This document shows, one piece after another, positions 1 through 64,000 of a stretch of 64,000 nt of DNA. The DNA is taken from positions 2,080,001 to 2,144,000 of the forward strand of contig CAVRAY010000001.1 in the NCBI GenBank assembly GCA_963719225.1, written 5' to 3'. The notes beneath the pieces are model-generated. The model was given only the letters and a program-made list of their open reading frames with translations, had not been told where the DNA came from and did not search any database. This DNA comes from Thermoanaerobaculia bacterium (GTDB lineage: Bacteria > Acidobacteriota > Thermoanaerobaculia > UBA5066). Every line of letters starts with the position of its first letter. Within the stretch, counting starts at the first letter, position 1. The position numbers and the translations under genes are program-made.

Positions 1-1489
1 ACGTTCCGCCGTAGTTGTCCAGGAGGCCCGTCGTGCCGGTGGAGTGACCCCGCACGGTCAGATAGGGCGTGAGCCTCGAGGCCGCGAGGGAGATGTCCGG
101 TACGTAGCGGGCGCCGTCGGCGGGCAGACCGGCGACGTTCTGCCAGGGCGGGCGCTCGAAGAGAATGCTCTTCCCGCCGCCGCCCGCCGCGCCGTTCTCG
201 TTCCAGGTCGTCTCCGGGACATAGCCCTTGACGGACTTCTTCGTCGTCGGGTCATTCGTCGCGTCCCAGTACGTCGTGGAGAAGTCGTCGCCGTCGTTGA
301 ACTGCGTACCCCCGACGCACGTGGCGTAGGGCGACGAGCAGAGGCCGTTCACGCTCGCCACGTTGGTCGCGACCACGCATCCGGCGACGCCGCTATCGCC
401 CGACGCCACCATCACCGAGATCCCCTGTGCGGCGGCCTGCGCCCAGACGTTCGTGAAAAACGCCGTGTCGGCATCGGAGAAATCCTTCTCGCAGGAGCCA
501 TACGAATAGGAAAGGACGTCCACGAGGTTGTTGCCGACGGCATAGACCGCCGAGAGGTCGGTGCCGTAGGTCGTCCGCGTCGTCTCCGAGGTGATGAGGA
601 GGATCCGCGCGGCCGGGGCGACGGCGCCGGCCCACTGGATGTCGATGTTGCCTTCCAGCTCGTCGTCGATGGGCGAGGTCACGATGCCGGGATCGGGACC
701 GTTCAGAACGACGAGGGGGTCGTTTGCCGGCAGGCCGAAGTACTGCCGGAAAAACGTCGTGTCGGAAACGTTGACGTTCGACTCGGCGAGGATGCCGATG
801 GTCCGGCCGCTGCCGTTCAGGCCGGCGGCCGCGAGGGCATCGACGTTGTAGATCGCGGTGAAATCGGCGGGCGCGAGGTAATGGCTGCCTCCCGAGGTGT
901 ACGCGGGCACGCGGCGCGCGAGCGAACGGCGGCGCGGGAACGAGTGAAGCGAGAGGACTCCCGCGACCCGGCGGGCGAGATCGGCCGGGAGGCGGGGCGG
1001 TTTCACGTTGGCGATCCGGACCTTTCCGTCGGCGAAGACTTCGTGAAGCTCGGTGTCGAACGCCCTTTCCACGTCGGCCGCGCGGCCCGAGAACACGAGC
1101 GCGGCGCGCCCGGCCGGTGCGTTCTCCACCTCGAGTCCGTGGCTCTCGAGCCAGTCCACGAGCGCGGCGACGTCCCCGTCGGAGGCGCCGAAACGCCGTT
1201 CGAACTCCGCGGGCGAGAGCCAGCGGTGGAAGTCCGGCGATGCGGGGTCGTGCTGCCCGGCGAGGAGGCGCGCGAGGCCCGCCGCGTCGCGCTGCGGGAG
1301 GACGAGAATCACCCGATCGAGCCGGACCGATCCCTCCAGCCGCGCGATGTCGCGTGCGCCCGTGACTTCCCGAGGCACCGAGCCCACGTTCGACAGAACG
1401 TCGTCGGGGCGCTCCGCGAACGCGGTGGTTGCCGACGCGAGGAGCAGAGCGGAAACAATGGTCATCGGGCGCGGAAAGAGCGAAATCAT
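1..1489 (-). CDS. S53 family (sedolisin/kumamolisin-like) serine protease with pro-domain; runs off the left edge
   Basis: Translated by hand (not in ORF track): signal peptide, pro-domain (QHDPASPDFHRWLSPAEFERRFG), ExxxD (ELEGNIDIQW), SYSYG, ASGDSG, VPDIS; the window ends at NYGGT, just before the expected catalytic Ser. Confidence 0.9.
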   Translation of the reverse strand, partial: MISLFPRPMTIVSALLLASATTAFAERPDDVLSNVGSVPREVTGARDIARLEGSVRLDRVILVLPQRDAAGLARLLAGQHDPASPDFHRWLSPAEFERRFGASDGDVAALVDWLESHGLEVENAPAGRAALVFSGRAADVERAFDTELHEVFADGKVRIANVKPPRLPADLARRVAGVLSLHSFPRRRSLARRVPAYTSGGSHYLAPADFTAIYNVDALAAAGLNGSGRTIGILAESNVNVSDTTFFRQYFGLPANDPLVVLNGPDPGIVTSPIDDELEGNIDIQWAGAVAPAARILLITSETTRTTYGTDLSAVYAVGNNLVDVLSYSYGSCEKDFSDADTAFFTNVWAQAAAQGISVMVASGDSGVAGCVVATNVASVNGLCSSPYATCVGGTQFNDGDDFSTTYWDATNDPTTKKSVKGYVPETTWNENGAAGGGGKSILFERPPWQNVAGLPADGARYVPDISLAASRLTPYLTVRGHSTGTTGLLDNYGGT

Positions 1490-1538
1490 GGAAGGTCCCT
1501 CGCCTCGGAAGTGCACGGGAGGTGCCAGCCCTGACCGG

Positions 1539-2153
1539 TCAGGCGGACGGCGGCGCCTCGCGGCCAGGCCGCCGCCTCCCGAACAGGTCGAGGAAGCGCG
1601 CCATCCGCGGGATCGTGAGGATGAAGATGAGGCCGATCGCCATCACGACCACGAGAGCGACCAGCGGCAGGAAGATGGATACGAGGCTCTGAAGGAACGC
1701 GACGATGTCCTCCGCGAGGGACAGTGCGACGTTCGCGACGCCCGCGGTGAGAGCCGTCGACGTGAGACGCGTGGCGCTCTTCACGAGATGAGAGACGAGG
1801 GCGACGGTTCCACCCGACCCGGCCGCGATGACGTCCAGGAGGGTCGATCCCTCGGTCTGGACCGCGGCGAGAGCGACGACCGCGCCCACGATAGGCCGGA
1901 CGAAGGAGTGGAGGAGATGCCAGAAATGATCGAGGCCCGGGATCTTGTCGGCAAAGAACTCCATGAGAAAGAGGACTGCCGCCACCCCGAGAGCCGGAGT
2001 CGAGGCGAGGAGACGAGCGATCGCGCCGGGATAATCCTCGGGAAAGAAGCGCGCCATCGCCCCGTAGACGAGCAGCACCGCGTAGGAATTGAGTCCCGCC
2101 GCCGCCGACAGCCCGAGTCCGGTGCCGAAGAGCTGGGGCAACCCGCCCGTCAT
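1539..2153 (-). CDS. DUF4126-like membrane protein
   Basis: GLSAAAGLNSY, EFFADKIPGLDH, SLAEDI motifs; several hydrophobic helices. Confidence 0.8.
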   Translation of the reverse strand: MTGGLPQLFGTGLGLSAAAGLNSYAVLLVYGAMARFFPEDYPGAIARLLASTPALGVAAVLFLMEFFADKIPGLDHFWHLLHSFVRPIVGAVVALAAVQTEGSTLLDVIAAGSGGTVALVSHLVKSATRLTSTALTAGVANVALSLAEDIVAFLQSLVSIFLPLVALVVVMAIGLIFILTIPRMARFLDLFGRRRPGREAPPSA

Positions 2154-3664
2154 CGCCCCGCCTTGGCAGAGATATCCGAAAGCGCCGATTGCGCCCGGCG
2201 GTTCGCCGGGTCGAGCCGCATGACCTCTTTCAGGGCCCTCACGCGCTCCGGCTCATTCCTTTCGTGCAGGCAGGCCTCGGCCAGCTCCCACCAGAGCTCG
2301 ACGTTCTCGGGGATGTACTTGACGGCCCGCCGCATGGTCTCCGTGGCGTGCCGGACCCACTTCGGGTTCTTGCGCTGAATCCTCGCGAGGAGCACCCAGT
2401 ATTCCTTCTGGCTGGGGTCGAACTCGACCGCCTGGCGTGTCATCTCGTACGCCGGATAGAAATCCTCCTCCTCGTACAAGGTCTTCGCACGGGAGTAGTT
2501 CTTCCGGGCGATCTCCTTCTGGACCTCCATCGTCGGCGCCGTGCCCGGCAGAGAGATGGTGTCCGCGCTCACCTCGAGCGTCCTGTCGTACGCGAGACGC
2601 GTCTCGGGAGTCCGGAACGCGCGTTCGGCGATCCGGATGCGTGAGAAGAGCGCCTCGAGGGCGTCGCGGGCGTCCCCGAGATGCGACTTCAAATGATGGT
2701 CGGGATGGAAGAGGCGCGCGCGTTCGTGGAGAGCCTTTGCGAGGTTCTCGATCGGTTCCTCGGGCTCGACGCCAAGGAGGTCGTAGTGTGTCGCCCAATC
2801 CAGGCGCCGATACGTGTTCCAGACGACTTCGCGCTGGACCTCGTATTGCTCCGCGATCCGCGCGGCGGGCTGCGCCCCCGCGATCTCGACGTTCAGGAAC
2901 AGAAGGCCTTCGGCGACGCCGGTCTTTTCGATGGGCCTCCCCTGGGCCACCAGCTGGATGAGCCCGGTGGCCGCGAGCCGCGCGACGATGCGCTGGTCGC
3001 GGTGGATCTGCTCCACGGTCGTGGCCCCGTCCACCTTTCCGAGCACCTCCGCTTCCTCGGCCGATACGAGAACCCCCTGATAGCGGAGAAGGAGATCGGG
3101 AGCGAAGGCCGGCCGCGCCCCCGGATCCAGGGGGGAGTTGAGCTGCGACGAAGGAGCGGGCAGGCGGCGCAGTGCCTCGAGGAGCATTCCGCCCGTCGGA
3201 CGATCCATCTTCGCGGGGACGCTGGGCGCGGCATCCAGAGGCGTGACCGTGAAGACTCCTTTCGTCCAGCGGAGTGTGTCGAAGAAGAGGCGCTCTGAGA
3301 GGGCGCGGACGGCGGCCTCCGCGACGTATGAGGGAACGGCTCCCGACTCGGTGAGCGCCCGGGCGAGGCCCTGACCGGGCTCGTTGAGCGCCTTCTCGAA
3401 CGCCGACATGAGGAGGTTCTCGTCCGCGAGACCGAACGTGCGGAGAAGCTCTCCGACGAGCTGGGCCTCGCGATTCGAGCTCGCGAAGAGGATCTGGCCC
3501 CGATCGAACGAGAAGGTGCGCTCCTCGCCGCTCCTGGCGACGAGCAGCTTCGCCGTCGCCCGTTCACGGTAGACGCTTCGAATGACCTCCGCGAACGGGA
3601 TTCGCTCGAGCGACCCACCCGTCAGCACCTTGGGCCGGATGCGGCTGTCGCTGGCGGGGTTCAT
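2150..3664 (-). CDS. DUF4388-like N-domain + DnaJ (J) domain + TPR protein
   Basis: Start MNPASD overlaps the uvrC stop (ATGA); GSLERIPFAEV / FDRGQILFASSN (DUF4388-like); THYDLLGV...FHPD J-domain; C-terminal TPR-like helices. Confidence 0.75.
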   Translation of the reverse strand: MNPASDSRIRPKVLTGGSLERIPFAEVIRSVYRERATAKLLVARSGEERTFSFDRGQILFASSNREAQLVGELLRTFGLADENLLMSAFEKALNEPGQGLARALTESGAVPSYVAEAAVRALSERLFFDTLRWTKGVFTVTPLDAAPSVPAKMDRPTGGMLLEALRRLPAPSSQLNSPLDPGARPAFAPDLLLRYQGVLVSAEEAEVLGKVDGATTVEQIHRDQRIVARLAATGLIQLVAQGRPIEKTGVAEGLLFLNVEIAGAQPAARIAEQYEVQREVVWNTYRRLDWATHYDLLGVEPEEPIENLAKALHERARLFHPDHHLKSHLGDARDALEALFSRIRIAERAFRTPETRLAYDRTLEVSADTISLPGTAPTMEVQKEIARKNYSRAKTLYEEEDFYPAYEMTRQAVEFDPSQKEYWVLLARIQRKNPKWVRHATETMRRAVKYIPENVELWWELAEACLHERNEPERVRALKEVMRLDPANRRAQSALSDISAKAGR

Positions 3665-5502
3665 TCCTCCGAAAGTGTAGCAGCGCCAACCGATCTTTCG
3701 GCTTCGCGAGTCTCCCGGAATCTCGTGATTCGCGCGGCGACCGCCTTCCCGGCGACCGCCGCGAGCGCTTCGTCCGTGGCCGCGAGGACCGCCTCGGCGC
3801 CGCCGAAAGCGGCGAGAAGCGTCCTCACGCGCGCGGGTCCCAGGCCGCCGATCGCGAGGAGCGGGCTCTCGAGGGCATGCTTGCCGCGCGCCCGCCTGTG
3901 CGTCTTCAGGCCGAACCGATGCGCCTCGTCGCGCGCCCGCTGGAGAAGCTTCAGGCCGGCGTTCGTCCGCGGCAGCACGATCGGCGCGGAGCGGCCCGGC
4001 ACGAACACCTGCTCCTCGCGCTTGGCGAGCGAGGCGGCGGCCATGTCGATTCCGATCCGGTCGAGCGCCCCGAGGGCCGCCGAAAGCTGGCCCTTGCCGC
4101 CGTCGATCACGAGAAGGTCCGGCAGCGGCCTCCCCTCGTCTTTCGCATGCGCGTAACGGCGCGAAACAGCCTCGGCGATGGACGCGAAGTCGTCGACCCC
4201 GGGCCGCTCGATGCGGAAGAGGCGGTACTCGCTTTTCGCGGGCTCGCCGTCCACGAAGACCGCGCACGACGCGTAGGTCTCGCTCCCCGAGAGGTGCGAA
4301 ATGTCGAAGCACTCGATCCGGGACGGCCGGCGGTCCAGGTCGAGGGCCCTCGCGAGGGCGAGCGTCGCCTTCTCGCCGCGCTCCCGCACGCGCCGGAAGC
4401 GCCTGAGGTGGTTCTGCCGCGCGTTGTCGCGGGCGATCTGGACCCGCTCGAAGGCCGCGCCCCGTCGCGGCGTCTTGATGACGACTTTCGAGCCCCGCCG
4501 CTCGGACAACCAGGTCTCGATCGGCTCGAGGGCGTCCTCGGGAAGATCAATCGGCAGGAGAACCTCGCGCGGCAGGAAAGAGCCGTCCGCGATCGTGTCG
4601 TAGTACTGCGAGAGGAGTGAAACCCAGAACTCCTCGGGAGGCACGTCGCCGATCCCCTCCCAGTAGTACTCGCGCGAATCGAGGACCACGCCTCCGCGCA
4701 CGAGGAGAACGGAAATCGCCAGATTCCCTCCGTCGAAGAAATCTCCGAAGACGTCCACGTCCTCGCCCGAGAGCGACTGGACGCGCTGTTTCTCCGCGAG
4801 CTCCTCGACCGTGCGCAGGCAATCACGGTATGCCGCCGCCATCTCGAAGCTCTCCGATTCGGCCGCCGCGCGCATCTTCACCTCGAGGCGCGGCCTCAGC
4901 TCTTCGTTCCGCCCGGAGAGGAACAGAAGCACATCCTTCACGGCGTCCGCATACGCGCTCGTCGTCGTGAGCCCGGCCACACATGGCCCGAGGCAGGCGT
5001 GCATGTCGTAATAGAGGCACGGGCGCGGCAGCGTGCCGTCGATCTCGATTCGGCACGTGCGGATCTGGAACATCCTCTGGACCATCTTCATCGCCCCGCG
5101 GCACGTGCGCGCCGGGAGAAAAGGCCCGAAATAGCTGTGGCCGTCCCTCAGCACCCGCCGCGTCACGAACGCGCGCGGCCAGTCCTCCCCCGTCGTGACC
5201 TTGATGTAGGGGTACGTCTTGTCGTCGCGAAGGAGGATGTTGTAGCGCGGCTTGTGCTTCTTGATGAACGCGTTCTCGAGGGCGAGCGCCTCACTCTCGG
5301 TCTTGGCGACGACCGTGTCGATCGAGACGAACTCGGCGAGCATCGCCTCGGTGCGGACGTGCCTCGGACCCGTGCTGAAGTACGACGCGAGCCGCTTGCG
5401 GATCGACCGCGCCTTCCCAACGTAGAGGATCTTCCCCTTCGCGTCCTTGTAGAGGTAGATCCCGGGCTGGTCGGGGTAGAGGGAAAGGTCGGGAACACCC
5501 AC
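3661..5502 (-). CDS. uvrC: Excinuclease ABC subunit C
   Basis: GIY-YIG (PGIYLY...LYVGKA), CLYY..CLGPC, RIECFDISH, IDGGKGQ, RDEAHRF, HhH tail. Confidence 0.97.
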   Translation of the reverse strand: MGVPDLSLYPDQPGIYLYKDAKGKILYVGKARSIRKRLASYFSTGPRHVRTEAMLAEFVSIDTVVAKTESEALALENAFIKKHKPRYNILLRDDKTYPYIKVTTGEDWPRAFVTRRVLRDGHSYFGPFLPARTCRGAMKMVQRMFQIRTCRIEIDGTLPRPCLYYDMHACLGPCVAGLTTTSAYADAVKDVLLFLSGRNEELRPRLEVKMRAAAESESFEMAAAYRDCLRTVEELAEKQRVQSLSGEDVDVFGDFFDGGNLAISVLLVRGGVVLDSREYYWEGIGDVPPEEFWVSLLSQYYDTIADGSFLPREVLLPIDLPEDALEPIETWLSERRGSKVVIKTPRRGAAFERVQIARDNARQNHLRRFRRVRERGEKATLALARALDLDRRPSRIECFDISHLSGSETYASCAVFVDGEPAKSEYRLFRIERPGVDDFASIAEAVSRRYAHAKDEGRPLPDLLVIDGGKGQLSAALGALDRIGIDMAAASLAKREEQVFVPGRSAPIVLPRTNAGLKLLQRARDEAHRFGLKTHRRARGKHALESPLLAIGGLGPARVRTLLAAFGGAEAVLAATDEALAAVAGKAVAARITRFRETREAERSVGAATLSEE

Positions 5503-5551
5503 GGGGAAAGTCTAACGTCCGGCGGGCGCGGATTCTTCCGGGCGACGGCCT

Positions 5552-6193
5552 TCAGCCTCGTTCCTGGGGTCCCTCGCCGGCGTGCTGGGCCAGCTCCCAG
5601 AGGCGGCGGTACTCGGCGCGGACGCTCAGGTCGAGCCTCTTGTCGAAATCGACCGGAAGCCGCAGCTCCTCGATGAGGCGCTGAACGTCTCCCAGATCGA
5701 CGTGGAGGCGGTGCGGCGCCGAGAGGCCGGAAGCGATCTTCATCTCGATGAGCTTTTCGAGAGCAACGACGGCGTAGCCGCCACGGTCCACGGCGACCTT
5801 CGCTGGATCCGGAAAGACGACAGGTTTCGGTTTGCCGTCGCCAGGGAATTCGCCCGTCGTGAGCACCTCGATCTTGACGCCCGTCTCCGGGTCCCGAAAC
5901 GACTTGCGTGCCCCCGAGAAAGCGAGAACATAGCCGCGACCGACGAGGCGCTGATGGAACCGCTCCAGACCTTCGCGGTTCATCAGAACGTCGACATCCA
6001 CGGTTTCCCGCCGGTAGCCGTATAGATTCAAGGCCATGCCGCCGACGATGGCGTATGGAATCGACTCTTCCGCAAGGCGATCCACGAGCGAGCGGAGCGT
6101 GGTGTGAACCGCGCCTTTGCCGGCGAAGAAGTTCTCCGACTCTCGCAGGATCTCGTCCGCCGATCTCGCGTCCGGATATCGGATCTCGCTCAC
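5552..6193 (-). CDS. Stand-alone nucleotidyltransferase-fold protein
   Basis: VGGMAL..YG..RETVDVD (GG...DxD) signature; LIEMK and DLGD C-terminal motifs. Confidence 0.7.
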   Translation of the reverse strand: MSEIRYPDARSADEILRESENFFAGKGAVHTTLRSLVDRLAEESIPYAIVGGMALNLYGYRRETVDVDVLMNREGLERFHQRLVGRGYVLAFSGARKSFRDPETGVKIEVLTTGEFPGDGKPKPVVFPDPAKVAVDRGGYAVVALEKLIEMKIASGLSAPHRLHVDLGDVQRLIEELRLPVDFDKRLDLSVRAEYRRLWELAQHAGEGPQERG

Positions 6194-6219
6194 ACGACGA
6201 TTCTACGTTTCAGCAGCGC

Positions 6220-7869
6220 TCAGAACACCTTCCCGAGCCGCGAGGCGAGCGCCGAGACCTTCACGTAACCGAAGAACCGGCCGCTGCCCAGGAGCCCGAG
6301 GGCGTCGGGGACCTTCGTGAGCGGATCGTTCGAGTAGAGAGTGCCGAATGCGCTCCTCGTGAACGCGTGGAACGCGGCGTCGTACGGGTACCACCACGGC
6401 ATCGCCGGCGTGCCCCCGAAGTCCACGCTCACGTGCTTGATGTTCACGAGCTCGTGGAGGCCGAAGCCCGCGTGGCTCCGGCCGAGGCCGGACTTCTTCA
6501 CGCCGCCCCACGTCGCGGTGGGCTCGCCGAAGGAGAACAGGTGGTCGTTGATCGTGACCGTGCCCGCCTGCAGCTCCTCCGCGAGCTTCCGCGCGGTCCG
6601 CCGCGAGCGCGTCCACCCCGAGGCGGTCAGCCCGAACGAGGAGTCGTTCGCGAGCCGGATGGCCTCGTCGAGCGAGTCCACCGACATGACGGGAAGGAGC
6701 GGCCCGAACGTCTCGTCGCACATGGCGTGCATCGCGTGGTCGACGCCCGTGAGGACGGTCGGAGGGAACCACCATCCTTTCGCGCTCGGGCGCTCGCCTC
6801 CCACGAGGACTTTCGCGCCCTTCGACACGGCGTCCTGGAGATGTTCCTCCACGAGGTCCCGCTGGCTCGACGTCGTGAGTGGACCCATGTCGGTCGTCTT
6901 CGAGAGCGGATTGCCGAGGCGAAGCGCCTTCGTCCGCGCGACGATCTTCGAAAGCAGCTCGTCGGCGACCTCCTTCACGACGTAGACGCGCTCGACGGAG
7001 CCGCAGGTCTGGCCGGCGTTCACGAACGCCCCCCAGACGAGGCCCGCGGCTGTCCGGTCGAGGTCCGCGTCGGCCGCCACGACCGCCGCGTCCTTGCCGC
7101 CGAGCTCGAGCACGACGCCCGTGAGGTTCTTCGCCGCGCGCTGCATGACCTCGACGCCCGTCTGGACGGACCCCGTGAAGAGCACTTTCGCGATGCCTGT
7201 GTGCTCGATGAGGACGTTCGTGTCCGCGCCGCCGGCCGTCACGACGTTCACGACACCGGGCGGCAGGCCCGCGCGCCGGCAGAGGTCTCCGACGGCGAGA
7301 CCCGTGAGCGCCGTGGCCGACGCGGGCTTCAGGACGACCGTATTACCCGCCGCGAGGCACGCCGCGATCTCGACGAACGGGATTCCGAACGGGAAGTTCC
7401 AGGGCGTCACGACCGCGATGACGCCGAGAGGCTCGAAGCGGAAGCGGCCCTGCTTGTGCGCGAAGAGGATCTGCGCGTAGTCGATGGGCTGCTCGGCGAG
7501 GAGCGCGCCCGCGTGGCGCGAAAGGTACCGGAGCGTGTCGGCTGCGGGCACGATGTCCACCGCACGCGCCTCGCCCACGGGCTTGCCCTGCTCGGTCGCG
7601 ACGAGGCGGGCCACGTCGTCGTGCGCGCGGCGCACTTCCTCGAGGAGGCGTGCGAGGTACCTCTGCCGGTCGGCCACCGGGGTCTTCGACCACGAGAGGA
7701 AAGCCTTCCGGGCCGAGCCGACGGCCATGTCGATCTCGCGCGGCCCGGCCCGGACCACCTCCGCGAACGGCTCCTCCGTGGCGGGGTTCACGGCCGCGAA
7801 AACGGCGCCCGTCTTAACGTCCTGGCCGTCGATGATCGGCGCGTTCGTGAAGGGGAACGAAGACTTCAA
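6220..7869 (-). CDS. Aldehyde dehydrogenase family protein
   Basis: TPWNFP, KPAS, FTGS, ELGGKD, NAGQTC, ETFGP; TTG start overlapping the upstream TGA (start inferred). Confidence 0.92.
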   Translation of the reverse strand: MKSSFPFTNAPIIDGQDVKTGAVFAAVNPATEEPFAEVVRAGPREIDMAVGSARKAFLSWSKTPVADRQRYLARLLEEVRRAHDDVARLVATEQGKPVGEARAVDIVPAADTLRYLSRHAGALLAEQPIDYAQILFAHKQGRFRFEPLGVIAVVTPWNFPFGIPFVEIAACLAAGNTVVLKPASATALTGLAVGDLCRRAGLPPGVVNVVTAGGADTNVLIEHTGIAKVLFTGSVQTGVEVMQRAAKNLTGVVLELGGKDAAVVAADADLDRTAAGLVWGAFVNAGQTCGSVERVYVVKEVADELLSKIVARTKALRLGNPLSKTTDMGPLTTSSQRDLVEEHLQDAVSKGAKVLVGGERPSAKGWWFPPTVLTGVDHAMHAMCDETFGPLLPVMSVDSLDEAIRLANDSSFGLTASGWTRSRRTARKLAEELQAGTVTINDHLFSFGEPTATWGGVKKSGLGRSHAGFGLHELVNIKHVSVDFGGTPAMPWWYPYDAAFHAFTRSAFGTLYSNDPLTKVPDALGLLGSGRFFGYVKVSALASRLGKVF

Positions 7870-8975
7870 ATCATCGCTCCGCGCTTGATCGTGTCTTTCT
7901 TCGTCCGCCAGAAGGCGACGAGCTTCTGGACGTAGTCCACGAACGGGGGGCAAACGACGCCGAAGCGCGCGAGGTCCGCCGTGGCCTGCGTCGAGTCGTA
8001 GCTCACGGGATGGTCGAAGTAGTCGATCGACTGAACGGGCATCCCGAACCGCTTCTGGATCACGGCCGGCGTGAAGAGGAGCTTCGCGACGAGGTGCGGG
8101 ACGGGCACGTAGACGAACGACTTCCCGAGCGCCTTCGCGAACATCTCCTCGATCTCGAACGCGGTCGACGGATGCGGGTCCGTGAGGTGATACGTCTTTC
8201 CGACCGCGCCTTCCCACGTCGAGAGGCGCGCGATCGCCTCGAGGACGAAGTCCACCGGCACGAGGTTTACCGGGGCGTCTCCCGTCCCAACCTTGATGAA
8301 GGCGCCGGGCGACGGCAGGACTCCCATCGCGTTCAGCGAGTAGTAGGGGCCATCGAACTTCGCCGTCTCCCCCGTCTTCGAGCTGCCCACGACGATGCCC
8401 GGCCGGTAAATCGCCGCCGGCACACCGCTTTCCTTGACGGCCACCTCGGCGAGGAACTTCGTCTCTTCATAGAAGTTCTTGAAGTTCTGCCCGACGTCGA
8501 GGTCCGTCTCCCGGTACGTCCCGACGGCGGTGCCCGAGACGTACGCCGTCGAGACGTAGTCGAGGCGCCGGAGGGAAGGCGCGTTCCCGAGGAACTCGAG
8601 GACGTTCTTCGTGCCCTCGACGTTGATGCGCATGCCCACGTCGCGTTGGACCGCGAGGTCGTAGACGGCCGCGAGGTGGCAGCAGCCCGCGAGGCTCTTC
8701 TGGAGCTCCTTCGCCTTCGACGCGGCGAGGCCGAGGCCGGGCGCCGTGATGTCGCCGACGACGAGGCGGATGCGGCCTTTCGTGCCGGGATGCTCCTGGG
8801 CGAGCGCGGCGACGGACCCGTCGGCCGTCGCGAGAAACTTCTCCTGGACGAGCGCGTGAAAGGTCGTGTCGGGCGCGAGCTCGAGGAGGCGCGGGATGAG
8901 ACGCGCGCCGATGAACCCGGGAAAGCCCGTGAAGAGGACGTGCCGGCCTCCGGAAGAGGAGCGGGATCTGGCCAT
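7866..8975 (-). CDS. Extended SDR oxidoreductase (male-sterility/thioester-reductase-like)
   Basis: TGFPGFIG Rossmann motif, HLAA, STAYVSG, YEETK (YxxxK), YRPGIVVG. Confidence 0.88.
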   Translation of the reverse strand: MARSRSSSGGRHVLFTGFPGFIGARLIPRLLELAPDTTFHALVQEKFLATADGSVAALAQEHPGTKGRIRLVVGDITAPGLGLAASKAKELQKSLAGCCHLAAVYDLAVQRDVGMRINVEGTKNVLEFLGNAPSLRRLDYVSTAYVSGTAVGTYRETDLDVGQNFKNFYEETKFLAEVAVKESGVPAAIYRPGIVVGSSKTGETAKFDGPYYSLNAMGVLPSPGAFIKVGTGDAPVNLVPVDFVLEAIARLSTWEGAVGKTYHLTDPHPSTAFEIEEMFAKALGKSFVYVPVPHLVAKLLFTPAVIQKRFGMPVQSIDYFDHPVSYDSTQATADLARFGVVCPPFVDYVQKLVAFWRTKKDTIKRGAMI

Positions 8976-8997
8976 AAGAGTGAAAGTGTAGCCCCTG

Positions 8998-9789
8998 CTA
9001 AAGCTCCGTGCCAAAGGCCGGATCCTCCAGCAGCCGGCGATTGAAGTCCGCGATCCGCCCGAGCATTTCGGTCGGGCGCGCGCACGGCCCGCCGTCGAGC
9101 GTGACGATCGGCGTCGCCATCGTCAACGAGCCGAGGAGAATCGAACCCGCACGGAGGTTTTCCGCGTTCAGCGGCGCCGAGGCGGCGTGGCCGCCGAAAA
9201 AGGCCGCCGCGGTGACGCTGGGGAGGACCCCTTTCGGCGCGAGGACCGGCGTGCCGCCGTTCCAGGCGGCAAGTCCCGTCGTCGTGCCCTCGAGGTAGTT
9301 CCCATCCGGTGAGCGGAACAACCCCTCGTCACCGCCGGCTTTCTTCGCGAGACGCCCCCCCTGGATCGCCGCGAAGTAGCTCGTGGATTTCACGCCGGGC
9401 GTGTCCCGTTGAAGCTCGAAGGGCAGAGAAATGCAGTGCGAGCCGCTCCTGCGGACGAGACGGCTCTCGGGAATCGGCAGGATGTGTGCCTCGAGGCGGT
9501 ACGACGCCGGCTCGTCCACGTCCTCGCCCTCGGCGAACCACGTGAGCCGCAGCGCGCGCTGTTCCGCCGGCTTGGAGGGCGACGCGTCGAGGACGGATTT
9601 CGCGGCGGCGTTGAGCCTTTCGCGCGAAGGTTTCGGGAGGTCGTGCTCCGAGAGGATGCGGTGCATCCGGTCGAGGTGCGGCTCCCACAGGACGGCGCGC
9701 CGCCCGGCGAGGAGAGCCGTTTCGAAGAAACCGAAGCCGCGCTGTACGGCGGGCGAGAGAAACGGGACCGGCGCGTATTCAGGGCTCAC
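8998..9789 (-). CDS. Class IV aminotransferase, probable aminodeoxychorismate lyase (PabC-like)
   Basis: RGFGFFET, HLDR, KSTSY, DEGLF, EGTTT, VLPSVT; directly downstream of pabB; GTG start inferred. Confidence 0.75.
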   Translation of the reverse strand: MSPEYAPVPFLSPAVQRGFGFFETALLAGRRAVLWEPHLDRMHRILSEHDLPKPSRERLNAAAKSVLDASPSKPAEQRALRLTWFAEGEDVDEPASYRLEAHILPIPESRLVRRSGSHCISLPFELQRDTPGVKSTSYFAAIQGGRLAKKAGGDEGLFRSPDGNYLEGTTTGLAAWNGGTPVLAPKGVLPSVTAAAFFGGHAASAPLNAENLRAGSILLGSLTMATPIVTLDGGPCARPTEMLGRIADFNRRLLEDPAFGTEL

Positions 9790-10987
9790 GTCGCACCTCC
9801 GGCTCGCCGAGCGCCGCCATCGCCGCCTCGAATTCCCGCGACTTCGCCTCCGTCTCGCGCCACTCGGCCTCCGCGTTCGAGTCCCACACGATTCCGCCTC
9901 CCGCGTGGTAGTCCACTGTATCCCGGCCGAGGATCGCCGTCCGGATCGCGACGTTGAAAACCGCCCGGCCGTCGCCGCGCACGAATCCCGTGGCTCCGCA
10001 ATACGCGCCGCGCGGCACCGTCTCAAGGTCGCGGATGAACCGCAGCGCCGCGCGCTTCGGCGCCCCCGTGATCGAGCCTCCGGGCAGCGTCGCGCGGAGG
10101 ACGTCGGAAAGCCGCACCTCCGGCCGCAAGCGCGCCTCCACCGTGGATTCCAGGTGATGCAGGTGGCGGAAGGACGTCAGCGTCCTCAGCGCGGTCGTCT
10201 CGACCTGCCCCGGCTCGGCCACCTTGCCGAGATCGTTCCTCAGGAGGTCCACGATCATCACGTTTTCGGCGGCGTCCTTAGGGGAAGTCAGAAGTTCACG
10301 GCGCCGGGCGGCGTCCTCGGCCTCCGTCGCGCCGCGGCCGATCGTGCCCTTGATCGGCTTCGTGACCGCGCGCCGCGCCGCGAGATCCACGTCGAGGAAC
10401 AGCTCCGGCGAGTTCGAGACGACGGCCCAGTCGTCCTCGGCGAGCGTCATGGCGAAGGGCACGGGGTTGTCGCGGTAGAGGGCATGTGCGAGGGCAACGG
10501 GCTCGACGCGTCCCGCGAAGCGCGTGCGGCGCGAGAGATTGACTTGATAGACGTCGCCGCGGGCGATCCCGGCGCGGATGGCCTCGACACCTCTCCTCCA
10601 TGAGTCCGAGGAGAGCACGCGCTCCGCGCGTGCCGGTTCTTTGAAGGTGAATAAAGAAGATTCGGATGGGGATGGCGGCGCGGAACGTTGGACGCCGGAG
10701 CGGCGGCCATCGAAAACGGAGAATTCTGCGAAGGGAAGAAATTCATGCTGCCTGACGAGCCCCGTCGAGCCTTCGAGGAAAACGCCCGCTTCGTAGGAAA
10801 TGAACCCCGCGGCGATGAGGTTCGGATCGCCTGACTCTGCGATTTCGTCCAGCGACGCGAGCACGTCGGGCAGCTGCCGAGGAGTTTCGGCGCGCAGGAT
10901 TCTTTCTTCACCTTCTAAGAAAATCCCGGGTCCTCTTCCCTCTCCCAGTCCCCACCCCTCCCCGTTGAAGAGAACGTTCATGGTCAT
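9779..10987 (-). CDS. pabB: Aminodeoxychorismate synthase component I
   Basis: GDVYQVNLS, SPELFL, PIKGT, KDAAENVMIVDLLRNDLG, PGGSITGAPK, NVAIRT. Confidence 0.85.
   Translation of the reverse strand: MTMNVLFNGEGWGLGEGRGPGIFLEGEERILRAETPRQLPDVLASLDEIAESGDPNLIAAGFISYEAGVFLEGSTGLVRQHEFLPFAEFSVFDGRRSGVQRSAPPSPSESSLFTFKEPARAERVLSSDSWRRGVEAIRAGIARGDVYQVNLSRRTRFAGRVEPVALAHALYRDNPVPFAMTLAEDDWAVVSNSPELFLDVDLAARRAVTKPIKGTIGRGATEAEDAARRRELLTSPKDAAENVMIVDLLRNDLGKVAEPGQVETTALRTLTSFRHLHHLESTVEARLRPEVRLSDVLRATLPGGSITGAPKRAALRFIRDLETVPRGAYCGATGFVRGDGRAVFNVAIRTAILGRDTVDYHAGGGIVWDSNAEAEWRETEAKSREFEAAMAALGEPEVRREP
10898..10960 (-). repeat. Purine-tract/GATTTCTTNGAAAGG motif copy inside the pabB 5' end
   Basis: Minus strand reads GGGAGAGGGAAGAGGACCCGGGATTTTTCTTAGAAGGTGAAGAAAGAA; core 10911-10926. 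Confidence 0.55.
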
Positions 10988-10991
10988 CGTC

Positions 10992-10998
10992 TAGTCTA
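10992..10998. promoter_or_regulatory. Overlapping divergent -10 hexamers (TAGTCT on +, TAGACT on -)
   Basis: Only 10-19 bp separate the divergent pabB and thioesterase starts; TAGACT (-) lies 5 nt before pabB ATG 10987 and TAGTCT (+) lies 9 nt before GTG 11007. Confidence 0.5.
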
Positions 10999-11426
10999 TG
11001 GGGACCGTGAGCTCTTCCCATCCCGCAGTCGAGACCTCCCTCCAGGTGCGCTATGCCGAGACGGACGCGCAGCGCGTCGTCTATCACGCCAACTACATCA
11101 TCTGGTTCGAGGTCGCGCGCACGACTTACTGCGAGCACGCCGGCTACCCCTATCCGCGCATGGAGGCGGAGGGCTCGTTCATCACCGTCACCGAGGCGCA
11201 CGTGCGCTATCGCCGGGCCGTGCGGTACGGAGACACCGTGAAGGTCCGCGCCCGGATGACGGAGCTGAAGAGCCGGGGTTGCACCTTCCACTACGAGATC
11301 GTCCTCCCCGACGGCGCGCTCGCGGCCGAAGGAGAGACGCAGCATCTCTTCCTCGACGCGTCCGGCCGCCCGCGCACCGTGCCCGAGCCGATCTCGAAGG
11401 CCTTCCGGGAGTTCGCGCGGCTCTGA
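10998..11426 (+). CDS. YbgC/4HBT-family acyl-CoA thioesterase (true start may be GTG 11007)
   Basis: VRYAETDAQRVVYHANYIIWFEVAR hotdog-fold motif. Confidence 0.9.
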   Translation: MGTVSSSHPAVETSLQVRYAETDAQRVVYHANYIIWFEVARTTYCEHAGYPYPRMEAEGSFITVTEAHVRYRRAVRYGDTVKVRARMTELKSRGCTFHYEIVLPDGALAAEGETQHLFLDASGRPRTVPEPISKAFREFARL

Positions 11427-11441
11427 AGCGCGGGGACTGGC

Positions 11442-11930
11442 CTACCCGCCGTTCGGCATCTTCCTCTTCAGCGCGCGGTGGACGATGGCCGGGACGAGAC
11501 CCGAGACGTTGCCGCCGAGCTGGTGGACCTGCTTCACGAGGCGGCTCGACGTGTAGGACAGCTCCTCTTTCGGCGTCAGGAAGAGCGTCTCGACCTGGGG
11601 CCCGAGCCGGCGGTTCATGAGCGCCATCTGGAACTCGTGCTCGAAGTCCGACACGGCTCTGAGGCCGCGCACGACGATGCGCGCGTTCTCCTTGCGCATG
11701 AAGTCCACGAGGAGGCCCTTGAACGACTTCACGACGACCTTCGGCTCGCGCCTGAAGATCGCACGCATCATCTGGAGGCGCTCCTCCACGGTGAAGAGCG
11801 GCTCCTTCTCGGTGTCGATGAGGACGGCGACGAGCACCCTGTCGAAGATGCTGCAGCCCCGTCTGATGAGGTCGACGTGGCCGTTCGTCATCGGATCGAA
11901 CGTGCCCGGATAGACGGCGGTGCGCTTCAC
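11442..11930 (-). CDS. coaD: Phosphopantetheine adenylyltransferase
   Basis: YPGTFDPMTNGH, RGLRAVSDFEHE, SSRLVK; GTG start. Confidence 0.96.
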   Translation of the reverse strand: MKRTAVYPGTFDPMTNGHVDLIRRGCSIFDRVLVAVLIDTEKEPLFTVEERLQMMRAIFRREPKVVVKSFKGLLVDFMRKENARIVVRGLRAVSDFEHEFQMALMNRRLGPQVETLFLTPKEELSYTSSRLVKQVHQLGGNVSGLVPAIVHRALKRKMPNGG

Positions 11931-12802
11931 GCGAGCCGGGATTGTACGTCCCCTCGCCGGCCCAGGAACGCGTCGCCAAGCCGTCGAGCCGTCCAGACGA
12001 GGAGGAAGAGAGCGAGCGCGGGCGGCAGGACGCACCACCAGGCGTCCGGAAGGAGATTGCGCGCTTCCGCCAGCGCGCGCCCCCAGGACGCAGTCGGCGG
12101 CGGAGCGCCGAGCCCGAGGAACGACAGTCCCGCCTCCGTGAGAACGGCCGAGCCGAGCACGTACGGCAGCGTCGCGAGCGCCGGAGGAAGCGCATGCGGG
12201 AGGACGTGCACGAGGAGCAGGCGGGCGTTCGACGCGCCCGTCGCCCGCGCCGCGTCGACGAACGCCTCGTTTCGCAGGCGCTGCGTGCCCGCGCGCACGA
12301 GGCGCGCTGCGTCGGTCCACCCGGTCAGGGCGATGAGCAGCGCCGCGACGAGAAAAGACGGGTTCAGGAAAGCCGCGCCCGCGATCACGAGGACGAGAGC
12401 CGGGAGCGCCTGCACGATCTGAAGGAAGAGCAGCACGACGCGGTCCGTTCGACCGCCGGCCCAGCCCGCGAGCGTTCCGAGCGCGGCCCCGAGCCCGAGC
12501 GCGAGCGCGGAAGCGAGGAGTCCCGCCGCGACGGAAAGCCGCGTGCCGTGAAGGACCCGGGAAAGGACGTCGCGGCCGAGCTCGTCGGTTCCCAGGAGGT
12601 GCTGTCTCCCGGGCGCCGCGAGCCGCCGGTCAAGGTCCACCGCATCGGGATCGTACGGGACGGGGGCGCTCACGATCGTCTCGCCGCCGCGTCCGGAGAT
12701 CCACGGTTTTTCGCGGGCGACGACAGGTGCCAGGAGCGCCAGCACGGGAAACAGCGCGAAGGCAAGCCCCGCGCGCCGGAAAGCCCTCCCCGCGGCCGTC
12801 AC
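11927..12802 (-). CDS. Peptide/nickel ABC transporter permease (OppC/DppC-like)
   Basis: HLLGTDELGRDVLSR, EAA-like loop (FVDAARATGAS), EAGLSFLGLG..SWG; GTG overlaps the upstream TGA. Confidence 0.92.
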   Translation of the reverse strand: MTAAGRAFRRAGLAFALFPVLALLAPVVAREKPWISGRGGETIVSAPVPYDPDAVDLDRRLAAPGRQHLLGTDELGRDVLSRVLHGTRLSVAAGLLASALALGLGAALGTLAGWAGGRTDRVVLLFLQIVQALPALVLVIAGAAFLNPSFLVAALLIALTGWTDAARLVRAGTQRLRNEAFVDAARATGASNARLLLVHVLPHALPPALATLPYVLGSAVLTEAGLSFLGLGAPPPTASWGRALAEARNLLPDAWWCVLPPALALFLLVWTARRLGDAFLGRRGDVQSRLA

Positions 12803-13770
12803 GCCGTTACTCCCGGCAGCGCGACGTTTCCCTCGCGGGCGATCCGCGGGTCGAGCGCCGCCGCGACGAGATCGGCTGCGAAGGAGGCGGCCACGACCAC
12901 CATCGCCGAGCACCACGTGAGCGCCAGAACCGTCGGGAGGTCGCGCGCGAAGACGGCTTCGGCCAGGAGTCCTCCCGCCCCCGGCAGCGAGAAGACCCTC
13001 TCCACGAGGATCGAGCCGGAGACGACGGAGGGCACGAGAACGGCACCCATCGCGGCGAAGGCCGCGGACGAGCGCCTGAGGGCGCGCCGGACCTCCTCGG
13101 ACGGGCTCTCTCCGCGCGCGCGTCCCGCGAGGGCGGCGGGGTCCGCAAGCGCAGCCGCCATGCAGACCCTGACGAAGCGCGCGACGAGCGCGAGCGATGC
13201 CAGCGAAAGGGTCGCGACCGGAAGCAGGAATCCGCGCGCTCCGGACTCCGCGTCGGCGAAGAGAGGCGTGATGCGGAGCCATCCCGAGAACACGAGCAGC
13301 AGAACGAGTCCGAGGACGAACGTCGGAGTCGAGAAGAAGGCGTCGCAGACGAAGCCGGAAATCCTGTCCAGCCGCCCGCCCGGACGCCGCGCCGCGGCGA
13401 TGCCGAGCGGAACGCCGATCAGGCACGCGAGGAGGAGGGCGGACCCATTCAGCGCCAACGTCGCCGGGAGAGCGCGCGCGATCCGATGCGTCACCGGCTG
13501 GCCGTCGACGAGCGAACGCCCGAAATCGAGACGCGCGGCCCGCCAGACCCAGGTCACGAAGCGCTCGACGAGCGGGCGGTCGAGGCCGTAGAGATGCCGG
13601 AACGCCGCCAGGGCGTCGGGCGAGACCGACGTCGCGCGGTTTCCGGCCGCGCGCGCGGCGAGGGCCGCCGCGTCGCCGGGTGCCGCCGCGACGAGCCCGA
13701 AGACGAGCGCGAGAACTCCGAGCAGGGTCAGGACCGCCGAGACGGACCGGTGGAGCGCAAAACGGATCAC
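12799..13770 (-). CDS. Peptide/nickel ABC transporter permease (OppB/DppB-like)
   Basis: APGD, YGLDRP, DFGRS, LPATL, ERVFSLPG, RDLP. Confidence 0.9.
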   Translation of the reverse strand: MIRFALHRSVSAVLTLLGVLALVFGLVAAAPGDAAALAARAAGNRATSVSPDALAAFRHLYGLDRPLVERFVTWVWRAARLDFGRSLVDGQPVTHRIARALPATLALNGSALLLACLIGVPLGIAAARRPGGRLDRISGFVCDAFFSTPTFVLGLVLLLVFSGWLRITPLFADAESGARGFLLPVATLSLASLALVARFVRVCMAAALADPAALAGRARGESPSEEVRRALRRSSAAFAAMGAVLVPSVVSGSILVERVFSLPGAGGLLAEAVFARDLPTVLALTWCSAMVVVAASFAADLVAAALDPRIAREGNVALPGVTA

Positions 13771-13803
13771 TCGGGAGATGTTACTTGGCGGCGCCGGGGC
13801 GCC

Positions 13804-15396
13804 CTACGAGATCGGCCTCGTGGTCGTGCTCGTCCGCCAGGCGGCCGCTCCCGGCCAATACAGGAAAAGGCCGATCGGCGAGGTCTTCACGTTCGTCAGG
13901 CGCGACGAGATCCCCCACTTGATGAGCGGCACGTTCAGGAACGTGACCGGCTCGTCCTCGTGGATCAGAACCTGAACGCGCGCGAGGAGCGCGCGCGCCT
14001 CTTCCCTGTCGAACGTCGTCTTGAGGCGGTCGAGGACCGCGTCCACCTCGGGGTTCCGGTAAAACGCCGAGTTCATGCCGGTGGGCGGCTTCTGGGTGGA
14101 GTGCCAGCTGACGGCGAGGTCGGGGTTCGGATCCAGGTTCAGGGCCGCCGCCCAGGCATCGCACTCTCCGGCGTCCATCTTCGCCCCGAAGGCCGCCCAC
14201 TCCAGAGGCTGGATCGCCATCTCGATGCCGGCGTTCCGGTAGGACTGCTGCGCCAGCTCCACGATCTGGCGCTGGATGTCGCTCCCCATCCCGAGCGAGA
14301 GCGTGAAGCTGAGTCGCACGTTTCCCTTGCGCCGCGTGCCGTCCGGACCCTTGCGAAATCCGGCCTCGTCCAGGAGAGCCTCGGCCGCTTTCGGGTCGTA
14401 GGGCCACGGTGCCAGCGAGGCGTTCCAGGCCCAGTGCGCGGGCGGCAGGGGCCCGTTCGCGACCTTCGCAAGTCCCCCGAAGAGGTTGCGATCGATGCTC
14501 TCGCGGTCCACGAGCATCGTGAGGGCACGCCTCACGCGGCGGTCGGCGAAGACCGGCAGCCGGTTGTTCCAACCGAGATAGGAATACGACAGCTCGTCGA
14601 ACGTCACGACGCGGGGCGCGCCGGCCGTCCCGGCGTTCGCGTCCAGCTCCTTCTTCTGCGCGAACGTGACTTTCATCTCGTCGAGGGCGGCGCCCCTCAG
14701 CGCCGCGAAGGCCGAGGCATTCTCGGGCACGACGCGGAAGATCACCTGCTCCGGATCGGGCTTCTCCCCGAAGTACTGCGTGTTGCGCACGAGAGTCAGC
14801 GTCCTGCCCGCCTCCCAGGACCCGAGGCGGTAAGGGCCGTTCGCGAGCGGGTTCCGGTTGCGTGCGTGCGTCGCGACGTCCCCGCCCGCCCACGCGGCGG
14901 CGGAGAGGAGCGGAAGGTTGAAGGCGTCGCGGCGCCCGGAAGAGGCTGCGTTGAAGACGACCCGCGCGGTTCGGGGATCCACGGCCTCGGCTTTCACGAA
15001 ACCGTCGAAGAGCGTCCGGCGGGCGAGCGCGGGCGTTTTCGGGTCGAGGAGCGCCGTGAGCGTGAAGACGACGTCCCCGGAGGTGACCGGCGTGCCGTCC
15101 TCCCAGAGGGCGTCCTTTCGGAGGCGGATCGTGTACACGAGATGGTCGGGCGACGCGGAAACCTCCTCCGCGAGGCCCGGCACGAGGTTCAGCTTCTCGT
15201 CGTAGTCGAGCAGGTTCCGCTCGAGGAGCGCGAGAACGACCTGCTCGGGATCCGTCGTGGTGAGGATCGGGTTGAGCGTCTTCGGCTCCCCGTCGAGGCG
15301 GCGCCGGACGACGCTCTCCTGGCTCTTCCCGCGCACGCCGCAGCCGGAGAGGACCACGAGAGCCGCGAGGACGGCCGCCCTCCTCAGAACGGCCAC
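13804..15396 (-). CDS. Family 5 ABC substrate-binding lipoprotein (OppA/AppA-like)
   Basis: Lipobox LSGC; EPKTLNP, WEDGTPVTSGDVVFT, NGPY, DRRVRRAL; start inferred at GTG 15396. Confidence 0.9.
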   Translation of the reverse strand: MAVLRRAAVLAALVVLSGCGVRGKSQESVVRRRLDGEPKTLNPILTTTDPEQVVLALLERNLLDYDEKLNLVPGLAEEVSASPDHLVYTIRLRKDALWEDGTPVTSGDVVFTLTALLDPKTPALARRTLFDGFVKAEAVDPRTARVVFNAASSGRRDAFNLPLLSAAAWAGGDVATHARNRNPLANGPYRLGSWEAGRTLTLVRNTQYFGEKPDPEQVIFRVVPENASAFAALRGAALDEMKVTFAQKKELDANAGTAGAPRVVTFDELSYSYLGWNNRLPVFADRRVRRALTMLVDRESIDRNLFGGLAKVANGPLPPAHWAWNASLAPWPYDPKAAEALLDEAGFRKGPDGTRRKGNVRLSFTLSLGMGSDIQRQIVELAQQSYRNAGIEMAIQPLEWAAFGAKMDAGECDAWAAALNLDPNPDLAVSWHSTQKPPTGMNSAFYRNPEVDAVLDRLKTTFDREEARALLARVQVLIHEDEPVTFLNVPLIKWGISSRLTNVKTSPIGLFLYWPGAAAWRTSTTTRPIS

Positions 15397-17612
15397 TCCA
15401 CCGAAACCGCCGCGACGTTGCCGGCGACGTCCAGGACGCGCATCGAGAGCACCGCGGGCCCGGACGGCTTCGGGACACGGAAGGAGAAACGTTCCACGGG
15501 AGAGTCGGCCGCGCCGTCCTCGGCCGGAAGGAGGCGCCAGCGGTCCGCGTTCACGGCGCCTTCGGCCTTCGTGACGGGCGAAAGCGCGTCGGTGGCGAGA
15601 ACCGTCACGACGATCGAATCCCCTGCGAGCCTTCGCGACTCGACCTTCAGGACGGGAGGGGTGTTGTCGATGACGACGACTCCGCTCTCCTCCCGGGCCG
15701 TCAGCGCCTCGTTCTCGGGTTGCGACAGCCGATCCGAGGCGCCCACGCGAAAGCGGTAGCGGCCGTCCGGGAGCGCCGTGGTGTCGAACGACAGGAACGA
15801 GTCCTCGAGCTCCTTGCGCACGAGGAACCACGCGGAACCGCCCTCCCGGCGCGCCTCCACCTCGTAACGCACCGCGTCGCCGTTCGGGTCCGTGCCTTTC
15901 CACGTGAGCGTCCTGTAGCCCTTCCGGAAAAGCCGCCTTCCGGGGCCCTCGGCCGTGACCTCGTGCGGAGCCTCGAGTCCGGCGTAGATGCCGTTCTCGT
16001 CGGGATTCGCCACGGAGAGGATCGCGGATCCGGCGGTGCCGCGCGAAAAGACCGCGCCCGGCTCGAGGACGGCGAGGTTCTCCAGGACCGGCCGCGCGTT
16101 CCGTTCCGTGTACGAAAGCTCCGCGCGCTCGACGACCGGCGATTCCCCCTTCCCGGACGCGGTCAGCTCGGCCTTCCATTGGAAAAAGCGCGCGACGGGA
16201 GGCTTCGCGGCACCGTCCGGGCCGACCGGCACCCAGGCCGACCAGGTGGCATCGGGCTTTTCCGAATTCCCCGTCCGCACGAAGAGCGCGAGACCGGCTC
16301 CCGCGGGCACGCCCGCCTCTGCGCGGAGCCGCCCGAACGTGGACAGGCGAAGCCCGTCCTTGACGGCGGACGTGAACGTGCCGGACGCCGGACGGCCCGC
16401 AGGCGAGGGTCTGAGGATTCCCGGAGATCCCATGGTCACGACGGCGAAGCCCGACGCTGACGCGGGGATCGCCAGCGTCAGCTTCTCGCCCGTCGAAGCC
16501 ACGAGCCGCACCCGGCGATCTTTCCATTCGTACACGCGCCCGCGCGGGCCGGTCGCGACGAGCAGCGCGCCGCCTGAGTCGAGGCGCAGCGCGAAAACGG
16601 ACTCCTCCGGAAAGAGCCAGCCGGGCTCGACGAAGCCGTCCGGCTGAATCACGACGATTTCCGAGCTGCTCGTGGAGCGCGGCTCGACATGAGGTCGCGC
16701 CAGGGACGTCGAAGCGGCCACCGACACCGAGCCGCGGGGACTTTCCTCCGCGCGTCCCGGCGGCGGCGTCGGCGTGGGCGAAGGCCGAGGCCCCGGCTCG
16801 ACCGGGGCCGGCCGGCCCGCCGAAGCGTCGAGCTGCGAGGCCGCTGCATAGATGACGCCGCGAGCGTCGACGGCAATGGCGGAAACCTCGGCGCGGGAGA
16901 AGTCGTGCAGCGTTCGCGGGCTGCCATGAACGGGCAACGCGACGAGAAGACCGCGGTCGGATGTTCCCGCGTACACGGTGCCGTCCGGGCCCACGGCGAG
17001 CGTCCTCACGTGGACATCCTCGATCTCGTGGAAGAGCTCGAACGGCCCCGAGGGCGCCTTGCGATAGACGCGGCCTTTGTTTCCGGTCCCCGCGTAGAGC
17101 GTTCCGTCCTTCGCGAACGCGAGCGCCCAGATCGCGGCCTCCTTCGGCTCGGCGATGACGATTCCGGCTTCGGAGGGATCCGTCGCCTTCGGATCGACCC
17201 GGTAGATCTTCCCGTTCGGAGACGACGCGCACACGACGAATCCGTCCGGCGCCACCGCGACCGCCGTGATGTTCGGCTCCGGCGCCAGGAAGAGAAGTGT
17301 CACCTTCGCGTCCGTGGAAACGAAAAGGCGGCCGAGGCCCCCGCCCGTGGCGACGAACACGCGGCCGGAGGGGTCCGCTGCTGCGCCGAAGACGGCCGCG
17401 TCGTTCGCGTCGTCGGGCCAGGCGCGCGCGGCGAGCCCCGCGCCGAGCGTGAGCTTCCCGTCGGCGGAGACGGCAACCCCCTTCGTCTCTCCGGCGAGAA
17501 AGTCGCGCGCGCCGGACGTGACGGCGATGCGGGGCGTTCCGGCGGCCAGCGGGCGCGCCGTGAGGAACACCGCGGCGAAGGCGAAGGAAAGAGCACGCGG
17601 GGAAAATCGCAT
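15384..17612 (-). CDS. Secreted beta-propeller repeat protein with C-terminal Ig/FN3-like domains
   Basis: Signal peptide; repeated W-x-L-A...DGT(L/V)YAGT blades; Pro-rich linker; WKGTDPNGD, LPDGRY, IDNTPP. Confidence 0.7.
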   Translation of the reverse strand: MRFSPRALSFAFAAVFLTARPLAAGTPRIAVTSGARDFLAGETKGVAVSADGKLTLGAGLAARAWPDDANDAAVFGAAADPSGRVFVATGGGLGRLFVSTDAKVTLLFLAPEPNITAVAVAPDGFVVCASSPNGKIYRVDPKATDPSEAGIVIAEPKEAAIWALAFAKDGTLYAGTGNKGRVYRKAPSGPFELFHEIEDVHVRTLAVGPDGTVYAGTSDRGLLVALPVHGSPRTLHDFSRAEVSAIAVDARGVIYAAASQLDASAGRPAPVEPGPRPSPTPTPPPGRAEESPRGSVSVAASTSLARPHVEPRSTSSSEIVVIQPDGFVEPGWLFPEESVFALRLDSGGALLVATGPRGRVYEWKDRRVRLVASTGEKLTLAIPASASGFAVVTMGSPGILRPSPAGRPASGTFTSAVKDGLRLSTFGRLRAEAGVPAGAGLALFVRTGNSEKPDATWSAWVPVGPDGAAKPPVARFFQWKAELTASGKGESPVVERAELSYTERNARPVLENLAVLEPGAVFSRGTAGSAILSVANPDENGIYAGLEAPHEVTAEGPGRRLFRKGYRTLTWKGTDPNGDAVRYEVEARREGGSAWFLVRKELEDSFLSFDTTALPDGRYRFRVGASDRLSQPENEALTAREESGVVVIDNTPPVLKVESRRLAGDSIVVTVLATDALSPVTKAEGAVNADRWRLLPAEDGAADSPVERFSFRVPKPSGPAVLSMRVLDVAGNVAAVSVEWPF

Positions 17613-19481
17613 TTACGAGCGGGGCCTTTCTACCTCGACCTCGAGGCGCACGGAACCGGACATCGGCCGGTCGAGGGTGACGAACTCCTCGGCGAGGATG
17701 CGGATCGGAACCGACGTACGCGCGCTCGCGTCTCCCCCTTCGGACAGAACGAGTGCGAACGTGGGTGGCAGCGCGCTGAAGGTACCGTCTCCCGTCGTCG
17801 TCCCTCGCGTCGGAACGACGAAGAGGGCGCCCAGCCGGTCCGCCGGCACGAGGCGCGCGAGCGCCGCGCGCATTCCGGCGAGCGAGCGCGGCTCCGCGGG
17901 TTGCGCGGCGAGGCGCGCGGCCGAGGCGGCATTGCCGTCTCCCACGATGACGATGGCGCGGCCCTCGGGCGTTTCCCTGGGAACCGTCAGCGACAGGACG
18001 CGCGTCTCCTCGCGCCCGCGGCGGTCGGCGAGCCTCACGGTGGCGCGCAGCGCTTGTCCCGGCGCGACCTTGCGGGCCGAAAGAGCGGCTCCGACGATGC
18101 GGAGGCGCTTTTCGCCGGGGGCGCTCGCGATCGAGATGTCCACGCCGGAGAGCTGGGGATCCTCGAACTCGTTCTGGGCGACGAGTCCCATGAGGACGTT
18201 CGCCGTCAGGAGCGCGAGCTCCTTCGCGCGCGGGCCGGTCATCTGGTCCGCATAGACGAACGGCCCCGCTGCCGTGCCGACCGAGACGCGAACGTTCAGA
18301 GTCCGGTCGGACGGGGTCGGGTCGAGCGTCGTGAAGGCGGCGTCCGTCGAGATCGAGACGAGGGCGGGGAGAAGCGCCGCTTCTCTCGCAATCCCCCAGG
18401 AGAGGGTGCGCGCGGGCCTTCCTTCCGACTCGAGCCGGAAATGCACCGGCAGGAGGGAAGGCGCCCGGTCCGAGCGACCCGCGATACCGCTGTCGCGGTC
18501 GTGCGTCAGGCGGTAGGCCGGCGCCAGGGCATACGCCATCTTGAAGGAGAGCATCGCGCTCGGAAAGACGGCCACGACTTCGGCCGGAGCGACCGGGAGC
18601 TCGATCGTTCCCGCACCCAGGAACGGATGGCCGAAGGCTAGAAAGTGTCCCAGGCCGTCCACGCGCGTCACGGTGCCGGTGGCGCCGAGCTGCAGGTCCC
18701 CGTCGACGAGGAGAGCCGTGACCGCGGAGCCGGGCGCGATGGGCGCCGCCGGACGCGCCCGCTCGGCTTCCTGAAGAGCCGTCCCGGGGAGCGCCGGAAT
18801 CTCGCCCGAGACGAGCGAAGCGGGAAGGCCGAGTCGCCCGAGGTCTCTTCCCCACCGCGCGAGCGTCTCGGCCGGAAATCCCGTCGCGACCGGCGCGAGC
18901 AGCGAGGCCTGCGCGCGCGCCGGCAGGGCGGGACGCGCGTCCACGATCTTCTGAAAAGCCGCGAGACGCTCCTCCTCGGGCTGGGCCAGCGCCTGGACGA
19001 AAGCGGAAAACCCCGTGCCCCCGGAGGTCGACCGAACGCGATGTCCCGTTCCCGCCGGCGCGTCCCCCGTGTCGATCGCCAGCATCGACTCGATCGGCGT
19101 GACCGCCCCGATGGGTTCCTTGGAGAATCCCCACGTGGCCGCCACGGCTCCCGCGAGACGCCCGTCGAGATAGACGGGGCTTCCGCTCATTCCCGCGAGG
19201 ATGCCGGTCTTTTCGAGGCCGAGCCCGGAGACGCGCACGATGATCTGCGAGCGACCGAGCGAGTTCGGGACGACACCGAGCACCTCGACGTCGAACCTCT
19301 CCACGGCGGACCCGCGGAGAACGGTCAGCCCGTAACCCTTCATCCCGGCCTTGACGGCGGTGAGCGGCAGGACGTCCGCGGGGAGCGACGCCGCCGGAGA
19401 TGCCGTCGCGAAGCTCATCGAAAGAGCCGCGACGAGGGCCGCCGAAAGCTTCCAACGCTTTGACCGGCTTGAAGATTCCAT
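17613..19481 (-). CDS. SpoIVB/peptidase S55 domain protein, secreted
   Basis: GMKGYGLTV, GILAGMSGSPVY (S55 Ser motif), GTVT, AFGHPF; hydrophobic signal after MESSSRSKRWK. Confidence 0.85.
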   Translation of the reverse strand: MESSSRSKRWKLSAALVAALSMSFATASPAASLPADVLPLTAVKAGMKGYGLTVLRGSAVERFDVEVLGVVPNSLGRSQIIVRVSGLGLEKTGILAGMSGSPVYLDGRLAGAVAATWGFSKEPIGAVTPIESMLAIDTGDAPAGTGHRVRSTSGGTGFSAFVQALAQPEEERLAAFQKIVDARPALPARAQASLLAPVATGFPAETLARWGRDLGRLGLPASLVSGEIPALPGTALQEAERARPAAPIAPGSAVTALLVDGDLQLGATGTVTRVDGLGHFLAFGHPFLGAGTIELPVAPAEVVAVFPSAMLSFKMAYALAPAYRLTHDRDSGIAGRSDRAPSLLPVHFRLESEGRPARTLSWGIAREAALLPALVSISTDAAFTTLDPTPSDRTLNVRVSVGTAAGPFVYADQMTGPRAKELALLTANVLMGLVAQNEFEDPQLSGVDISIASAPGEKRLRIVGAALSARKVAPGQALRATVRLADRRGREETRVLSLTVPRETPEGRAIVIVGDGNAASAARLAAQPAEPRSLAGMRAALARLVPADRLGALFVVPTRGTTTGDGTFSALPPTFALVLSEGGDASARTSVPIRILAEEFVTLDRPMSGSVRLEVEVERPRS

Positions 19482-19551
19482 GCTACCTTGACGAGACGGC
19501 CCGAGGCGGGTCCGTCGCGGAACCCATCCCGAGAGGGAGTCACCTGAACGC

Positions 19552-20247
19552 ATGACGGAAACCGGCGGCTCGAACATTGCCCAGCTCTTCCTCTCGGCGG
19601 GACCGACGGCAAAGGCCGTCCTGATCGTCCTGGCTTTTTTCTCCCTCGTTTCGTGGGCGATCATCATCGGCCGGCTGTGGAGTTTCTCACGCGCCGCCTC
19701 CGACTCGCGCGCGTTCCTGAACCACTTCCGCAAGAGCCGCAAATTCGCCGACGTCCTCGGCATCTGCGACAAGGTCGAGTCGAGCCCGCTCGTCGGCATC
19801 TTCCGCGCGGGCTACGCGGAGCTGGACCAGCAGGTGAAGGACGGCCGCGAAGTCGCGCCGGCCGACACGGGTCGCCTCTTCGTGAAGAGCCTGGACTCCA
19901 TCGAGCGCGCGCTGGAGCGCGCGGCCGGAGTCGAGACGAAACGCCTCGGGCGCGGAATGTCGTTTCTCGCGACCACGGCGTCCGCCACGCCGTTCATCGG
20001 CCTCTTCGGAACCGTCATGGGCATCATGATCGCGTTCCAGCAGATCGCGCAGAAGGGCTCGACGTCGATCGTCGTCGTGGCGCCGGGCATCGCGGAAGCC
20101 CTCATCAACACGGCGGCCGGCCTCGTCGCCGCCGTGCCCGCGCTCATCGCCTACAACAACTTCGGCGGAAAGATGCGCGCGGCGCGGGCCGAGATGCGCG
20201 ATTTCGAGCTCGAGTTCATGAACCTGGCCGAGCGCCACTTCACCTGA
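19552..20247 (+). CDS. tolQ: Tol-Pal TolQ (MotA/TolQ/ExbB)
   Basis: ATPFIGLFGTVMGIM, VAPGIAEALINTAAGL; first gene of the tol-pal cluster. Confidence 0.93.
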   Translation: MTETGGSNIAQLFLSAGPTAKAVLIVLAFFSLVSWAIIIGRLWSFSRAASDSRAFLNHFRKSRKFADVLGICDKVESSPLVGIFRAGYAELDQQVKDGREVAPADTGRLFVKSLDSIERALERAAGVETKRLGRGMSFLATTASATPFIGLFGTVMGIMIAFQQIAQKGSTSIVVVAPGIAEALINTAAGLVAAVPALIAYNNFGGKMRAARAEMRDFELEFMNLAERHFT

Positions 20248-20260
20248 GATCGGACTTCAC

Positions 20261-20683
20261 GTGGCCTTCAAGCTCGACGACGAAGCGAACGCCTTCTCGG
20301 ACATCAACGTCACGCCTCTCGTGGACGTCATGCTGGTGCTCCTCGTCATCTTCATGGTCACGGCTCCGCTCCTTCATCAGGGCGTCGAGGTCCAGCTTCC
20401 GAAGTCCGTCGCGCAGAACCTGCCGAAGACTCCCGAGGACCCGCTGATCCTCTCGATCACGAAGAACGGAAACTACTACCTGAACGAGACGCCCATCCCG
20501 AAGTCGCAGCTCAAAGATCGCCTGAAGCTCATCCTTTCGAGGCGCCGCGACAAGGCGGTCTACCTGAAGGCCGACCGCAACCTCGCGTACGGCGTCGTCG
20601 TCGAAACCATGGACACGTTGAACCGCCTCGGCGTCGAGAGCCTGGGGATGGTGACCGAGCTCCGGAACGAGAGCCCTCGATGA
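20261..20683 (+). CDS. tolR: TolR/ExbD
   Basis: DINVTPLVDVMLVLLVIFMVTAP; KADRNLAYG. Confidence 0.92.
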   Translation: MAFKLDDEANAFSDINVTPLVDVMLVLLVIFMVTAPLLHQGVEVQLPKSVAQNLPKTPEDPLILSITKNGNYYLNETPIPKSQLKDRLKLILSRRRDKAVYLKADRNLAYGVVVETMDTLNRLGVESLGMVTELRNESPR

Positions 20684-21480
20684 CCGCGATGAGCGCGGTG
20701 ACCGCGCGGGCGGAGGCGCTTCCGGCGCCGACCGTATCCGACATCCTTTCGCGGCGCGCGCGTACCGGCATCGCCCCGCGATTCCTCACGGCTGCCGTGT
20801 CGATCCTCGCCCATGCGGGATTCCTCGCGCTCGTTCTCCTCGTGGGCAAACCGCGCAAGTCTCCGGTCTTCGTCCCGATGTCCCTTCCCGTTCGCGTCGT
20901 GAGCCCAGCCTCCCTCGGCCGGCCCCAGGCGGCGCCGGCGCCCGTTCCCGTCCCGGCGCCCGCCGAGCCGGCGCCCGCGCCCAAGGCGAAGCCCGTGATC
21001 GAGAAGCCGACGGAAAAGGTCCTTCCGTCCGCGAAGGCGATGCCCGAGCCGAAGAGGCCCGCGAAGCCCGAGAAACCGAAGCCCGCCCCGGCCGCCGCCA
21101 AGCCTTCCGGAGGACCCGCCCTCGAGCTTCCGAGCGCCGCGGGCGCCCCGACCGGCAGCACCTCGGGCGCGGGAGTCTCCTTCGGAGCGTCCGTCACCTC
21201 GTTCGACGCCGATTTCCCGTTCGCCTACTACGTGGAGCAGCTGCTCTCGCTGATCGGCGCGAACTGGTTCAAGCCCGAGTCGGCCGAGAATACGAGCTGC
21301 GTCATCTCGTTCCGCGTCATGCGTTCCGGGCAGGTCACGGACGTCAAGGTCGACACCTCGTCGGGCGTGAGCTATTACGACCGGGCCGCGGCTCGCGCCG
21401 TATACGCCGCGAATCCGCTCCCGCCGCTCCCGCCGGATTACCGGAACGAGTCGCTCGGCGTCCATCTAAAGTTCCAGTGA
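20680..21480 (+). CDS. TolA/TonB C-terminal domain protein
   Basis: TM anchor containing SILAH, Pro/Lys-rich stalk, SSG..YDRAAARAV..ANPLPPLP; lies between tolR and tolB. Confidence 0.85.
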   Translation: MTAMSAVTARAEALPAPTVSDILSRRARTGIAPRFLTAAVSILAHAGFLALVLLVGKPRKSPVFVPMSLPVRVVSPASLGRPQAAPAPVPVPAPAEPAPAPKAKPVIEKPTEKVLPSAKAMPEPKRPAKPEKPKPAPAAAKPSGGPALELPSAAGAPTGSTSGAGVSFGASVTSFDADFPFAYYVEQLLSLIGANWFKPESAENTSCVISFRVMRSGQVTDVKVDTSSGVSYYDRAAARAVYAANPLPPLPPDYRNESLGVHLKFQ

Positions 21481-21490
21481 GGGAAATTCT

Positions 21491-22933
21491 TTGAGAGAAA
21501 TAGAAGAGAGAAAAGAGAAGATTTCCTTGAAAGGGGAAGAAAGAGGGGGCCGGAAAGAGCGGCCGTGGAGGATCCGGCGCGCGGCTCTGCTCCTCTTCGC
21601 AGCGGTGCTCCTCTCCGGCCCTTCCCTTCTCGGCCAGGCGCCGAAGCCCGTCCCGACGATGTCCGGTGTCACGCAGCCCTCGAACATCGATCTCACGCTC
21701 ACCGGCACCGCCGGGGCGCGGCGGCCGCTGGCGATTCCGATGACGATCGCGCCAATTTCGCCGGACCTGCAGACGCGGGCCGTGGATCCCTTCTACACGA
21801 CGCTCACGGACGATCTCGCGGGTTCCGGCGTCTTCGTCGTGGCCGATCCGGCTCTCTACCCGAAGGGAATGCGCCCGCCGCAGAACCGCGAGGAGGGCGA
21901 CGCGTGGAAAGCGACGTCGGCTCAATTCCTCCTCGACACGCATCTCGCGTCGGACGGCGCGAACGTGACCGTCGAGGCCACGCTCCTGGATCTCGGCACG
22001 CTCAAGTCCATCCTCGGCAAGAAGTACTCCGGCGAGATGCGCGCGGCGCGGCGCATCGCCCATACCCTCGCGAGCGACCTCGTCCGGCAGTTCACCGGAA
22101 GGCCGGGCCCTTTCCTGACGAAGATCGCCTTCTCGTCCGACCGGGAACGCGTCGCCGGAAGGCAGGTCGTGAAGGAGATCTTCACGATGGACTTCGACGG
22201 CGACAACCAGCGCCGCATCACCTACTCGAACACGCTCTCGCTCGCGCCCGACTGGTCTCCGGACGGTACGAAGCTCGTGTACCAGTCGTACGAAAGGGAC
22301 ACGCCGGGCCTTTGGCTCATCGGAAAGGACGGAGGCGACAAGCGCCAGATCCCCGTCCCGACGCAGCTCAACTCCTCTCCATCCTATTCCCCGGACGGCA
22401 GGACGATCGCGTTCTGCGGCAGCGTCAAGGGGAACACCGAAATCTTCACCGTCCACACGGACGGATCCAACCTGAAACGGCTCACGGAGAACGCGGCGAT
22501 CGATTCGACTCCCCGGTGGTCCCCGAACGGGCGGGAGCTGGCGTTCACGTCGAACCGCCAGGGCTCACCCCAGGTTTTCATGATGGACCTGGAGGGAGCC
22601 AACGTGCGGCGCGTGTCGCTCGCCGGCAACTGGAACGACGAGGCGGCGTTCTCGCCGGACGGAGGAAGGCTCGCCTTCGCGTGCCGGAACGAGGGTGATT
22701 TCCAGATCTGCGTCATGGACCTCGCAACCGGGCGGACCGTTCAGATTTCGAGCGGATCCGGCGCCCACGAGGGCCCCACGTGGTCGCCCGACGGGTCGAA
22801 AATCGCCTGGGAGGTCCAGCGCGGCAATTCGACGCAAATCGCCGTCGGAAACGCCGACGGGAGCGGCACGGCGCGCATCGTGACGTCGTCCGGCAACAAT
22901 TTTTCCCCCTCGTGGATCAAGACGCTAGAATGA
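21491..22933 (+). CDS. tolB: TolB beta-propeller protein (start uncertain: TTG 21491 or 21527)
   Basis: TolB N-domain (RRIAH), TKIAF, six PD40 repeats (PDWSPDG, PSYSPDG, PRWSPNG...). Confidence 0.93.
   Translation: MREIEERKEKISLKGEERGGRKERPWRIRRAALLLFAAVLLSGPSLLGQAPKPVPTMSGVTQPSNIDLTLTGTAGARRPLAIPMTIAPISPDLQTRAVDPFYTTLTDDLAGSGVFVVADPALYPKGMRPPQNREEGDAWKATSAQFLLDTHLASDGANVTVEATLLDLGTLKSILGKKYSGEMRAARRIAHTLASDLVRQFTGRPGPFLTKIAFSSDRERVAGRQVVKEIFTMDFDGDNQRRITYSNTLSLAPDWSPDGTKLVYQSYERDTPGLWLIGKDGGDKRQIPVPTQLNSSPSYSPDGRTIAFCGSVKGNTEIFTVHTDGSNLKRLTENAAIDSTPRWSPNGRELAFTSNRQGSPQVFMMDLEGANVRRVSLAGNWNDEAAFSPDGGRLAFACRNEGDFQICVMDLATGRTVQISSGSGAHEGPTWSPDGSKIAWEVQRGNSTQIAVGNADGSGTARIVTSSGNNFSPSWIKTLE
21493..21549 (+). 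repeat. Purine-tract/GATTTCTTNGAAAGG motif copy at the tolB start
   Basis: GAGAGAAATAGAAGAGAGAAAAGA-GAAGATTTCCTTGAAAGGGG-AAGAAAGAGGGGG; core 21517-21536. Confidence 0.8.
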
Positions 22934-22997
22934 TCGGCGCCGACGGGCGGTCGCCGGACGGCGCCCTCATTCCCCCCGTCAACGGAGGCTCGATTCC

Positions 22998-23549
22998 ATG
23001 AAGCAGTCCCTCAAGGTCGGTTCGCTCACGGTCGTCGTTCTCGCGTTCATCGTCGCCTGCACTCCGAAACCGAAGCCGACGACGGCTCCGGAGCCAACGC
23101 CCGCGCCCGTTTCGACGCCCACCGTCGTGACGATCGAACCGTCGCCAACCCCGCAGCCGACGCCGCGGATGGACGCGGACGACATCACGAGGAAATCTCT
23201 CCAGGAGATTTCCAGCTACCTGAAGCCGGCCTTCTTCGATTACGACAAGGCCGACATTCGCTCCGACGCTCGCGACGTCCTCGCGGCGAACGCGACGTGG
23301 CTGAAGAAGTACCCGAGCATGCAGTTCACGATCGAGGGCCATTGCGACGAGCGCGGCACCTCGCAGTACAACCTCGCTCTCGGAGACCGCCGCGCGAATG
23401 CGGCGAAGGACTATCTCGCCTCCCTCGGCGTCGACGCGGGTCGGATCAAGACCGTGTCGTACGGCAAGGAGCGCCCCTTCGCCACCGGACACGACGAGGA
23501 CTCGTGGCAGAAGAACCGCCGCGCGCACTTCGTCGTCACCGCGAAGTGA
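22998..23549 (+). CDS. pal: Peptidoglycan-associated lipoprotein Pal
   Basis: Lipobox IVAC; FFDYDK, IEGHCDERGTSQYNLALGDRRA, SYGKERP, KNRR. Confidence 0.96.
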   Translation: MKQSLKVGSLTVVVLAFIVACTPKPKPTTAPEPTPAPVSTPTVVTIEPSPTPQPTPRMDADDITRKSLQEISSYLKPAFFDYDKADIRSDARDVLAANATWLKKYPSMQFTIEGHCDERGTSQYNLALGDRRANAAKDYLASLGVDAGRIKTVSYGKERPFATGHDEDSWQKNRRAHFVVTAK

Positions 23550-24406
23550 CCCGGCAGCGCGCCACTCGAGCCGTCCGCCTTGTTCTGGCCGCGGGATTCC
23601 TCGCGGCGGCGGGAGGCTGCGTCAGCGGAACCGACATCGACGGTCTCCACAAGCACCTTTCGACGGTCGAGAAGGAAGTCGACGCCGTCTCGAAACAGTC
23701 GTCCTCCAAGGAAGAGGTCGCGAAGCTCAACGAGACGCTCGCCAAGCAGGCGCAGACGCTCCTGCGTTCGAACGCCGATCTGGGCACGAAGTTCGACGAC
23801 CTGACGCGCGAGATGCAGTCGCTCGCCGGGAAGCTCGAGGATGCGAACCGCCGCCTGACGCAGCTCTCCCAGCAAATCGCCGAGTCGCAGGGACGCGGTT
23901 CGGCCGGAGCGGTGATCCTGCCGCCGCCCTCCTCGGCCCCGCCAGGACCCGCCGGCGTCGCGCCCGGGCCCGGCGGGGGCGGCCTCGCCGCGGCTCCCGC
24001 GGGACCGCGCGGCGCAGGCATCACGCCGGCGGATCTCTTCGCGCAGGCCACGGCCGACTACCAGCGCGGCCGATACGACCTCGCACGGCAGGGCTTCGAA
24101 GATTACGCCGAGAAGTTCCCGCGGACGGACCTCTCCGACGACGCCCTCTACTGGGCCGGGGAATGCTGGTCCGCGCAGAAGAAGCCGCGCGAGGCGATCG
24201 TCTCGTTCGACAAGCTCTTTCGCACGTATCCGCAGAGCGACAAGGCTCCGGCGGCGCATCTGAAGAAGGGCATCGGCCATCTCGAGCTCGGGGAGAAGGC
24301 CCAGGCGATGGTCGAGCTGAACTTCGTCGTCAACCAGTATCCGGGCTCCGACGAGGCCAAGAGCGCGCGGCAGCGCCTCAAATCCCTCGGCGGCGACTCC
24401 CGCTGA
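23546..24406 (+). CDS. cpoB: Tol-Pal protein CpoB/YbgF (coiled coil + TPR)
   Basis: Follows pal with a GTGA overlap; lipoprotein-like signal (AGGC), coiled coil, TPRs (ALYWAGE, YPQSDKAPAAHLKKG, YPGSDEA). Confidence 0.88.
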   Translation: MTRQRATRAVRLVLAAGFLAAAGGCVSGTDIDGLHKHLSTVEKEVDAVSKQSSSKEEVAKLNETLAKQAQTLLRSNADLGTKFDDLTREMQSLAGKLEDANRRLTQLSQQIAESQGRGSAGAVILPPPSSAPPGPAGVAPGPGGGGLAAAPAGPRGAGITPADLFAQATADYQRGRYDLARQGFEDYAEKFPRTDLSDDALYWAGECWSAQKKPREAIVSFDKLFRTYPQSDKAPAAHLKKGIGHLELGEKAQAMVELNFVVNQYPGSDEAKSARQRLKSLGGDSR

Positions 24407-24439
24407 ACGATTCACAGAGAAAGGCACCCTCGAACCCAC

Positions 24440-24718
24440 ATGGCGAACACCAAGCAAGCCAAGAAGCGCGCCGCGCAGAGCGACCGACGCCGCGCCCGCA
24501 ATCGCTCCGTCGTCACCCAGGTCCGCAACGTCGTGAAGAACCTCCGGAGGACGGCGGAAGCCGAGGCCGCCAAGGTCGGCGGCATGCTTTCGAACGCCGT
24601 CTCCGAGCTCGACGTCGCCGTGCGGAAGGGCGTCCTCCACAGAAAGACCGCTTCCCGCCTGAAGTCGCGGATCTCGAAGACCGCGAACAAGGCGAAGAAA
24701 GCCGCCGCCGCGAAATAG
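24440..24718 (+). CDS. rpsT: 30S ribosomal protein S20
   Basis: MANTKQAKKR...RN, KGVLHRKTASRLKSR. Confidence 0.96.
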   Translation: MANTKQAKKRAAQSDRRRARNRSVVTQVRNVVKNLRRTAEAEAAKVGGMLSNAVSELDVAVRKGVLHRKTASRLKSRISKTANKAKKAAAAK

Positions 24719-24754
24719 GAGAAGAAGAAAGAAGATTCTTTGAAAGGGAGAGAG
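24719..24754 (+). repeat. Purine-tract/GATTTCTTNGAAAGG motif copy after rpsT
   Basis: GAGAAGAAGAAA-GAAGATTCTTTGAAAGGG-AGAGAG; core 24731-24748. Confidence 0.8.
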
Positions 24755-25294
24755 CTGCCGTCAATTCTGATGTGCGCGGTGGCGCTTTTCTCCGCACCCC
24801 TCTCTGCGGAAGTGACGAGCGTCGGCGCGAGCGGCTTCGCCGTGAGGCACGAGGTCCCTATCAACGCCGCGCCCGGCATCGTCTACGACGCGCTCACCGT
24901 CAAGGTCGGGAGCTGGTGGAACCCCGTCCACACGTACTCGAAGGATTCGAAGAACCTGTCGATCGCGGCCGTTCCCGGCGGCTGTTTCTGCGAGAGGTTT
25001 CCGGACAGCGGCGGCGTCCAGCACATGACCGTCGTCTACGCCAGCCCGGGCAAGGCGCTGCGGATGGCGGGCGCGCTCGGTCCCCTGCAAGCTTCCGGCC
25101 TATCCGGGAGCATGACGTGGGAGCTCGCGAAGGCTGGAACCGGCGCCAAGCTCGTCGTCACGTACGTCGTCGGGGGCTACATGGCGGGCGGATTCGAGAA
25201 GATCGCGCCGGGGGTGGACGCCATGGTCGGGGACCAGGCCATGAGGCTCAGGACGTTTCTGGAGACCGGCAGCCCCGCCCCTCCCGTGAAGTGA
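24740..25294 (+). CDS. Secreted SRPBCC/START-like protein (start may be ATG 24770)
   Basis: Signal peptide; WWNPVHTYS, GGCFCE, LRMAGALGPLQ; C-terminal helix typical of SRPBCC. Confidence 0.65.
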   Translation: MKGRELPSILMCAVALFSAPLSAEVTSVGASGFAVRHEVPINAAPGIVYDALTVKVGSWWNPVHTYSKDSKNLSIAAVPGGCFCERFPDSGGVQHMTVVYASPGKALRMAGALGPLQASGLSGSMTWELAKAGTGAKLVVTYVVGGYMAGGFEKIAPGVDAMVGDQAMRLRTFLETGSPAPPVK

Positions 25295-25313
25295 GACTCA
25301 GGAGAGTCAGTTT

Positions 25314-25931
25314 CTAGAAGCCTTCGAGGATCGTCGTGACGAGGTTCTGCGCGAACGGGCGGGCCATCGCCTCGATCGCCTCGCGCTCGCGGTCGTAATA
25401 CGAGCTCGCGCTCGAGGGCACGGTGTAAGGCTGCCGGAAGAGGTATGCCGGCTCGGAGAAGATCGGCTTGTCGGTGGCCTTTTCGGTCAGGACGAGCTTT
25501 CCCGAGACCGTCACCTGGTATTCGACCGCGATCCCGTTCGCGTCGAAGCGGACGGGCGCAACCGAGCAGGACGTCAGCCGCCCCGACAGCTCGGAGTCCG
25601 CCGCGGCCCTGTCGGACACGGGCTTGAGACGGCCGCGCGCGGACAGCTCCCGAATGACGGCGTCCGTGAGGCGCTGCTCGAGCCCCACGACCGTCGTGTC
25701 GTTGATGAACGTCGGCACATAAACCGTCTTGACGCCGACCGGCAGCGCGCTCGTCCCGGTGCCCACGAGCGAGTACCCACAGCCGGAAACGGAGAATAGG
25801 AAAATGATCAAGAAAGAGAAGAGAAAGACTTCTTTGAAAGGGGAAGTACCCGGAGCGCGGCACCGGCCGCGCGGTGCGACGGACGTCCGCCCGCGACCAC
25901 TCGAAGAATCTTCTCTTCCTTCTTCCGTCAC
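25314..25931 (-). CDS. lptE: LptE-family LPS assembly lipoprotein
   Basis: Lipobox [21 protein letters not shown]; immediately downstream of leuS (known leuS-lptE synteny); GTG overlapping the leuS stop taken as start. Confidence 0.8.
25810..25926. repeat. Convergent pair of the purine-tract motif in the lptE 5' end
   Basis: + core AAGACTTCTTTGAAAGGGG 25825-25843; - core GAAGATTCTTCGAGTGG 25913-25897; purine tails point outward. Confidence 0.75.
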
Positions 25932-28540
25932 TTGACGACCAGATTCAGCAGTCGGTCCTGCACCCAGATGGTCTTCACTATTTGCTTGCCGTCCAGCCAA
26001 CGAGAGAGCGTCGCCTCATCCTGAGCCGCGGCTACCGCTTCCTTCTCAGAAGATCCTCTTCGAAGCTTGATCTCGGCACGTACCTTTCCCGACACCTGTA
26101 TTGCAATCGACGCGACCTCCTCTTTCGCGAGCGCGGGATCGAAGCTCGGCCAGCCCGACTCGAGGAGGCTCTTCCTGCCGCCCAGCCTCTCGTTCAACTC
26201 TTCGGAGAGATGCGGCGCGACGGGATGGAGGAGCGTCACGAGCGTGCGCAGCGTCGTTGCGGTCTCGCCCGCGTCCGCGCCCGCGTCGTTCAGAAGGACC
26301 GTCGCGCCGTTGAGGAATTCCATGAGGTGCGCAACGGCCGTGTGGAACGAGAACGCCCGGAAGTCCTCCGTGACCTTCTTGATCGTCATGTGCCGCGCGC
26401 GCGCCGCCGGGGTGTCGGCCTTCGCCGGCTGCGCCTGTGGATCGGCGCCCGTCTCGAGGAACCGCTCGACGGCGCTCCGAACGCGCCAGAGAAAGCGCTC
26501 CGGCCCGCTGATGCCCTCGTCGTTCCATTCGGCGTCCTTCTCCGGGGGGCCGAGGAAGAGGACGAACGCGCGCACGGCGTCAGCGCCCTTCTCGGCGATG
26601 AGCGCGTCGAGCGACACGGCGTTGCCGCGCGACTTCGACATCTTCTCGACGCGACCCGTCGGGGACAGACGCGTGATCATGCCCTGGTTGAAGAGGGCCG
26701 TGAACGGCTCCTCGAACGTCACGAGGCCGAGATCCTTCAGGATGCGCGTGAAGAAGCGCGCGTAGAGGAGATGCAGGATCGCGTGCTCGATGCCGCCGAT
26801 GTACTGGTCGACGGGGGCCCACTCCTTCACGAGAGAGGGGTCGAAAGGCGCCGCGGCGTTCTGCGGATCGATGTACCTCAGGAAATACCAGGACGAGTCC
26901 ACGAAGGTGTCCATCGTGTCGGTCTCGCGGCGGGCAGGCCCGCCGCACCGAGGACACTTCGTCTGCACGAAGGAAGCGACCTTCTCGAGCGGATTTCCGC
27001 CCTTGCCCGTGAACGGCGCGTCGGGCGGCAGGACGATTGGAAGGTCCTTCTCCGGTACGGGCACCCACCCGTCCTTCTCACAGTGGATCATGGGAATCGG
27101 CGTACCCCAGTAGCGCTGGCGCGAGATGAGCCAGTCGCGGAGGCGGTAGCGCACGCGGGGCCCGCCGATCCCTCTCTTCGCGGCTTCGGCGGCAATGAGT
27201 TCGCGGGCAGAAGAGGAAGATTTTGCTGAGAAGGGACCAGAGGCAATGAGGTTTCCTTCGCCCGTGTAGGCGACCGAAGGGACGTCGGCACCGCCGGAAT
27301 GAGATTTGTTCGAGTGGTCCCTCGCAGGCGCGACGCCGGAGCCCGAGGCGCCGCCCGACGCACGTGTTTCGCCCTTCCCCTTTTCCCCTCTAAGCAAATC
27401 TTCTTCTTTCTTCTTCTCTTCTTCGATCACGCGAACGATCGGGATCCCGTACTTCCTCGCGAACTCGAAGTCGCGCGTGTCGTGCGCGGGCACCGCCATG
27501 AGCGCGCCCGTGCCGTAGTCGGCGATGACGAAGTTCGCGAGCCACACGGGCACTTCCACTCCCGTGAAGGGGTTGATCGCCGTGCGGCCGGTGTCGCGGC
27601 CGTCCTTCTCGGCGCCCTCGGCCTCGCGCACGATGCGCTCCTGGCTGCGGACGGACGCGACCCAGGCTTCGAGCTCGGCCCGCTTCGGGCTGCCTTCGAG
27701 AAGCCGCGGGACGAGCGCGTGCTCGGGCGCGAGGATGAGCGCCGTCGCGCCGAAGACCGTGTCGGGGCGCGTCGTGAAAACGCGCACGGATTCGTTCAGC
27801 GAAGGGATCGCGAAATCCAGGTCGGCGCCCGTGGACCTTCCGATCCAGTTGCGCTGCATCGTCACGACTTTTTCGGGCCACTTGCCGAGCGTGTCGAGGC
27901 CGTCCAGCAGGCGATCCGCGTAGTCGGTGATCTTCAGGAACCACTGCTCGAGCTCTCGCTGCACGACCGCAGTGCCGCAGCGGTCACAGACGCCCCCCTC
28001 GGCCTGCTCGTTCGCGAGCACGGTCAGGCACGACGGGCACCAGTTCACGGCGGCCTTCTTGCGGACCGCAAGGCCCTTTTCCCAGAGCTTCAGGAAGAAC
28101 CACTGGTTCCAGCGGTAATAGTCGGGCTCGCAGGTCGTGACTTCTTTCGTCCAGTCGTAGAGGACGCCCCACGACCGGAACTGCTCCTTCATGGCCGCGA
28201 TGTTCGCGAGCGTCGACGTGCGCGGGTGGATGCCCTTCTGGATCGCATAGTTCTCCGCCGGCAGGCCGAACGCGTCCCAGCCCATCGGGCAGAACACCGT
28301 CACGCCCGTCTGTCGCAGGAAGCGATGGAGCGCGTCCGTGAGGAAATACGTGCGCGCGTGCCCGACGTGGAGGCGATCTCCCGATGGATAGGGAAGCATG
28401 ACGAGGAGATACGTTCCATCGCCCGCCGGCTGCGACGTGTCGACGAACGCCGCCCGTTCCGCCTCCCAGCGGTCGCGCCATTTCGCCTCGATCCTGAGGA
28501 TTTCTTCGCCTTTTGCCGTGGCGGTCGCGGTGCGGTCCAT
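25928..28540 (-). CDS. leuS: Leucine--tRNA ligase with a ~40 aa low-complexity insertion
   Basis: [58 protein letters not shown]. Confidence 0.97.
27209..27235 (+). repeat. Degenerate motif copy in leuS (antisense)
   Basis: AGAAGAG-GAAGATTTTGCTGAGAAGGG; encodes PFSAKSSSS on the minus strand. Confidence 0.55.
27296..27424. repeat. Convergent motif pair spanning the in-frame insertion in leuS
   Basis: + core GAGATTTGTTCGAGTGG 27301-27317; - core GAAGATTTGCTTAGAGGGG 27403-27385 with a ~20 nt pure purine tail. Confidence 0.75.
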
Positions 28541-28575
28541 CGAGTCGGCGAGTGTAAACGACGAAAGGCAGGACG

Positions 28576-29481
28576 TCAGCGGCGCGCCGGCGCGGGGGCC
28601 GCGAGCGCACGCGGGTCGAGCGGCGCCCCTTCTACGGCTTCGACGATGCTCGCTCCACGCGGCCGGTAGAGCGTCAACCCGCCCGCGGCAGTCTCGAGAA
28701 CGGGCCGTTTCAGCGCCTCCGAGCGGTCGGCCACGCCGACGTGAAAACCGGCGGGCGGCTGCGTCTCGAGCGCGAGATGCTTCGCCGTGACGGTGTTCGC
28801 GAGCCCGCTCGGGTCCGAAGGCACCCAGCCCAGACCGGGCACGAACACCTCGATCCAGCGGTGGCGCACGCCTCCGAGGTCCGCGTTGAAGACCGAGCGC
28901 GACTCGGGAGTGAGCTCTCGAGCGCGCTCGGCGGTGAGGATTCCCGTCACCTGCCGGGCGGGAATGCCCGACCGGAGGAGGAGCTCGGCCGCCAGGAGCG
29001 AGCGCCCCACGCACGAGCCCCGACGCGCGCGCAGCGTGAGAAAGGCCGTCTCCGCCGCGCCGTCCGGCAGCGCATAGCGAATCCGGCGGGCCGTGAAAGC
29101 GACGACCCGCTCCACCGCCTCGAGAGTCGTCTTCGCGCCCGCGAGGAGCCTGTTGGAGAGGACGTCGAGGTCCGGAGCGTCCGCGAGCGGCCCGGCAAGG
29201 ACCGCACGCGCTTCGGCCGAGAGGCTCGCGGGAGGCGGCGGGAATGGTGCGTCCGCCGTGAACGGCTCGGCGGACACCTCGACGCGGGCTTCCAGGGCTT
29301 TGCCGTCGGCGGACGACAGCACGACGCGATATCCCGCCTCCTCCACGGCCCGCGCATAGCGCCAGGGCGCGGGACCTTCGAGCCGGTAACGTGCCCATTC
29401 CCCTGCGGCGGGCGCGTCCTGGCCCGCGGCCGGAATGGGAACCGCAAAGGCGAGCGCGAGGAGGAGGGCGCGCGACGTCAT
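28576..29481 (-). CDS. Secreted transglutaminase-like (Cys-His-Asp) protein
   Basis: Signal peptide; [34 protein letters not shown]. Confidence 0.85.
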
Positions 29482-29918
29482 CCGCCCCCTCCCCCGATCC
29501 GGGCACGCGGGCCGAACGTGGCCCGGCGTATACCGTCGAGGACGCCGTTCACGAAAGGCCCCGAGGACGGCGTGGAAAACTTCTTCGCGATCTCCACGGC
29601 CTCGTCGATCACGACGGGGTCTGGGGTGTCCTCCTCGTAGAGGAGCTCGTAGAGCGCGAGCCGCAGGAGATTGCGGTCCACGGCAGCCATCCGCCCGAGG
29701 CGCCAGTGCTCCGAGCGCTCGGAGAGCTTCGCATCGAGCTCGTCGCGCCGCGACAACGTGCCCGTGACGAGGCGCTGGGCGTACTCCTGGACCTCTGGTC
29801 TCGCGATCACGTACTCCTCGGTGCGCTCGAACATCTCTTCGGGCGGCGTCCCGGCGAGATCGTTCTGATAGAGAAGCTGAAGCGCCAGCTCTCGGGACTT
29901 TCGCCGGCGGCCGCTCAC
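29478..29918 (-). CDS. nusB: Transcription antitermination factor NusB
   Basis: [43 protein letters not shown]; downstream of ribH. Confidence 0.95.
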
Positions 29919-29938
29919 GCGCGTCCTCCGCCCGGCTT

Positions 29939-30436
29939 TCAGCGCGCGGGGCGCGAAGTGCGAGCCGACGTCTTCTTGAGGCGAGCCCGGAGGTCGGCGG
30001 CCTCGACGGCGGCCATCGCGGCCTCGAAGCCCTTGTTCCCGCCCTTGGCGCCCGATCGTTCGAGCGCCTGTTCGAGCGTGTCGCACGTCAGGACGCCGAA
30101 CGCGACGGGAAGGTCGAGCTCCAGGGAAACCTGGAAGACGCCCTTCGCCGTCTCCCCCGCAACGTATTCGAAATGCGGTGTGCCGCCCCGGAGGACCGCG
30201 CCAAGAGCCACGAGCGCGTCGAACCGGCCGGAACGGGCGAGATCGCGGAGGGCGAGCGGAAGCTCCCACGCACCGGGCGCACGCACGAGAACGACGTCTT
30301 CGTCGGCGGCCCCGGTCCTCCGAAACGCGTCGAGGGCACCCTCGACCAGGCGCGAGACGACGAGGTCGTTCGTACGTGCCGCCACGACGCCGAAGCGCCG
30401 GCCCGCGGAGGAAAGATGCCCCTCGATCACGTTCAT
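29939..30436 (-). CDS. ribH: 6,7-dimethyl-8-ribityllumazine synthase
   Basis: PGAWELP, LGAVLRGGTPHFEYVA, FGVLT, GNKG. Confidence 0.95.
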   Translation of the reverse strand: MNVIEGHLSSAGRRFGVVAARTNDLVVSRLVEGALDAFRRTGAADEDVVLVRAPGAWELPLALRDLARSGRFDALVALGAVLRGGTPHFEYVAGETAKGVFQVSLELDLPVAFGVLTCDTLEQALERSGAKGGNKGFEAAMAAVEAADLRARLKKTSARTSRPAR

Positions 30437-30458
30437 CGGACCCAAGAGTGTATCAGCC

Positions 30459-31469
30459 TCAGCGCGCGGCGAGCTCGCTCACGCGCGCATGAGGTCCTTC
30501 GAAACCGAAATTCTCGCCGTAACGGGCGATGAAGTCGGCGATCCCATACCTGGGCGGCTGCGGGCCGAGGGCTTCGAGCGTGTAGACGGCGGCCACGCTT
30601 CCCACGCGGCCCGCGACCTCCCAGGGCAGACCGAGGTGGCGCGCCGCGAGAAGGCCGCCGCGAAACGCGTCTCCGACGCCCGTCGGATCCACCGCCGTGC
30701 CGCGGAGGCGGGCGGGCGGAATGCGGAACGTCGTGACGCCGTCGGGAGCCTCCGCCTGGCCGCCCCTCAGCGCGATCGTGGAGCCCTCGGCACCACGCGT
30801 CACGACGAGAACGGGCGCGTGCGAGAGCACCTCGGCTTCCGAGAGGCCGGTCTTCATCTCGATCACGCCGAACTCGTACTCGTTCGCGATGAGCATCGCG
30901 GCGCCTTGCAGCCCTGCGAGAAGGTCGTCGCCCGAAAGCCGCGCGACTTGCTGGCTGGGGTCGTATACGAATGCGATGCGGAGCTCCCGGCACTCCGTCG
31001 CGTACTTCGCCATCGCGACGGGATCGTTCGGCGAGATGATCGCGACGCTCACGCTGCTCGGCGAGAGTTCCCGGAAGGACAGCGTCGAGGCGCGTGCCAT
31101 GGCCCCGGTGTAGAAAGTCGCGATCTGGTTCTGTGCCTGATCGGTGGAGACGAAGAACGAGGCGGTGAAGAGATCGTCGCAAATGTGCAGGGCCGAAGTG
31201 TCGACTCCCTGCTCGGCGAGCCAGCGGCTGTAATCGAGCGCGTCGATACCTGCCGTCGCCATGACGAGCGGCCGGAGGCCGAGGAGCGCGAGCGTGTAGG
31301 CGATGTTCGGAGCTACGCCCCCCCGCACCTTGCGCATGGAATCCACGAGGAACGAGACCGAGAGTCGGTCCATGCGGTCGGGCACGACGACGTCGAGGAA
31401 CTTCCCCGGGAACGTCATGAGGTAGTCGTAGGCGACGGAGCCGGTGACGACGATGCGGCGAGCGGTCAT
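30459..31469 (-). CDS. PfkB-family carbohydrate/nucleoside kinase (adenosine kinase-like)
   Basis: TGSVAYD, GGVAPNIAY, DPSQQ, NEYE, DPTGVGDAFRGG; coupled to mtnP. Confidence 0.88.
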   Translation of the reverse strand: MTARRIVVTGSVAYDYLMTFPGKFLDVVVPDRMDRLSVSFLVDSMRKVRGGVAPNIAYTLALLGLRPLVMATAGIDALDYSRWLAEQGVDTSALHICDDLFTASFFVSTDQAQNQIATFYTGAMARASTLSFRELSPSSVSVAIISPNDPVAMAKYATECRELRIAFVYDPSQQVARLSGDDLLAGLQGAAMLIANEYEFGVIEMKTGLSEAEVLSHAPVLVVTRGAEGSTIALRGGQAEAPDGVTTFRIPPARLRGTAVDPTGVGDAFRGGLLAARHLGLPWEVAGRVGSVAAVYTLEALGPQPPRYGIADFIARYGENFGFEGPHARVSELAAR

Positions 31470-32368
31470 CTCTTTTCCTTGTTCAAAAGCAGCGCGAGCC
31501 GCTTCGAGGTGGCGGGAGCGATCCGGCCTCTCGGAGTGAGAACGGCGAAGTCGAGGGCGTTCGCGCAGTCGCTCGCGCGGCCGGGATCGAGGCGGCCGAC
31601 GGCGTTCGCGAGGACGCGATCCGCCGTGCCCGCGTTTTTCTTCAGGACGTCGAGGACGGCCTCGACCGAAACCGCCGCTCTTTCCTCGTGCCAGCAGTCG
31701 TAGTCCGTGACGAGCGCGATCGACGCGTAGCCGATGCCCGCCTCGCGGCACAGCTTAGCTTCGGTCGCGTTCGTCATGCCGATCACGTCTGCGCCCCAGG
31801 AGCGGTAGAGAAGCGACTCGGCCTTCGTCGAGAACTGGGGGCCCTCGATGCACACGTACGTCCCGCCCCGATGGCAAACGACGCCTTCGGCCCGGGCGGC
31901 CGCTTCGAGAGCGTCGACGAGCACGGCAGAAACCGGGTGCGCGAACGACACATGCCCCACGCAGCCGTCCCCGAAGAACGTCGAGATCCGGCGTTTGGTC
32001 AGGTCGATGAACTGTTCCGGCAGGACGATGTCGGTCGGCTCGTAGGCTTCCTTCATCGAGCCGCACGCCGACGCCGACAACAGCCATGAGCAGCCCAGCT
32101 TCCGGAATCCCCAGACGTTCGCGCGGTAGTTGATCTCGGAGGGGAGAAACGAATGATGCCGTCCGTGCCGGGCGAGAAACGCGACGGGGACCGAAGTGAG
32201 AGTCCCGAGAACGTAGGAGTCGGACGGGGCGCCGAAGGGCGTCGAAAGCCGCCGCTCCTCGAGGATCTTTAGACCAGGCAGGTTGTAGAGCCCCGAGCCG
32301 CCGATGAGGCCGATTCGCCTCTCCCCCCTCTTCCCTTTCGAAGAAATCTTCTTCTTCTCTTTCTTCAT
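31466..32368 (-). CDS. mtnP: S-methyl-5'-thioadenosine phosphorylase
   Basis: IGLIGGSG, TPFGAPS, RHGRHH..P..INYRAN, EGPQFSTKAES, GMT, TDYDCW. Confidence 0.93.
   Translation of the reverse strand: MKKEKKKISSKGKRGERRIGLIGGSGLYNLPGLKILEERRLSTPFGAPSDSYVLGTLTSVPVAFLARHGRHHSFLPSEINYRANVWGFRKLGCSWLLSASACGSMKEAYEPTDIVLPEQFIDLTKRRISTFFGDGCVGHVSFAHPVSAVLVDALEAAARAEGVVCHRGGTYVCIEGPQFSTKAESLLYRSWGADVIGMTNATEAKLCREAGIGYASIALVTDYDCWHEERAAVSVEAVLDVLKKNAGTADRVLANAVGRLDPGRASDCANALDFAVLTPRGRIAPATSKRLALLLNKEKR
32318..32366 (-). repeat. Purine-tract/GATTTCTTNGAAAGG motif copy forming the mtnP N-terminus
   Basis: GAAGAAAGAGAAGAA-GAAGATTTCTTCGAAAGGG-AAGAGGGGGGAGAGG; core 32351-32333; encodes KKEKKKISSKGKRGER. 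Confidence 0.82.
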
Positions 32369-33309
32369 CTTCCCCGCCCCATCTCCTCGAGGATGTCGAG
32401 CGCGAGCTCGAGCGCCGCGCGGCCGGCTGCGCCCGTCACTTCCGGCTCGCTGCGCTCGGCGCAGGCCTTCAGGAACGCGCCGTCCTCGGCGGTGAGCGGG
32501 TCCGCGGGCTCGACCGTCACGGGCCACGGCACGATGCGCGGCGGGCCGCTGAGCCGGTCGAGGCGGAAGGCCGTCACGTCGCGGTTCTGGGTGTCGATCG
32601 AGAAGTACCAGTCCGGCTGGAAGAAGCGGAATTTCCGCGTCTTGTCCTGCGAGACGCGCGAGGCAGTCAGGTTCGCCACGCAACCGCCCTCGAACGAAAG
32701 GCGAACCGAGGCGATGTCGATCTTCTCGCTCAGGATCGGCACGCCGACAGCCCGGATCTCCGTGACCGGCTTTCCCACGAGGTCGAGCGCGATGTCGAGG
32801 TCGTGGACGAGGAGGTCCAGGACGACGTCCACGTCGAGAGCGCGCGGCACGAAGACACCGAGCCGGTGGGCCTCGATGAACTTGACGTCCGTCACGAGGG
32901 GGCGCACCGCGGCCACCGCCGGATTGAAGCGCTCGATGTGCCCGACCTGCAGAACGCGCCCCTTTTCCCGCGCGAGAGCGACGAGGCGGTCGGCTTCGGC
33001 CAGAGTCACCGTGATCGGCTTCTCGACCATGACGTCGGCTCCGCCGGTGAGAAGCTCTTCGGCCACGCCGGCATGCGTGGAGGTCGGCGACGAGACGACG
33101 ACCGCCGTGGCGCCCGCGCTCAGGAGCTCCTTCACGGAGCGCCTCCGGACGAGCCCCTTCGACCCGTGCGCAGCCTCGATGGCGGACGCCGTGGCGTCGT
33201 CCGGCTCGACGAAGCCGACCGGGTCGGACCCGGCGAGCTCCGTGAGGATCCGCGCGTGGTGCCGGCCGAGATAGCCGCATCCCACGACGCCTGTCCGGAT
33301 TCTCGCCAT
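32365..33309 (-). CDS. Gfo/Idh/MocA oxidoreductase (possibly GnnA-like UDP-GlcNAc 3-dehydrogenase)
   Basis: GVVGCGYLG, VEKP, GHIERFNPA, DVVLDLLVHDLD, TASRVS. Confidence 0.85.
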   Translation of the reverse strand: MARIRTGVVGCGYLGRHHARILTELAGSDPVGFVEPDDATASAIEAAHGSKGLVRRRSVKELLSAGATAVVVSSPTSTHAGVAEELLTGGADVMVEKPITVTLAEADRLVALAREKGRVLQVGHIERFNPAVAAVRPLVTDVKFIEAHRLGVFVPRALDVDVVLDLLVHDLDIALDLVGKPVTEIRAVGVPILSEKIDIASVRLSFEGGCVANLTASRVSQDKTRKFRFFQPDWYFSIDTQNRDVTAFRLDRLSGPPRIVPWPVTVEPADPLTAEDGAFLKACAERSEPEVTGAAGRAALELALDILEEMGRGR

Positions 33310-33422
33310 GCGCGGCGCAGTCTAAGGGATGGTCCACGGCCGCAACATGATCAGTTGGAATCAATTGAGAGCCGGCGCCTTGCCCCGGCACGTGCTGACC
33401 GCGTAACCTCCGCGGCTTCTCC

Positions 33423-36416
33423 ATGAGCAGCCGCGACTGGAAATCCACGCTCCTCCTCCCGAAGACGGAGTTTCCGATGAAGGCGGACCTTCCGAGGCGG
33501 GAGCCCGCCCGGCTTGCCCGGTGGCAGGCGGAGGATCTCTACGGGAGGCTCCGGTCGGCGCGCGCGGGCGCTCCGCGTTTTCTGCTCCACGACGGACCGC
33601 CGTACGCGAACGGCAAGATTCACATCGGCACGGCGATGAACAAGATCCTGAAGGACCTCGTCGTGCGGACGAGGACCCTCGCGGGCCTCGACGCGCCCTA
33701 CGTGCCCGGCTGGGACTGCCACGGCCTGCCCATCGAGCTGAGCGTGGACAAGGAGCTGGGACCCAGGAAGCGCGAGATGTCCGACGTCGAGGTCCGCCAG
33801 GCCTGCCGGAAGTTCGCCGAAAAGTGGATCGACATTCAGCGCGCCGACTTCAAGCGCCTCGGGATCCTCGGCAGGTGGGACTCGCCTTATCGCACGATGG
33901 ACTTCTCCTACCAGGCCGAGATCGCGAAGGCCTTCGGCGGATTCGTGGACCGCGGACTCGTCACGTTCGGTTTCAAGAGCGTGCTCTGGTGCGTGCGCGA
34001 CCGGACCGCGCTCGCCGAAGCGGAGATCGAGTACGAGGATCGAACGGATCCATCCATCTACGTCGCGATGCCGCTGGATGAAGATTCCTCGAAAGGCGCG
34101 TGGCCGGGCCTCGCAGAGGCGGCCGGTGCGCCGCGCCTGTACGCCCTGATCTGGACCACGACGCCGTGGACGCTGCCCGCGAACAGGGCGATTACTCTTG
34201 GCAAGGAAATCGAATACATGTTTCTTAGAAGGGAATCCGAGCCAGGCGCCGCGTACATCGTCGCGGAAGCGCTCGTTCCGCAGGTGACGGCCACTCTCGG
34301 CTGGACGGACGCCTCCCCTATTCCCCTTTCTAAGAAAAGCGGCGAGGCGATTCGGGACGCCGGCCTCAAGTACAGGCGGCCGTTCGCCGAACCGTCCGAA
34401 ACCAATTTCGGATTTCTCCTCGGCGAGCACGTGTCGACGACCGACGGCACGGGCCTGGTGCACACGGCGCCCGGGCACGGCCGCGACGACTACGAGGTCG
34501 TGAGGCGGCACGGCTTCAAGGTCGACGATCCCTCCCTCTGCCCGGTCGACGAGGGCGGCTTCTACGACGTGAACGCACCGGAGTTCCTGCGCGGAAAAAG
34601 GGTGGTCATCCCGAAGACTCCCGACCAGAGCGCGAACGACGCCGTCCTGGCGGCGCTCGCCACGAGCCCGGCAGAGGCCGCTTCCTTCGCGGGACGTCCC
34701 GACAAGGATCACTCCGGCTCTCTCCTCCTTTCGAAGAAATCTCTCTCCCACTCCTATCCGCACTGCTGGCGGTGCAAGCAGCCCGTCATCTTCCGCGCGA
34801 CTCACCAGTGGTTCATCGATCTGCACGCGATCCGCGAGCAGGCGCTCCGTGAGATTCACGACCGCGTCCGTTGGGTGCCGCCCTTCGGCGAGAACCGCAT
34901 CGGCGCGATGGTCGAGAATCGCCTCGAGTGGGCGATCTCGCGCCAGCGCCGCTGGGGCTCTCCGATCACGTTCCTCCGGTGCGCGGACTGCAGGGAGAAG
35001 GGCGTGATCTCGCACTATCCCTCGGTCGAGGGAACGGTCGGAGAGAGAAAAAAGAAAGAAAGAGAAGATTTCTTTGAAAGGGTAAGAGGGACCTTCCGCG
35101 AGCACGGAGCGGACGCCTGGTACGACGACGCGTTCCCCCCGTCTTACTTTCTAAGAAAATCTTCCTCTTCTTCTTCGTCTTCCTCTGCTTCCTGCGCGCG
35201 GTGCGGCGGCAGCTCGTTCGAGAAGGTCAAGGACATCCTCGACGTCTGGTTCGACTCGGGGGTTTCGCACGCGGCCGTGCTCCGTTCGGGCGACTACGGG
35301 CTTCCGGATCCGTACACCTCCAAGCCCCCGACGCCGGTCGTCTACCTCGAAGGCCACGACCAGCATCGGGGCTGGTTCCAGTCGTCCCTCCTGACGTCCG
35401 TCGCTCTCACGGGCAGCGCGCCGTACGACGCCGTGATCACGCACGGCTTCGTCGTGGCGGGGGACGGCCGGAAGATGTCGAAATCGCTCGGAAACACGGT
35501 GGACCCGCACGACGTCATCAAGAAGGACGGCGCCGACGTGCTGCGGCTCTGGGTGGCCTCGCTCGACTACACGAACGACGATCCCGTCTCCGAGGAAATC
35601 CTCAAGCGCACGGCCGAGGCGTATCGCAAGATCCGCAATACGGCACGCTTCCTCCTGTCGAACCTCTTCGACTTCGACCCCGCGAAGGATTCCGTGGCGA
35701 AAGACCGGATCGAGCCGCTGGACCGGTACATCCTGGACGTAGCGGCGCGCGTCGCGGCGGATTGCCGGCAAGCGAACGAGGCATACGCGTTTCACGTCGG
35801 CGTGCGTCGCCTCCTCGAGTTCGTGACGTCGGATCTCTCCGCCTTCTGGTGCGACGTCCGGAAGGACGTCCTCTACATCCTCGCCGCGAACGATCCGGTC
35901 CGGCGCTCCGCGCAGACCGCCGCCCACCGCCTCGCCGAGACGATCGCGCTCGCCCTCTCACCCATCTGTCCGTTCACGGCCGAGGAAATCTGGGAAGCCA
36001 TCCCGGGGAATGCATCAGATCCGGCCGCGCTCTTCCTGAAGAGCTGGAACGACCTCGAGCTTCCCGAGATTTCTTCGCGTGAAAGAGAGGCGTGGGGACG
36101 CGTCCTCGCGCTTCGAGCGGAGTTCCTGCAGGGCCTCGAGCCGCTCCGGAGAGAGGGAAGAGTCGGTTCCGCTTCCCAGGCGACGGCGGTCGTGGGGCGA
36201 GGCGGTGCCGTCGACGAGGCGCTCGCCGCTCTTTCCTTCTCAGAAGAAAAGCTCGCTGACGTTCTTGGAACACCGTCGGTCGTGCGGGAGGGAGTGGCGG
36301 ATGCGATCGCCGTGCGTCCCGCCGAGGGCTCCAAGTGCCCGCGCTGCTGGCAGGTGCGCACGGACGTCGAGCCCGACGGAACCTGCGCGCGCTGCCGCCG
36401 TGTGGTTGGCGAGTAG
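33423..36416 (+). CDS. ileS: Isoleucine--tRNA ligase (type 1, C-terminal Zn finger)
   Basis: HDGPPYANG, HIGT, GWDCHGLPIE, WTTTPWT, GTGLVHTAPGHG, ISRQRRWG, KMSKSLGN, CPRCW...CARC; ileS-lspA synteny. Confidence 0.97.
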   Translation: MSSRDWKSTLLLPKTEFPMKADLPRREPARLARWQAEDLYGRLRSARAGAPRFLLHDGPPYANGKIHIGTAMNKILKDLVVRTRTLAGLDAPYVPGWDCHGLPIELSVDKELGPRKREMSDVEVRQACRKFAEKWIDIQRADFKRLGILGRWDSPYRTMDFSYQAEIAKAFGGFVDRGLVTFGFKSVLWCVRDRTALAEAEIEYEDRTDPSIYVAMPLDEDSSKGAWPGLAEAAGAPRLYALIWTTTPWTLPANRAITLGKEIEYMFLRRESEPGAAYIVAEALVPQVTATLGWTDASPIPLSKKSGEAIRDAGLKYRRPFAEPSETNFGFLLGEHVSTTDGTGLVHTAPGHGRDDYEVVRRHGFKVDDPSLCPVDEGGFYDVNAPEFLRGKRVVIPKTPDQSANDAVLAALATSPAEAASFAGRPDKDHSGSLLLSKKSLSHSYPHCWRCKQPVIFRATHQWFIDLHAIREQALREIHDRVRWVPPFGENRIGAMVENRLEWAISRQRRWGSPITFLRCADCREKGVISHYPSVEGTVGERKKKEREDFFERVRGTFREHGADAWYDDAFPPSYFLRKSSSSSSSSSASCARCGGSSFEKVKDILDVWFDSGVSHAAVLRSGDYGLPDPYTSKPPTPVVYLEGHDQHRGWFQSSLLTSVALTGSAPYDAVITHGFVVAGDGRKMSKSLGNTVDPHDVIKKDGADVLRLWVASLDYTNDDPVSEEILKRTAEAYRKIRNTARFLLSNLFDFDPAKDSVAKDRIEPLDRYILDVAARVAADCRQANEAYAFHVGVRRLLEFVTSDLSAFWCDVRKDVLYILAANDPVRRSAQTAAHRLAETIALALSPICPFTAEEIWEAIPGNASDPAALFLKSWNDLELPEISSREREAWGRVLALRAEFLQGLEPLRREGRVGSASQATAVVGRGGAVDEALAALSFSEEKLADVLGTPSVVREGVADAIAVRPAEGSKCPRCWQVRTDVEPDGTCARCRRVVGE
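34080..34096 (+). repeat. Motif core copy in ileS
   Basis: GAAGATTCCTCGAAAGG. Confidence 0.5.
34218..34339. repeat. Convergent motif pair in ileS
   Basis: + TTTCTTAGAAGGG 34221-34233; - TTTTCTTAGAAAGGGGAATAGGGGAGG 34338-34312. Confidence 0.62.
34718..34749 (-). repeat. Motif copy in ileS (antisense)
   Basis: GGGAGA-GAGATTTCTTCGAAAGG-AGGAGAGAG; core 34743-34727. Confidence 0.75.
35040..35191. repeat. Convergent motif pair in ileS (strongest example)
   Basis: + GAAGATTTCTTTGAAAGGGTAAGA (core 35064-35082) after a ~24 nt purine run; - GAAGATTTTCTTAGAAAGTAAGA (core 35164-35147) with a purine tail encoding poly-Ser. Confidence 0.85.
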
Positions 36417-36425
36417 AATCCAGAC

Positions 36426-36926
36426 GTGTCGCGCCGGCTCGTCTATTTCGGAATCTCGCTTGCCGTCGTGGCCCTGGACCAGATCACCAAGGCGATCGTG
36501 GCCGCGCGGATTCCGCTCCACGACACGATTCCCGTGATCCGGGGCTTCTTCGACCTCACGCACGTGAGGAATCGGGGCACCGCGTTCGGCCTCTTCGCGC
36601 TGACCGACTCGCCGGCACGCACGTTGATCCTCACGCTCGTGGCGGCGGGGGTCTTTCTCGGCGTCCTCGCGTGGTCGCTCACCTCGCCCGTCACGCACAC
36701 GCGTCTTCAGACCGCGCTCGCGCTCGTCCTGGGCGGCGCGGTGGGGAACCTGATCGACCGCGTTCGCTTTCAGTCGGTGACGGATTTCCTGCGTTTCTAC
36801 GTGGACCGGTGGGAGTGGCCGTCCTTCAACGTCGCCGACAGCGCGATCAGCGTGGGGGTCGCGCTCCTCGCGTGGGACATCTGGCGGCATCCGCAGAAAG
36901 AGCCCGAGACGTGCACCCAGAGCTGA
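36426..36926 (+). CDS. lspA: Lipoprotein signal peptidase II
   Basis: DQITK, NRGTAFG, GGAVGNLIDR, VTDF, FNVADSAI. Confidence 0.96.
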   Translation: MSRRLVYFGISLAVVALDQITKAIVAARIPLHDTIPVIRGFFDLTHVRNRGTAFGLFALTDSPARTLILTLVAAGVFLGVLAWSLTSPVTHTRLQTALALVLGGAVGNLIDRVRFQSVTDFLRFYVDRWEWPSFNVADSAISVGVALLAWDIWRHPQKEPETCTQS

Positions 36927-37693
36927 TCCACATCGGGAGCTTCGCTCTCCCGAGCTACGGCGTGATGATGGCGCTCGGGTTCATCGCGGCGTTGTGGCTC
37001 GTCAGAAGGCGCGCCCCCGCGTTCGGTGTCGCCCCGGATGCGGCCTCGGACATCGGCATCTGGCTCCTCCTCTCGGGCCTCGTGGGCGCGAAGCTCCTCC
37101 TCGTGATCGTGGAATGGCCGCAATACGTCTCGTCCTGGGGCGGCCTGAAAGACCTCGCACGCGCGGGCGGCGTTTTCTACGGAGGCCTGATCGGCGCGCT
37201 CGTGGCCACCGTCGTGCTCCTTCGCAGGCGCGAGATCCCGTTCTTCACCTTCGCCGATATCGCCGCGCCGGCCGTCGCGCTCGGACAGGCCCTCGGCCGC
37301 GTCGGCTGCCTCCTCGCCGGCTGTTGCTGGGGCCGCGAATGCGCGCTTCCCTGGGCGATCACCTTCACCGACCCGAAGGCGCACGAGAACGTCGGAGTCC
37401 CGCTCGACGTTCCCCTTCATCCGACCCAGGTCTACGAGGCCGTGGGCACGCTCGTCCTGTGCATCCTGCTCCTCGTCCTCGAGCGCCGCCGTTACTCGGG
37501 CGAGACGTTCGTACGCTATCTGTTCGGCTACGCGCTGCTCAGGTTCGTCATCGAGCTCTTCCGCGGCGACCCCCGCGGGTCGGTGTTCGGCGCGATGTCG
37601 ACGTCGCAGTTCATCGCTCTCTGCGGCGTGGCCGTGGCGGTCGTGCTCTGGGCCCTGCGCCGCAAAACGGCTCCGGCGCCCGCCGCCGCGTGA
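36911..37693 (+). CDS. lgt: Prolipoprotein diacylglyceryl transferase
   Basis: SYG, GGVFYGG, GRVGCLLAGCCWG, HPTQVYE, RFVIELFRGD; GTG start. Confidence 0.93.
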   Translation: MHPELIHIGSFALPSYGVMMALGFIAALWLVRRRAPAFGVAPDAASDIGIWLLLSGLVGAKLLLVIVEWPQYVSSWGGLKDLARAGGVFYGGLIGALVATVVLLRRREIPFFTFADIAAPAVALGQALGRVGCLLAGCCWGRECALPWAITFTDPKAHENVGVPLDVPLHPTQVYEAVGTLVLCILLLVLERRRYSGETFVRYLFGYALLRFVIELFRGDPRGSVFGAMSTSQFIALCGVAVAVVLWALRRKTAPAPAAA

Positions 37694-38676
37694 CCGGCGC
37701 GCCGCGCAGGATCCGCGCCGACCGGGGTGACGGGGGCGAGCGCCTCGACCGCGTACTGCTCCGGCACCTGAACGACCTGCCCGAGGCGTCGCGCACGAAG
37801 ATCCAGGAGTGGATCGAAAGCGGCTGTGTTTCGCTCGGAGGAAGAAAACCGAAGAAGATCTCCGAGAAGGTCAGGACGGGAGACGAGATCCAGATCCACC
37901 TTCCCGCTCCGCCCCCTCCTCGCCCCGACCTCGTGGCCCAGGACATCCCGCTCTCGATTCTATTCGAAGATTCCGAGATCCTCGTCCTCGACAAGCCTCC
38001 CGGCCTCGTCGTGCATCCCGCCGTCGGACACCGCGACGGCACGCTCGTGAACGCGCTTCTCCACCGCTCGAAGGATTGGGCCGGCCCCGCAGATCGACCC
38101 GGGCTCGTCCATCGGCTCGACAAGGACACGTCTGGGGTCCTCGTCGTCGCGAAAACCGAAACGGCAATGGCAGTTCTGGGGAGAGCAATAAAAGAGAGAT
38201 TCCTAGAAAAGGAATATCTGGCCGTCGTCTACGGGCACCCTGCCGTCCGCAAGGGAAAAATCGAGATGGGCATCCTGCGGGACCCGAGGGACCGCAAGCG
38301 CATGGCCGCCTCGAAAACCGAAGGACGTCCATCGACCACCTTCTATGAAATTCTTTCCGAATCCTCGGGCTCCCTCTCCGGTCTCTCTCTCCTGAAATGC
38401 ACCCTCGTCACCGGACGCACGCACCAGATCCGCGTCCACCTCAAGGCTCTTCACCTACCCATCGTGGGAGACCCGACATACGGCTCACCGCGGTGGAAGG
38501 GGATGAAGGTCGAGGCGCTCCGCGAGCTCTGCCGGACTTTTCCCCGCCAGGCGCTCCACTCCTGGCGCCTCACGCTTAAGCATCCGACGACGCGCGAAAA
38601 GATGAGTTTCGTCGCACCGGTGCCCGGCGACATCAAGAGTCTTCTCGAAGCAGCCGGGCTCCCGCCGCCGGTGTAA
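37690..38676 (+). CDS. rluD: RluA-family 23S rRNA pseudouridine synthase with S4 domain
   Basis: RLDR S4 domain, DKPPGLVVHP, RPGLVHRLDKDTSG, TGRTHQIRVH, RQALH. Confidence 0.9.
   Translation: MTGAPRRIRADRGDGGERLDRVLLRHLNDLPEASRTKIQEWIESGCVSLGGRKPKKISEKVRTGDEIQIHLPAPPPPRPDLVAQDIPLSILFEDSEILVLDKPPGLVVHPAVGHRDGTLVNALLHRSKDWAGPADRPGLVHRLDKDTSGVLVVAKTETAMAVLGRAIKERFLEKEYLAVVYGHPAVRKGKIEMGILRDPRDRKRMAASKTEGRPSTTFYEILSESSGSLSGLSLLKCTLVTGRTHQIRVHLKALHLPIVGDPTYGSPRWKGMKVEALRELCRTFPRQALHSWRLTLKHPTTREKMSFVAPVPGDIKSLLEAAGLPPPV
38180..38358. repeat. Degenerate convergent motif pair in rluD
   Basis: + AAAAGA-GAGATTCCTAGAAAAGG (core 38196-38212); - GGAAAGAATTTCATAGAAGG 38358-38339; local burst of A/T-ending codons. 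Confidence 0.58.
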
Positions 38677-38687
38677 TCTAAACAGCG

Positions 38688-39908
38688 ATGTCCACGACGA
38701 CGATTCCAAGAGTTTCCACGCGCGGTCACGAGATGCCGCCCTCCCCCATCCGCAAGCTCATGCCGCTCGCGGACGAGGCCAAGGCGCGCGGCGTGAAGGT
38801 CTATCACCTCAACATCGGCCAGCCCGATCTCGAGACGCCCGAGCCGATGCGGCGCCGGCTCGCCGCGATCAAGGACAAGGTCTACGCCTACTCGCCTTCG
38901 AACGGAACGCCCGAGTACCTCGACTTTCTCCACGCCTATTACGGAAAGCTCGGGATCGAGCTCAAGCCGAACGAGGTTCTCGCGACGACGGGCGGGAGCG
39001 AGGCGCTGCTCTTCGCCTTCATGGCGTGCTCGGATCCGGGCGGCGAGATCCTAACGGTCGAGCCCCTCTACACGAACTACCGCTCCTTCGCCGCCATGGC
39101 GGGCCTCACCCTTCACCCCATCGTCACGCGCGGCGAGGACGGCTTTCACCTCCCGGCACGCGGCGATTGGGAGCAGGCCCTGACGCGGAAGACGCGTCTC
39201 GTCCTTCTCTGCAACCCGAACAACCCCACGGGGACGGTCTACTCGAGAGAGGAAGTCGTGCGCGCGGCGGAATTCTGCCGCGACCATGGCCTCTTCTTCG
39301 TGTCGGACGAGGTCTACCGGGAGTTTCTCTACGACGGCCGCGAATCCGTCAGCGCCCTATCGCTGCCCGGATTCGAGGACCAGGTCGTGGTGGTGGACTC
39401 TCTCTCCAAGAGGTTTTCGGCCTGCGGCATCAGGCTCGGGGCTCTCGTCACGCGCAACGCAGACGTGGCCGCCGCGTGCAACCGCATGGCACAGGGGCGC
39501 CTCTCGCCGCCGGGGCTCGCGCAGTACATCGCACCGGGTGCCCTGGAGCTCGGACCCGAGTACTACCGCGGTATCGTGACGGAATACCAGAGCAGGCGCG
39601 ACACGCTCTACGAAGGGTTGTCGAAGATCCCGGGCGTCTTCCTCCGCAAGCCCGAAGGGGCCTTTTACTTCATCGCCCGCCTGCCCGTTCAGGACAGCGA
39701 CGACTTCGCCGCCTGGCTGCTGACGAGCTTCTCGCTGGACGGGAGGACCGTCATGGTCGCCCCGGCGAGCGGCTTTTACGTGACCCCGGGGCTCGGACTC
39801 GACGAGATCCGCATCGCCTACGTCCTGAAGGAAGACGACCTGAGAGAAAGCGTACGGATTCTAGCTGCGGCGCTGCCGGTTTATCGGAAGGCGAAAGGCC
39901 TCGACTAG
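38688..39908 (+). CDS. Class I/II PLP-dependent aminotransferase (aspartate aminotransferase-like)
   Basis: NIGQPD, GGSEAL, NPNNPTG, SDEVY, SLSKRFSACGIRLG. Confidence 0.93.
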   Translation: MSTTTIPRVSTRGHEMPPSPIRKLMPLADEAKARGVKVYHLNIGQPDLETPEPMRRRLAAIKDKVYAYSPSNGTPEYLDFLHAYYGKLGIELKPNEVLATTGGSEALLFAFMACSDPGGEILTVEPLYTNYRSFAAMAGLTLHPIVTRGEDGFHLPARGDWEQALTRKTRLVLLCNPNNPTGTVYSREEVVRAAEFCRDHGLFFVSDEVYREFLYDGRESVSALSLPGFEDQVVVVDSLSKRFSACGIRLGALVTRNADVAAACNRMAQGRLSPPGLAQYIAPGALELGPEYYRGIVTEYQSRRDTLYEGLSKIPGVFLRKPEGAFYFIARLPVQDSDDFAAWLLTSFSLDGRTVMVAPASGFYVTPGLGLDEIRIAYVLKEDDLRESVRILAAALPVYRKAKGLD

Positions 39909-41125
39909 CCTCGGAAGAAGATCAGCGTGAGGAGCAGGAACAGCGGCAGCAGGACGGCCCCTGCCCGCACGGCATAGCCGAAGAACGACGGCATCGCCAC
40001 ACCGCGCGAGGCGGCAATCGAGCGAACGAGGAAGTTCGGTCCGTTCCCGATGTACGTCAGCGCCCCGAAGAAGACGGCGCCCGCGGAGATCGCTTCCAGG
40101 ATCTTCGCCGGAGCGCCAGCCACCTCGGGCCGGCCGAGGCCGCGCGCGACCGCGAGGAATGCGGCGTACGTCGGCGCGTTGTCGAGGCATGCGGAGAGCG
40201 ATCCCGTCGCCCAGAAGAATTGCCAGGGACGCGTGAGGCCGAGCGCCGGCGCCCTCTCGCGCAGCACGACGAGCGATGGCTCCATCGCGACGAAGATGCC
40301 CGCGAAGAGGATCGCGACCTCGAGGATGGGGTGCCACGAGAAACCGACCTCCTCCCTCTGGCCCTTCGGCGTCAAAGGAAAGCTCGCGACCGCGCACGCG
40401 AGGTACACCGCCTCCCGGAAAGGCGAGCCGAGCAAAGCCGTGGCGAGGACGATCCCCGCGAGGAGCAGGAAGTTCCACCACCCCGTGACGAGGATCGGCC
40501 GCCGCGTCGTCTCGTCCGCGAGGAGGGCGGCGGACGACTCCCGCGCGTGCTCGCGCCTCTCGATCAGGTAGTAAACGCCGAGGAGGAGGCCGATCGCCAC
40601 GGCCCACTCCTGGACGAGCCTGAGCGTCCAGAAGAAGGGCACGCCCGCGAGATACCCGAGGAAGAGCGGCGGATCGCCGAGCGGCGTGAGGCACCCGCCC
40701 ACGTTCGAGACCACGAGGATGAAGAACAGCACCGTGTGCGACACGTTCTTCCGCTCGGAATTGACCTCCAGGACGATCTGGATGAGGAGCATCGAAGCGC
40801 CGGTCGTGCCAATGATCGAAGCCAGGATCCCGCCCAGGAGAAGGAGCCCCGTGTTCGTGGCGGGATGCGCCGGGACGTCCCCCGTGACGCGGATCCCCGA
40901 GGCGACGACGTACAGGGAGCCGAGAAGCAGGACGAACGCCACGTACTCGTGCGCGACGTGCCCCAGACTCTCCGGCCGGCCCACGACGACCGGCAAAGCC
41001 GCGAGCAAGGCCACGATCGCCTGAAAACCGGGCCGGCTCCAGCGGTCGGGGATGGCGAGGGGCAGGATCGCGATCGAGAGGAGGAGAGCGGCGAAGGGCA
41101 GGAGCCAGAGGACGGAAGTGCCCAC
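39905..41125 (-). CDS. IT-superfamily transporter (putative sodium:proton antiporter / CitMHS-like)
   Basis: Many TM helices; GTTGASM, NVGGCLTPLGDPPLFLGY, LDNAPTY, TYIGNGPNF. Confidence 0.82.
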   Translation of the reverse strand: MGTSVLWLLPFAALLLSIAILPLAIPDRWSRPGFQAIVALLAALPVVVGRPESLGHVAHEYVAFVLLLGSLYVVASGIRVTGDVPAHPATNTGLLLLGGILASIIGTTGASMLLIQIVLEVNSERKNVSHTVLFFILVVSNVGGCLTPLGDPPLFLGYLAGVPFFWTLRLVQEWAVAIGLLLGVYYLIERREHARESSAALLADETTRRPILVTGWWNFLLLAGIVLATALLGSPFREAVYLACAVASFPLTPKGQREEVGFSWHPILEVAILFAGIFVAMEPSLVVLRERAPALGLTRPWQFFWATGSLSACLDNAPTYAAFLAVARGLGRPEVAGAPAKILEAISAGAVFFGALTYIGNGPNFLVRSIAASRGVAMPSFFGYAVRAGAVLLPLFLLLTLIFFRG

Positions 41126-41139
41126 CCGCTCCCGCCCCT

Positions 41140-42669
41140 TCAGGTCTTCTTCTTCGAAGGTCTGGCGGCTCCGGCCGGGACGTCGATTTGCGCCTTCTGG
41201 ATCGTGCCCGAGTAGTCGACGTAGATCGACTTCCACTCGCTGAACACGTCCAGGGCGGCGAGGCCGGCCTCGCGGTGCCCGTTGCCGGTCTTCTTCGTTC
41301 CGCCGAACGGCAGGTGGGTCTCGGCGCCGATCGTCGGAAGGTTCACGTAGAAGATCCCGGCTTCGAGGTCGCGCATCGCGACGAACGCCTTGTTCACGTC
41401 CTGCGTGAAGATCGCCGACGAGAGACCGTAGTCGCTATCGTTCGCGACGTCGATTCCCTCTTCTAGGGACGCGATCGGCACGATGGAGGTCACGGGTCCG
41501 AAGATCTCCTCCCGCGCGACGCGCATCCGGCGGTTGCAGTCCGCGAATACGGTCGGCGCCACGAACCAGCCCTTCGCGTGCGCCTTGCCGGCGAGACGGC
41601 GGCCCCCCGCGACGCAACGGGCCCCTTCAGCCTTCCCGATGGAGATGTAGTCCAGGACCGTGTCGAGCTGGCTCTCGTTGATGGACGGGCCCATCTCGAT
41701 CCTCTCGTCGAGGCCGCTGCCGACCTTCAGGGCGTTCGCGCGCTCGGCGAGCATCGCCGTGAACTTTCGGACGACCTTCTTGTGGACGAGGAGACGCGAG
41801 GACGCCGTGCAGCGCTGGCCGCTCGTGCCGAACGCACCCCAGATCGCGCCGTCGACGGCGAGCTCGAGGTTCGCGTCGTCCATCACGAGGATGGGGTTCT
41901 TTCCGCCCATCTCGAGGTGGACGTGCTTGAACGTCGGGGCGCACGCCTCGTTGATCGTCTGCCCGACGGCCGTCGAGCCCGTGAAGGAGACGACTTTCAC
42001 GCGCGGGTCCTTGATCAGTGGCATGCCCACCTTCGAGCCGCTGCCCGTGACCACGTTGAAGACCCCGGCCGGGAGGCCGGCGTCGTCGAGGGCCTTCGCG
42101 AAGTTGACGACGGAGAGCGGCGTGTCCGTGGCCGGCTTGATGACGACCGTGTTGCCGCAGACGAGGGCCGCGGTCGTCTTCCAGGCCGGGATCGCCATCG
42201 GGAAGTTCCAGGGAGTGATAAAGGCGCAGACGCCGATCGGCGAACGCACCGACATCGCGAACTTGTTCGGCAGCTCGGAGGGCGTCGTCTGCCCGTGGAG
42301 GCGACGGCCCTCGCCGCCCATGAGGAAGGCCATGTCGATGGCCTCCTGGACGTCGCCGCGCGCCTCCTTGAGGACTTTTCCCATCTCGCGCGTCATGTCG
42401 CGCGCGTACTCCTCCTTGCGGTCCCGCAGGATCTCGCCGAGGCGGTACAGGATTTCGCCGCGCTGCGGACCCGGCACGAGACGCCACGTCCTGTAGGCCT
42501 CCGCGGCGACGTCGACCGCCTCTTTCGCGTCGCGTTCGCCGGAATCGGCGAAGCGGCCGATGAGATCCGTCACGTCGGAGGGGTTGCGGTTGTCGAATGT
42601 TCGGCCCGATCGGGCGGGGACCCATTTTCCTGCGATCCAGTTTCCGTGGACAGGGGGGGACGAAGCCAT
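41140..42669 (-). CDS. Aldehyde dehydrogenase family protein
   Basis: TPWNFP, KPA, FTGS, EMGGKNP, SGQRCTA, EIFGP. Confidence 0.95.
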
Positions 42670-42697
42670 GTTCGGTGCGTTCCTTTCGCGTTCGGGG

Positions 42698-43096
42698 TCA
42701 GCTCGACGGCGGCGGCGCCGCTGTTCCGCCGCTCATGTCGATGCGTCCCGTGAACCGGGCTCCCTCGCCGATGACGATGCGGGGAGCCTGGATGTTGCCT
42801 TCGAGAGTCCCGGTCGACAGAAGCTCGACGCGCTCGACGGCGCTCACGTTGCCGACGACGCGGCCCGCGATCGTCACCGTGGCGGCCGCGACCTCGGCCA
42901 GGACGACGCCGTGAGCGCCGACCCGGCACGCCTTCGAGATCTTCACGCGGCCCTCCAGATAGCCTTCCACGACGACGTCTTCGTCCCCGAGGACCTCTCC
43001 CTGGAACCGGATCTTCGGCCCGATGAAAGACGCGCGGAGCTCGGGGGGTTCACGGCCCGGCGGCGCCGGACCGCCGGTCTTTCCGAACATCGCCAT
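42698..43096 (-). CDS. Bactofilin (polymer-forming cytoskeletal protein)
   Basis: [42 protein letters not shown] beta-helix repeats. Confidence 0.88.
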
Positions 43097-43232
43097 CGCG
43101 CGGCGGAGAGTTTACCCGGGGCAAGGCGCGGCTGCCACCAAGGAGAGACGACGGTGCTTCGCCCGATCAGACGACGTAGCGCGGCGACAAGGCGGCATTC
43201 CCCGCAGGGATGCAGCGCGGCTTCGGAGTATT

Positions 43233-43271
43233 GCATCTTGTCGTGATGCGACACGATGCGTAGAATGATGC
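43233..43271 (+). promoter_or_regulatory. Sigma70-type promoter overlapped by an inverted-repeat operator for the vapBC module
   Basis: TTGTCG (43238)-17 bp-TAGAAT (43261); IR GCATCTTGTCG/CGACACGATGC (10/11 match); GGAGG SD before ATG 43284. Confidence 0.65.
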
Positions 43272-43283
43272 ACCGGAGGCGAT

Positions 43284-43541
43284 ATGAAGGCCATCACTCT
43301 GCGCAACATTCCGCCGGATGTCGCCCGGGCCGTGGAGCGCCGCGCCTCGCGGGAGGGCGAAAGCCTGAACAAAGCCGTCCTCGAGCTCGTCGCCGAGGGA
43401 GCGGGTCTCAAGAAGCGCGCGCGGAAGGTAAGACATACCGACCTCGACAGCCTCTTCGGGACGTGGTCGAAAAAGCAGGCCGACGCGTTCGACCGCCAGC
43501 TCGGAGAGCTTCGCGCCATCGACCCGGCAGTCTGGAAATGA
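43284..43541 (+). CDS. Ribbon-helix-helix (FitA/VapB-like) antitoxin
   Basis: MKAITLRNIPPDV...RA..EGESLN; ATGA overlap with a PIN gene. Confidence 0.82.
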   Translation: MKAITLRNIPPDVARAVERRASREGESLNKAVLELVAEGAGLKKRARKVRHTDLDSLFGTWSKKQADAFDRQLGELRAIDPAVWK

Positions 43542-43939
43542 CCCGGATTCTGGCCGACACCTCGGCTTACTCGGCTTTCCTGCGCGGGCACGCGGGCGTT
43601 GGTGACGCTCTGCGCGCGGCGGACGAGATCCGCGTGACGCCGATCGTGCTCGGGGAGCTGATGGCCGGCCATCGTTCGGGAACGAGGCGCCGCGCGAACG
43701 AGGACCACCTGAAGTTCTTTCTTTCCTCGCCGCGAGTCGGAATCCTCCCGATCGACGAAGACACGGCTGCACGTTACGCGGCCATCGTCTCTTCGCTGAG
43801 GTCGGCCGGACTACAAATCGGCACGAACGACATCTGGATCGCCGCCAGCGCAATGCAGCACGGACTCACGGTCGTCACGACCGACGCGGACTTCCTCCGA
43901 ATCCCCCAGATACTCGTCGAACACCATTCCGTCGGCTGA
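43538..43939 (+). CDS. vapC: VapC PIN-domain toxin
   Basis: ILADTS, VLGEL, TNDIWIAASA, TTDADF. Confidence 0.92.
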   Translation: MTRILADTSAYSAFLRGHAGVGDALRAADEIRVTPIVLGELMAGHRSGTRRRANEDHLKFFLSSPRVGILPIDEDTAARYAAIVSSLRSAGLQIGTNDIWIAASAMQHGLTVVTTDADFLRIPQILVEHHSVG

Positions 43940-44006
43940 CCTTCGGATCGGCGGTTCGGCCACAAGCAAGCGTGGCGATTCCAATCATGAGGGCTGAAGG
44001 CCCGGT

Positions 44007-45452
44007 TCACGTCGCCAGATGGATCCGCTTGATGTAGGCCATCTCCTCGAGCTTGTCCGTCGAACCGTTCAGCCCGCTGTCGCGGATTCCCTCGATCGGC
44101 AAGGAGAGGTCGCTGTAGAGCGGCCCCTCGTTGATCATGACTCTTCCGGCGGCGACGTCCCGGCCGATGCGCGTCGCTTCCGCCGGTTCTCCGAAGACGC
44201 TCGCGCCGAGCCCGTAAGGGCCGTCGTTGGCGAGAGCGACCGCCTCGTCGAGGGTGTCGAACACCACGAAAGAACGGACGGGAGCGAAACACTCCTCGGT
44301 CCAGAGGAAGGGCTTGTCCTCCTCGCTTCGCCCCAGGATCTGCGCCTTCTCGAACTCGATCAGCGTCGGGGTGAAGAACGGGGCCTCGGCACGGCCCCCG
44401 ACGAGGAGGCGACCGCCTTTTTCCAGAGCCTCGCGGACCTGGTACGTCGCGATATCCATGCTCTCGTGCTTGCCGATGGGACCGATGTCGGTGTCTTCGT
44501 CGCGCGGATCTCCCACCTTGAGCCGGCGGATCCCCTCGATGAGACGCTCGCGGAAGTCCGAGGCGACGGAGCGCTGCACGAGGTACCGCTTGGCGGCGAT
44601 GCAGAGCTGCCCGCCGTGCGCGAAGCCTCCGAGGAGACCGGCAGCCGTGGCGTCCGTCAGGTTCGCGCTTTCGAGCACGATGAACGGGTCGTTCCCGGCC
44701 AGCTCGGGGACGTATTTCTTCATGCGTCCGCCCACGTGAAGCATGCATTCACCGAGTGTATTCTTCGTCCTCCCGAGGTACGCGCCCATCTTGATGATGT
44801 TGTCCTTGCCGACCGGGCTCGACGCGTAGTGAACGAGGACGTCGACTTCCGGGTTTTCGATGAACTCCCAGGCGGCGTCTTCCCCGGAGCAGGTGGAGAC
44901 CTGGACGCTCTCGGGCGGACAGCCCGCCTCGACCGCGATCTGAACGAGCCGCTGGCAGATGAGAGGGGCCAGGCTCGAGGGCTTCTCCACGACGGCGTTC
45001 CCGGCTCCGAGGGCGCAGAGCATCGTATAGAGCGGCACGACGAGCGGAGTGTTGCGCGGCGGGAGGACTCCGACCACCCCGTACGGCTCGCGGGTGAGGA
45101 TGTTCCGCCCCGAAGCGGCCGGAAGCTCCCGAGGCTTGAGGAGCTCGAGCCGGCGCTCGAGGTTCGCCGCGCTCGCGATGGCCCGGCCCATCTCCCACCG
45201 CGCGAACTTGCGGGGTTGCCCTCCCTCTCGCACCATCAGCTCCTCGAGTTCGCTCCGGCGCTCTTCGAGGCGCACCGCGATGCGCCGCCCGAGGTCGGCA
45301 CGCTCCCGGAAGGTGGTGCTCCGGGCCGATCCCTTCGCCTGAAACGCGCGATGGATCTTCGCGCGCAGATCCCGGCGCGTGTCCTGCTGCACCTCGCCGA
45401 TCACCTCGCCCGTGTACTTGTCGCGGATCTCGGAGGTTCGAAGCGCGAGCAT
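44007..45452 (-). CDS. Divergent aldehyde dehydrogenase family protein
   Basis: REPYGVV, KPSS, ELAGNDP, GGQLC, ECFAP, YGLGASVF; FTGS and PWN motifs altered. Confidence 0.85.
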   Translation of the reverse strand: MLALRTSEIRDKYTGEVIGEVQQDTRRDLRAKIHRAFQAKGSARSTTFRERADLGRRIAVRLEERRSELEELMVREGGQPRKFARWEMGRAIASAANLERRLELLKPRELPAASGRNILTREPYGVVGVLPPRNTPLVVPLYTMLCALGAGNAVVEKPSSLAPLICQRLVQIAVEAGCPPESVQVSTCSGEDAAWEFIENPEVDVLVHYASSPVGKDNIIKMGAYLGRTKNTLGECMLHVGGRMKKYVPELAGNDPFIVLESANLTDATAAGLLGGFAHGGQLCIAAKRYLVQRSVASDFRERLIEGIRRLKVGDPRDEDTDIGPIGKHESMDIATYQVREALEKGGRLLVGGRAEAPFFTPTLIEFEKAQILGRSEEDKPFLWTEECFAPVRSFVVFDTLDEAVALANDGPYGLGASVFGEPAEATRIGRDVAAGRVMINEGPLYSDLSLPIEGIRDSGLNGSTDKLEEMAYIKRIHLAT

Positions 45453-45514
45453 CTTTTCGATCCTACTTCAGCCCCTCGACGACGTAGAGACCCGAGAGGA
45501 GCCGGACGCGAAGG

Positions 45515-48160
45515 TCATTTTGCGGCCGCGACGAGTCTTTGGAATTTCGGTTCATTTCGCAACGGGTCGAAGTTCGGGTCGATCCTGAGCCAGCCGGGCG
45601 AGAGGACGTATGGGATCTCCAGGAGCGGCTCCAGCTGGCTGAGCGCCTTTTCCCGCTCTCCGACGAGGATGTAAATGCGCACGAGCTGGTGCTCGAGATA
45701 GGGACCGAGGTACGCATCTTTGGACACGGGCAGGAGCGCGACGCCGCGTTCTCCCTCTCGGATGGCTTCGTCTTTTTGGCCGAGGTAGGCGAGTGCGAGG
45801 CCGAGCAGGATGTGAAGCTGCGGGTCCTGTGGCGCGGCGAGAAGCTGCTGCCGGAAGGCTTTTCTCGCCTTCTCGGCGTGGGAGTGTACGTTTTCCGCGT
45901 CGCCCTTCAGCGCATAGGCTTGGACGAGGCTGAGGCTCCAGGCCCCCCTGTTGTTGTCGAAGGCGCTCGGTGTCAGCCGCAGAAGCAGCTCACGCCGCTC
46001 CTCGTCGAGGACCCACACGAGATCGAAGTACGTTGCCAGATACGACACCACTGCCGTGGGCTCGACCTCCTTGGGCACGGCGTGCAACACGGACCGTGCT
46101 CCCGCAAGATTCCCCTCCCCGAGGAACGTCATGGCCTTTTGCTCGATCAGGGTGAGGTTTGTAGGCGCGAGAGCGAGCCCACGGTCGAAGGCTTCGCGCG
46201 CTTCGGGATATTGCCTCAGACGAAGCAGCGCTATGCCGAGCGTCCACTTGTTGTTGATCGACCGGGGATCGAGGCGCTCTGCCCGCTTGAAATGCTCCAC
46301 CGCCGCGTCCCAATGTCCGAGGTTCTGCTCGGTCAACGCGGTTGCCCTGAGCAAGTCGGCGTTGCCAGGCGCGACGCGCCGCCCCTTCGCGTACTGCTCC
46401 AGCGCGCGGTCGAAGTCCGAGACGACCACGCGCATGTAAGTGCCAAGGGCCAGGTATCCGTCGGGCTGGTCTGGCGCGAGGGCGACTGCCTTCTCCGCCG
46501 CGTGGCGCGCGCGTTCTGCCAGCTCCGGCGTCGGCACGCTGTTGCCGTGCAGGATCGAGTCGGCTTTGGAAATCTGCGCCCAGGACCGCGCGAAGCTTGG
46601 ATCGAGGGCCACGGCTTGCTCGTAGAGCCCGAGCGCCTTACGCAGGCTGGCCGGATCGTTGATGGCCATGCTCCTCGAGACTTCCTCGCCCTTCAGGAAG
46701 GCGTCGTAGGCGGCCAGGTTCTGCGTGGGGGGCTCCGCAAGCCGCTTCTCGTCGTTCGCCTCGAGCACGACATCGAGAGCCTGCGCGACGCGCGTCGCGA
46801 TATCTGACTGCACCTGGAAGACATCCGTCAGCGCCGCGTCGAAGGGCTGCTGCCACCTCAAGGTGGCAGCGCCGGGCCCTTTCACGTCGACCAGCTCCGG
46901 GCTGACCTGCACGCGGCTCGTGCTTCCGCTCTTCTCCCAGCGCACGGTCGCCGTCAGCAGATATCTTGCCTCGAGCTCGCGGGCGATCTGGTTCGGCGTC
47001 TTCTTCGACTTCTTGTACGGGGCCGAGCTGGCTCTGGCAATCACTTCCACGCCCGGCAGGGACGTGAGCTTGCCGCGAACGGCGTCGGCGATGCCGTCGG
47101 CGAAGTAGTCGTCCTCTGGGGCTCCAAGGTTCTCGAACGGCAGCACGGCCAGACGCTTGACGCCTGCGATCTCGCCCGATGTCTTACGAAACGAACACAG
47201 AAGGAAGGTGCCCGCGACCGCGAGAACGGCAAGGGCCGCAACGGCGAAGAGGACGATCCTCTTTCCAGCCTGTGGCGCGACCAACCGCGCGCTGGTCGTC
47301 ACGGCCGGCGACGACTGCTCGGAGAGCGCGAACACGACGTCTTTCGCCGATTGAAAGCGGTTGTCCCGGTCCTTCTCCAGGCAATGCCGGACGATGCTGT
47401 CGAGAGCGGACGAGACCTTCCGTCCCGACCCCGAGAGCTCCGGCGGCTCGTCCCGCAGGATCGCCGCCATCGTGTCGCCCGCCGTGCCTTTCTTGAACGC
47501 CTTCTTGCCCGATAGCATTTCGTACAGGATCGCCCCGAGCGAGAAGACGTCGCAGCGATGATCGACAGCGAGTCCCCGCACCTGCTCGGGCGACATGTAG
47601 CCCAGTGTGCCCATCACCGCCCCCGGGACCGTGAGATCCGAGACCGTCGGGGCTGTCGTGTCCTGCCCTGTGCTGACCGTCTCGACTCTCTTCGCCAGGC
47701 CGAAGTCGAGGATCTTCACGTGGCCGTCCTTCAGGACGAAGAGGTTCTCGGGCTTCAGGTCCCGGTGGATGATCCCCTTCTCGTGGGCGGCGGAGAGGCC
47801 CTTCGCGATCTGCACGGCGTAGTCGACGGCCTGCTTCTGCGGGATCGGTCCGGCGTCGAGTTTGCCGCGCAGCGTCTCGCCCTCAAGCAGCTCCGTGACG
47901 GCGTAGGAGATGCCCTCGTGCGTTCCGAAATCGTGAATCGCGAGGATGTTCGGATGCGAGAGTGCCGCAACCGCCTTGGCCTCCCGCTCGAACCTTGCCA
48001 GCCTGCCCGGGTCGGCAGCCACGGCCTCCGGGAGCACCTTGATCGCGACATCCCGGTCGAGCTTCTCGTCGCGCGCCCGGTAAACCTCACCCATTCCCCC
48101 CGCGCCGAGCGGCGCGAGAATCTCGTAAGGGCCGAGCTTCGTCCCGGCTGTCAGCGACAA
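45515..48160 (-). CDS. Hanks-type Ser/Thr protein kinase with TM, TolB-N-like and TPR domains
   Basis: GAGGMGEVY, VAIK, HRDLKPEN, DFG, YMSPE; LAVLPFEN..DYFADG; TPRs; IDPNFDPLR C-terminus. Confidence 0.95.
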   Translation of the reverse strand: MSLTAGTKLGPYEILAPLGAGGMGEVYRARDEKLDRDVAIKVLPEAVAADPGRLARFEREAKAVAALSHPNILAIHDFGTHEGISYAVTELLEGETLRGKLDAGPIPQKQAVDYAVQIAKGLSAAHEKGIIHRDLKPENLFVLKDGHVKILDFGLAKRVETVSTGQDTTAPTVSDLTVPGAVMGTLGYMSPEQVRGLAVDHRCDVFSLGAILYEMLSGKKAFKKGTAGDTMAAILRDEPPELSGSGRKVSSALDSIVRHCLEKDRDNRFQSAKDVVFALSEQSSPAVTTSARLVAPQAGKRIVLFAVAALAVLAVAGTFLLCSFRKTSGEIAGVKRLAVLPFENLGAPEDDYFADGIADAVRGKLTSLPGVEVIARASSAPYKKSKKTPNQIARELEARYLLTATVRWEKSGSTSRVQVSPELVDVKGPGAATLRWQQPFDAALTDVFQVQSDIATRVAQALDVVLEANDEKRLAEPPTQNLAAYDAFLKGEEVSRSMAINDPASLRKALGLYEQAVALDPSFARSWAQISKADSILHGNSVPTPELAERARHAAEKAVALAPDQPDGYLALGTYMRVVVSDFDRALEQYAKGRRVAPGNADLLRATALTEQNLGHWDAAVEHFKRAERLDPRSINNKWTLGIALLRLRQYPEAREAFDRGLALAPTNLTLIEQKAMTFLGEGNLAGARSVLHAVPKEVEPTAVVSYLATYFDLVWVLDEERRELLLRLTPSAFDNNRGAWSLSLVQAYALKGDAENVHSHAEKARKAFRQQLLAAPQDPQLHILLGLALAYLGQKDEAIREGERGVALLPVSKDAYLGPYLEHQLVRIYILVGEREKALSQLEPLLEIPYVLSPGWLRIDPNFDPLRNEPKFQRLVAAAK

Positions 48161-48206
48161 GATGTAAGAAGTTTAACGGGAATCTGCAGGGGCGGAAATG
48201 ATGCCG

Positions 48207-49067
48207 TCAGACCGGGAAGAGCGCCGCCGCGTTGTCGAAAAGGATCTTTCGGCGCACCTCGTCGGAGAGCGGAAGAGCGAGGAACTCGTCGACGTTCCGG
48301 CGCATCGAGCGGACTCCCTTCGAGGGCCAGTCGGTCCCCCAGAGGACCTTGTCCGCGATCTCGGAGATCCGCGGAAGGACCTCGAGGAGCTTGCGCGGCG
48401 GGATCCCCGAGATGTCGAGCAGGACGTTCGGGTGCCTCCTCGCGAGGAAGAAGGCGGTCTCGTACCAGAGAGGGCGGCCGGCATGACAGAGAACGAGCGT
48501 CGTCCCTGGAAAATCCACGGCGACGTCGTCGCACGCCATCGGATCGGCATAGACGTTCCGGGCGCCGGGAAAGATGGACGTTCCCGTGTGGATCAGGACC
48601 GGCCGCTTCGCTTCGCCCGCGAGGCGATAGACGTCGGCGAGGGACGGACAGTCGCTTCGGTACGCGTTCGCTGCCATCTCCATGTGGGGCGGATGCAGCT
48701 TGATCGCGCCCAGGCGGTAAACCTCGAGGAGCTTCCTCGTGTCCCCGACGACGTCGCGAGAGTGCCGGGGATGAATTCCTCCGACCGGGACGAGCCGGTC
48801 GCGGTGACCCTCGACGTAGCGGGCGACCCATGGGTTCACCATGTCCGTGATCCCCAGGGTGTCCGGTGCCACGGAGTTGATGAGGGCGGCCCGCGCGACG
48901 CCCTCGGCATCCATCGCCCGGAGGAGCTCGTCCGCGGAGCTCATGACGCGCCCGAGGAGGTCGAGATCGGTTCGCCCATCCAGCATCACGCGGCGGGCGT
49001 TCTCGTTCATCCGGTCATGCGGGCCGACATGGATGTGCGCGTCGAAAATCGGGAGGGCGGCGGACAC
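48207..49067 (-). CDS. Amidohydrolase family protein (Amidohydro_2-like)
   Basis: DAHIH, IKLHP, IHTG, CHAG, DIS, WGTDWP, DNA. Confidence 0.9.
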   Translation of the reverse strand: MSAALPIFDAHIHVGPHDRMNENARRVMLDGRTDLDLLGRVMSSADELLRAMDAEGVARAALINSVAPDTLGITDMVNPWVARYVEGHRDRLVPVGGIHPRHSRDVVGDTRKLLEVYRLGAIKLHPPHMEMAANAYRSDCPSLADVYRLAGEAKRPVLIHTGTSIFPGARNVYADPMACDDVAVDFPGTTLVLCHAGRPLWYETAFFLARRHPNVLLDISGIPPRKLLEVLPRISEIADKVLWGTDWPSKGVRSMRRNVDEFLALPLSDEVRRKILFDNAAALFPV

Positions 49068-49114
49068 GCGCGGGATGATAGCGGACCGCTCCGGCCGCCT
49101 CCGCGGTTGCTAAC

Positions 49115-51943
<2,829 letters not shown>

Positions 51944-51944
51944 C

Positions 51945-52391
51945 ATGACCGAGTCCCCCGACCACGAGTGGCTCTGCCGGAGAATCCTCGAAAACAGCCC
52001 TTTGGCCATCCTGTATGCGGACCGCGAGGGAAAGATCCGCCTCTGGAACTCGGGAGCCGAGACCGTATTCGGCTACACGGCGAAAGAGGCGCTCGGACAA
52101 TCGCTGGACCTCATCGTGCCCGAGCGCCAGAGGCCGAGGCACTGGGAAGGCTGGGAGAAGGTCATGGCGAGCGGCGTCACGAAGTACGGACGCGATCCGC
52201 TCGCGGTTCCCGCGATCCGGAAGGACGGGTCGCGGATCTCCATCGAGTTCAACGTCGTCCTCGTCCGTGACGACAGCGGCGATCTCGCGGGCGTCGCCGC
52301 GATGGTTCAGGACGTCACCGCGAGATGGCAGAAGCAAAAAGAGCTGAACGCGCGCCTCGCGGCCCTCGAGGCCAAGGCGAAGGAGGGGTGA
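51945..52391 (+). CDS. Stand-alone PAS domain protein with C-terminal coiled coil
   Basis: WNSGAETVFGY..EALGQSLDLIVPE, RKDGS, QDVT. Confidence 0.88.
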   Translation: MTESPDHEWLCRRILENSPLAILYADREGKIRLWNSGAETVFGYTAKEALGQSLDLIVPERQRPRHWEGWEKVMASGVTKYGRDPLAVPAIRKDGSRISIEFNVVLVRDDSGDLAGVAAMVQDVTARWQKQKELNARLAALEAKAKEG

Positions 52392-52392
52392 G

Positions 52393-53130
52393 ATGGACTT
52401 TCGAAGGGTGAGCGACCTGGCGGCGCCCGACGGCCACGCCGTGCCCGGCTTCCTTTTCTTACCGCCCTCGCCGCGCGGCGGCGTCGTCGCTTGTCCCGGC
52501 TACGGCTCCTCGAAGGAGCAGATGCTCGGGATCGCGACGGCCGTCGCCGAGAAGGGGTTCGCGGTTCTGGCGGTCGACCTCTGCGGGCACGGCGAGAACA
52601 CGGCGCCGATCGGCCCGGCGATGCGAGACGAGATGGAGGCCGCCGTCGCGTACGTCAGGCGGTTCGGCAGGACTGCGGTGATCGGGCACAGCCTCGGCGG
52701 GAGACTCGCCTTGATGTCTTCGGCAGACGTCATGGTGGCGGTGTCGCCCTCCGTCATGATGCAGATGTCCCCGCAGGGGAAGTGGATGTTCGAGAACCTC
52801 CCGAGCCCCGGCCTGCGCGAGCCGTACTCGGGATACGTCCTCGAGCTTCTCGAAAAACTCGGCCCGGTTCCTTCCCATGACCGCCCCTGTCTCCTCCTCT
52901 ACTCCGAGCGGGACATCCAGGCGCTTCTCGATGGCGCCGCGAGCCTGCAGGCGGAGCTGCCCCGCTCCGAGAAGCGGCTCGTTTCGGAGGACATCCGCCC
53001 GGACGTGCAGCACGAGAACGGCCTGATCCGGTATCTCCCGCGCTGGTTCAATCACAGCGAGCTGAGATTCAACCGTCCCGCGTGCGCCACGATCAGCTCC
53101 TGGCTCGCCGATCACCTTTCGACAGCCTGA
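52393..53130 (+). CDS. Alpha/beta hydrolase
   Basis: PGYGSSKE, DLCGHG, GHSLGG nucleophile elbow, C-terminal NH. Confidence 0.85.
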   Translation: MDFRRVSDLAAPDGHAVPGFLFLPPSPRGGVVACPGYGSSKEQMLGIATAVAEKGFAVLAVDLCGHGENTAPIGPAMRDEMEAAVAYVRRFGRTAVIGHSLGGRLALMSSADVMVAVSPSVMMQMSPQGKWMFENLPSPGLREPYSGYVLELLEKLGPVPSHDRPCLLLYSERDIQALLDGAASLQAELPRSEKRLVSEDIRPDVQHENGLIRYLPRWFNHSELRFNRPACATISSWLADHLSTA

Positions 53131-53180
53131 AGAGAGGTCGCTTGGTTCGGACCGTGTGCTAGGCTGGAAAGCGCACGGGA

Positions 53181-53405
53181 GTGATCATGCAGTGGGAGTA
53201 CTTCGATCGGATGGTCATCTTCAGCGATGGTGAAGGTGGAATGGTGAGCGGCCTGGATTCCTGGATCAACGGAGCCGGCTCCGAAGGCTGGGAGCTCGTC
53301 TCGGCCGCCCCCCTGATCGCGCCGAACAAGGACGGCGTCGCCTACGGGACGATCGGCCTGCACCTGATCTTCAAGCGGCCCGCGGTGGCTCCGCAGGAGG
53401 CGTGA
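53181..53405 (+). CDS. DUF4177-like small protein
   Basis: MQWEY...N..G.EGWELVS...IFKRP. Confidence 0.75.
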   Translation: MIMQWEYFDRMVIFSDGEGGMVSGLDSWINGAGSEGWELVSAAPLIAPNKDGVAYGTIGLHLIFKRPAVAPQEA

Positions 53406-53734
53406 GAGCCGTGGCTGGGTTGAAAGGCCCGGCGCTGATGGAGAGCCGCTACGGCCCGCTCGGAAGCGGCGGCCAGTCCCTGACGATCAAGGGCGTCGTC
53501 TATTCGGTCCCGGACCTGCTCGTTTCGATGTCGCTCAACTTCGACGACAGCCGCGCGATCGACGCCCTGACGCTGCCGGACGGTCGGTTCGTCTTCCGGT
53601 ACTACGACGGCCAGGACCAGCGCGTCGTCGCCCTGGAATTCGACGCCGACTTCCGGCCGCTCGGCGAGGTGCGCGTCCCGTTCTGCGAGTGGACCGGGGA
53701 CGAGGAATACTTCCCGCAGCATTGCGGGCACTAG
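53402..53734 (+). CDS. Hypothetical protein
   Basis: GTGA overlap with the upstream gene, GGAGG SD, GC-rich third positions; no recognised motif. Confidence 0.55.
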   Translation: MRAVAGLKGPALMESRYGPLGSGGQSLTIKGVVYSVPDLLVSMSLNFDDSRAIDALTLPDGRFVFRYYDGQDQRVVALEFDADFRPLGEVRVPFCEWTGDEEYFPQHCGH

Positions 53735-53777
53735 AGGGACCTTGCTTCCCTGCCTGAAAAGCGCTGATCCACGAAGC

Positions 53778-54179
53778 TCAGAGCCAGTCTTCGACGCGCA
53801 GGCCCGGAATCCGTTCGAAGTGTCGGACGTTGTTCGTGACCACGGTGAACCCCTGCGTGAGAGCGGTCGCCGCGATGAGCACGTCCTCGACGTCGATCTT
53901 CTGCCCTGTCGACGACAGCCCCGCAAGCAGCTCGCCGGCCAGGAGCGCGTCGTCGAGGCCGACGTCGAGGATGTCGAGCCGGCCGAGGAGCTCTCTCTCG
54001 ATGCGCCGCCACAGAGCGCCGCCGTCGTCACGGCGAAGGGCGCCATGCCGCAGCTCCATGACGCAAATGCAGGATGTGGCCTTCGTGGCGCTTTCCTCGA
54101 CAGAGAGGCGCTTGAGGAGACGAGGGCTGGGAGACTTTCGAAGTACCTGGCTCAGGATATTCGTATCGAGGAGGTACAT
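53778..54179 (-). CDS. vapC: VapC PIN-domain toxin
   Basis: YLLDTN, MELRHG, EDVLIAATA, TNNVRHF. Confidence 0.93.
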   Translation of the reverse strand: MYLLDTNILSQVLRKSPSPRLLKRLSVEESATKATSCICVMELRHGALRRDDGGALWRRIERELLGRLDILDVGLDDALLAGELLAGLSSTGQKIDVEDVLIAATALTQGFTVVTNNVRHFERIPGLRVEDWL

Positions 54180-54181
54180 CT

Positions 54182-54454
54182 TCAGGTGCGGCGCCTGACG
54201 ACCCGCGCCGGCCGTGCATGCCGTTCAGCCAGAATCCGGTCCATCACCTCGAAGAACGGGTCGTCGTCGGCGAGCCAGCCCTTGAAGTCGGCGAGTGCCC
54301 CGCCGGTCTGCGGATCGACGGGCACGAGCCGCGCCATCGGCCGGCCGCGTTTCAGGATCGTGATCGACTCACGCCCGTAGGCCACGCGGCCGAGCAGCTC
54401 GGAAAGGGACCGCTTCGCCTCGGCAACGTTGACGTGGGCTTTTCGGGCCGGCAT
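54182..54454 (-). CDS. Phd/YefM-family antitoxin
   Basis: VNVAEAKRSLSELL..V...E.ITILKRGRPMARLVP. Confidence 0.92.
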   Translation of the reverse strand: MPARKAHVNVAEAKRSLSELLGRVAYGRESITILKRGRPMARLVPVDPQTGGALADFKGWLADDDPFFEVMDRILAERHARPARVVRRRT

Positions 54455-54472
54455 GGATGGCCTCCAGCTCCG

Positions 54473-54489
54473 ATTATAGTCATGATGAC
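54473..54489 (-). promoter_or_regulatory. -10 box with adjacent palindrome for the phd-vapC operon
   Basis: TATAAT (-) at 54478-54473 abutting palindrome GTCAT-G-ATGAC 54479-54489. Confidence 0.55.
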
Positions 54490-54574
54490 CAAGTCAGGCA
54501 GAGGCCCTGCATCTGAATCATTTCCGGGCCTTCCCCCTTGAGATACAGTGAGTTCGATGCGGTCGTGGGCCGGG

Positions 54575-54590
54575 AGGGCATCGATGCCCT
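54575..54590. promoter_or_regulatory. Perfect 16-bp palindrome, candidate operator
   Basis: AGGGCATCGATGCCCT, 45 bp upstream of the enoyl-CoA hydratase ATG. Confidence 0.45.
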
Positions 54591-54635
54591 TTCCACGGTG
54601 AGCGCAGGAGGAGAGCCGCCGAAAGGAGGCGTCGG

Positions 54636-55412
54636 ATGGGATACGAGAACCTCTGCTTCGAGACGGACGGGGCCGTCGCCGTCGTGACCCTGAATCGGCC
54701 CGCGAGGCGAAACGCGCTTTCGCTCGCGCTCATGCGCGAGCTCCTGGACTGTCTGGAACGGATCGGCGAGGACAGGCAGCTCCGCGCGGTCATTCTCGCC
54801 GCCGCCGGAAACGTCTACAGCGCCGGGCACGATCTCGCAGAGCTGACCGGACGAGACATCAACGACACGCGCCGGATCTTCGACGTCTGCGCGGAGCTCA
54901 TGATGAAGATCCAGTCGATTCCGCAGCCGGTCATCGCCGAGGTCCAGGGCCTCGCCACCGCCGCCGGATGCCAGCTCGTGGCGACGTGCGATCTCGCCGT
55001 CGCCGCCGCAGGCGCCCGGTTTGCGACGCCGGGCGTGAAGATCGGGCTCTTCTGCACGACTCCGATGGTCGCCTTGACCCGCGCCATCGGGCGCAAACGC
55101 GCCCTCGGGATGCTCCTGACCGGCGATCCGATCGACGCGGAGACGGCGGCGGACTGGGGGCTCGTCAACGTCGTCGTGCCGGCGGCCGCGCTCCGCGACG
55201 AGACCCGCAAGCTCGCGGCGCGCATCACGGAGGCGAGCCCCGTCACGCTCGCCATCGGGAAGCAGGCCTTTTACTCGCAGATCGACCTCGATCAGCCGAA
55301 GGCGTACGCGTACGCCAAGGAGATCATGTCGATGAATTCCATGGCGGCCGACGCACAGGAAGGGATCTCCGCGTTCCTCGGGAAGAGGGCGGCCGTCTGG
55401 ACGGGAAAATAG
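54636..55412 (+). CDS. Enoyl-CoA hydratase/isomerase (crotonase) family protein
   Basis: LNRP..RNAL, SAGHDL, ATAAGCQLVATCDLA, FATPGVKIGLFC, EGISAF. Confidence 0.93.
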   Translation: MGYENLCFETDGAVAVVTLNRPARRNALSLALMRELLDCLERIGEDRQLRAVILAAAGNVYSAGHDLAELTGRDINDTRRIFDVCAELMMKIQSIPQPVIAEVQGLATAAGCQLVATCDLAVAAAGARFATPGVKIGLFCTTPMVALTRAIGRKRALGMLLTGDPIDAETAADWGLVNVVVPAAALRDETRKLAARITEASPVTLAIGKQAFYSQIDLDQPKAYAYAKEIMSMNSMAADAQEGISAFLGKRAAVWTGK

Positions 55413-55430
55413 GATCAAGGAGGAAGTCTC

Positions 55431-55736
55431 ATGGTCACGTTCGAATATCGGTTCGATGTTCTCCCGGGAAAGCTGAAGGAGTACGAAAAGTACGTCAAGG
55501 GTCCCGGCAAGGACGTCTGGCTGAAGTTCAAGGGCGTCAGGAGCGTTCGCGTCTACAAGAGCATGCTGGGAGGATCGTCTCCCCAGCGGCTCGTCCAGGT
55601 CGACCTCGAGAGCCTCGCGGCGCTCGAGAACATCCTCACGGACTCGACCTTCCGCAAGCTCAAGCAGACGTTCCACGGCCTCGTCACGCACGTCAGCGAC
55701 TCCCTGCTCACGCAGGTGAGCGACAAGAAGAGGTAG
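55431..55736 (+). CDS. Small protein, probable dimeric alpha+beta barrel (NIPSNAP/EthD-like)
   Basis: Strong SD (AAGGAGG); FDVLPGKLKEYE pattern; fold is inferred. Confidence 0.55.
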   Translation: MVTFEYRFDVLPGKLKEYEKYVKGPGKDVWLKFKGVRSVRVYKSMLGGSSPQRLVQVDLESLAALENILTDSTFRKLKQTFHGLVTHVSDSLLTQVSDKKR

Positions 55737-55740
55737 GGGC

Positions 55741-56253
55741 CTAGCGGGACGCGACTCGTTTCGGGGCGTCCGCGCGGCGCGGCCGGCGCCCGCCGGAAGA
55801 GAGTGCCTTGATGACGGCGCCCCAGTTGTCGAACCACGTCTCGAAAGCGGTGCGCAGCTGCGCTCTCCCCTGCTCGTCGGCCGCAGTGCGCAGCGCTTCC
55901 ACGACGGCGGCGGTGGACGGGCGAAGGCGGCGCTCTCCGGAGGCCGTCAGCTTCACGTAGACGAAGCGGTGATCCTTCCGGGAGCGCGTCGTGCGGACGA
56001 GGCCGGCGCGCTCCATTCGCCTGACGAGAGCGGAAGTCGTGTTCATCGTGGAAAAGGTCTCGCGCGCCAGATCGCCGATCGTCAGGGGGTCGTCCGAGGG
56101 GTTGCCCGCGAGCGTCAGGAGGGCGAACTGCTGGGCGGGAGTGAGGCCTCCGTTCGTCGGCTCGATCGTGATCGTTCTCCTCACCGACTCGAAGAAACGC
56201 CTGAGGTGCGCCATGGTCCGGTAGGTGTCCCTCAGACTGTGGCGCTCGACCAT
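55741..56253 (-). CDS. MarR-family transcriptional regulator
   Basis: GLTPAQQFALL, TIGDLA, LVRRMERAGLV..RS..DHR..YVKLT..G. Confidence 0.88.
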   Translation of the reverse strand: MVERHSLRDTYRTMAHLRRFFESVRRTITIEPTNGGLTPAQQFALLTLAGNPSDDPLTIGDLARETFSTMNTTSALVRRMERAGLVRTTRSRKDHRFVYVKLTASGERRLRPSTAAVVEALRTAADEQGRAQLRTAFETWFDNWGAVIKALSSGGRRPRRADAPKRVASR

Positions 56254-56261
56254 CGCCTGCG

Positions 56262-56323
56262 ATTATAGGGAACGGCCGGCGCCGAGAATCCGCTTGAGAC
56301 GGGGTGCGATCGCAGCCTACAAT
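56262..56323. promoter_or_regulatory. Divergent promoters between marR and the U32 operon
   Basis: TATAAT (-) 56267-56262, 8 nt before the marR ATG; TTGAGA (56294)-18 bp-TACAAT (56318) on +, with palindrome TGCGATCGCA in the spacer. Confidence 0.55.
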
Positions 56324-56372
56324 CACTCGACGCGATGAATAGTCGACGGCACGTAGTATCTGGGTCGCGCTG

Positions 56373-57317
56373 ATGTCGGGGCCGATCCTCCTCGCTCCCG
56401 CTGGAAGTCCGGAGGCCGTCCGAGCCGCGCTCGGCGCCGGAGCGGACGCCGTCTACGTGGGCCTCGAGGGCTGGAGCCGGGGCGGGGCGCGCAGGGAACT
56501 CTCGTGGGACGAGCTCGTGGCGGCGCAGCGCGACGTCGAGTCCGCCGGCCGGACCCTGCAGGTGGCCCTGAACACGATCCCGAAGCCGGACGAGCTCGGG
56601 CGACTTTTCGCGCGCGTCCCGGCGCTGGTGGAGCTGGGGATCCGGGACGTCATCGTGAACGACATCGGAATCCTGTTCGCGCTCAAGCAGCGCTTCGAAG
56701 ACCTCCGGCTGACCGCCAGTATCGGCTGCGGCGCCCAGACGGTCGCCGACGTCGCATTCCTGAGAGACCTGGGCGCGCACGGCGTCGTCCTGCCGGGCAC
56801 GGTGAGTCCCGAGGAGATGCGCGAGATCAGGACGGTCCGGGGGATCTGCGTCGAGATCATGATTCACATGGTCGAGGAGTTCATCCTCCTCGGAAAGTGC
56901 TGGATGCCCAGCTACGTCCATCTCAAGCCGACCTCTGTTCCGGCGCCGTCCGAGACAGCCGTGGGCGAGCCGCCGGAAAGCGCCCTTCGCGGGCCGCGCC
57001 AGACCGGCAGCGTGAAGCGTGGAGGAGTCGGGGCCTGTTTCCGGATCTGCCAGCAGCCCTGGGATCTCTACGACTCCGGCCGGCGCGTCGAGGCGCGGCT
57101 GTTCCCGAGCCGGCAGATCAGCCGGATTCCGGACGTCGAGGCGTACGCCGACGCGGGCGTCGACGTCCTGAAGCTGCAGGGGCGAAGTCTTCCGGTGGAA
57201 ATGCTGGCGCCGCTCGTTCGCCGCTACCGCGACGCCATCGACGCCGGATCGATCTCGCACCCGTTCGAGCCGCCGCCCGCGACCTTGCCGGCGGCGTGGG
57301 CCGTCGTCGGGCGATGA
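56373..57317 (+). CDS. Peptidase U32 family protein 1 (Fe-S hydroxylase-type)
   Basis: LLAPAGS, GADAVYVG, ALNT, GKCW, GACFRIC, GVDVLKLQGR. Confidence 0.9.
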   Translation: MSGPILLAPAGSPEAVRAALGAGADAVYVGLEGWSRGGARRELSWDELVAAQRDVESAGRTLQVALNTIPKPDELGRLFARVPALVELGIRDVIVNDIGILFALKQRFEDLRLTASIGCGAQTVADVAFLRDLGAHGVVLPGTVSPEEMREIRTVRGICVEIMIHMVEEFILLGKCWMPSYVHLKPTSVPAPSETAVGEPPESALRGPRQTGSVKRGGVGACFRICQQPWDLYDSGRRVEARLFPSRQISRIPDVEAYADAGVDVLKLQGRSLPVEMLAPLVRRYRDAIDAGSISHPFEPPPATLPAAWAVVGR

Positions 57318-57357
57318 GAATCAGGATGGAGATCGGACGACCAATGGGGCGGTGCTC

Positions 57358-58311
57358 ATGAACGGGTTCGAGCTGAACACGACGATTGCAAACCTCAAGG
57401 ACCTTCGGGCCTCGGACCTGAGTGCCTACGACGCGGTGTATCTCGGCGACATCTACTGCCGGCTCTACGAGTCCAACTTCCTCGAGCAGCTCGGCGACCT
57501 CAAGGAGGGGCTCCACATCCTTCGCGAACAGGGGAAGCGGGCATTCGTGACGACGTATGCGGCGCCGCGGAACGACTTCCTGCCGAAGGTCGGGAAGATG
57601 CTGGAAGCTTCCGCCGCCGCGGGGGCCGAGGCGGTGGAGGTCCACAACCTCGGCATCCTGAAGATCGCCCACGAGAATTTTCCGGAGCTGCCGGTGCACG
57701 TCGGCGGGTTCGCGAACATCTACACCGCGTCGGGCGCCGACGTCCTGCGCGGGTTCGGAGCGGTGCGCTTCACGCCGAACTACGAATTGAGCCTGGACGA
57801 GATCAACGAGATCACGGCGACCTGCGGAGCTCCTCTGGAGCTCCTCGTGCACGGAAAGATGCCGCTCGGCGTCTCGGACTACTGCTTCCTCCTGGATTAC
57901 GAGGAGAAGTGGGGCGTCAAGTGCCCCGATCTGTGCCAGAAGGACCTCTTCCTGAAGCAGGGCGACTGGGCGATGAAGTCCCTGGGCAAGGGCATCCTGA
58001 GCGGCAAGGACGTTTGCATGCTCGAGCACTTGCCGCGGCTGATCTCCGAGGGGCACCGGTTCTTCCGCATCGAAGCCCTCTCGGAGACTCCGGACTACCG
58101 CCGCGACGTCGCGGCGGTGTATCGGGCGGCCCTGGAGCGCGCGATCGCCGGCGAGAGCGACGTGGAAGAGGGATCGTGGGCGACGCTCCGGCGCCACGCC
58201 CACGTCGGTCTCTGCAACGGGTTCTACTTCGGCAGGAGCGGAATGGACTACTCGGGGATACGGCCGGAAGCGCTCGGATCTCTTCCGACCATTTCGCGCG
58301 CGGAGTCATAG
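57358..58311 (+). CDS. Peptidase U32 family protein 2 (UbiV-like)
   Basis: DAVYLGD.YC, AVEVHNLG, ANIY, YELS, HGKMPL..S..C...C...C...DVC, FRIE, CNGFY. Confidence 0.88.
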   Translation: MNGFELNTTIANLKDLRASDLSAYDAVYLGDIYCRLYESNFLEQLGDLKEGLHILREQGKRAFVTTYAAPRNDFLPKVGKMLEASAAAGAEAVEVHNLGILKIAHENFPELPVHVGGFANIYTASGADVLRGFGAVRFTPNYELSLDEINEITATCGAPLELLVHGKMPLGVSDYCFLLDYEEKWGVKCPDLCQKDLFLKQGDWAMKSLGKGILSGKDVCMLEHLPRLISEGHRFFRIEALSETPDYRRDVAAVYRAALERAIAGESDVEEGSWATLRRHAHVGLCNGFYFGRSGMDYSGIRPEALGSLPTISRAES

Positions 58312-58331
58312 GCAGGTCAAGGAGGAAGGTC

Positions 58332-59300
58332 ATGGTCGAGCTTCTGGCGCCGGCAGGCAATCTCCCGATGGTCGAAGGAGCCGTCGCGAACGGCGCCAAC
58401 GCCATTTACGTGGGTCCGCGCGGCTGGAGCCGGCGGCGCGACAAATACGAGATGTCCGACGAGGACGTCCGCGCCGCCATCGGCATCGCCCACGCGGGCG
58501 GCGCCAAGCTGCGCGTGGCCTTCAACACGAACATGCAGTCCCACGAGATCGCCCCCATGCTGGAGAAGATGGAGCGTTTCGTGTCCTGGCGCGTGGACGG
58601 AGCGATCATGACCGACATCGGCGCCATCGCCGAGGTCCACCGGAAGTTTCCGCACCTCACGATCCACGCCTCGATCGGAGCGAACATCCTCAACAACGAG
58701 GACGTGAGGTTCTACCGGTCGATCGGCGTTTCCCAGGTGGTCGCCGACACGAAACTGACTCTCCGGGAGCTCGCCTCGCGAAAGGAGAAGATCGACGTCG
58801 GGATCGAAATCCTGATCCACGCGAACAAGTGCTACACGTACCTCGGGAAATGCTGGATGTCTCCCTATCACCGCCTCGAACGCACGACGGACACCTTCGG
58901 GAAGGACCTCTTCAAGGGAAGCCCGAACCGCGGCGGTCTCGATTACCGGGTCTGCCTGGAGTCGTGGGAGCTCTATTCCGGCGACGAGAAATGGGAGGAC
59001 AGCGTGGCGCTGAAGAACGACGCGTTCTTCCTCCTGGAAGACATCCCGCATCTGATCAAGCTCGGCGTCGAGTGCCTGAAGGTGCAGGGACGCGAATACC
59101 CCGTGCCGCTCGTCGAAGGGATGGTGCGCTTCTACAGAGATCTGATCGACGCGTGCCTCGCTTCGGATTCGATCGAAACCTTCGACCTCGCGCCCTGGCG
59201 GACCCGGCTCGCCTCCATCCAGCTGGAGAGGGACACGGCCCGGTCCGACGGAACCCGGCAGCTGCTTCTCGAAGCGCGCCTGCCCCTGCCCGCGCTCTGA
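58332..59300 (+). CDS. Peptidase U32 family protein 3 (UbiU-like)
   Basis: ELLAPAGN, GANAIYVG, HAS, CYTYLGKC, SPNRGG..C, LKVQGR; AGGAGG SD. Confidence 0.9.
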   Translation: MVELLAPAGNLPMVEGAVANGANAIYVGPRGWSRRRDKYEMSDEDVRAAIGIAHAGGAKLRVAFNTNMQSHEIAPMLEKMERFVSWRVDGAIMTDIGAIAEVHRKFPHLTIHASIGANILNNEDVRFYRSIGVSQVVADTKLTLRELASRKEKIDVGIEILIHANKCYTYLGKCWMSPYHRLERTTDTFGKDLFKGSPNRGGLDYRVCLESWELYSGDEKWEDSVALKNDAFFLLEDIPHLIKLGVECLKVQGREYPVPLVEGMVRFYRDLIDACLASDSIETFDLAPWRTRLASIQLERDTARSDGTRQLLLEARLPLPAL

Positions 59301-59385
59301 GCACCGGCGCGGTCCGACCGTGAAGGTCCCGCGCTCCCTCGCGGTCGCGTCTTTCGTGGCGTCGGGAGCGGCCCGCCGCTCGCCT

Positions 59386-60525
59386 CTACTTCTGGAACCA
59401 GTATTGACGCGTCAAGTCCAGGAGTCGCTCGGCCACCTGCCGGTTGCGATGCGAGATCTCGTAACGGTTCGGAATGTCGGCATGGGACGGATCCGGATCG
59501 TGGAGAGTGCGCGGGAGCTCGTCCTGAGAAATGTGGCTCCACCTCCCGCGCCAGGCCTCCGGAAGGTCCCGCGCCACGGGCAGTTCGTGCAGCACGAGAT
59601 GAAGAATGGCCCACACGCGCGGCGTCGCGCGGACGGAGTACCCGCCTCCCAGCGTGAACAGGACCCGGCCCTCGGTGAACTCGTCCGCCCAGCCCAGGAT
59701 TCGCCGGAAGATGGCCTCGTAGTCGCGGGTCGTCAGCATGAGATCCGAGAGCGGATCGTCGAAATGCGCGTCCGCGCCGGCCTGGACCACGAGGACGTCG
59801 GGGCGAAAGTGCCGCAGGGCAGGCGGGATCACCTGCTCAAAAACCTCCAGGTAGCTTCCGCCTTCGGTGAACGGCTCCAGCGGCAGGTTGAGCTTCAGGC
59901 CCCGGCCCGCTCCCGAGCCGAGCTCGCGGATCTCTCCGGTTCCCGGGAACAGGTACTTGCCCGATTCGTGAAGGCTCACGGTCAGGACGCGCGGATCTTC
60001 GTAGAGGATCTCCTGGACGCCGTCGGCGTGATGGACGTCGACGTCGAGATAGGCGACTTTCAGCCCGCTTCGGGTGAGAAAGGTGATCGCGATCGCGAGA
60101 TCGTTGTAGATGCAGAAGCCCGAGGCGAACCTGCGGCGAGCGTGATGAAGGCCTCCGCCGAGCTGGAGGACGCGCTTCTCCCTCCCCTCCGAGAGCAGCC
60201 GCGCGCCGTGCAACGTACCTCCGACGAGCCACCGGGCCGCCTCGTCCATTCCAAGGAACGAGGGAGTGTCCTGCGTTCCGAGACCGTACTCCTGACCGTC
60301 GGGAACCGGTGCACCCGCGCTCAGGCTTTCCACCCGATCGACGTAAGCGGCCTCGTGCACGCCGAGGAGGTCCTCCCGCGTCGCCGGCTTCGGTTCGACC
60401 GTCTCGACGCGGTGTCCGAGCGCGCTGACGAGGTCGAGCATCATGTCGGTGCGGATCGGGCTGAAGGGATGCTCGTCGCCGAAGGAGTACTTCCGGTATG
60501 CCGAAGCGTAGATCACCGAGGGCAC
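59386..60525 (-). CDS. acuC: AcuC-type Zn-dependent deacetylase (HDAC family)
   Basis: HPFSPIR, GGGLHHA, SGFCIYND, DVDVHHADG, HESG.YLFPGTG, QAGADAH, GGGY; downstream of acuB-like genes. Confidence 0.9.
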   Translation of the reverse strand: MPSVIYASAYRKYSFGDEHPFSPIRTDMMLDLVSALGHRVETVEPKPATREDLLGVHEAAYVDRVESLSAGAPVPDGQEYGLGTQDTPSFLGMDEAARWLVGGTLHGARLLSEGREKRVLQLGGGLHHARRRFASGFCIYNDLAIAITFLTRSGLKVAYLDVDVHHADGVQEILYEDPRVLTVSLHESGKYLFPGTGEIRELGSGAGRGLKLNLPLEPFTEGGSYLEVFEQVIPPALRHFRPDVLVVQAGADAHFDDPLSDLMLTTRDYEAIFRRILGWADEFTEGRVLFTLGGGYSVRATPRVWAILHLVLHELPVARDLPEAWRGRWSHISQDELPRTLHDPDPSHADIPNRYEISHRNRQVAERLLDLTRQYWFQK

Positions 60526-61142
60526 GGCTTCTCCGGCGGCCAGAGGACCTCGAAACCGGCACGGCGCAGTTCTTCGGCGAGCAGCCTCGTCTCGATCGAG
60601 CCGACACGCAGGACGGTTCGGACCGAATCGGGCCCGTCGGGATAGGTCAGGATCGAATGGACGTTCAGGTGCCGGTGGCTGACGAAGGCCGTGAGCCGCG
60701 CGAGCTCGCCGGGATGGTCGGGAAGCCGCACTTCCAGGCGGCCGGAGGGCTTGTGCACACCCGTGAGGCGCATCAGCGCGTCCAGGAGATCGAGTCCCGT
60801 GACGATCCCGATCAGCTTCCCGTCCTCCAGCACCGGCAGGCACCCGATCTTCCTCTCCCGCATCGTGCGCGCCGCGTCCTCGACGGGATCCGAGGGGTCG
60901 GCGGTCAGCGGTGCCGTCGACATGACCGCCGAGACGCGGCTGTCGGGTGAGAACGGCGACGGGACGAGCGCGCTCGTCGCGAGCCTCAGGTCGCGATCCG
61001 TGACCACCCCGACGAGGTTCTCACTCTCGACGACCGGCAGGTGCCGGATGCCTCTTTCGCGCATGGTCCGGTAGGCGTCCTGGAGCGTCGTGCTGGCCGG
61101 AATGGAAACGGCCGGGCTCCGCATGATGTCTCGAATCAACAT
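60513..61142 (-). CDS. acuB: CBS + ACT domain protein (AcuB-like)
   Basis: IRHLPVV..VGVVTDRDLR, IGCLPV, DHPGELA ACT motif. Confidence 0.85.
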   Translation of the reverse strand: MLIRDIMRSPAVSIPASTTLQDAYRTMRERGIRHLPVVESENLVGVVTDRDLRLATSALVPSPFSPDSRVSAVMSTAPLTADPSDPVEDAARTMRERKIGCLPVLEDGKLIGIVTGLDLLDALMRLTGVHKPSGRLEVRLPDHPGELARLTAFVSHRHLNVHSILTYPDGPDSVRTVLRVGSIETRLLAEELRRAGFEVLWPPEKPCPR

Positions 61143-61174
61143 GACCCACCTCGAAATTCACGATTCCTCGAACG

Positions 61175-61810
61175 TCATTCCAGAAAATCAGAGAGGTCCG
61201 GGACGATGAAGCCCGCGTCCTTGAGAGACTTTTTCACCGCCGCGACGTCGATCGTCGAAAGCCGGACGAAGGCCACGAATCCCTCCCCCATGGGCGACAG
61301 GATCAGGCTCCGGATCTCGCTCTTCAGCTCCCCGAGCTTGCGCACGAGGTGCATGAGCGAGGCGACCTCACGGGGGAGCAGCACTTCGATTCTCACACCC
61401 GGTTCCTCGATCCTGAGGGTCTCGCAGAACGCCGCCAGGACGTCCGCCTTCGTGATGATCCCCACCAGCTTCTTCCCCTCCACGACCGGCAGGGCGCCGA
61501 GCCTCCGCTTGTGAAAGATCAGGAGAGCGTCCTCCACGGTATCCCAGGGACTGACCGTGATGACGTCGCGCGTCATGACCTCCTCCACGGTCTTGTTCTT
61601 CACGAGGATCTTGCCGAGCTGCGTAACGGTCGACGTCTCGAACGTCGAATTGCGTATGTCGGTACCCGAGACGAAGCCGACGAGCTCTCCACGCTCGACG
61701 ACGGGAAGCTGATGAATGCGGTTCTCGTGCAGGAGATTGCTCGCGAACTTCAATGTGTCTCCCCGCGAGACCGTGATCACGTTTCGTGTCATCCTTTTTC
61801 CAACGAACAT
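61175..61810 (-). CDS. Second CBS-pair protein with degenerate ACT-like tail (AcuB-like)
   Basis: MTRNVITV, IHQLPVV, VEEVMTRDV, LGALPVV..GIITKAD, PGVRIEV. Confidence 0.85.
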   Translation of the reverse strand: MFVGKRMTRNVITVSRGDTLKFASNLLHENRIHQLPVVERGELVGFVSGTDIRNSTFETSTVTQLGKILVKNKTVEEVMTRDVITVSPWDTVEDALLIFHKRRLGALPVVEGKKLVGIITKADVLAAFCETLRIEEPGVRIEVLLPREVASLMHLVRKLGELKSEIRSLILSPMGEGFVAFVRLSTIDVAAVKKSLKDAGFIVPDLSDFLE

Positions 61811-63681
61811 TCGCGACTCCTTCCCTGAAGCGTCTCCAGGTGGACGAGGGCCGACGAGGCAAGGGCGGGGCCGTCGTATCCCCCTTCCAGGACCGACACG
61901 ATCCGGCCCCCGCAATATCGATCCGCAAGCTCGCAGACTCTGCGCGTCATGTAGGCAAACGACCTCTCCGTGAGATCGAGGTCGGCGATCGGGTCCCTTT
62001 CGTGCGCGTCGAAGCCCGCGGAGACCATGATGAGGCCGGGCTCGAACCGCTCGATTTCCGGGACCACTTCCCTCTCGAAGATCTCCATCAGTTCCCCGTC
62101 CTTCGTGTGCGGCTTCAGCGGCAGGTTCAGGGTCAGCCCGGCGCCCGCCCCCGTCCCTCGCTCCATCCTCCGGCCCGTACCCGGAAAGCAGAACGTCGGG
62201 TGTTCGTGGAGGCTGCAGTAGTACGTCAGAGGGTCCCCTTCGAAAATCTCCTGCGTCCCGTTGCCGTGATGGACGTCCCAGTCCAGGATGAAGATCTTCT
62301 GCACGCCGTAGACCGCCCTCGCGTAGACCGCTCCCACCGCGACGTTGTTGATGAAACAGAACCCCATCGCGGAATCCCTTCCCGCGTGATGTCCGGGGGG
62401 CCTCACCGCGCAGAAGACGTTGTCGACCCTTCCGTTCAGGACGGCGTCGATCCCCGCCATGACTCCGCCGGCCGCCAGCAGCGCGACGTCGAAGCTGGCC
62501 GCGGAAATCGAGCAGTCGGCTGTGGAGAAGATCTTCTCGCCCTTCCGGACGCTTTCGCGAAATCTCGACAGGTACTCCGTCCGATGGATCCCTTCGAGAA
62601 ACTCGAGGTCGGGAACGTAGGGCGAAAGCGTCACGAGGCTCCTCTTCAGCCCTTCCTTCTCGATCGCCTTTGTGAGCGTGCGGAGCCGCGCGGGACTCTC
62701 GACGTGGCCGCTGCGCGTCCGATGCGAAAGGTAGTCACGCGACGTCACGTAACCCGTTCTCCGCGGGGTATTCGTGTAGATCGTCTTGTATCCCTCCCAG
62801 GGCGCAGAGCACAGGAGAAACGCCTTTCCGAGGGGCAGGGAGACCTCCTCGCCGAAACGGACGTCGGCTTTCGACGAATAGTTGCCCTCCGCGTCGCGGT
62901 AGACGGGAATCCGGAGCTCTCTCCGGAAACGGGCGAAATCATAGGCGTGGTTCAGGCGTCCGATCTCGACTTCGCGGACGGAAAGGCCCCGTTTCTCCAC
63001 GAGCGCCCTCAGCTCCGCTTTGCGCTTGCCGGCCTCGGACGCGTCCGAAAAATCGAAACCCTCCTGCGCCCAGTAATACCTCCCGACCGACAGGGCGGCG
63101 CTGAGCCGGAACTGGTGGAAGCCAAGATCGTGAAACAGCCGCTCGTAATGACGGAAGAGAGCCGACGCGTATCCCGACTTCTGGGCGGTCAGGTGAATGT
63201 GCTCGATGTAGACGACTCGCAGCCGTTCGCGCGAGAAGAAACCTCGTAACCCGATCGCCGGGTCCCGAAGCGATGCGAAGCTGAGCGTGAGCTCGCCGAC
63301 GCTCTCCGCTCCATGAAAGATCTCCGTGTCGTAGATGATCCGGTCCCTGCTGAAGAGGAGGAGCCTCTCGCGATGCTCGAACTCGTGGATCCTGGCAGAG
63401 AGCGCGTCCCACAGGCCGCGCGGCGAGATCGCGTTCTCGAAGAGGCGCGCCCACCGCCTGAGCAGCGCCGCCCGGGAAGGGACCTTCCGGATGAGGAATC
63501 GGCTTCCCTTTCCTTTTTTCTTGACGACCGCGGGATCGAACTCGCCGCCGTCCATGATCGCGGGGTCGCGGTCGGCGCCCAGGAGCGCCCCCTCCCGGAT
63601 CAGCTCCTCGAAGTCCTGGAGAATCTCCTGCTTCGTCACACGAACGGGCCGCGTCTCCGCACCCTTCTGGTCGCTGATCAC
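61789..63681 (-). CDS. Histone-deacetylase-family protein with a ~300 aa N-terminal extension containing a GNAT-like domain
   Basis: C-half: HVESPARL, RPPGHHA, GFCFINN, DWDVHHGNGTQ, SAGFDAH, EGGY. N-half: YIEHIHL.AQKSGYASAL and GRYYWAQEGF. Confidence 0.85.
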   Translation of the reverse strand: MISDQKGAETRPVRVTKQEILQDFEELIREGALLGADRDPAIMDGGEFDPAVVKKKGKGSRFLIRKVPSRAALLRRWARLFENAISPRGLWDALSARIHEFEHRERLLLFSRDRIIYDTEIFHGAESVGELTLSFASLRDPAIGLRGFFSRERLRVVYIEHIHLTAQKSGYASALFRHYERLFHDLGFHQFRLSAALSVGRYYWAQEGFDFSDASEAGKRKAELRALVEKRGLSVREVEIGRLNHAYDFARFRRELRIPVYRDAEGNYSSKADVRFGEEVSLPLGKAFLLCSAPWEGYKTIYTNTPRRTGYVTSRDYLSHRTRSGHVESPARLRTLTKAIEKEGLKRSLVTLSPYVPDLEFLEGIHRTEYLSRFRESVRKGEKIFSTADCSISAASFDVALLAAGGVMAGIDAVLNGRVDNVFCAVRPPGHHAGRDSAMGFCFINNVAVGAVYARAVYGVQKIFILDWDVHHGNGTQEIFEGDPLTYYCSLHEHPTFCFPGTGRRMERGTGAGAGLTLNLPLKPHTKDGELMEIFEREVVPEIERFEPGLIMVSAGFDAHERDPIADLDLTERSFAYMTRRVCELADRYCGGRIVSVLEGGYDGPALASSALVHLETLQGRSRECSLEKG

Positions 63682-63753
63682 CGGGAGACGAGTCTAGCCG
63701 CTGGCGGCATCCCCACGGGATAGACTTCCCCGGTTACGATCTCGAGGAGCGAC

Positions 63754-64000
63754 ATGAGTGACTCCCTGCAGGCTCTTTTTCGCCCGAATGGTCTGGCCGT
63801 CATCGGCGCCTCCGCGAAGCCCGGCAAGCTCGGCTTCACGATTTTCAAGAACATCCTCGACGCGGGATTCGGCGGCCCGGTCATTCCCGTGAACCCGAAG
63901 GGCGAGACGATTCTCGGAGTCCCGTCCGTCAAGTCGGTGGAGGACGTCCCTTCCGGCACCGACCTGGCGGTCGTCATCGTTCCGGCCGCATCCGTCCCCG
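63754..64000 (+). CDS. Acetate--CoA ligase (ADP-forming) family protein, CoA-binding N-terminus; runs off the right edge
   Basis: Hand translation: MSDSLQALFRPNGLAVIGASAKPGKLG...PVNPKGETILG...DLAVVIVPA; GAGGAG SD. Confidence 0.85.
   Translation, partial: MSDSLQALFRPNGLAVIGASAKPGKLGFTIFKNILDAGFGGPVIPVNPKGETILGVPSVKSVEDVPSGTDLAVVIVPAASVP

Follow-up and report, generated by a model that had tools for sequence, protein, structure and literature searches.

The window, a stretch of 64,000 nucleotides from the genome of a Thermoanaerobaculia bacterium (G000, placed in that class by its IleS relatives), carries in and between its genes repeated copies of a short, AT-rich motif set in GC-rich host DNA. 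Each copy, hereafter called an arm, was scored with a matrix trained on the genome, a score of at least 14 bits being the threshold, and was assigned to a gene or to an intergenic gap with our own gene caller, by which the copies at +21517, +24731, and +25825 are intergenic. The sites in the window and their two main host genes are as follows, facing partners being cited by a central position.

10630..10655, + strand: 14.5-bit arm lying antisense to a chorismate-binding-domain gene (9779-10981, - strand); faces 10917 at 276 bp
10717..10742, + strand: arm, 17.6 bits; faces 10917 at 189 bp
10903..10928, - strand: arm, 31.2 bits, sense in the chorismate-binding-domain gene; centre 10917
21480..21505, + strand: 20.5-bit arm in the intergenic gap that follows a TonB-C-terminal-domain gene; in tandem with the 21516..21541 arm
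21516..21541, + strand: arm, 20.3 bits, intergenic; the sole opposite site, of 1 bit, is 73 bp ahead
24729..24754, + strand: arm, 23.6 bits, intergenic by our own gene call; partner not found
25823..25848, + strand: 25.1-bit arm in the gap that separates lptE from leuS, facing 25904 at 70 bp and 26047 at 213 bp
25890..25915, - strand: weak arm, 8.5 bits, intergenic; partner of 25834
25928..28540, - strand: host gene leuS
26033..26058, - strand: weak arm, 11.1 bits, 3' end of leuS
27217..27242, + strand: arm, 16 bits, antisense in leuS, overwriting native residues
27293..27412, - strand: 40-codon in-frame insertion in leuS vs. a motif-free relative, holding the strong arm 27392 and the decayed inner arm 27310
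27299..27324, + strand: decayed inner arm of 0.7 bits (four relatives score 8-15 bits), 82 bp away from 27392
27378..27403, - strand: arm, 30.5 bits, sense in leuS; faces 27228 at 164 bp
32327..32352, - strand: arm, 26 bits, 5' end of a phosphorylase-family gene (31466-32368, - strand); partner not found
33423..36416, + strand: host gene ileS
34078..34103, + strand: decayed ileS arm of 2.3 bits (three relatives score 18-22 bits), 243 bp away from 34332
34215..34240, + strand: arm, 19.3 bits, sense in ileS; faces 34332 at 106 bp
34318..34343, - strand: arm, 25.3 bits, antisense in ileS
34720..34745, - strand: arm, 23.3 bits, antisense in ileS; partner not found here
35063..35088, + strand: 30.9-bit sense arm of ileS, facing 35153 at 79 bp across the native conserved FREHGADAWYDD
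35139..35164, - strand: arm, 30.7 bits, antisense in ileS
35160..35186, + strand: outer tail of the 35153 arm, reading as nine serines; its length differs among relatives
36064..36089, + strand: weak ileS arm of 4.9 bits (most relatives score 13-27 bits), 166 bp away from 36241
36227..36252, - strand: weak arm in ileS, 7.4 bits
37853..37878, + strand: 4.2-bit site within a pseudouridine synthase gene, possibly a decayed arm; indistinguishable from chance
38193..38218, + strand: 20.4-bit sense arm of the pseudouridine synthase gene (37690-38676), facing 38345 at 141 bp
38331..38356, - strand: arm, 11.6 bits; partner of 38204

Genome-wide, 828 arms (about 800 copies, about 0.18 per kb) reach the threshold, and shuffled matrices give 8-20 hits on contig C1. 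Arms are asymmetric, non-palindromic, purine-rich sequences of 25-45 bp with near-invariant bases. Their commonest core is TTTCTT(A/C)GAAGG and not the GAAAGGG form put forward in a preliminary description of the window. All 12 copies which that description had called clear were recovered in place or a few bases off; 11 score 20-31 bits and the twelfth, +34080, is decayed at 2.3 bits. Its ten weaker copies divide into three of 16-19 bits (10719, 27216, and 34221), four of 7-12 bits (25913, 26056, 36252, and 38358), and three below 5 bits (27301, 36066, and 37853). The excess of the motif is borne out: the 19-mer proposed earlier has five matches in the window with at most three mismatches (shuffle mean 0.02), and coding sites number 554 vs. 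56-69 in three within-gene synonymous shuffles. An assembly artefact was rejected because the 12-mer core recurs in the genus and arms occupy the same IleS columns in relatives.

Arms are clustered, 42% of gaps being shorter than 300 bp vs. 6% expected. Many are genic (574/828, 69%), but 254/828 (31%) are intergenic, so that the earlier phrase "written into essential genes" is true of only part of the sites. Genic arms are found in sense (291) and antisense (283) orientation and in all three reading frames. As for codon usage, 84 of the 259 TTA codons fall in the 0.39% of codons that lie near arms.

Arms usually come as convergent pairs that favour a certain spacing, a trait that the first reading had overlooked: two arms face each other, mostly 65-200 bases apart. 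A facing partner lies 25-300 bp ahead of 75.7% of the 828 arms, vs. 3.1% behind and 3.3% at random places, and about a quarter of all arms are partnerless. Pairs within 300 bp comprise 312 facing, 13 back-to-back, 41 ++, and 35 -- arrangements. The median spacing is 79 bp in non-coding pairs (n=56, quartiles 73-114) vs. 119 bp in coding pairs (n=165), and spacings seldom fall below a limit of about 65 bp (19 of the 263 pairs left after de-duplication). A 10.5-bp helical phasing of the spacings was not found in a test covering periods of 6-45 bp (p=0.45), nor do the arms have a periodic WW signal. Interior GC is 71% vs. 64% in non-coding DNA. GpC odds in interiors are 1.18 and 1.20 (GC-matched controls 1.02±0.02 and 1.05±0.05) and purine-purine steps are rarer than in such controls, a step bias that is small and whose genic part partly reflects Ala/Gly/Arg-rich loops. 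Finally, interiors are unique, with 62 non-self hits vs. 58 in controls, of 350, and the 35 of these without a homologous flank match mostly extra arms, not spacers. This uniqueness, together with the lack of co-variation between partners, argues against both an RNA stem and a mobile cassette.

Arms grow by substitution and by in-frame insertion. Compared with a motif-free relative, 34 of 43 cores align gap-free to its residues, meaning that codons were overwritten; gapped cores (9/43, 21%; control 4%) and outer-tail insertions (14/43, 33%; control 5%) make up the other mode, and in-frame insertions carrying arms reach about 50 codons. In leuS, an arm of 11-21 bits stands at the 27217..27242 place in 15/15 genus g1 genomes read. 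At the orthologous leuS site the pair spacing spans 68-167 bp among genomes; the four genomes with the longest insertion have the inner arm at 82-85 bp, and the shortest insertion barely exceeds a single arm in length. Orthologous IleS sites display graded intermediates, and 13 of 14 alignable sites are retained in a relative about 76% identical. The decayed miniature element of Rickettsia type suggested at first is not supported, given the unique interiors, the absence of a common peptide, the gap-free cores, and the fact that no RAYT transposase was found in G000.

On the chromosome, dif lies at C1:2,037,568, and parS and dnaA at C2:326-334 kb, the single true parS being at C2:333,827, where arms are sparsest. 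Arm density near dif is 3.5-fold that at the origin: when the chromosome is binned by distance from the terminus, successive bins carry 28.8, 24.4, 13.9, and 9.9 arms per 100 kb, and the origin region carries 8.2 (rho -0.73 across 38 bins). This gradient depends largely on a single genome assembled in two contigs, one of which (C2) is chimeric in part. In intergenic DNA it runs from 80.6 to 29.9, and in coding DNA from 22.9 to 7.1. Base composition and synonymous divergence were rejected as its cause because GC3 is flat (0.872-0.881) and, at fourfold sites, divergence from G003 comes to 0.316 (terminus), 0.297 (0.9 Mb), and 0.344 (1.8 Mb), values from few genes with most comparisons near saturation. 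In G054 (genus g11), sites are distributed patchily, and their density shows no clean trend away from dif.

The signal is restricted to two genera. It is abundant in 28/28 other genomes of the genus of G000 and weaker in 8/8 genomes of one other genus, and 114 other genomes have 0-3 hits each. The exact 12-mer core has 21-210 copies in each of 24/24 other genomes of the genus and none in 16 sister-family genomes. Seven candidate classes of reader protein were tested and none was supported. Two ParBs occur across the order, and the recognition helix of the dif-adjacent one is the same in motif-bearing and motif-free genomes (25 loci), as is that of FtsK-gamma across motif-bearing and motif-free genera. 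Gyrase and Topo IV A subunits are present in all eight genera searched, motif-free ones included, an extra HU also in the motif-free G041, and a basic tandem-helix protein (C1:3836045) in 17/17 motif-free g13 genomes. Histone folds were not found in five genomes. Y1/RAYT was not found in G000; it occurs in 3/19 other g1 and 12/12 g13 genomes, and 20 RAYT loci have no flanking arm arrays.

From these comparisons, we consider the motif to be a selected DNA signal read by a putative protein, with a probability of about 0.85. The cis-acting signal proposed in the preliminary description is upheld by the equality of sense and antisense copies, the use of three frames, the rare codons at synonymous positions, the genus-wide conservation, and the terminus gradient; selection would act on DNA, not on RNA or protein. 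Each arm would be half of a two-armed element with a unique GC-rich middle, the arms standing about 75-80 bp apart where no protein constrains the spacing. A sequence-specific protein likely reads the arms on double-stranded DNA; one two-fold symmetric complex would read both, bend the middle into a U-turn, and likely contribute to the organisation or segregation of the chromosome's terminus half. This favoured reading, in which a sequence-specific protein would bend or bridge DNA at the element as part of chromosome organisation, is, judged from sequence, an even bet. The negative outcome for every candidate reader, the partnerless quarter of arms, and the patchy sites of G054 count against it. 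So does the absence of 10.5-bp phasing, since a rigid short loop would show such phasing; it would point to flexible linkers or a sliding complex and not to a rigid LacI-type loop.

A rather unlikely alternative is an uptake-type drive, in which an uptake or transfer machinery would prefer fragments with facing arms around a bendable middle, the pair being a ready-made kink for drawing DNA through a pore, and recombination would spread arms into genes. Like USS/DUS (PMC2817400), arms are non-palindromic, equal on both strands, and gained by mutation in genes with effects on proteins; kinkable sequences are proposed as uptake start in PMC3458573. Arms are also lineage-restricted, as uptake dialects are, and ComEC is present in 47 of 49 family genomes including G000. 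However, ComEC occurs with or without the motif and does not track it, and a 3.5-fold terminus gradient would not be expected. Moreover, USS/DUS are more even than random with inverted pairs that are mostly terminators, whereas arms occur in clusters, both members of a pair fall within the same gene in 233 of 379 cases, and convergent, divergent, and co-directional gaps have much the same intergenic density. It is improbable that a transposase-, recombinase-, or reverse-transcriptase-like enzyme inserts or copies single arms, pairs being the ends of a selfish or domesticated element. The in-frame arrivals, gapped cores, and outer-tail insertions would suit it, as would the shortest leuS insertion and inverted doublets that resemble the REPINs of PMC3116915. 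Against such an enzyme stand the prevalence of gap-free cores, the graded IleS intermediates, the control-level hits of interiors and their matches to extra arms, the retention of sites in the relative, and the distribution of Y1/RAYT.

We give as little credit to the view that a sliding or translocating repair or replication enzyme (helicase-nuclease, translocase, clamp) loads or stops at the arms, each arm being polar and facing arms bounding a short zone where two complexes would meet. Strict polarity, the near-65-bp limit, and the lack of phasing fit sliding better than rigid looping, and the purine-rich words of arms resemble KOPS/SRS-type translocase signals. Nevertheless, unpaired arms have no replichore bias (44/50 and 40/31), while the KOPS word is polar in G000 (246/155 and 111/176), and FtsK-gamma is unchanged. 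Very improbable, finally, is an RNA-level element, with arms pairing in the transcript or serving as promoters, terminators, or ribosome-binding mimics. The consensus sequences of two facing arms are necessarily complementary, part of the arm looks, by eye, like the complement of the 16S 3' end, and one core position is slightly more alike in partners than at random (0.44 vs. 0.37). But neither real partners (-28.3 vs. -28.15±0.60 kcal/mol when shuffled) nor the sense strand have a duplex advantage, G-U pairs show no excess over A-C (708 vs. 685), short loops are avoided, interiors fold no better than controls (z -0.15 vs. -0.10, p=0.97), and no kind of intergenic gap is favoured.

As a putative DNA signal of chromosome organisation, the motif can be compared with matS/MatP and other position signals (KOPS, AIMS, parS, Noc/SlmA sites), with which it shares a density that varies between origin and terminus and sites tolerated in genes. 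matS is a palindrome with a short site list in one terminus macrodomain, whereas arms are asymmetric, number hundreds chromosome-wide, and form a two-armed unit. parS/NBS is a 16-bp palindrome near the origin, unlike arms, which neither ParB nor FtsK tracks and which are rarest there; the TTC-N3-GAA core resembles ParB-family half-sites. Arms rise toward the terminus (G054 aside) as do KOPS and AIMS, the increase of AIMS being described in PMC5993296, but they lack leading-strand bias. The gyrase motif (PMC6379681) is likewise symmetric, with a central part and two arms over roughly 120-130 bp; it is degenerate with phased 10-bp GC variation, in contrast to the near-invariant bases, variable spacing, and aperiodic WW content seen here, and gyrase and Topo IV also occur in motif-free genera. 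Inverted doublets are over-represented as in REPINs/BIMEs (PMC3116915), yet REPINs are extragenic hairpins with a RAYT, whereas 69% of arms are genic, interiors are unique and native, no result speaks for a hairpin, and most motif-rich genomes lack a RAYT. Some arms come as in-frame additions to housekeeping proteins, as Rickettsia palindromic elements do (PMC10969869); those are families of about 150 bp with a conserved peptide, whereas arms share neither an interior nor a peptide, and most of their cores replace existing codons. HIP1 of cyanobacteria (PMC5861425) is also hyper-abundant and conserved in and between ORFs without peptide or RNA role, and a role in nucleoid structure is proposed, but it is an 8-bp palindrome and not a 25-45-bp asymmetric arm in facing pairs. 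The USS of Pasteurellaceae and the DUS of Neisseriaceae, according to PMC2817400 and PMC3458573, are non-palindromic, lineage-specific sequences of hundreds of copies, with a core and flanking tracts, gained inside genes whose proteins they alter; arms are similarly over-represented on both strands. Unlike USS/DUS, which reach 0.8-0.9 per kb and are evenly spread, arms are sparser, clustered, and terminus-weighted; three quarters of them stand in facing pairs that are mostly genic and are not terminators, and they are gained also by in-frame insertions.

The source genome (4.75 Mb, 68% GC) is made up of two contigs, C1 and C2. The window spans C1:2,080,001-2,144,000, and among named organisms the nearest relatives by IleS are Thermoanaerobaculia (Acidobacteriota). 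A matrix iterated on C1 converged on TTTCTT(A/C/T)GAA(G/A/T)G, preceded by a purine tract and followed by a purine tail, a unit hereafter called an arm. Because the genome scanned is also the one used to train the matrix, the weight of the evidence rests on controls. At a threshold of at least 14 bits, C1 holds 758 sites, vs. 8-20 with ten column-shuffled matrices, and within-gene synonymous codon shuffling reduces 554 coding sites to 56-69, which rejects amino-acid composition as the cause of the motif. The preliminary description, which had listed copies in the window and found no conserved peptide to explain them, is borne out: all listed copies are present in the window sequence. Of the 828 sites of the whole genome, 254 are intergenic; the others lie in genes, 291 in sense and 283 in antisense orientation, in all frames. 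Gene coordinates come from a purpose-built codon-model caller (3,856 genes, 88% coding), whose starts may be off. Codons near arms make up 0.39% of all codons and include 84 of the 259 TTA codons of the genome. On C2, the stretch between about 609 and 801 kb (609,000-801,000) repeats C2 6-223 kb in inverted orientation, at 66-85% identity and with a second tmRNA; judging by the sequence, it is likely a piece of a related species attached by a chimeric join. This copy keeps 13 of 14 alignable sites (11 further sites being unalignable), and the genome without the part of C2 above 600 kb still accounts for 804 of the 828 sites. A second AT-rich over-represented word family, TAACGATAT and its overlaps, has about ten copies at C1:1,840,000-2,240,000 and is probably one repeat array.

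Arms are mostly arranged in facing pairs, that is, on opposite strands across a unique GC-rich interior. Pairs within 300 bp comprise 312 plus-then-minus and 13 minus-then-plus cases, along with 41 plus-plus and 35 minus-minus ones. An opposite arm (at least 8 bits, 25-300 bp) lies ahead of 75.7% of arms and behind 3.1%, vs. 3.3% at random places. Clear pairs in the window are the following:

10728/10917, opposite strands, clear facing pair
25834/25904, opposite strands, clear facing pair
27228/27392, opposite strands, clear facing pair
34226/34332, opposite strands, clear facing pair
35074/35153, opposite strands, clear facing pair
38204/38345, opposite strands, clear facing pair

An unpaired arm makes the Lys-rich extension MKKEKKKISSKG at the beginning of a phosphorylase-family gene as called at 31466-32368 of the window (minus strand), the true start of which may lie downstream.

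Of 379 pairs, 116 were set aside because words of their interiors recur from a preceding pair; the spacing of the remaining 263 is below 65 bp in 19 cases, 65-99 bp in 95, 100-199 bp in 115, and longer in 34. Median spacing is 79 bp in non-coding pairs (n = 56, quartiles 73-114) and 119 bp in coding pairs (n = 165). Helical phasing at 10.5 bp was not found in these spacings (p = 0.45, with nothing at 10-11 bp among 78 periods tested), nor were 30-bp steps (p = 0.18); the exceptions among the 78, uncorrected, were a period of 7.5 bp (0 of 500 resamples) and periods of 42-44.5 bp (p 0.002-0.016). A cluster of paralogous Ser/Thr-kinase-like genes at C1:2,293,000-2,320,000 carries several arms in each gene, and such paralogues probably cause a 93-bp peak in pair spacing.

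Comparison with other genomes bears on how arms arise within genes. When sites were compared with 410 kb of the motif-free genome G049, 43 could be classed, several of them in paralogous kinases, and 8 more lay at alignment edges. Cores are gap-free in 34 of the 43, but with 1.1 of 5 residues identical, compared with 3.1 in the control; the other 9 are gapped, and the outer tail holds an insertion in 14 of the 43. In IleS, a 79-bp pair flanks native conserved sequence, with Glu/Lys and poly-Ser tails added, and one ileS pair tolerates a spacing of 79 or 82 bp. LeuS was compared at 30 loci, 15 from the motif-rich genus g1, to which the source genome belongs, 6 from a second, weaker motif genus (g11), and 9 from others. 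Its antisense arm lies over native residues in 15/15 g1 genomes, and the facing arm falls within an in-frame insertion in 11/15 g1, 2/6 g11, and 0/9 other loci. Spacings are 68, 83, 98, 107, 116, 128, 164, and 167 bp, and an inner arm stands at 82-85 bp in the four genomes with the longest insertion. These alignments, compared without a tree and hence silent on the order of events, suggest that the LeuS arms were gained by substitution and local insertion, with a pull toward about 75-85 bp. Odd poly-Ser and Glu/Lys loops in host proteins would be accounted for as side effects of a signal in the DNA.

In pattern searches at the scale of the order and of the phylum, more than a handful of matches per genome came from g1 and g11 alone, so that the motif does not extend to the whole class. 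A 15-base pattern gives 66-358 matches in each of the 28 other g1 genomes, which rejects an assembly artefact as the source of the motif, 7-50 in each of 8/8 g11 genomes, and 0-3 in the remaining 114 genomes of the order searched. The negatives include G025, a genome flagged unpublished, on which none of the conclusions hangs. A pair pattern matched 4 of 301 phylum genomes, all g1, with no g11 among the matches listed. In 400 kb of G049, no other paired motif was seen (top word z 15, vs. 61 in the source genome). Since the strength is graded across genera, the origin of such signals becomes testable by comparison, and the motif can serve as a marker for binning the genus. Viral sequences were searched as well: IMG/VR gave 34 single-arm and 53 pair matches, which appear chance-like because nearly all lie in DNA of 24-54% GC (one at 65%) and 45 of the 53 pair matches contain just the two matched cores. 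The sole viral locus with many cores, a contig of 29% GC (L267) with ten in 6 kb, is probably a repeat in AT-rich DNA.

The window lies at the replication terminus, as deduced from the positions of dnaA and the single parS (C2:326-334 kb), of dif (C1:2,037,568), and of the cumulative GC-skew maximum (C1:2.10 Mb). With growing distance from the terminus, sites per 100 kb fall from 28.8 to 24.4, 13.9, and 9.9, and to 8.2 in the origin region (38 bins, rho -0.73, p 2e-7). The gradient is present in both intergenic and coding DNA; GC3 is flat along the chromosome, and fourfold-site divergence is not raised at the terminus (small sample). In the genome of locus L018, a relative and not an independent case, the first 100 of 156 plus-strand matches run at 12, 26, 30, and 29 per approximately 0.5 Mb toward and past ileS, leaving 56 for the other 2 Mb or so. 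A clean gradient from dif was not found in the g11 genome G054, where sites are patchy. Arms flank dif itself (C1:2,037,451-2,037,775), apparently as one facing pair on each side.

Several proteins were considered as readers of the arms. A second parA-parB operon adjoins dif (C1:2,037,568-2,039,524; L114:7568-9524), and in 25/25 genomes from three families of the order a dif-like site shares the 6-20 kb locus with it. This ParB has a conserved helix-turn-helix, which differs from that of the origin ParB; as a reader the protein is without support, the operon being order-wide and the helix-turn-helix the same with or without the motif. FtsK-gamma, RAYT, histone folds, the copy number of type II topoisomerases (gyrase/Topo IV), and ComEC are without support and do not track the motif. 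RAYT-like Y1 proteins (about 310-340 aa; loci L190-L209), some flanked by their own short repeats, show the inverse distribution, with 21/21 genomes of other genera and 3/19 other g1 genomes. A weak lead is the fourth gene of the HU family, which stands between ftsK and fmt (C1:2,998,748; L215:5248-5526) in genera g1, g11, and g10: it is present at 8/8 g1 and 4/4 g11 loci and 0/7 loci of five other genera, but also in motif-free G041, and in 3/4 g11 genomes the neighboring HU is apparently missing instead. Another weak lead is an uncharacterised, very basic 164-aa protein at C1:3,836,045 (L288:2045-2539, minus strand), chosen by visual inspection of a filtered set of 112 basic proteins, of which 12 were read in context and this one profiled. 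It has two predicted three-helix units, an RGRP stretch, and a C-terminal helix (mean pLDDT 70), with no Pfam match over cut-off and only non-significant fold matches, to paired-HTH domains (best E 0.46). It is possibly a nucleoid protein, but occurs in 55/62 family genomes, including motif-free ones, and no residue was seen to separate motif-bearing from motif-free genera.

The reading that we favor, at a probability of about 0.5, is that the pair is a two-armed site for a sequence-specific protein with a role in chromosome organisation or segregation. Core bases that are near-invariant while partners do not co-vary would suggest that a protein reads the double-stranded DNA. The strictly facing orientation, together with a minimum spacing of roughly 65 bp, suggests one two-fold symmetric complex, since a U-turn of the middle makes facing arms parallel; the lack of helical phasing may reflect a flexible or sliding contact, and the terminus gradient would fit an organising or segregating role. 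Possible, though doubtful, is a new chromosome punctuation in which a lineage-specific machine would have hundreds of convergent sites, each pinning a plectoneme tip or U-turn of about 75 bp, and the pressure would suffice for tRNA synthetases to gain new loops as long as 50 residues. That the arms load a translocating enzyme would be an improbable alternative, and unpaired arms of the source genome show no replichore polarity.

An uptake-type drive, which shares with the arms the remodelling of proteins, is rather unlikely and yet carries more weight than the remaining alternatives. An inserting enzyme is as improbable as translocase loading; the preliminary description had offered a decayed miniature element, and local insertions do occur, but cassette mobility finds no support. 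Interiors are unique, with a non-self match in 62/350 vs. 58/350 controls; 27 of the 62 have homologous flanks (paralogues), and the remainder mostly match extra arms. Their GC content is 71%; relative to matched controls, GpC and CA/TG steps are modestly enriched and purine-purine steps less frequent. A role in RNA is very improbable, as duplexes of real partners are no better than shuffled ones and show no G-U bias. Beyond the consensus, the two arms of a pair resemble each other no more than arms taken at random, and a stem or hairpin is without support from partner likeness, duplex pairing, or interior folding. If a protein does read the pair, this would be a new chromosome-architecture or DNA-transfer system, apparently confined to part of one family.

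To our knowledge, few dispersed DNA signals reshape a bacterial proteome, namely uptake sequences and HIP1. Other systems for comparison are matS, parS, Noc, KOPS/SRS words, and LacI loops. No description of the motif was found in titles and abstract openings, a coverage largely outside subscription journals and in which supplements could mention it. Arms resemble uptake sequences in the remodelling of proteins (PMC2817400, PMC3458573, bioRxiv 10.1101/2025.10.24.684340), HIP1 in having neither a peptide nor an RNA role (PMC5861425), and AIMS in rising toward the terminus (PMC5993296). They lack defining features of each of the three (uptake sequences; HIP1, PMC5861425; AIMS, PMC5993296), as well as of REPINs (PMC3116915), RPEs (PMC10969869), and the gyrase motif (PMC6379681). 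None of the proteome-reshaping signals compared works through two facing elements set at a favored distance within genes. For facing two-armed sites, the comparison is with CTCF sites, and the proposed punctuation would be akin to a miniature of convergent CTCF or origin-loading sites.

What the first reader, a model, noticed from the sequence alone, without database searches (positions are those of the whole stretch)
25810..38358. The motif recurs as convergent (head-to-head) doublets about 70-140 bp apart
SEEN: five close pairs have a + copy followed by a - copy with purine tails outward: 25825/25913, 27301/27403, 34221/34338, 35064/35164 and 38196/38358. A looser sixth pair is 10719/10926. 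Centre distances are roughly 70, 83, 107, 80 and 142 bp. The lptE and leuS pairs share the same variant half-site (TTCGAGTGGTC) opposite a GA(A)AGGGGAA half-site. INFERENCE: the geometry fits terminal inverted repeats of a MITE/REPIN-like unit, or paired sites for looping or wrapping by a dimeric protein. Variable spacing and dissimilar spacers favour paired sites.
Basis: partly seen in the sequence, partly recalled or inferred. Interest (0 to 1): 0.7.

Follow-up and report, generated by a model that had tools for sequence, protein, structure and literature searches.

The report
Facing DNA signal pairs inside genes
One group of uncultured Acidobacteria carries about 800 copies of a short one-directional DNA signal, mostly as facing pairs 70-250 bases apart, written through essential genes and densest around the replication terminus, which likely marks binding sites for a still unidentified two-headed chromosome-organising protein.

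Summary
The facing pairs are real and genome-wide. The ~45-bp motif (purine tail + TTTCTTHGAADG + purine flank) has 829 sites in this 4.75-Mb Thermoanaerobaculia genome. At 50-250 bp there are 276 convergent pairs, 6 divergent, about 7 expected. Spacing has a floor near 68 bp, a mode near 75 and no 10.5-bp phasing. Doublets occur in 28/28 congeners, 6/8 genomes of a sister genus and 0/26 other family genomes. It is not a MITE/REPIN: the ileS spacer is native coding sequence of unchanged length, spacers are mostly unrelated, there are no target duplications, and single sites come and go alone. It is not a hairpin: arms do not covary and transcription direction is irrelevant. Density is 2.5-fold higher within 1.1 Mb of dif and centred on it; a second genome repeats this without matching differences in gene conservation. 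Five of the six named pairs hold; the leuS partner named is a decayed site. No reader protein was found. Best reading: paired sites for a head-to-head chromosome-handling complex (0.47); main rival: a bipartite DNA-uptake signal (0.23). Earlier AI notes describe the same motif in related genomes.

The parts
25807..25853 (+). Motif site, centre 25834; its tail encodes the hydrophobic part of the LptE signal peptide on the minus strand
   Evidence: 28 bits; translation
25885..25931 (-). Partner site, centre 25904 (GAGTGG variant), 70 bp from 25834, inside the in-frame N-terminal extension of lptE
   Evidence: 10 bits; spacing 70 bp in 10 of 12 orthologues with both sites
25314..25931 (-). lptE host gene; GTG start overlaps the leuS stop; 50 residues before the lipobox Cys
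27201..27247 (+). Motif site, centre 27228, written by substitution into conserved LeuS sequence; working partner of 27392 (164 bp)
   Evidence: 17 bits; present in 23 of 23 readable congeners
27283..27329 (+).
   Evidence: -3 bits here; 7-13 bits in three orthologues
27373..27419 (-). Strong site, centre 27392, in an in-frame expansion of a LeuS loop
   Evidence: 33 bits; expansion with site in 19 of 23 congeners
25928..28540 (-). leuS host gene (start from my own gene call)
34199..34245 (+). Motif site, centre 34226, in ileS
   Evidence: 24 bits
34313..34359 (-). Partner site, centre 34332, 106 bp
   Evidence: 23 bits; conserved in most congeners
34715..34761 (-). Unpaired strong site in ileS, centre 34734
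   Evidence: 29 bits
35047..35093 (+). Motif site, centre 35074, in ileS
   Evidence: 38 bits
35134..35180 (-). Partner site, centre 35153, 79 bp; tail encodes a poly-serine run of variable length
   Evidence: 33 bits; both sites in 23 of 47 aligned ileS
33423..36416 (+). ileS host gene
38177..38223 (+). Motif site, centre 38204, in a pseudouridine synthase gene (37690-38676)
   Evidence: 31 bits; Pfam PseudoU_synth_2
38326..38372 (-). Partner site, centre 38345, 141 bp
   Evidence: 14 bits
10701..10747 (+). Motif site, centre 10728, in a chorismate-binding enzyme gene (9779-10987, minus); a weaker site lies at 10641
   Evidence: 15 bits
10898..10944 (-). Partner site, centre 10917, 189 bp
   Evidence: 35 bits
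21464..21546 (+). Two tandem sites (centres 21491, 21527) with no convergent partner above 9 bits
   Evidence: 23 and 27 bits
24713..24759 (+). Unpaired site after the rpsT gene, centre 24740
   Evidence: 26 bits
32322..32368 (-). Unpaired site forming the N-terminus of a nucleoside phosphorylase gene, centre 32341
   Evidence: 32 bits

Best explanation
The motif is a strand-asymmetric DNA site present about 800 times, mostly as convergent pairs at least 68 bp apart and densest around the terminus, and each pair is likely read on double-stranded DNA by an unidentified two-fold protein complex that would organise the terminus half of the chromosome. Shown: the pair geometry, the spacing floor, the lack of phasing, independence from transcription, the dif-centred gradient, restriction to two genera, and growth of sites inside genes by substitution or in-frame expansion. 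Inferred: each site loads one half of the complex in a fixed direction; the halves need about 70 bp between site centres and meet by sliding or a flexible link over up to about 250 bp, holding a small loop or acting as a stop for a DNA-tracking motor. The protein is not identified.
For: Convergent 276, divergent 6, expected about 7. 479 of 676 strong sites have a convergent partner of 12 bits or more, versus 18 divergent and about 25 at random. Replicated in 800 kb of G049: 91 convergent, 2 divergent, 19 tandem. Spacing 5th percentile 68, median 111, 95th percentile 236; at the LeuS loop it ranges 68-170 over 19 orthologues and never falls below 68. Sense 284, antisense 276, all six frames, no G.U bias; arms do not covary. 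569 of 829 sites lie within 1.1 Mb of dif (46% of the genome) and the circular mean is 78 kb from dif, with the gradient in both coding and intergenic DNA. G049 has 41 sites per 100 kb at dif and 7.5 at parS, while orthologues there have equal protein identity (0.779, 0.784) and similar fourfold-site divergence (0.447, 0.418). dif itself lies between two doublets.
Against: No reader found. ParB2, SMC, the FimT-like pilin, ComEC and an AT-hook-like protein are also in motif-free genera; MatP and the histone fold were not found; about 600 kb of syntenic comparison gave no DNA-binding candidate. The gradient is only 2.5- to 5-fold, with many sites near the origin. Site clusters are clumped, not evenly spaced (CV 1.19 versus 0.99). 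Five of 27 congeneric dif loci have no site nearby (one is truncated). Copy number varies over tenfold between congeners. Selection on each of hundreds of sites is harder to explain than the molecular drive described for uptake sequences. Congeners are related, so they are not independent replicates.
Confidence: 0.47

Rival explanations
1. Bipartite DNA-uptake signal: the competence machinery prefers fragments with two facing sites, and biased uptake plus recombination drives sites into any tolerant position without selection on each one, as for DUS/USS.
For: Clade-restricted. Hundreds of degenerate copies, 560 of 829 in coding DNA against 90% coding overall, both orientations and all frames. 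This matches passages of PMC2817400. comEA, comEC and a FimT/GspH-like pilin are present, with a doublet just upstream of comEA.
Against: Known inverted DUS/USS pairs lie mostly in terminators (about 75-90%; passages of bioRxiv 10.1101/2025.10.24.684340), whereas 154 of 253 pairs here lie within one gene. Uptake gives no obvious reason for a dif-centred gradient. The uptake genes tested are also in motif-free genera.
Confidence: 0.23
2. Directional signals for a DNA translocase, helicase-nuclease or recombination enzyme (Chi/KOPS-like, or a two-site enzyme), with facing pairs acting on motors arriving from either side near the terminus.
For: Strong purine strand asymmetry on both flanks, no helical phasing, terminus enrichment and doublets around dif.
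Against: No polarity with replication: unpaired sites are 130 leading and 150 lagging. A KOPS-like octamer (recalled) already shows its own skew about dif. The site is much longer than Chi or KOPS (recalled).
Confidence: 0.12
3. MITE/REPIN or Rickettsia-palindromic-type element: the two sites are terminal inverted repeats of a small mobile unit inserted in frame.
For: At lptE and in the LeuS loop the sites lie in in-frame expansions absent from outgroups. A close relative replaces 131 bases at lptE with 77. One IS with 9 copies carries a single site inside one end.
Against: The ileS spacer is 26-27 codons of homologous IleS in all 23 doublet-bearing sequences and 24-27 in the 21 without sites. 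Flank repeats equal shuffled pairs (42 versus 42). Only 14 of 829 sites are in multi-copy DNA. Arms of a pair are no more alike than random arms. Single-site states exist. No Y1 transposase in G000.
Confidence: 0.05
4. RNA or single-stranded DNA hairpin: the arms pair into a 30-45 bp stem with a 30-200 nt loop that affects mRNA processing or is recognised on single-stranded DNA.
For: Any inverted pair can fold; mean arm duplex energy is about -30 kcal/mol as RNA.
Against: Real partners pair only 0.2-0.6 kcal/mol better than shuffled ones; per-segment z from -0.9 to 1.1; no wobble asymmetry, 659 versus 628; no Rfam match in window 10000-39000. Divergent pairs could also fold but are nearly absent.
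Confidence: 0.05

Closest known systems
DNA uptake sequences (DUS of Neisseriaceae, USS of Pasteurellaceae)
   Same: Hundreds of clade-specific copies, built in place inside coding DNA in several frames and both orientations, under-represented in coding DNA (PMC2817400 passages; here).
   Different: Here most sites are in convergent pairs 68-250 bp apart, usually inside genes and not in terminators; density follows dif; no uptake link is shown.
matS/MatP terminus macrodomain sites
   Same: Sequence signature of the terminus region read by a chromosome-organising protein that also unloads an SMC complex (PMC8669397 passages).
   Different: MatP not found in 5 genomes. matS is a short palindrome with a few dozen sites confined to Ter (recalled); this motif is asymmetric, paired, about 800 copies and graded over half the chromosome.
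parS/NBS sites of ParB-family clamps; dispersed half-parS sites of Pseudomonas ParB (PMC5961200, listing and abstract start only)
   Same: The core TTTC-N3-GAAR resembles the recalled TTTC-N4-GAAA core, and a second parA-parB operon lies beside dif.
   Different: That ParB has the same recognition helix in motif-free genera. One canonical parS was found, near dnaA. No paired-convergent rule is known to me for these sites.
Rickettsia palindromic elements and prokaryotic MITEs (PMC10969869 passages)
   Same: Inverted-repeat DNA found in frame in unrelated housekeeping genes.
   Different: RPEs are ~150-bp insertions encoding a conserved peptide. Here the spacers are mostly unrelated or native gene sequence and single sites turn over separately.
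Inverted ORC sites that load the MCM double hexamer (recalled, not checked in a paper)
   Same: Geometric analogy only: two asymmetric sites in inverted orientation, a minimum gap near 70 bp, tolerance of longer gaps without phasing.
   Different: Eukaryotic; no homologue was sought or found. The sites here are depleted at the origin, and the DnaA DNA-binding region is conserved in a motif-free genus.

Membership tests
MITE / REPIN / RPE | Unit is an insertion with a shared internal sequence | tested here: not met
   ileS spacer is native and of unchanged length; 187 of 253 spacers have no BLAST relative, and the largest cluster (15) is mostly kinase paralogues
MITE / REPIN / RPE | Target-site duplication | tested here: not met
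   Shared flank words of 7 or more bases in 42 of 253 pairs, 42 in shuffles; variable tails make the test blunt
MITE / REPIN / RPE | Cognate transposase (Y1/RAYT or IS with the same ends) | tested here: not met
   PF01797 not found in G000, present in two motif-free genomes; the one IS examined has unrelated ends; other IS families not examined
DNA uptake sequence (DUS/USS) | Clade-specific, strongly over-represented motif in coding and non-coding DNA | tested here: met
DNA uptake sequence (DUS/USS) | Inverted pairs lie mainly in terminators | tested here: not met
   154 of 253 pairs within one gene; 22 include a stop codon (own gene calls); no terminator scan run
DNA uptake sequence (DUS/USS) | Competence machinery with a sequence-specific receptor | tested here: inconclusive
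   comEA, comEC and pilin present; pilin and comEC also in motif-free genera; ComP family not searched
DNA uptake sequence (DUS/USS) | Motif raises DNA uptake | not testable with these tools
   Needs an experiment
matS/MatP | MatP protein | tested here: not met
   PF06303 in 0 of 5 genomes; E. coli control positive
matS/MatP | Sites concentrated at the terminus | tested here: inconclusive
   Enriched 2.5- to 5-fold and centred on dif, but not confined
ParB/Noc-family sites | ParB paralogue whose presence or specificity tracks the motif | tested here: not met
   Second ParB in all ten genera with the same recognition helix in the alignment rows seen (part of the alignment was cut from view)
KOPS / Chi | Orientation polarised by replichore | tested here: not met
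   414 plus and 415 minus sites; unpaired sites 130 leading, 150 lagging
Structured RNA or terminator | Arm covariation and transcript-strand bias | tested here: not met
Histone-wrapped particle | Histone-fold protein and periodic spacing | tested here: not met
   PF00808 in 0 of 5 genomes (one family only); a weak 30-bp period is not significant overall, p 0.42

The most novel reading that the evidence does not exclude
A bacterial convergent-site code: hundreds of oriented site pairs, written into essential proteins at the cost of amino-acid changes, each load a head-to-head complex that pins 70-250-bp loops or halts SMC or other motors across the terminus half of the chromosome. This would be a sequence-encoded, orientation-dependent architecture rule with no described bacterial precedent in the searches run.
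Probability: 0.3. Interest if true: 0.9.

Novelty: new variant of a known kind. Interest (0 to 1): 0.72.

Why it matters
Dispersed signals written into coding DNA are known (uptake sequences, matS, KOPS, Chi), but none that I know requires facing pairs with a minimum gap, no phasing and a terminus gradient. Either leading reading would be new biology: an orientation-dependent chromosome-organising system, or an uptake signal outside the two families where such signals are described. The motif also reshapes proteins, producing poly-serine runs, charged loop expansions and a roughly 30-residue signal-peptide extension.

Tried and rejected
Unconstrained EM motif search drifted to low-complexity DNA and was discarded; a core-anchored matrix was used instead. 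Reader candidates present in motif-free genera too: second ParB, SMC (41 of 49 genomes), FimT-like pilin (58 of 63), ComEC (5 of 5), a 164-residue basic protein with an AT-hook-like tail (56 of 63, no Pfam family, Atlas hits under 0.9). DnaA looked divergent but its C-terminal DNA-binding region is conserved. Four HU/IHF and six tyrosine recombinase genes were listed but not profiled. Gene-content comparison over about 600 kb each of G040 and G067 gave no DNA-binding candidate. No alternative motif in 200 kb of the G067 terminus region. Viral contigs: 9 doublet-pattern hits, all in 31-43% GC DNA and judged chance. Sequencing runs: no RNA holder listed; contigs of relatives only, no strand-switch joint among the 15 joints shown of 141, which is not evidence of absence. 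The gene-level test of site density against codon typicality is confounded, because sites lower the score. Paper searches that found no description of this motif: (open-access library only; supplements not searched).
Full report
Setting. The window is G000:C1:2080001-2144000 of a 4.75-Mb, 68% GC genome in two contigs. The closest IleS relatives are titled Thermoanaerobaculia or Acidobacteriota. dnaA is on C2 at 326 kb, the single canonical parS found is at C2 334 kb, and a dif site is at C1 2,037,568, about 43 kb before the window. The window is therefore at the terminus.

The motif. The most over-represented 10- and 12-mers are all pieces of one word; TTTCTTAGAA occurs 197 times against about 1 expected. 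A core-anchored matrix gives RRRW-TTTCTT(A/C/T)GAA(G/A/T)G-KRAA with 829 sites above 14 bits, 414 plus and 415 minus. The reversed genome gives 77, so roughly a tenth of the weaker calls may be noise. Both flanks are purine-rich on the same strand, from about -25 to +20.

Observation check. Five of the six named pairs hold as convergent pairs, at 70, 106, 79, 141 and 189 bp. At leuS the named partner (27310) scores -3 bits and is a decayed copy; the working partner is 27228, 164 bp away. Genome-wide at 50-250 bp there are 276 convergent, 6 divergent and 51 tandem pairs (two classes), against about 7 per class; 519 of 829 sites are in a convergent pair. With an extended matrix, 479 of 676 strong sites have a convergent partner of 12 bits or more within 50-300 bp, against 18 divergent and about 25 at random. 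Spacing, after dropping 14 paralogous pairs of the 93-bp cluster, has 5th percentile 68, median 111 and 95th percentile 236; intergenic pairs cluster at 68-85 bp. There is no 10.5-bp phasing (p 0.21), and a weak 30-bp period is not significant overall (p 0.42). In 800 kb sampled from congener G049 there are 91 convergent, 2 divergent and 19 tandem pairs, with the mode again at 75-79 bp.

Range. The exact 12-mer is in 18 of 18 congeners and 0 of 12 genomes of other families. A doublet pattern with a 55-85 gap is in 28 of 28 congeners (8-104 copies), 6 of 8 genomes of genus g11 (1-10 copies) and 0 of 26 other family genomes; the reversed control is 0 throughout. These genomes are related and many are incomplete.

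How sites arise. For ileS I used 48 of the 78 loci plus the window and dropped two frameshifted rows. Both sites of the 35074/35153 doublet are present in 23 of 47 sequences, one in 3 and none in 21. The distance between the two positions is 26-27 codons in all 23 and 24-27 in the 21, and the protein between them is homologous. This doublet was written over existing code, with only the tail expanding as poly-serine. In the LeuS loop (30 of 32 loci readable), all 23 congeners keep a weak site made by substitution in conserved sequence, 19 add a strong site in an in-frame expansion, and spacing runs from 68 to 170 bp, never lower. Tandem duplicates 30-42 bp apart are common. At lptE the doublet is an in-frame N-terminal extension: 45-57 residues precede the lipobox Cys in 12 genomes, against 14-26 in 15, 35 in one and out of frame in two. 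Single-site states exist, and spacing is 70 bp in 10 of 12 orthologues with both sites. Sites therefore come and go singly while the pair spacing stays at or above the floor.

Not a mobile element. 187 of 253 spacers have no BLAST relative; the largest cluster is mostly a tandem array of kinase paralogues, some clusters reflect a duplicated stretch of C2, and the rest were not examined. Flank repeats equal shuffled pairs, 42 versus 42, and only 14 of 829 sites lie in multi-copy DNA, 9 of them inside one IS whose ends are unrelated to the motif. No Y1 transposase was found in G000. The in-frame expansions at lptE and leuS leave open that some sites are copied in locally.

Not an RNA structure. 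By my own gene calls (90% coding, approximate; they mis-called the lptE start), 560 of 829 sites are coding, 284 sense and 276 antisense, in all six frames, and 154 of 253 adjacent pairs lie in one gene. There is no G.U asymmetry (659 versus 628). Arms of a pair are no more alike than shuffled partners (z -0.9 to 1.1) and pair only 0.2-0.6 kcal/mol better. Rfam gives no match in window 10000-39000.

Chromosome position. 569 of 829 sites lie within 1.1 Mb of dif, which is 46% of the genome (2.5-fold). The circular mean is 78 kb from dif, and both coding and intergenic densities fall toward the origin. Removing a probably chimeric C2 segment gives 25.9 versus 10.1 per 100 kb. G049 has 41 per 100 kb at dif and 7.5 at parS. 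Orthologues in those two regions have equal protein identity (0.779, 0.784) and similar fourfold-site divergence (0.447, 0.418), so tolerance or mutation supply does not explain the gradient; inherited sites make this only a partial replicate. dif lies between two doublets in G000, and 22 of 27 congeneric dif loci have at least one site nearby. Against a simple structural role, site clusters are clumped (CV 1.19, random 0.90-1.10), and in G050 the listed sites stay dense for about 0.7 Mb from dif up to the canonical parB and are sparse beyond it (truncated list).

None was found. A second parA-parB operon beside dif was the best lead, but it is in all ten genera with the same recognition helix. 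SMC, ComEC, a FimT-like pilin and an unnamed basic protein do not track the motif; MatP and the histone fold were not found in 5 genomes. Syntenic comparison covered only about 600 kb per genome.

Mechanism. Asymmetric sites, strict convergence, a floor near 68 bp, a tail to about 250 bp and no phasing fit two oriented binding events whose products meet head to head by sliding or a flexible link (inference). The dif-centred gradient points to a chromosome-level role (0.47). A bipartite uptake signal explains the accumulation in genes more easily but not the gradient or the intragenic pairs (0.23). A translocase or recombination signal (0.12), a mobile element (0.05) and a hairpin (0.05) fit worse.

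Literature and earlier notes. I read passages only of PMC2817400, bioRxiv 10.1101/2025.10.24.684340, PMC8669397 and PMC10969869, and the listing and abstract start of PMC5961200. Searches found no description of this motif; supplements were not searched. The ORC/MCM analogy and the matS, parS/NBS, KOPS and Chi properties not cited to a call are recalled. Four earlier AI notes describe what appears to be the same motif in related genomes and one an analogous system elsewhere. They are not independent support, and the lines shown name no reader.

Verdict. A real, apparently undescribed, clade-restricted paired DNA signal. The function is inferred, not shown.

Noticed in passing
G000:C1:2037865-2039524 (L079); L083-L112, L133-L152: A second parA-parB operon sits directly beside dif across the family; a dif-like site lies 78-429 bp after the parB end in 42 of 50 loci. 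It may be a terminus-positioning ParAB system.
   Followed up: partly
G000:C1:3836045-3836539 (L192:4046-4540, minus): A 164-residue basic protein with two apparent helical repeats and an RGRP AT-hook-like tail, no Pfam family, found in 56 of 63 family genomes. A candidate undescribed nucleoid protein; it does not track the motif.
   Followed up: partly
G000:C2 about 610-800 kb: An inverted copy of C2 7-223 kb at 75-85% identity, probably DNA of a congener joined into the assembly.
   Followed up: partly
G000:C1:2293328-2319751: A tandem array of eight or nine Ser/Thr kinase paralogues, each carrying a 93-bp doublet; the same doublet is in kinases of g11 genomes.
   Followed up: partly
G000:C1:2033786-2035122 and 8 more copies: A 1.34-kb IS flanked by CTAG carries one motif site about 82 bp inside its right end, pointing inward; IS family not tested.
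   Followed up: partly
G000:C1:2690773-2691255 and 2695187-2695693: The predicted L30 gene (Pfam) and an L29-like gene appear to have long extensions that coincide with doublets at 2691021/2691111 and 2695270/2695429; starts are my own calls.
   Followed up: no
window 39500-64000: No site above 9 bits in this 24-kb stretch of accessory-looking genes, although it lies in the dense terminus domain.
   Followed up: no
G050:C2: The second parB (beside dif) at about 107 kb and the canonical parB at about 847 kb are only 0.74 Mb apart, suggesting a rearrangement or misassembly; useful for testing whether density follows position.
   Followed up: no
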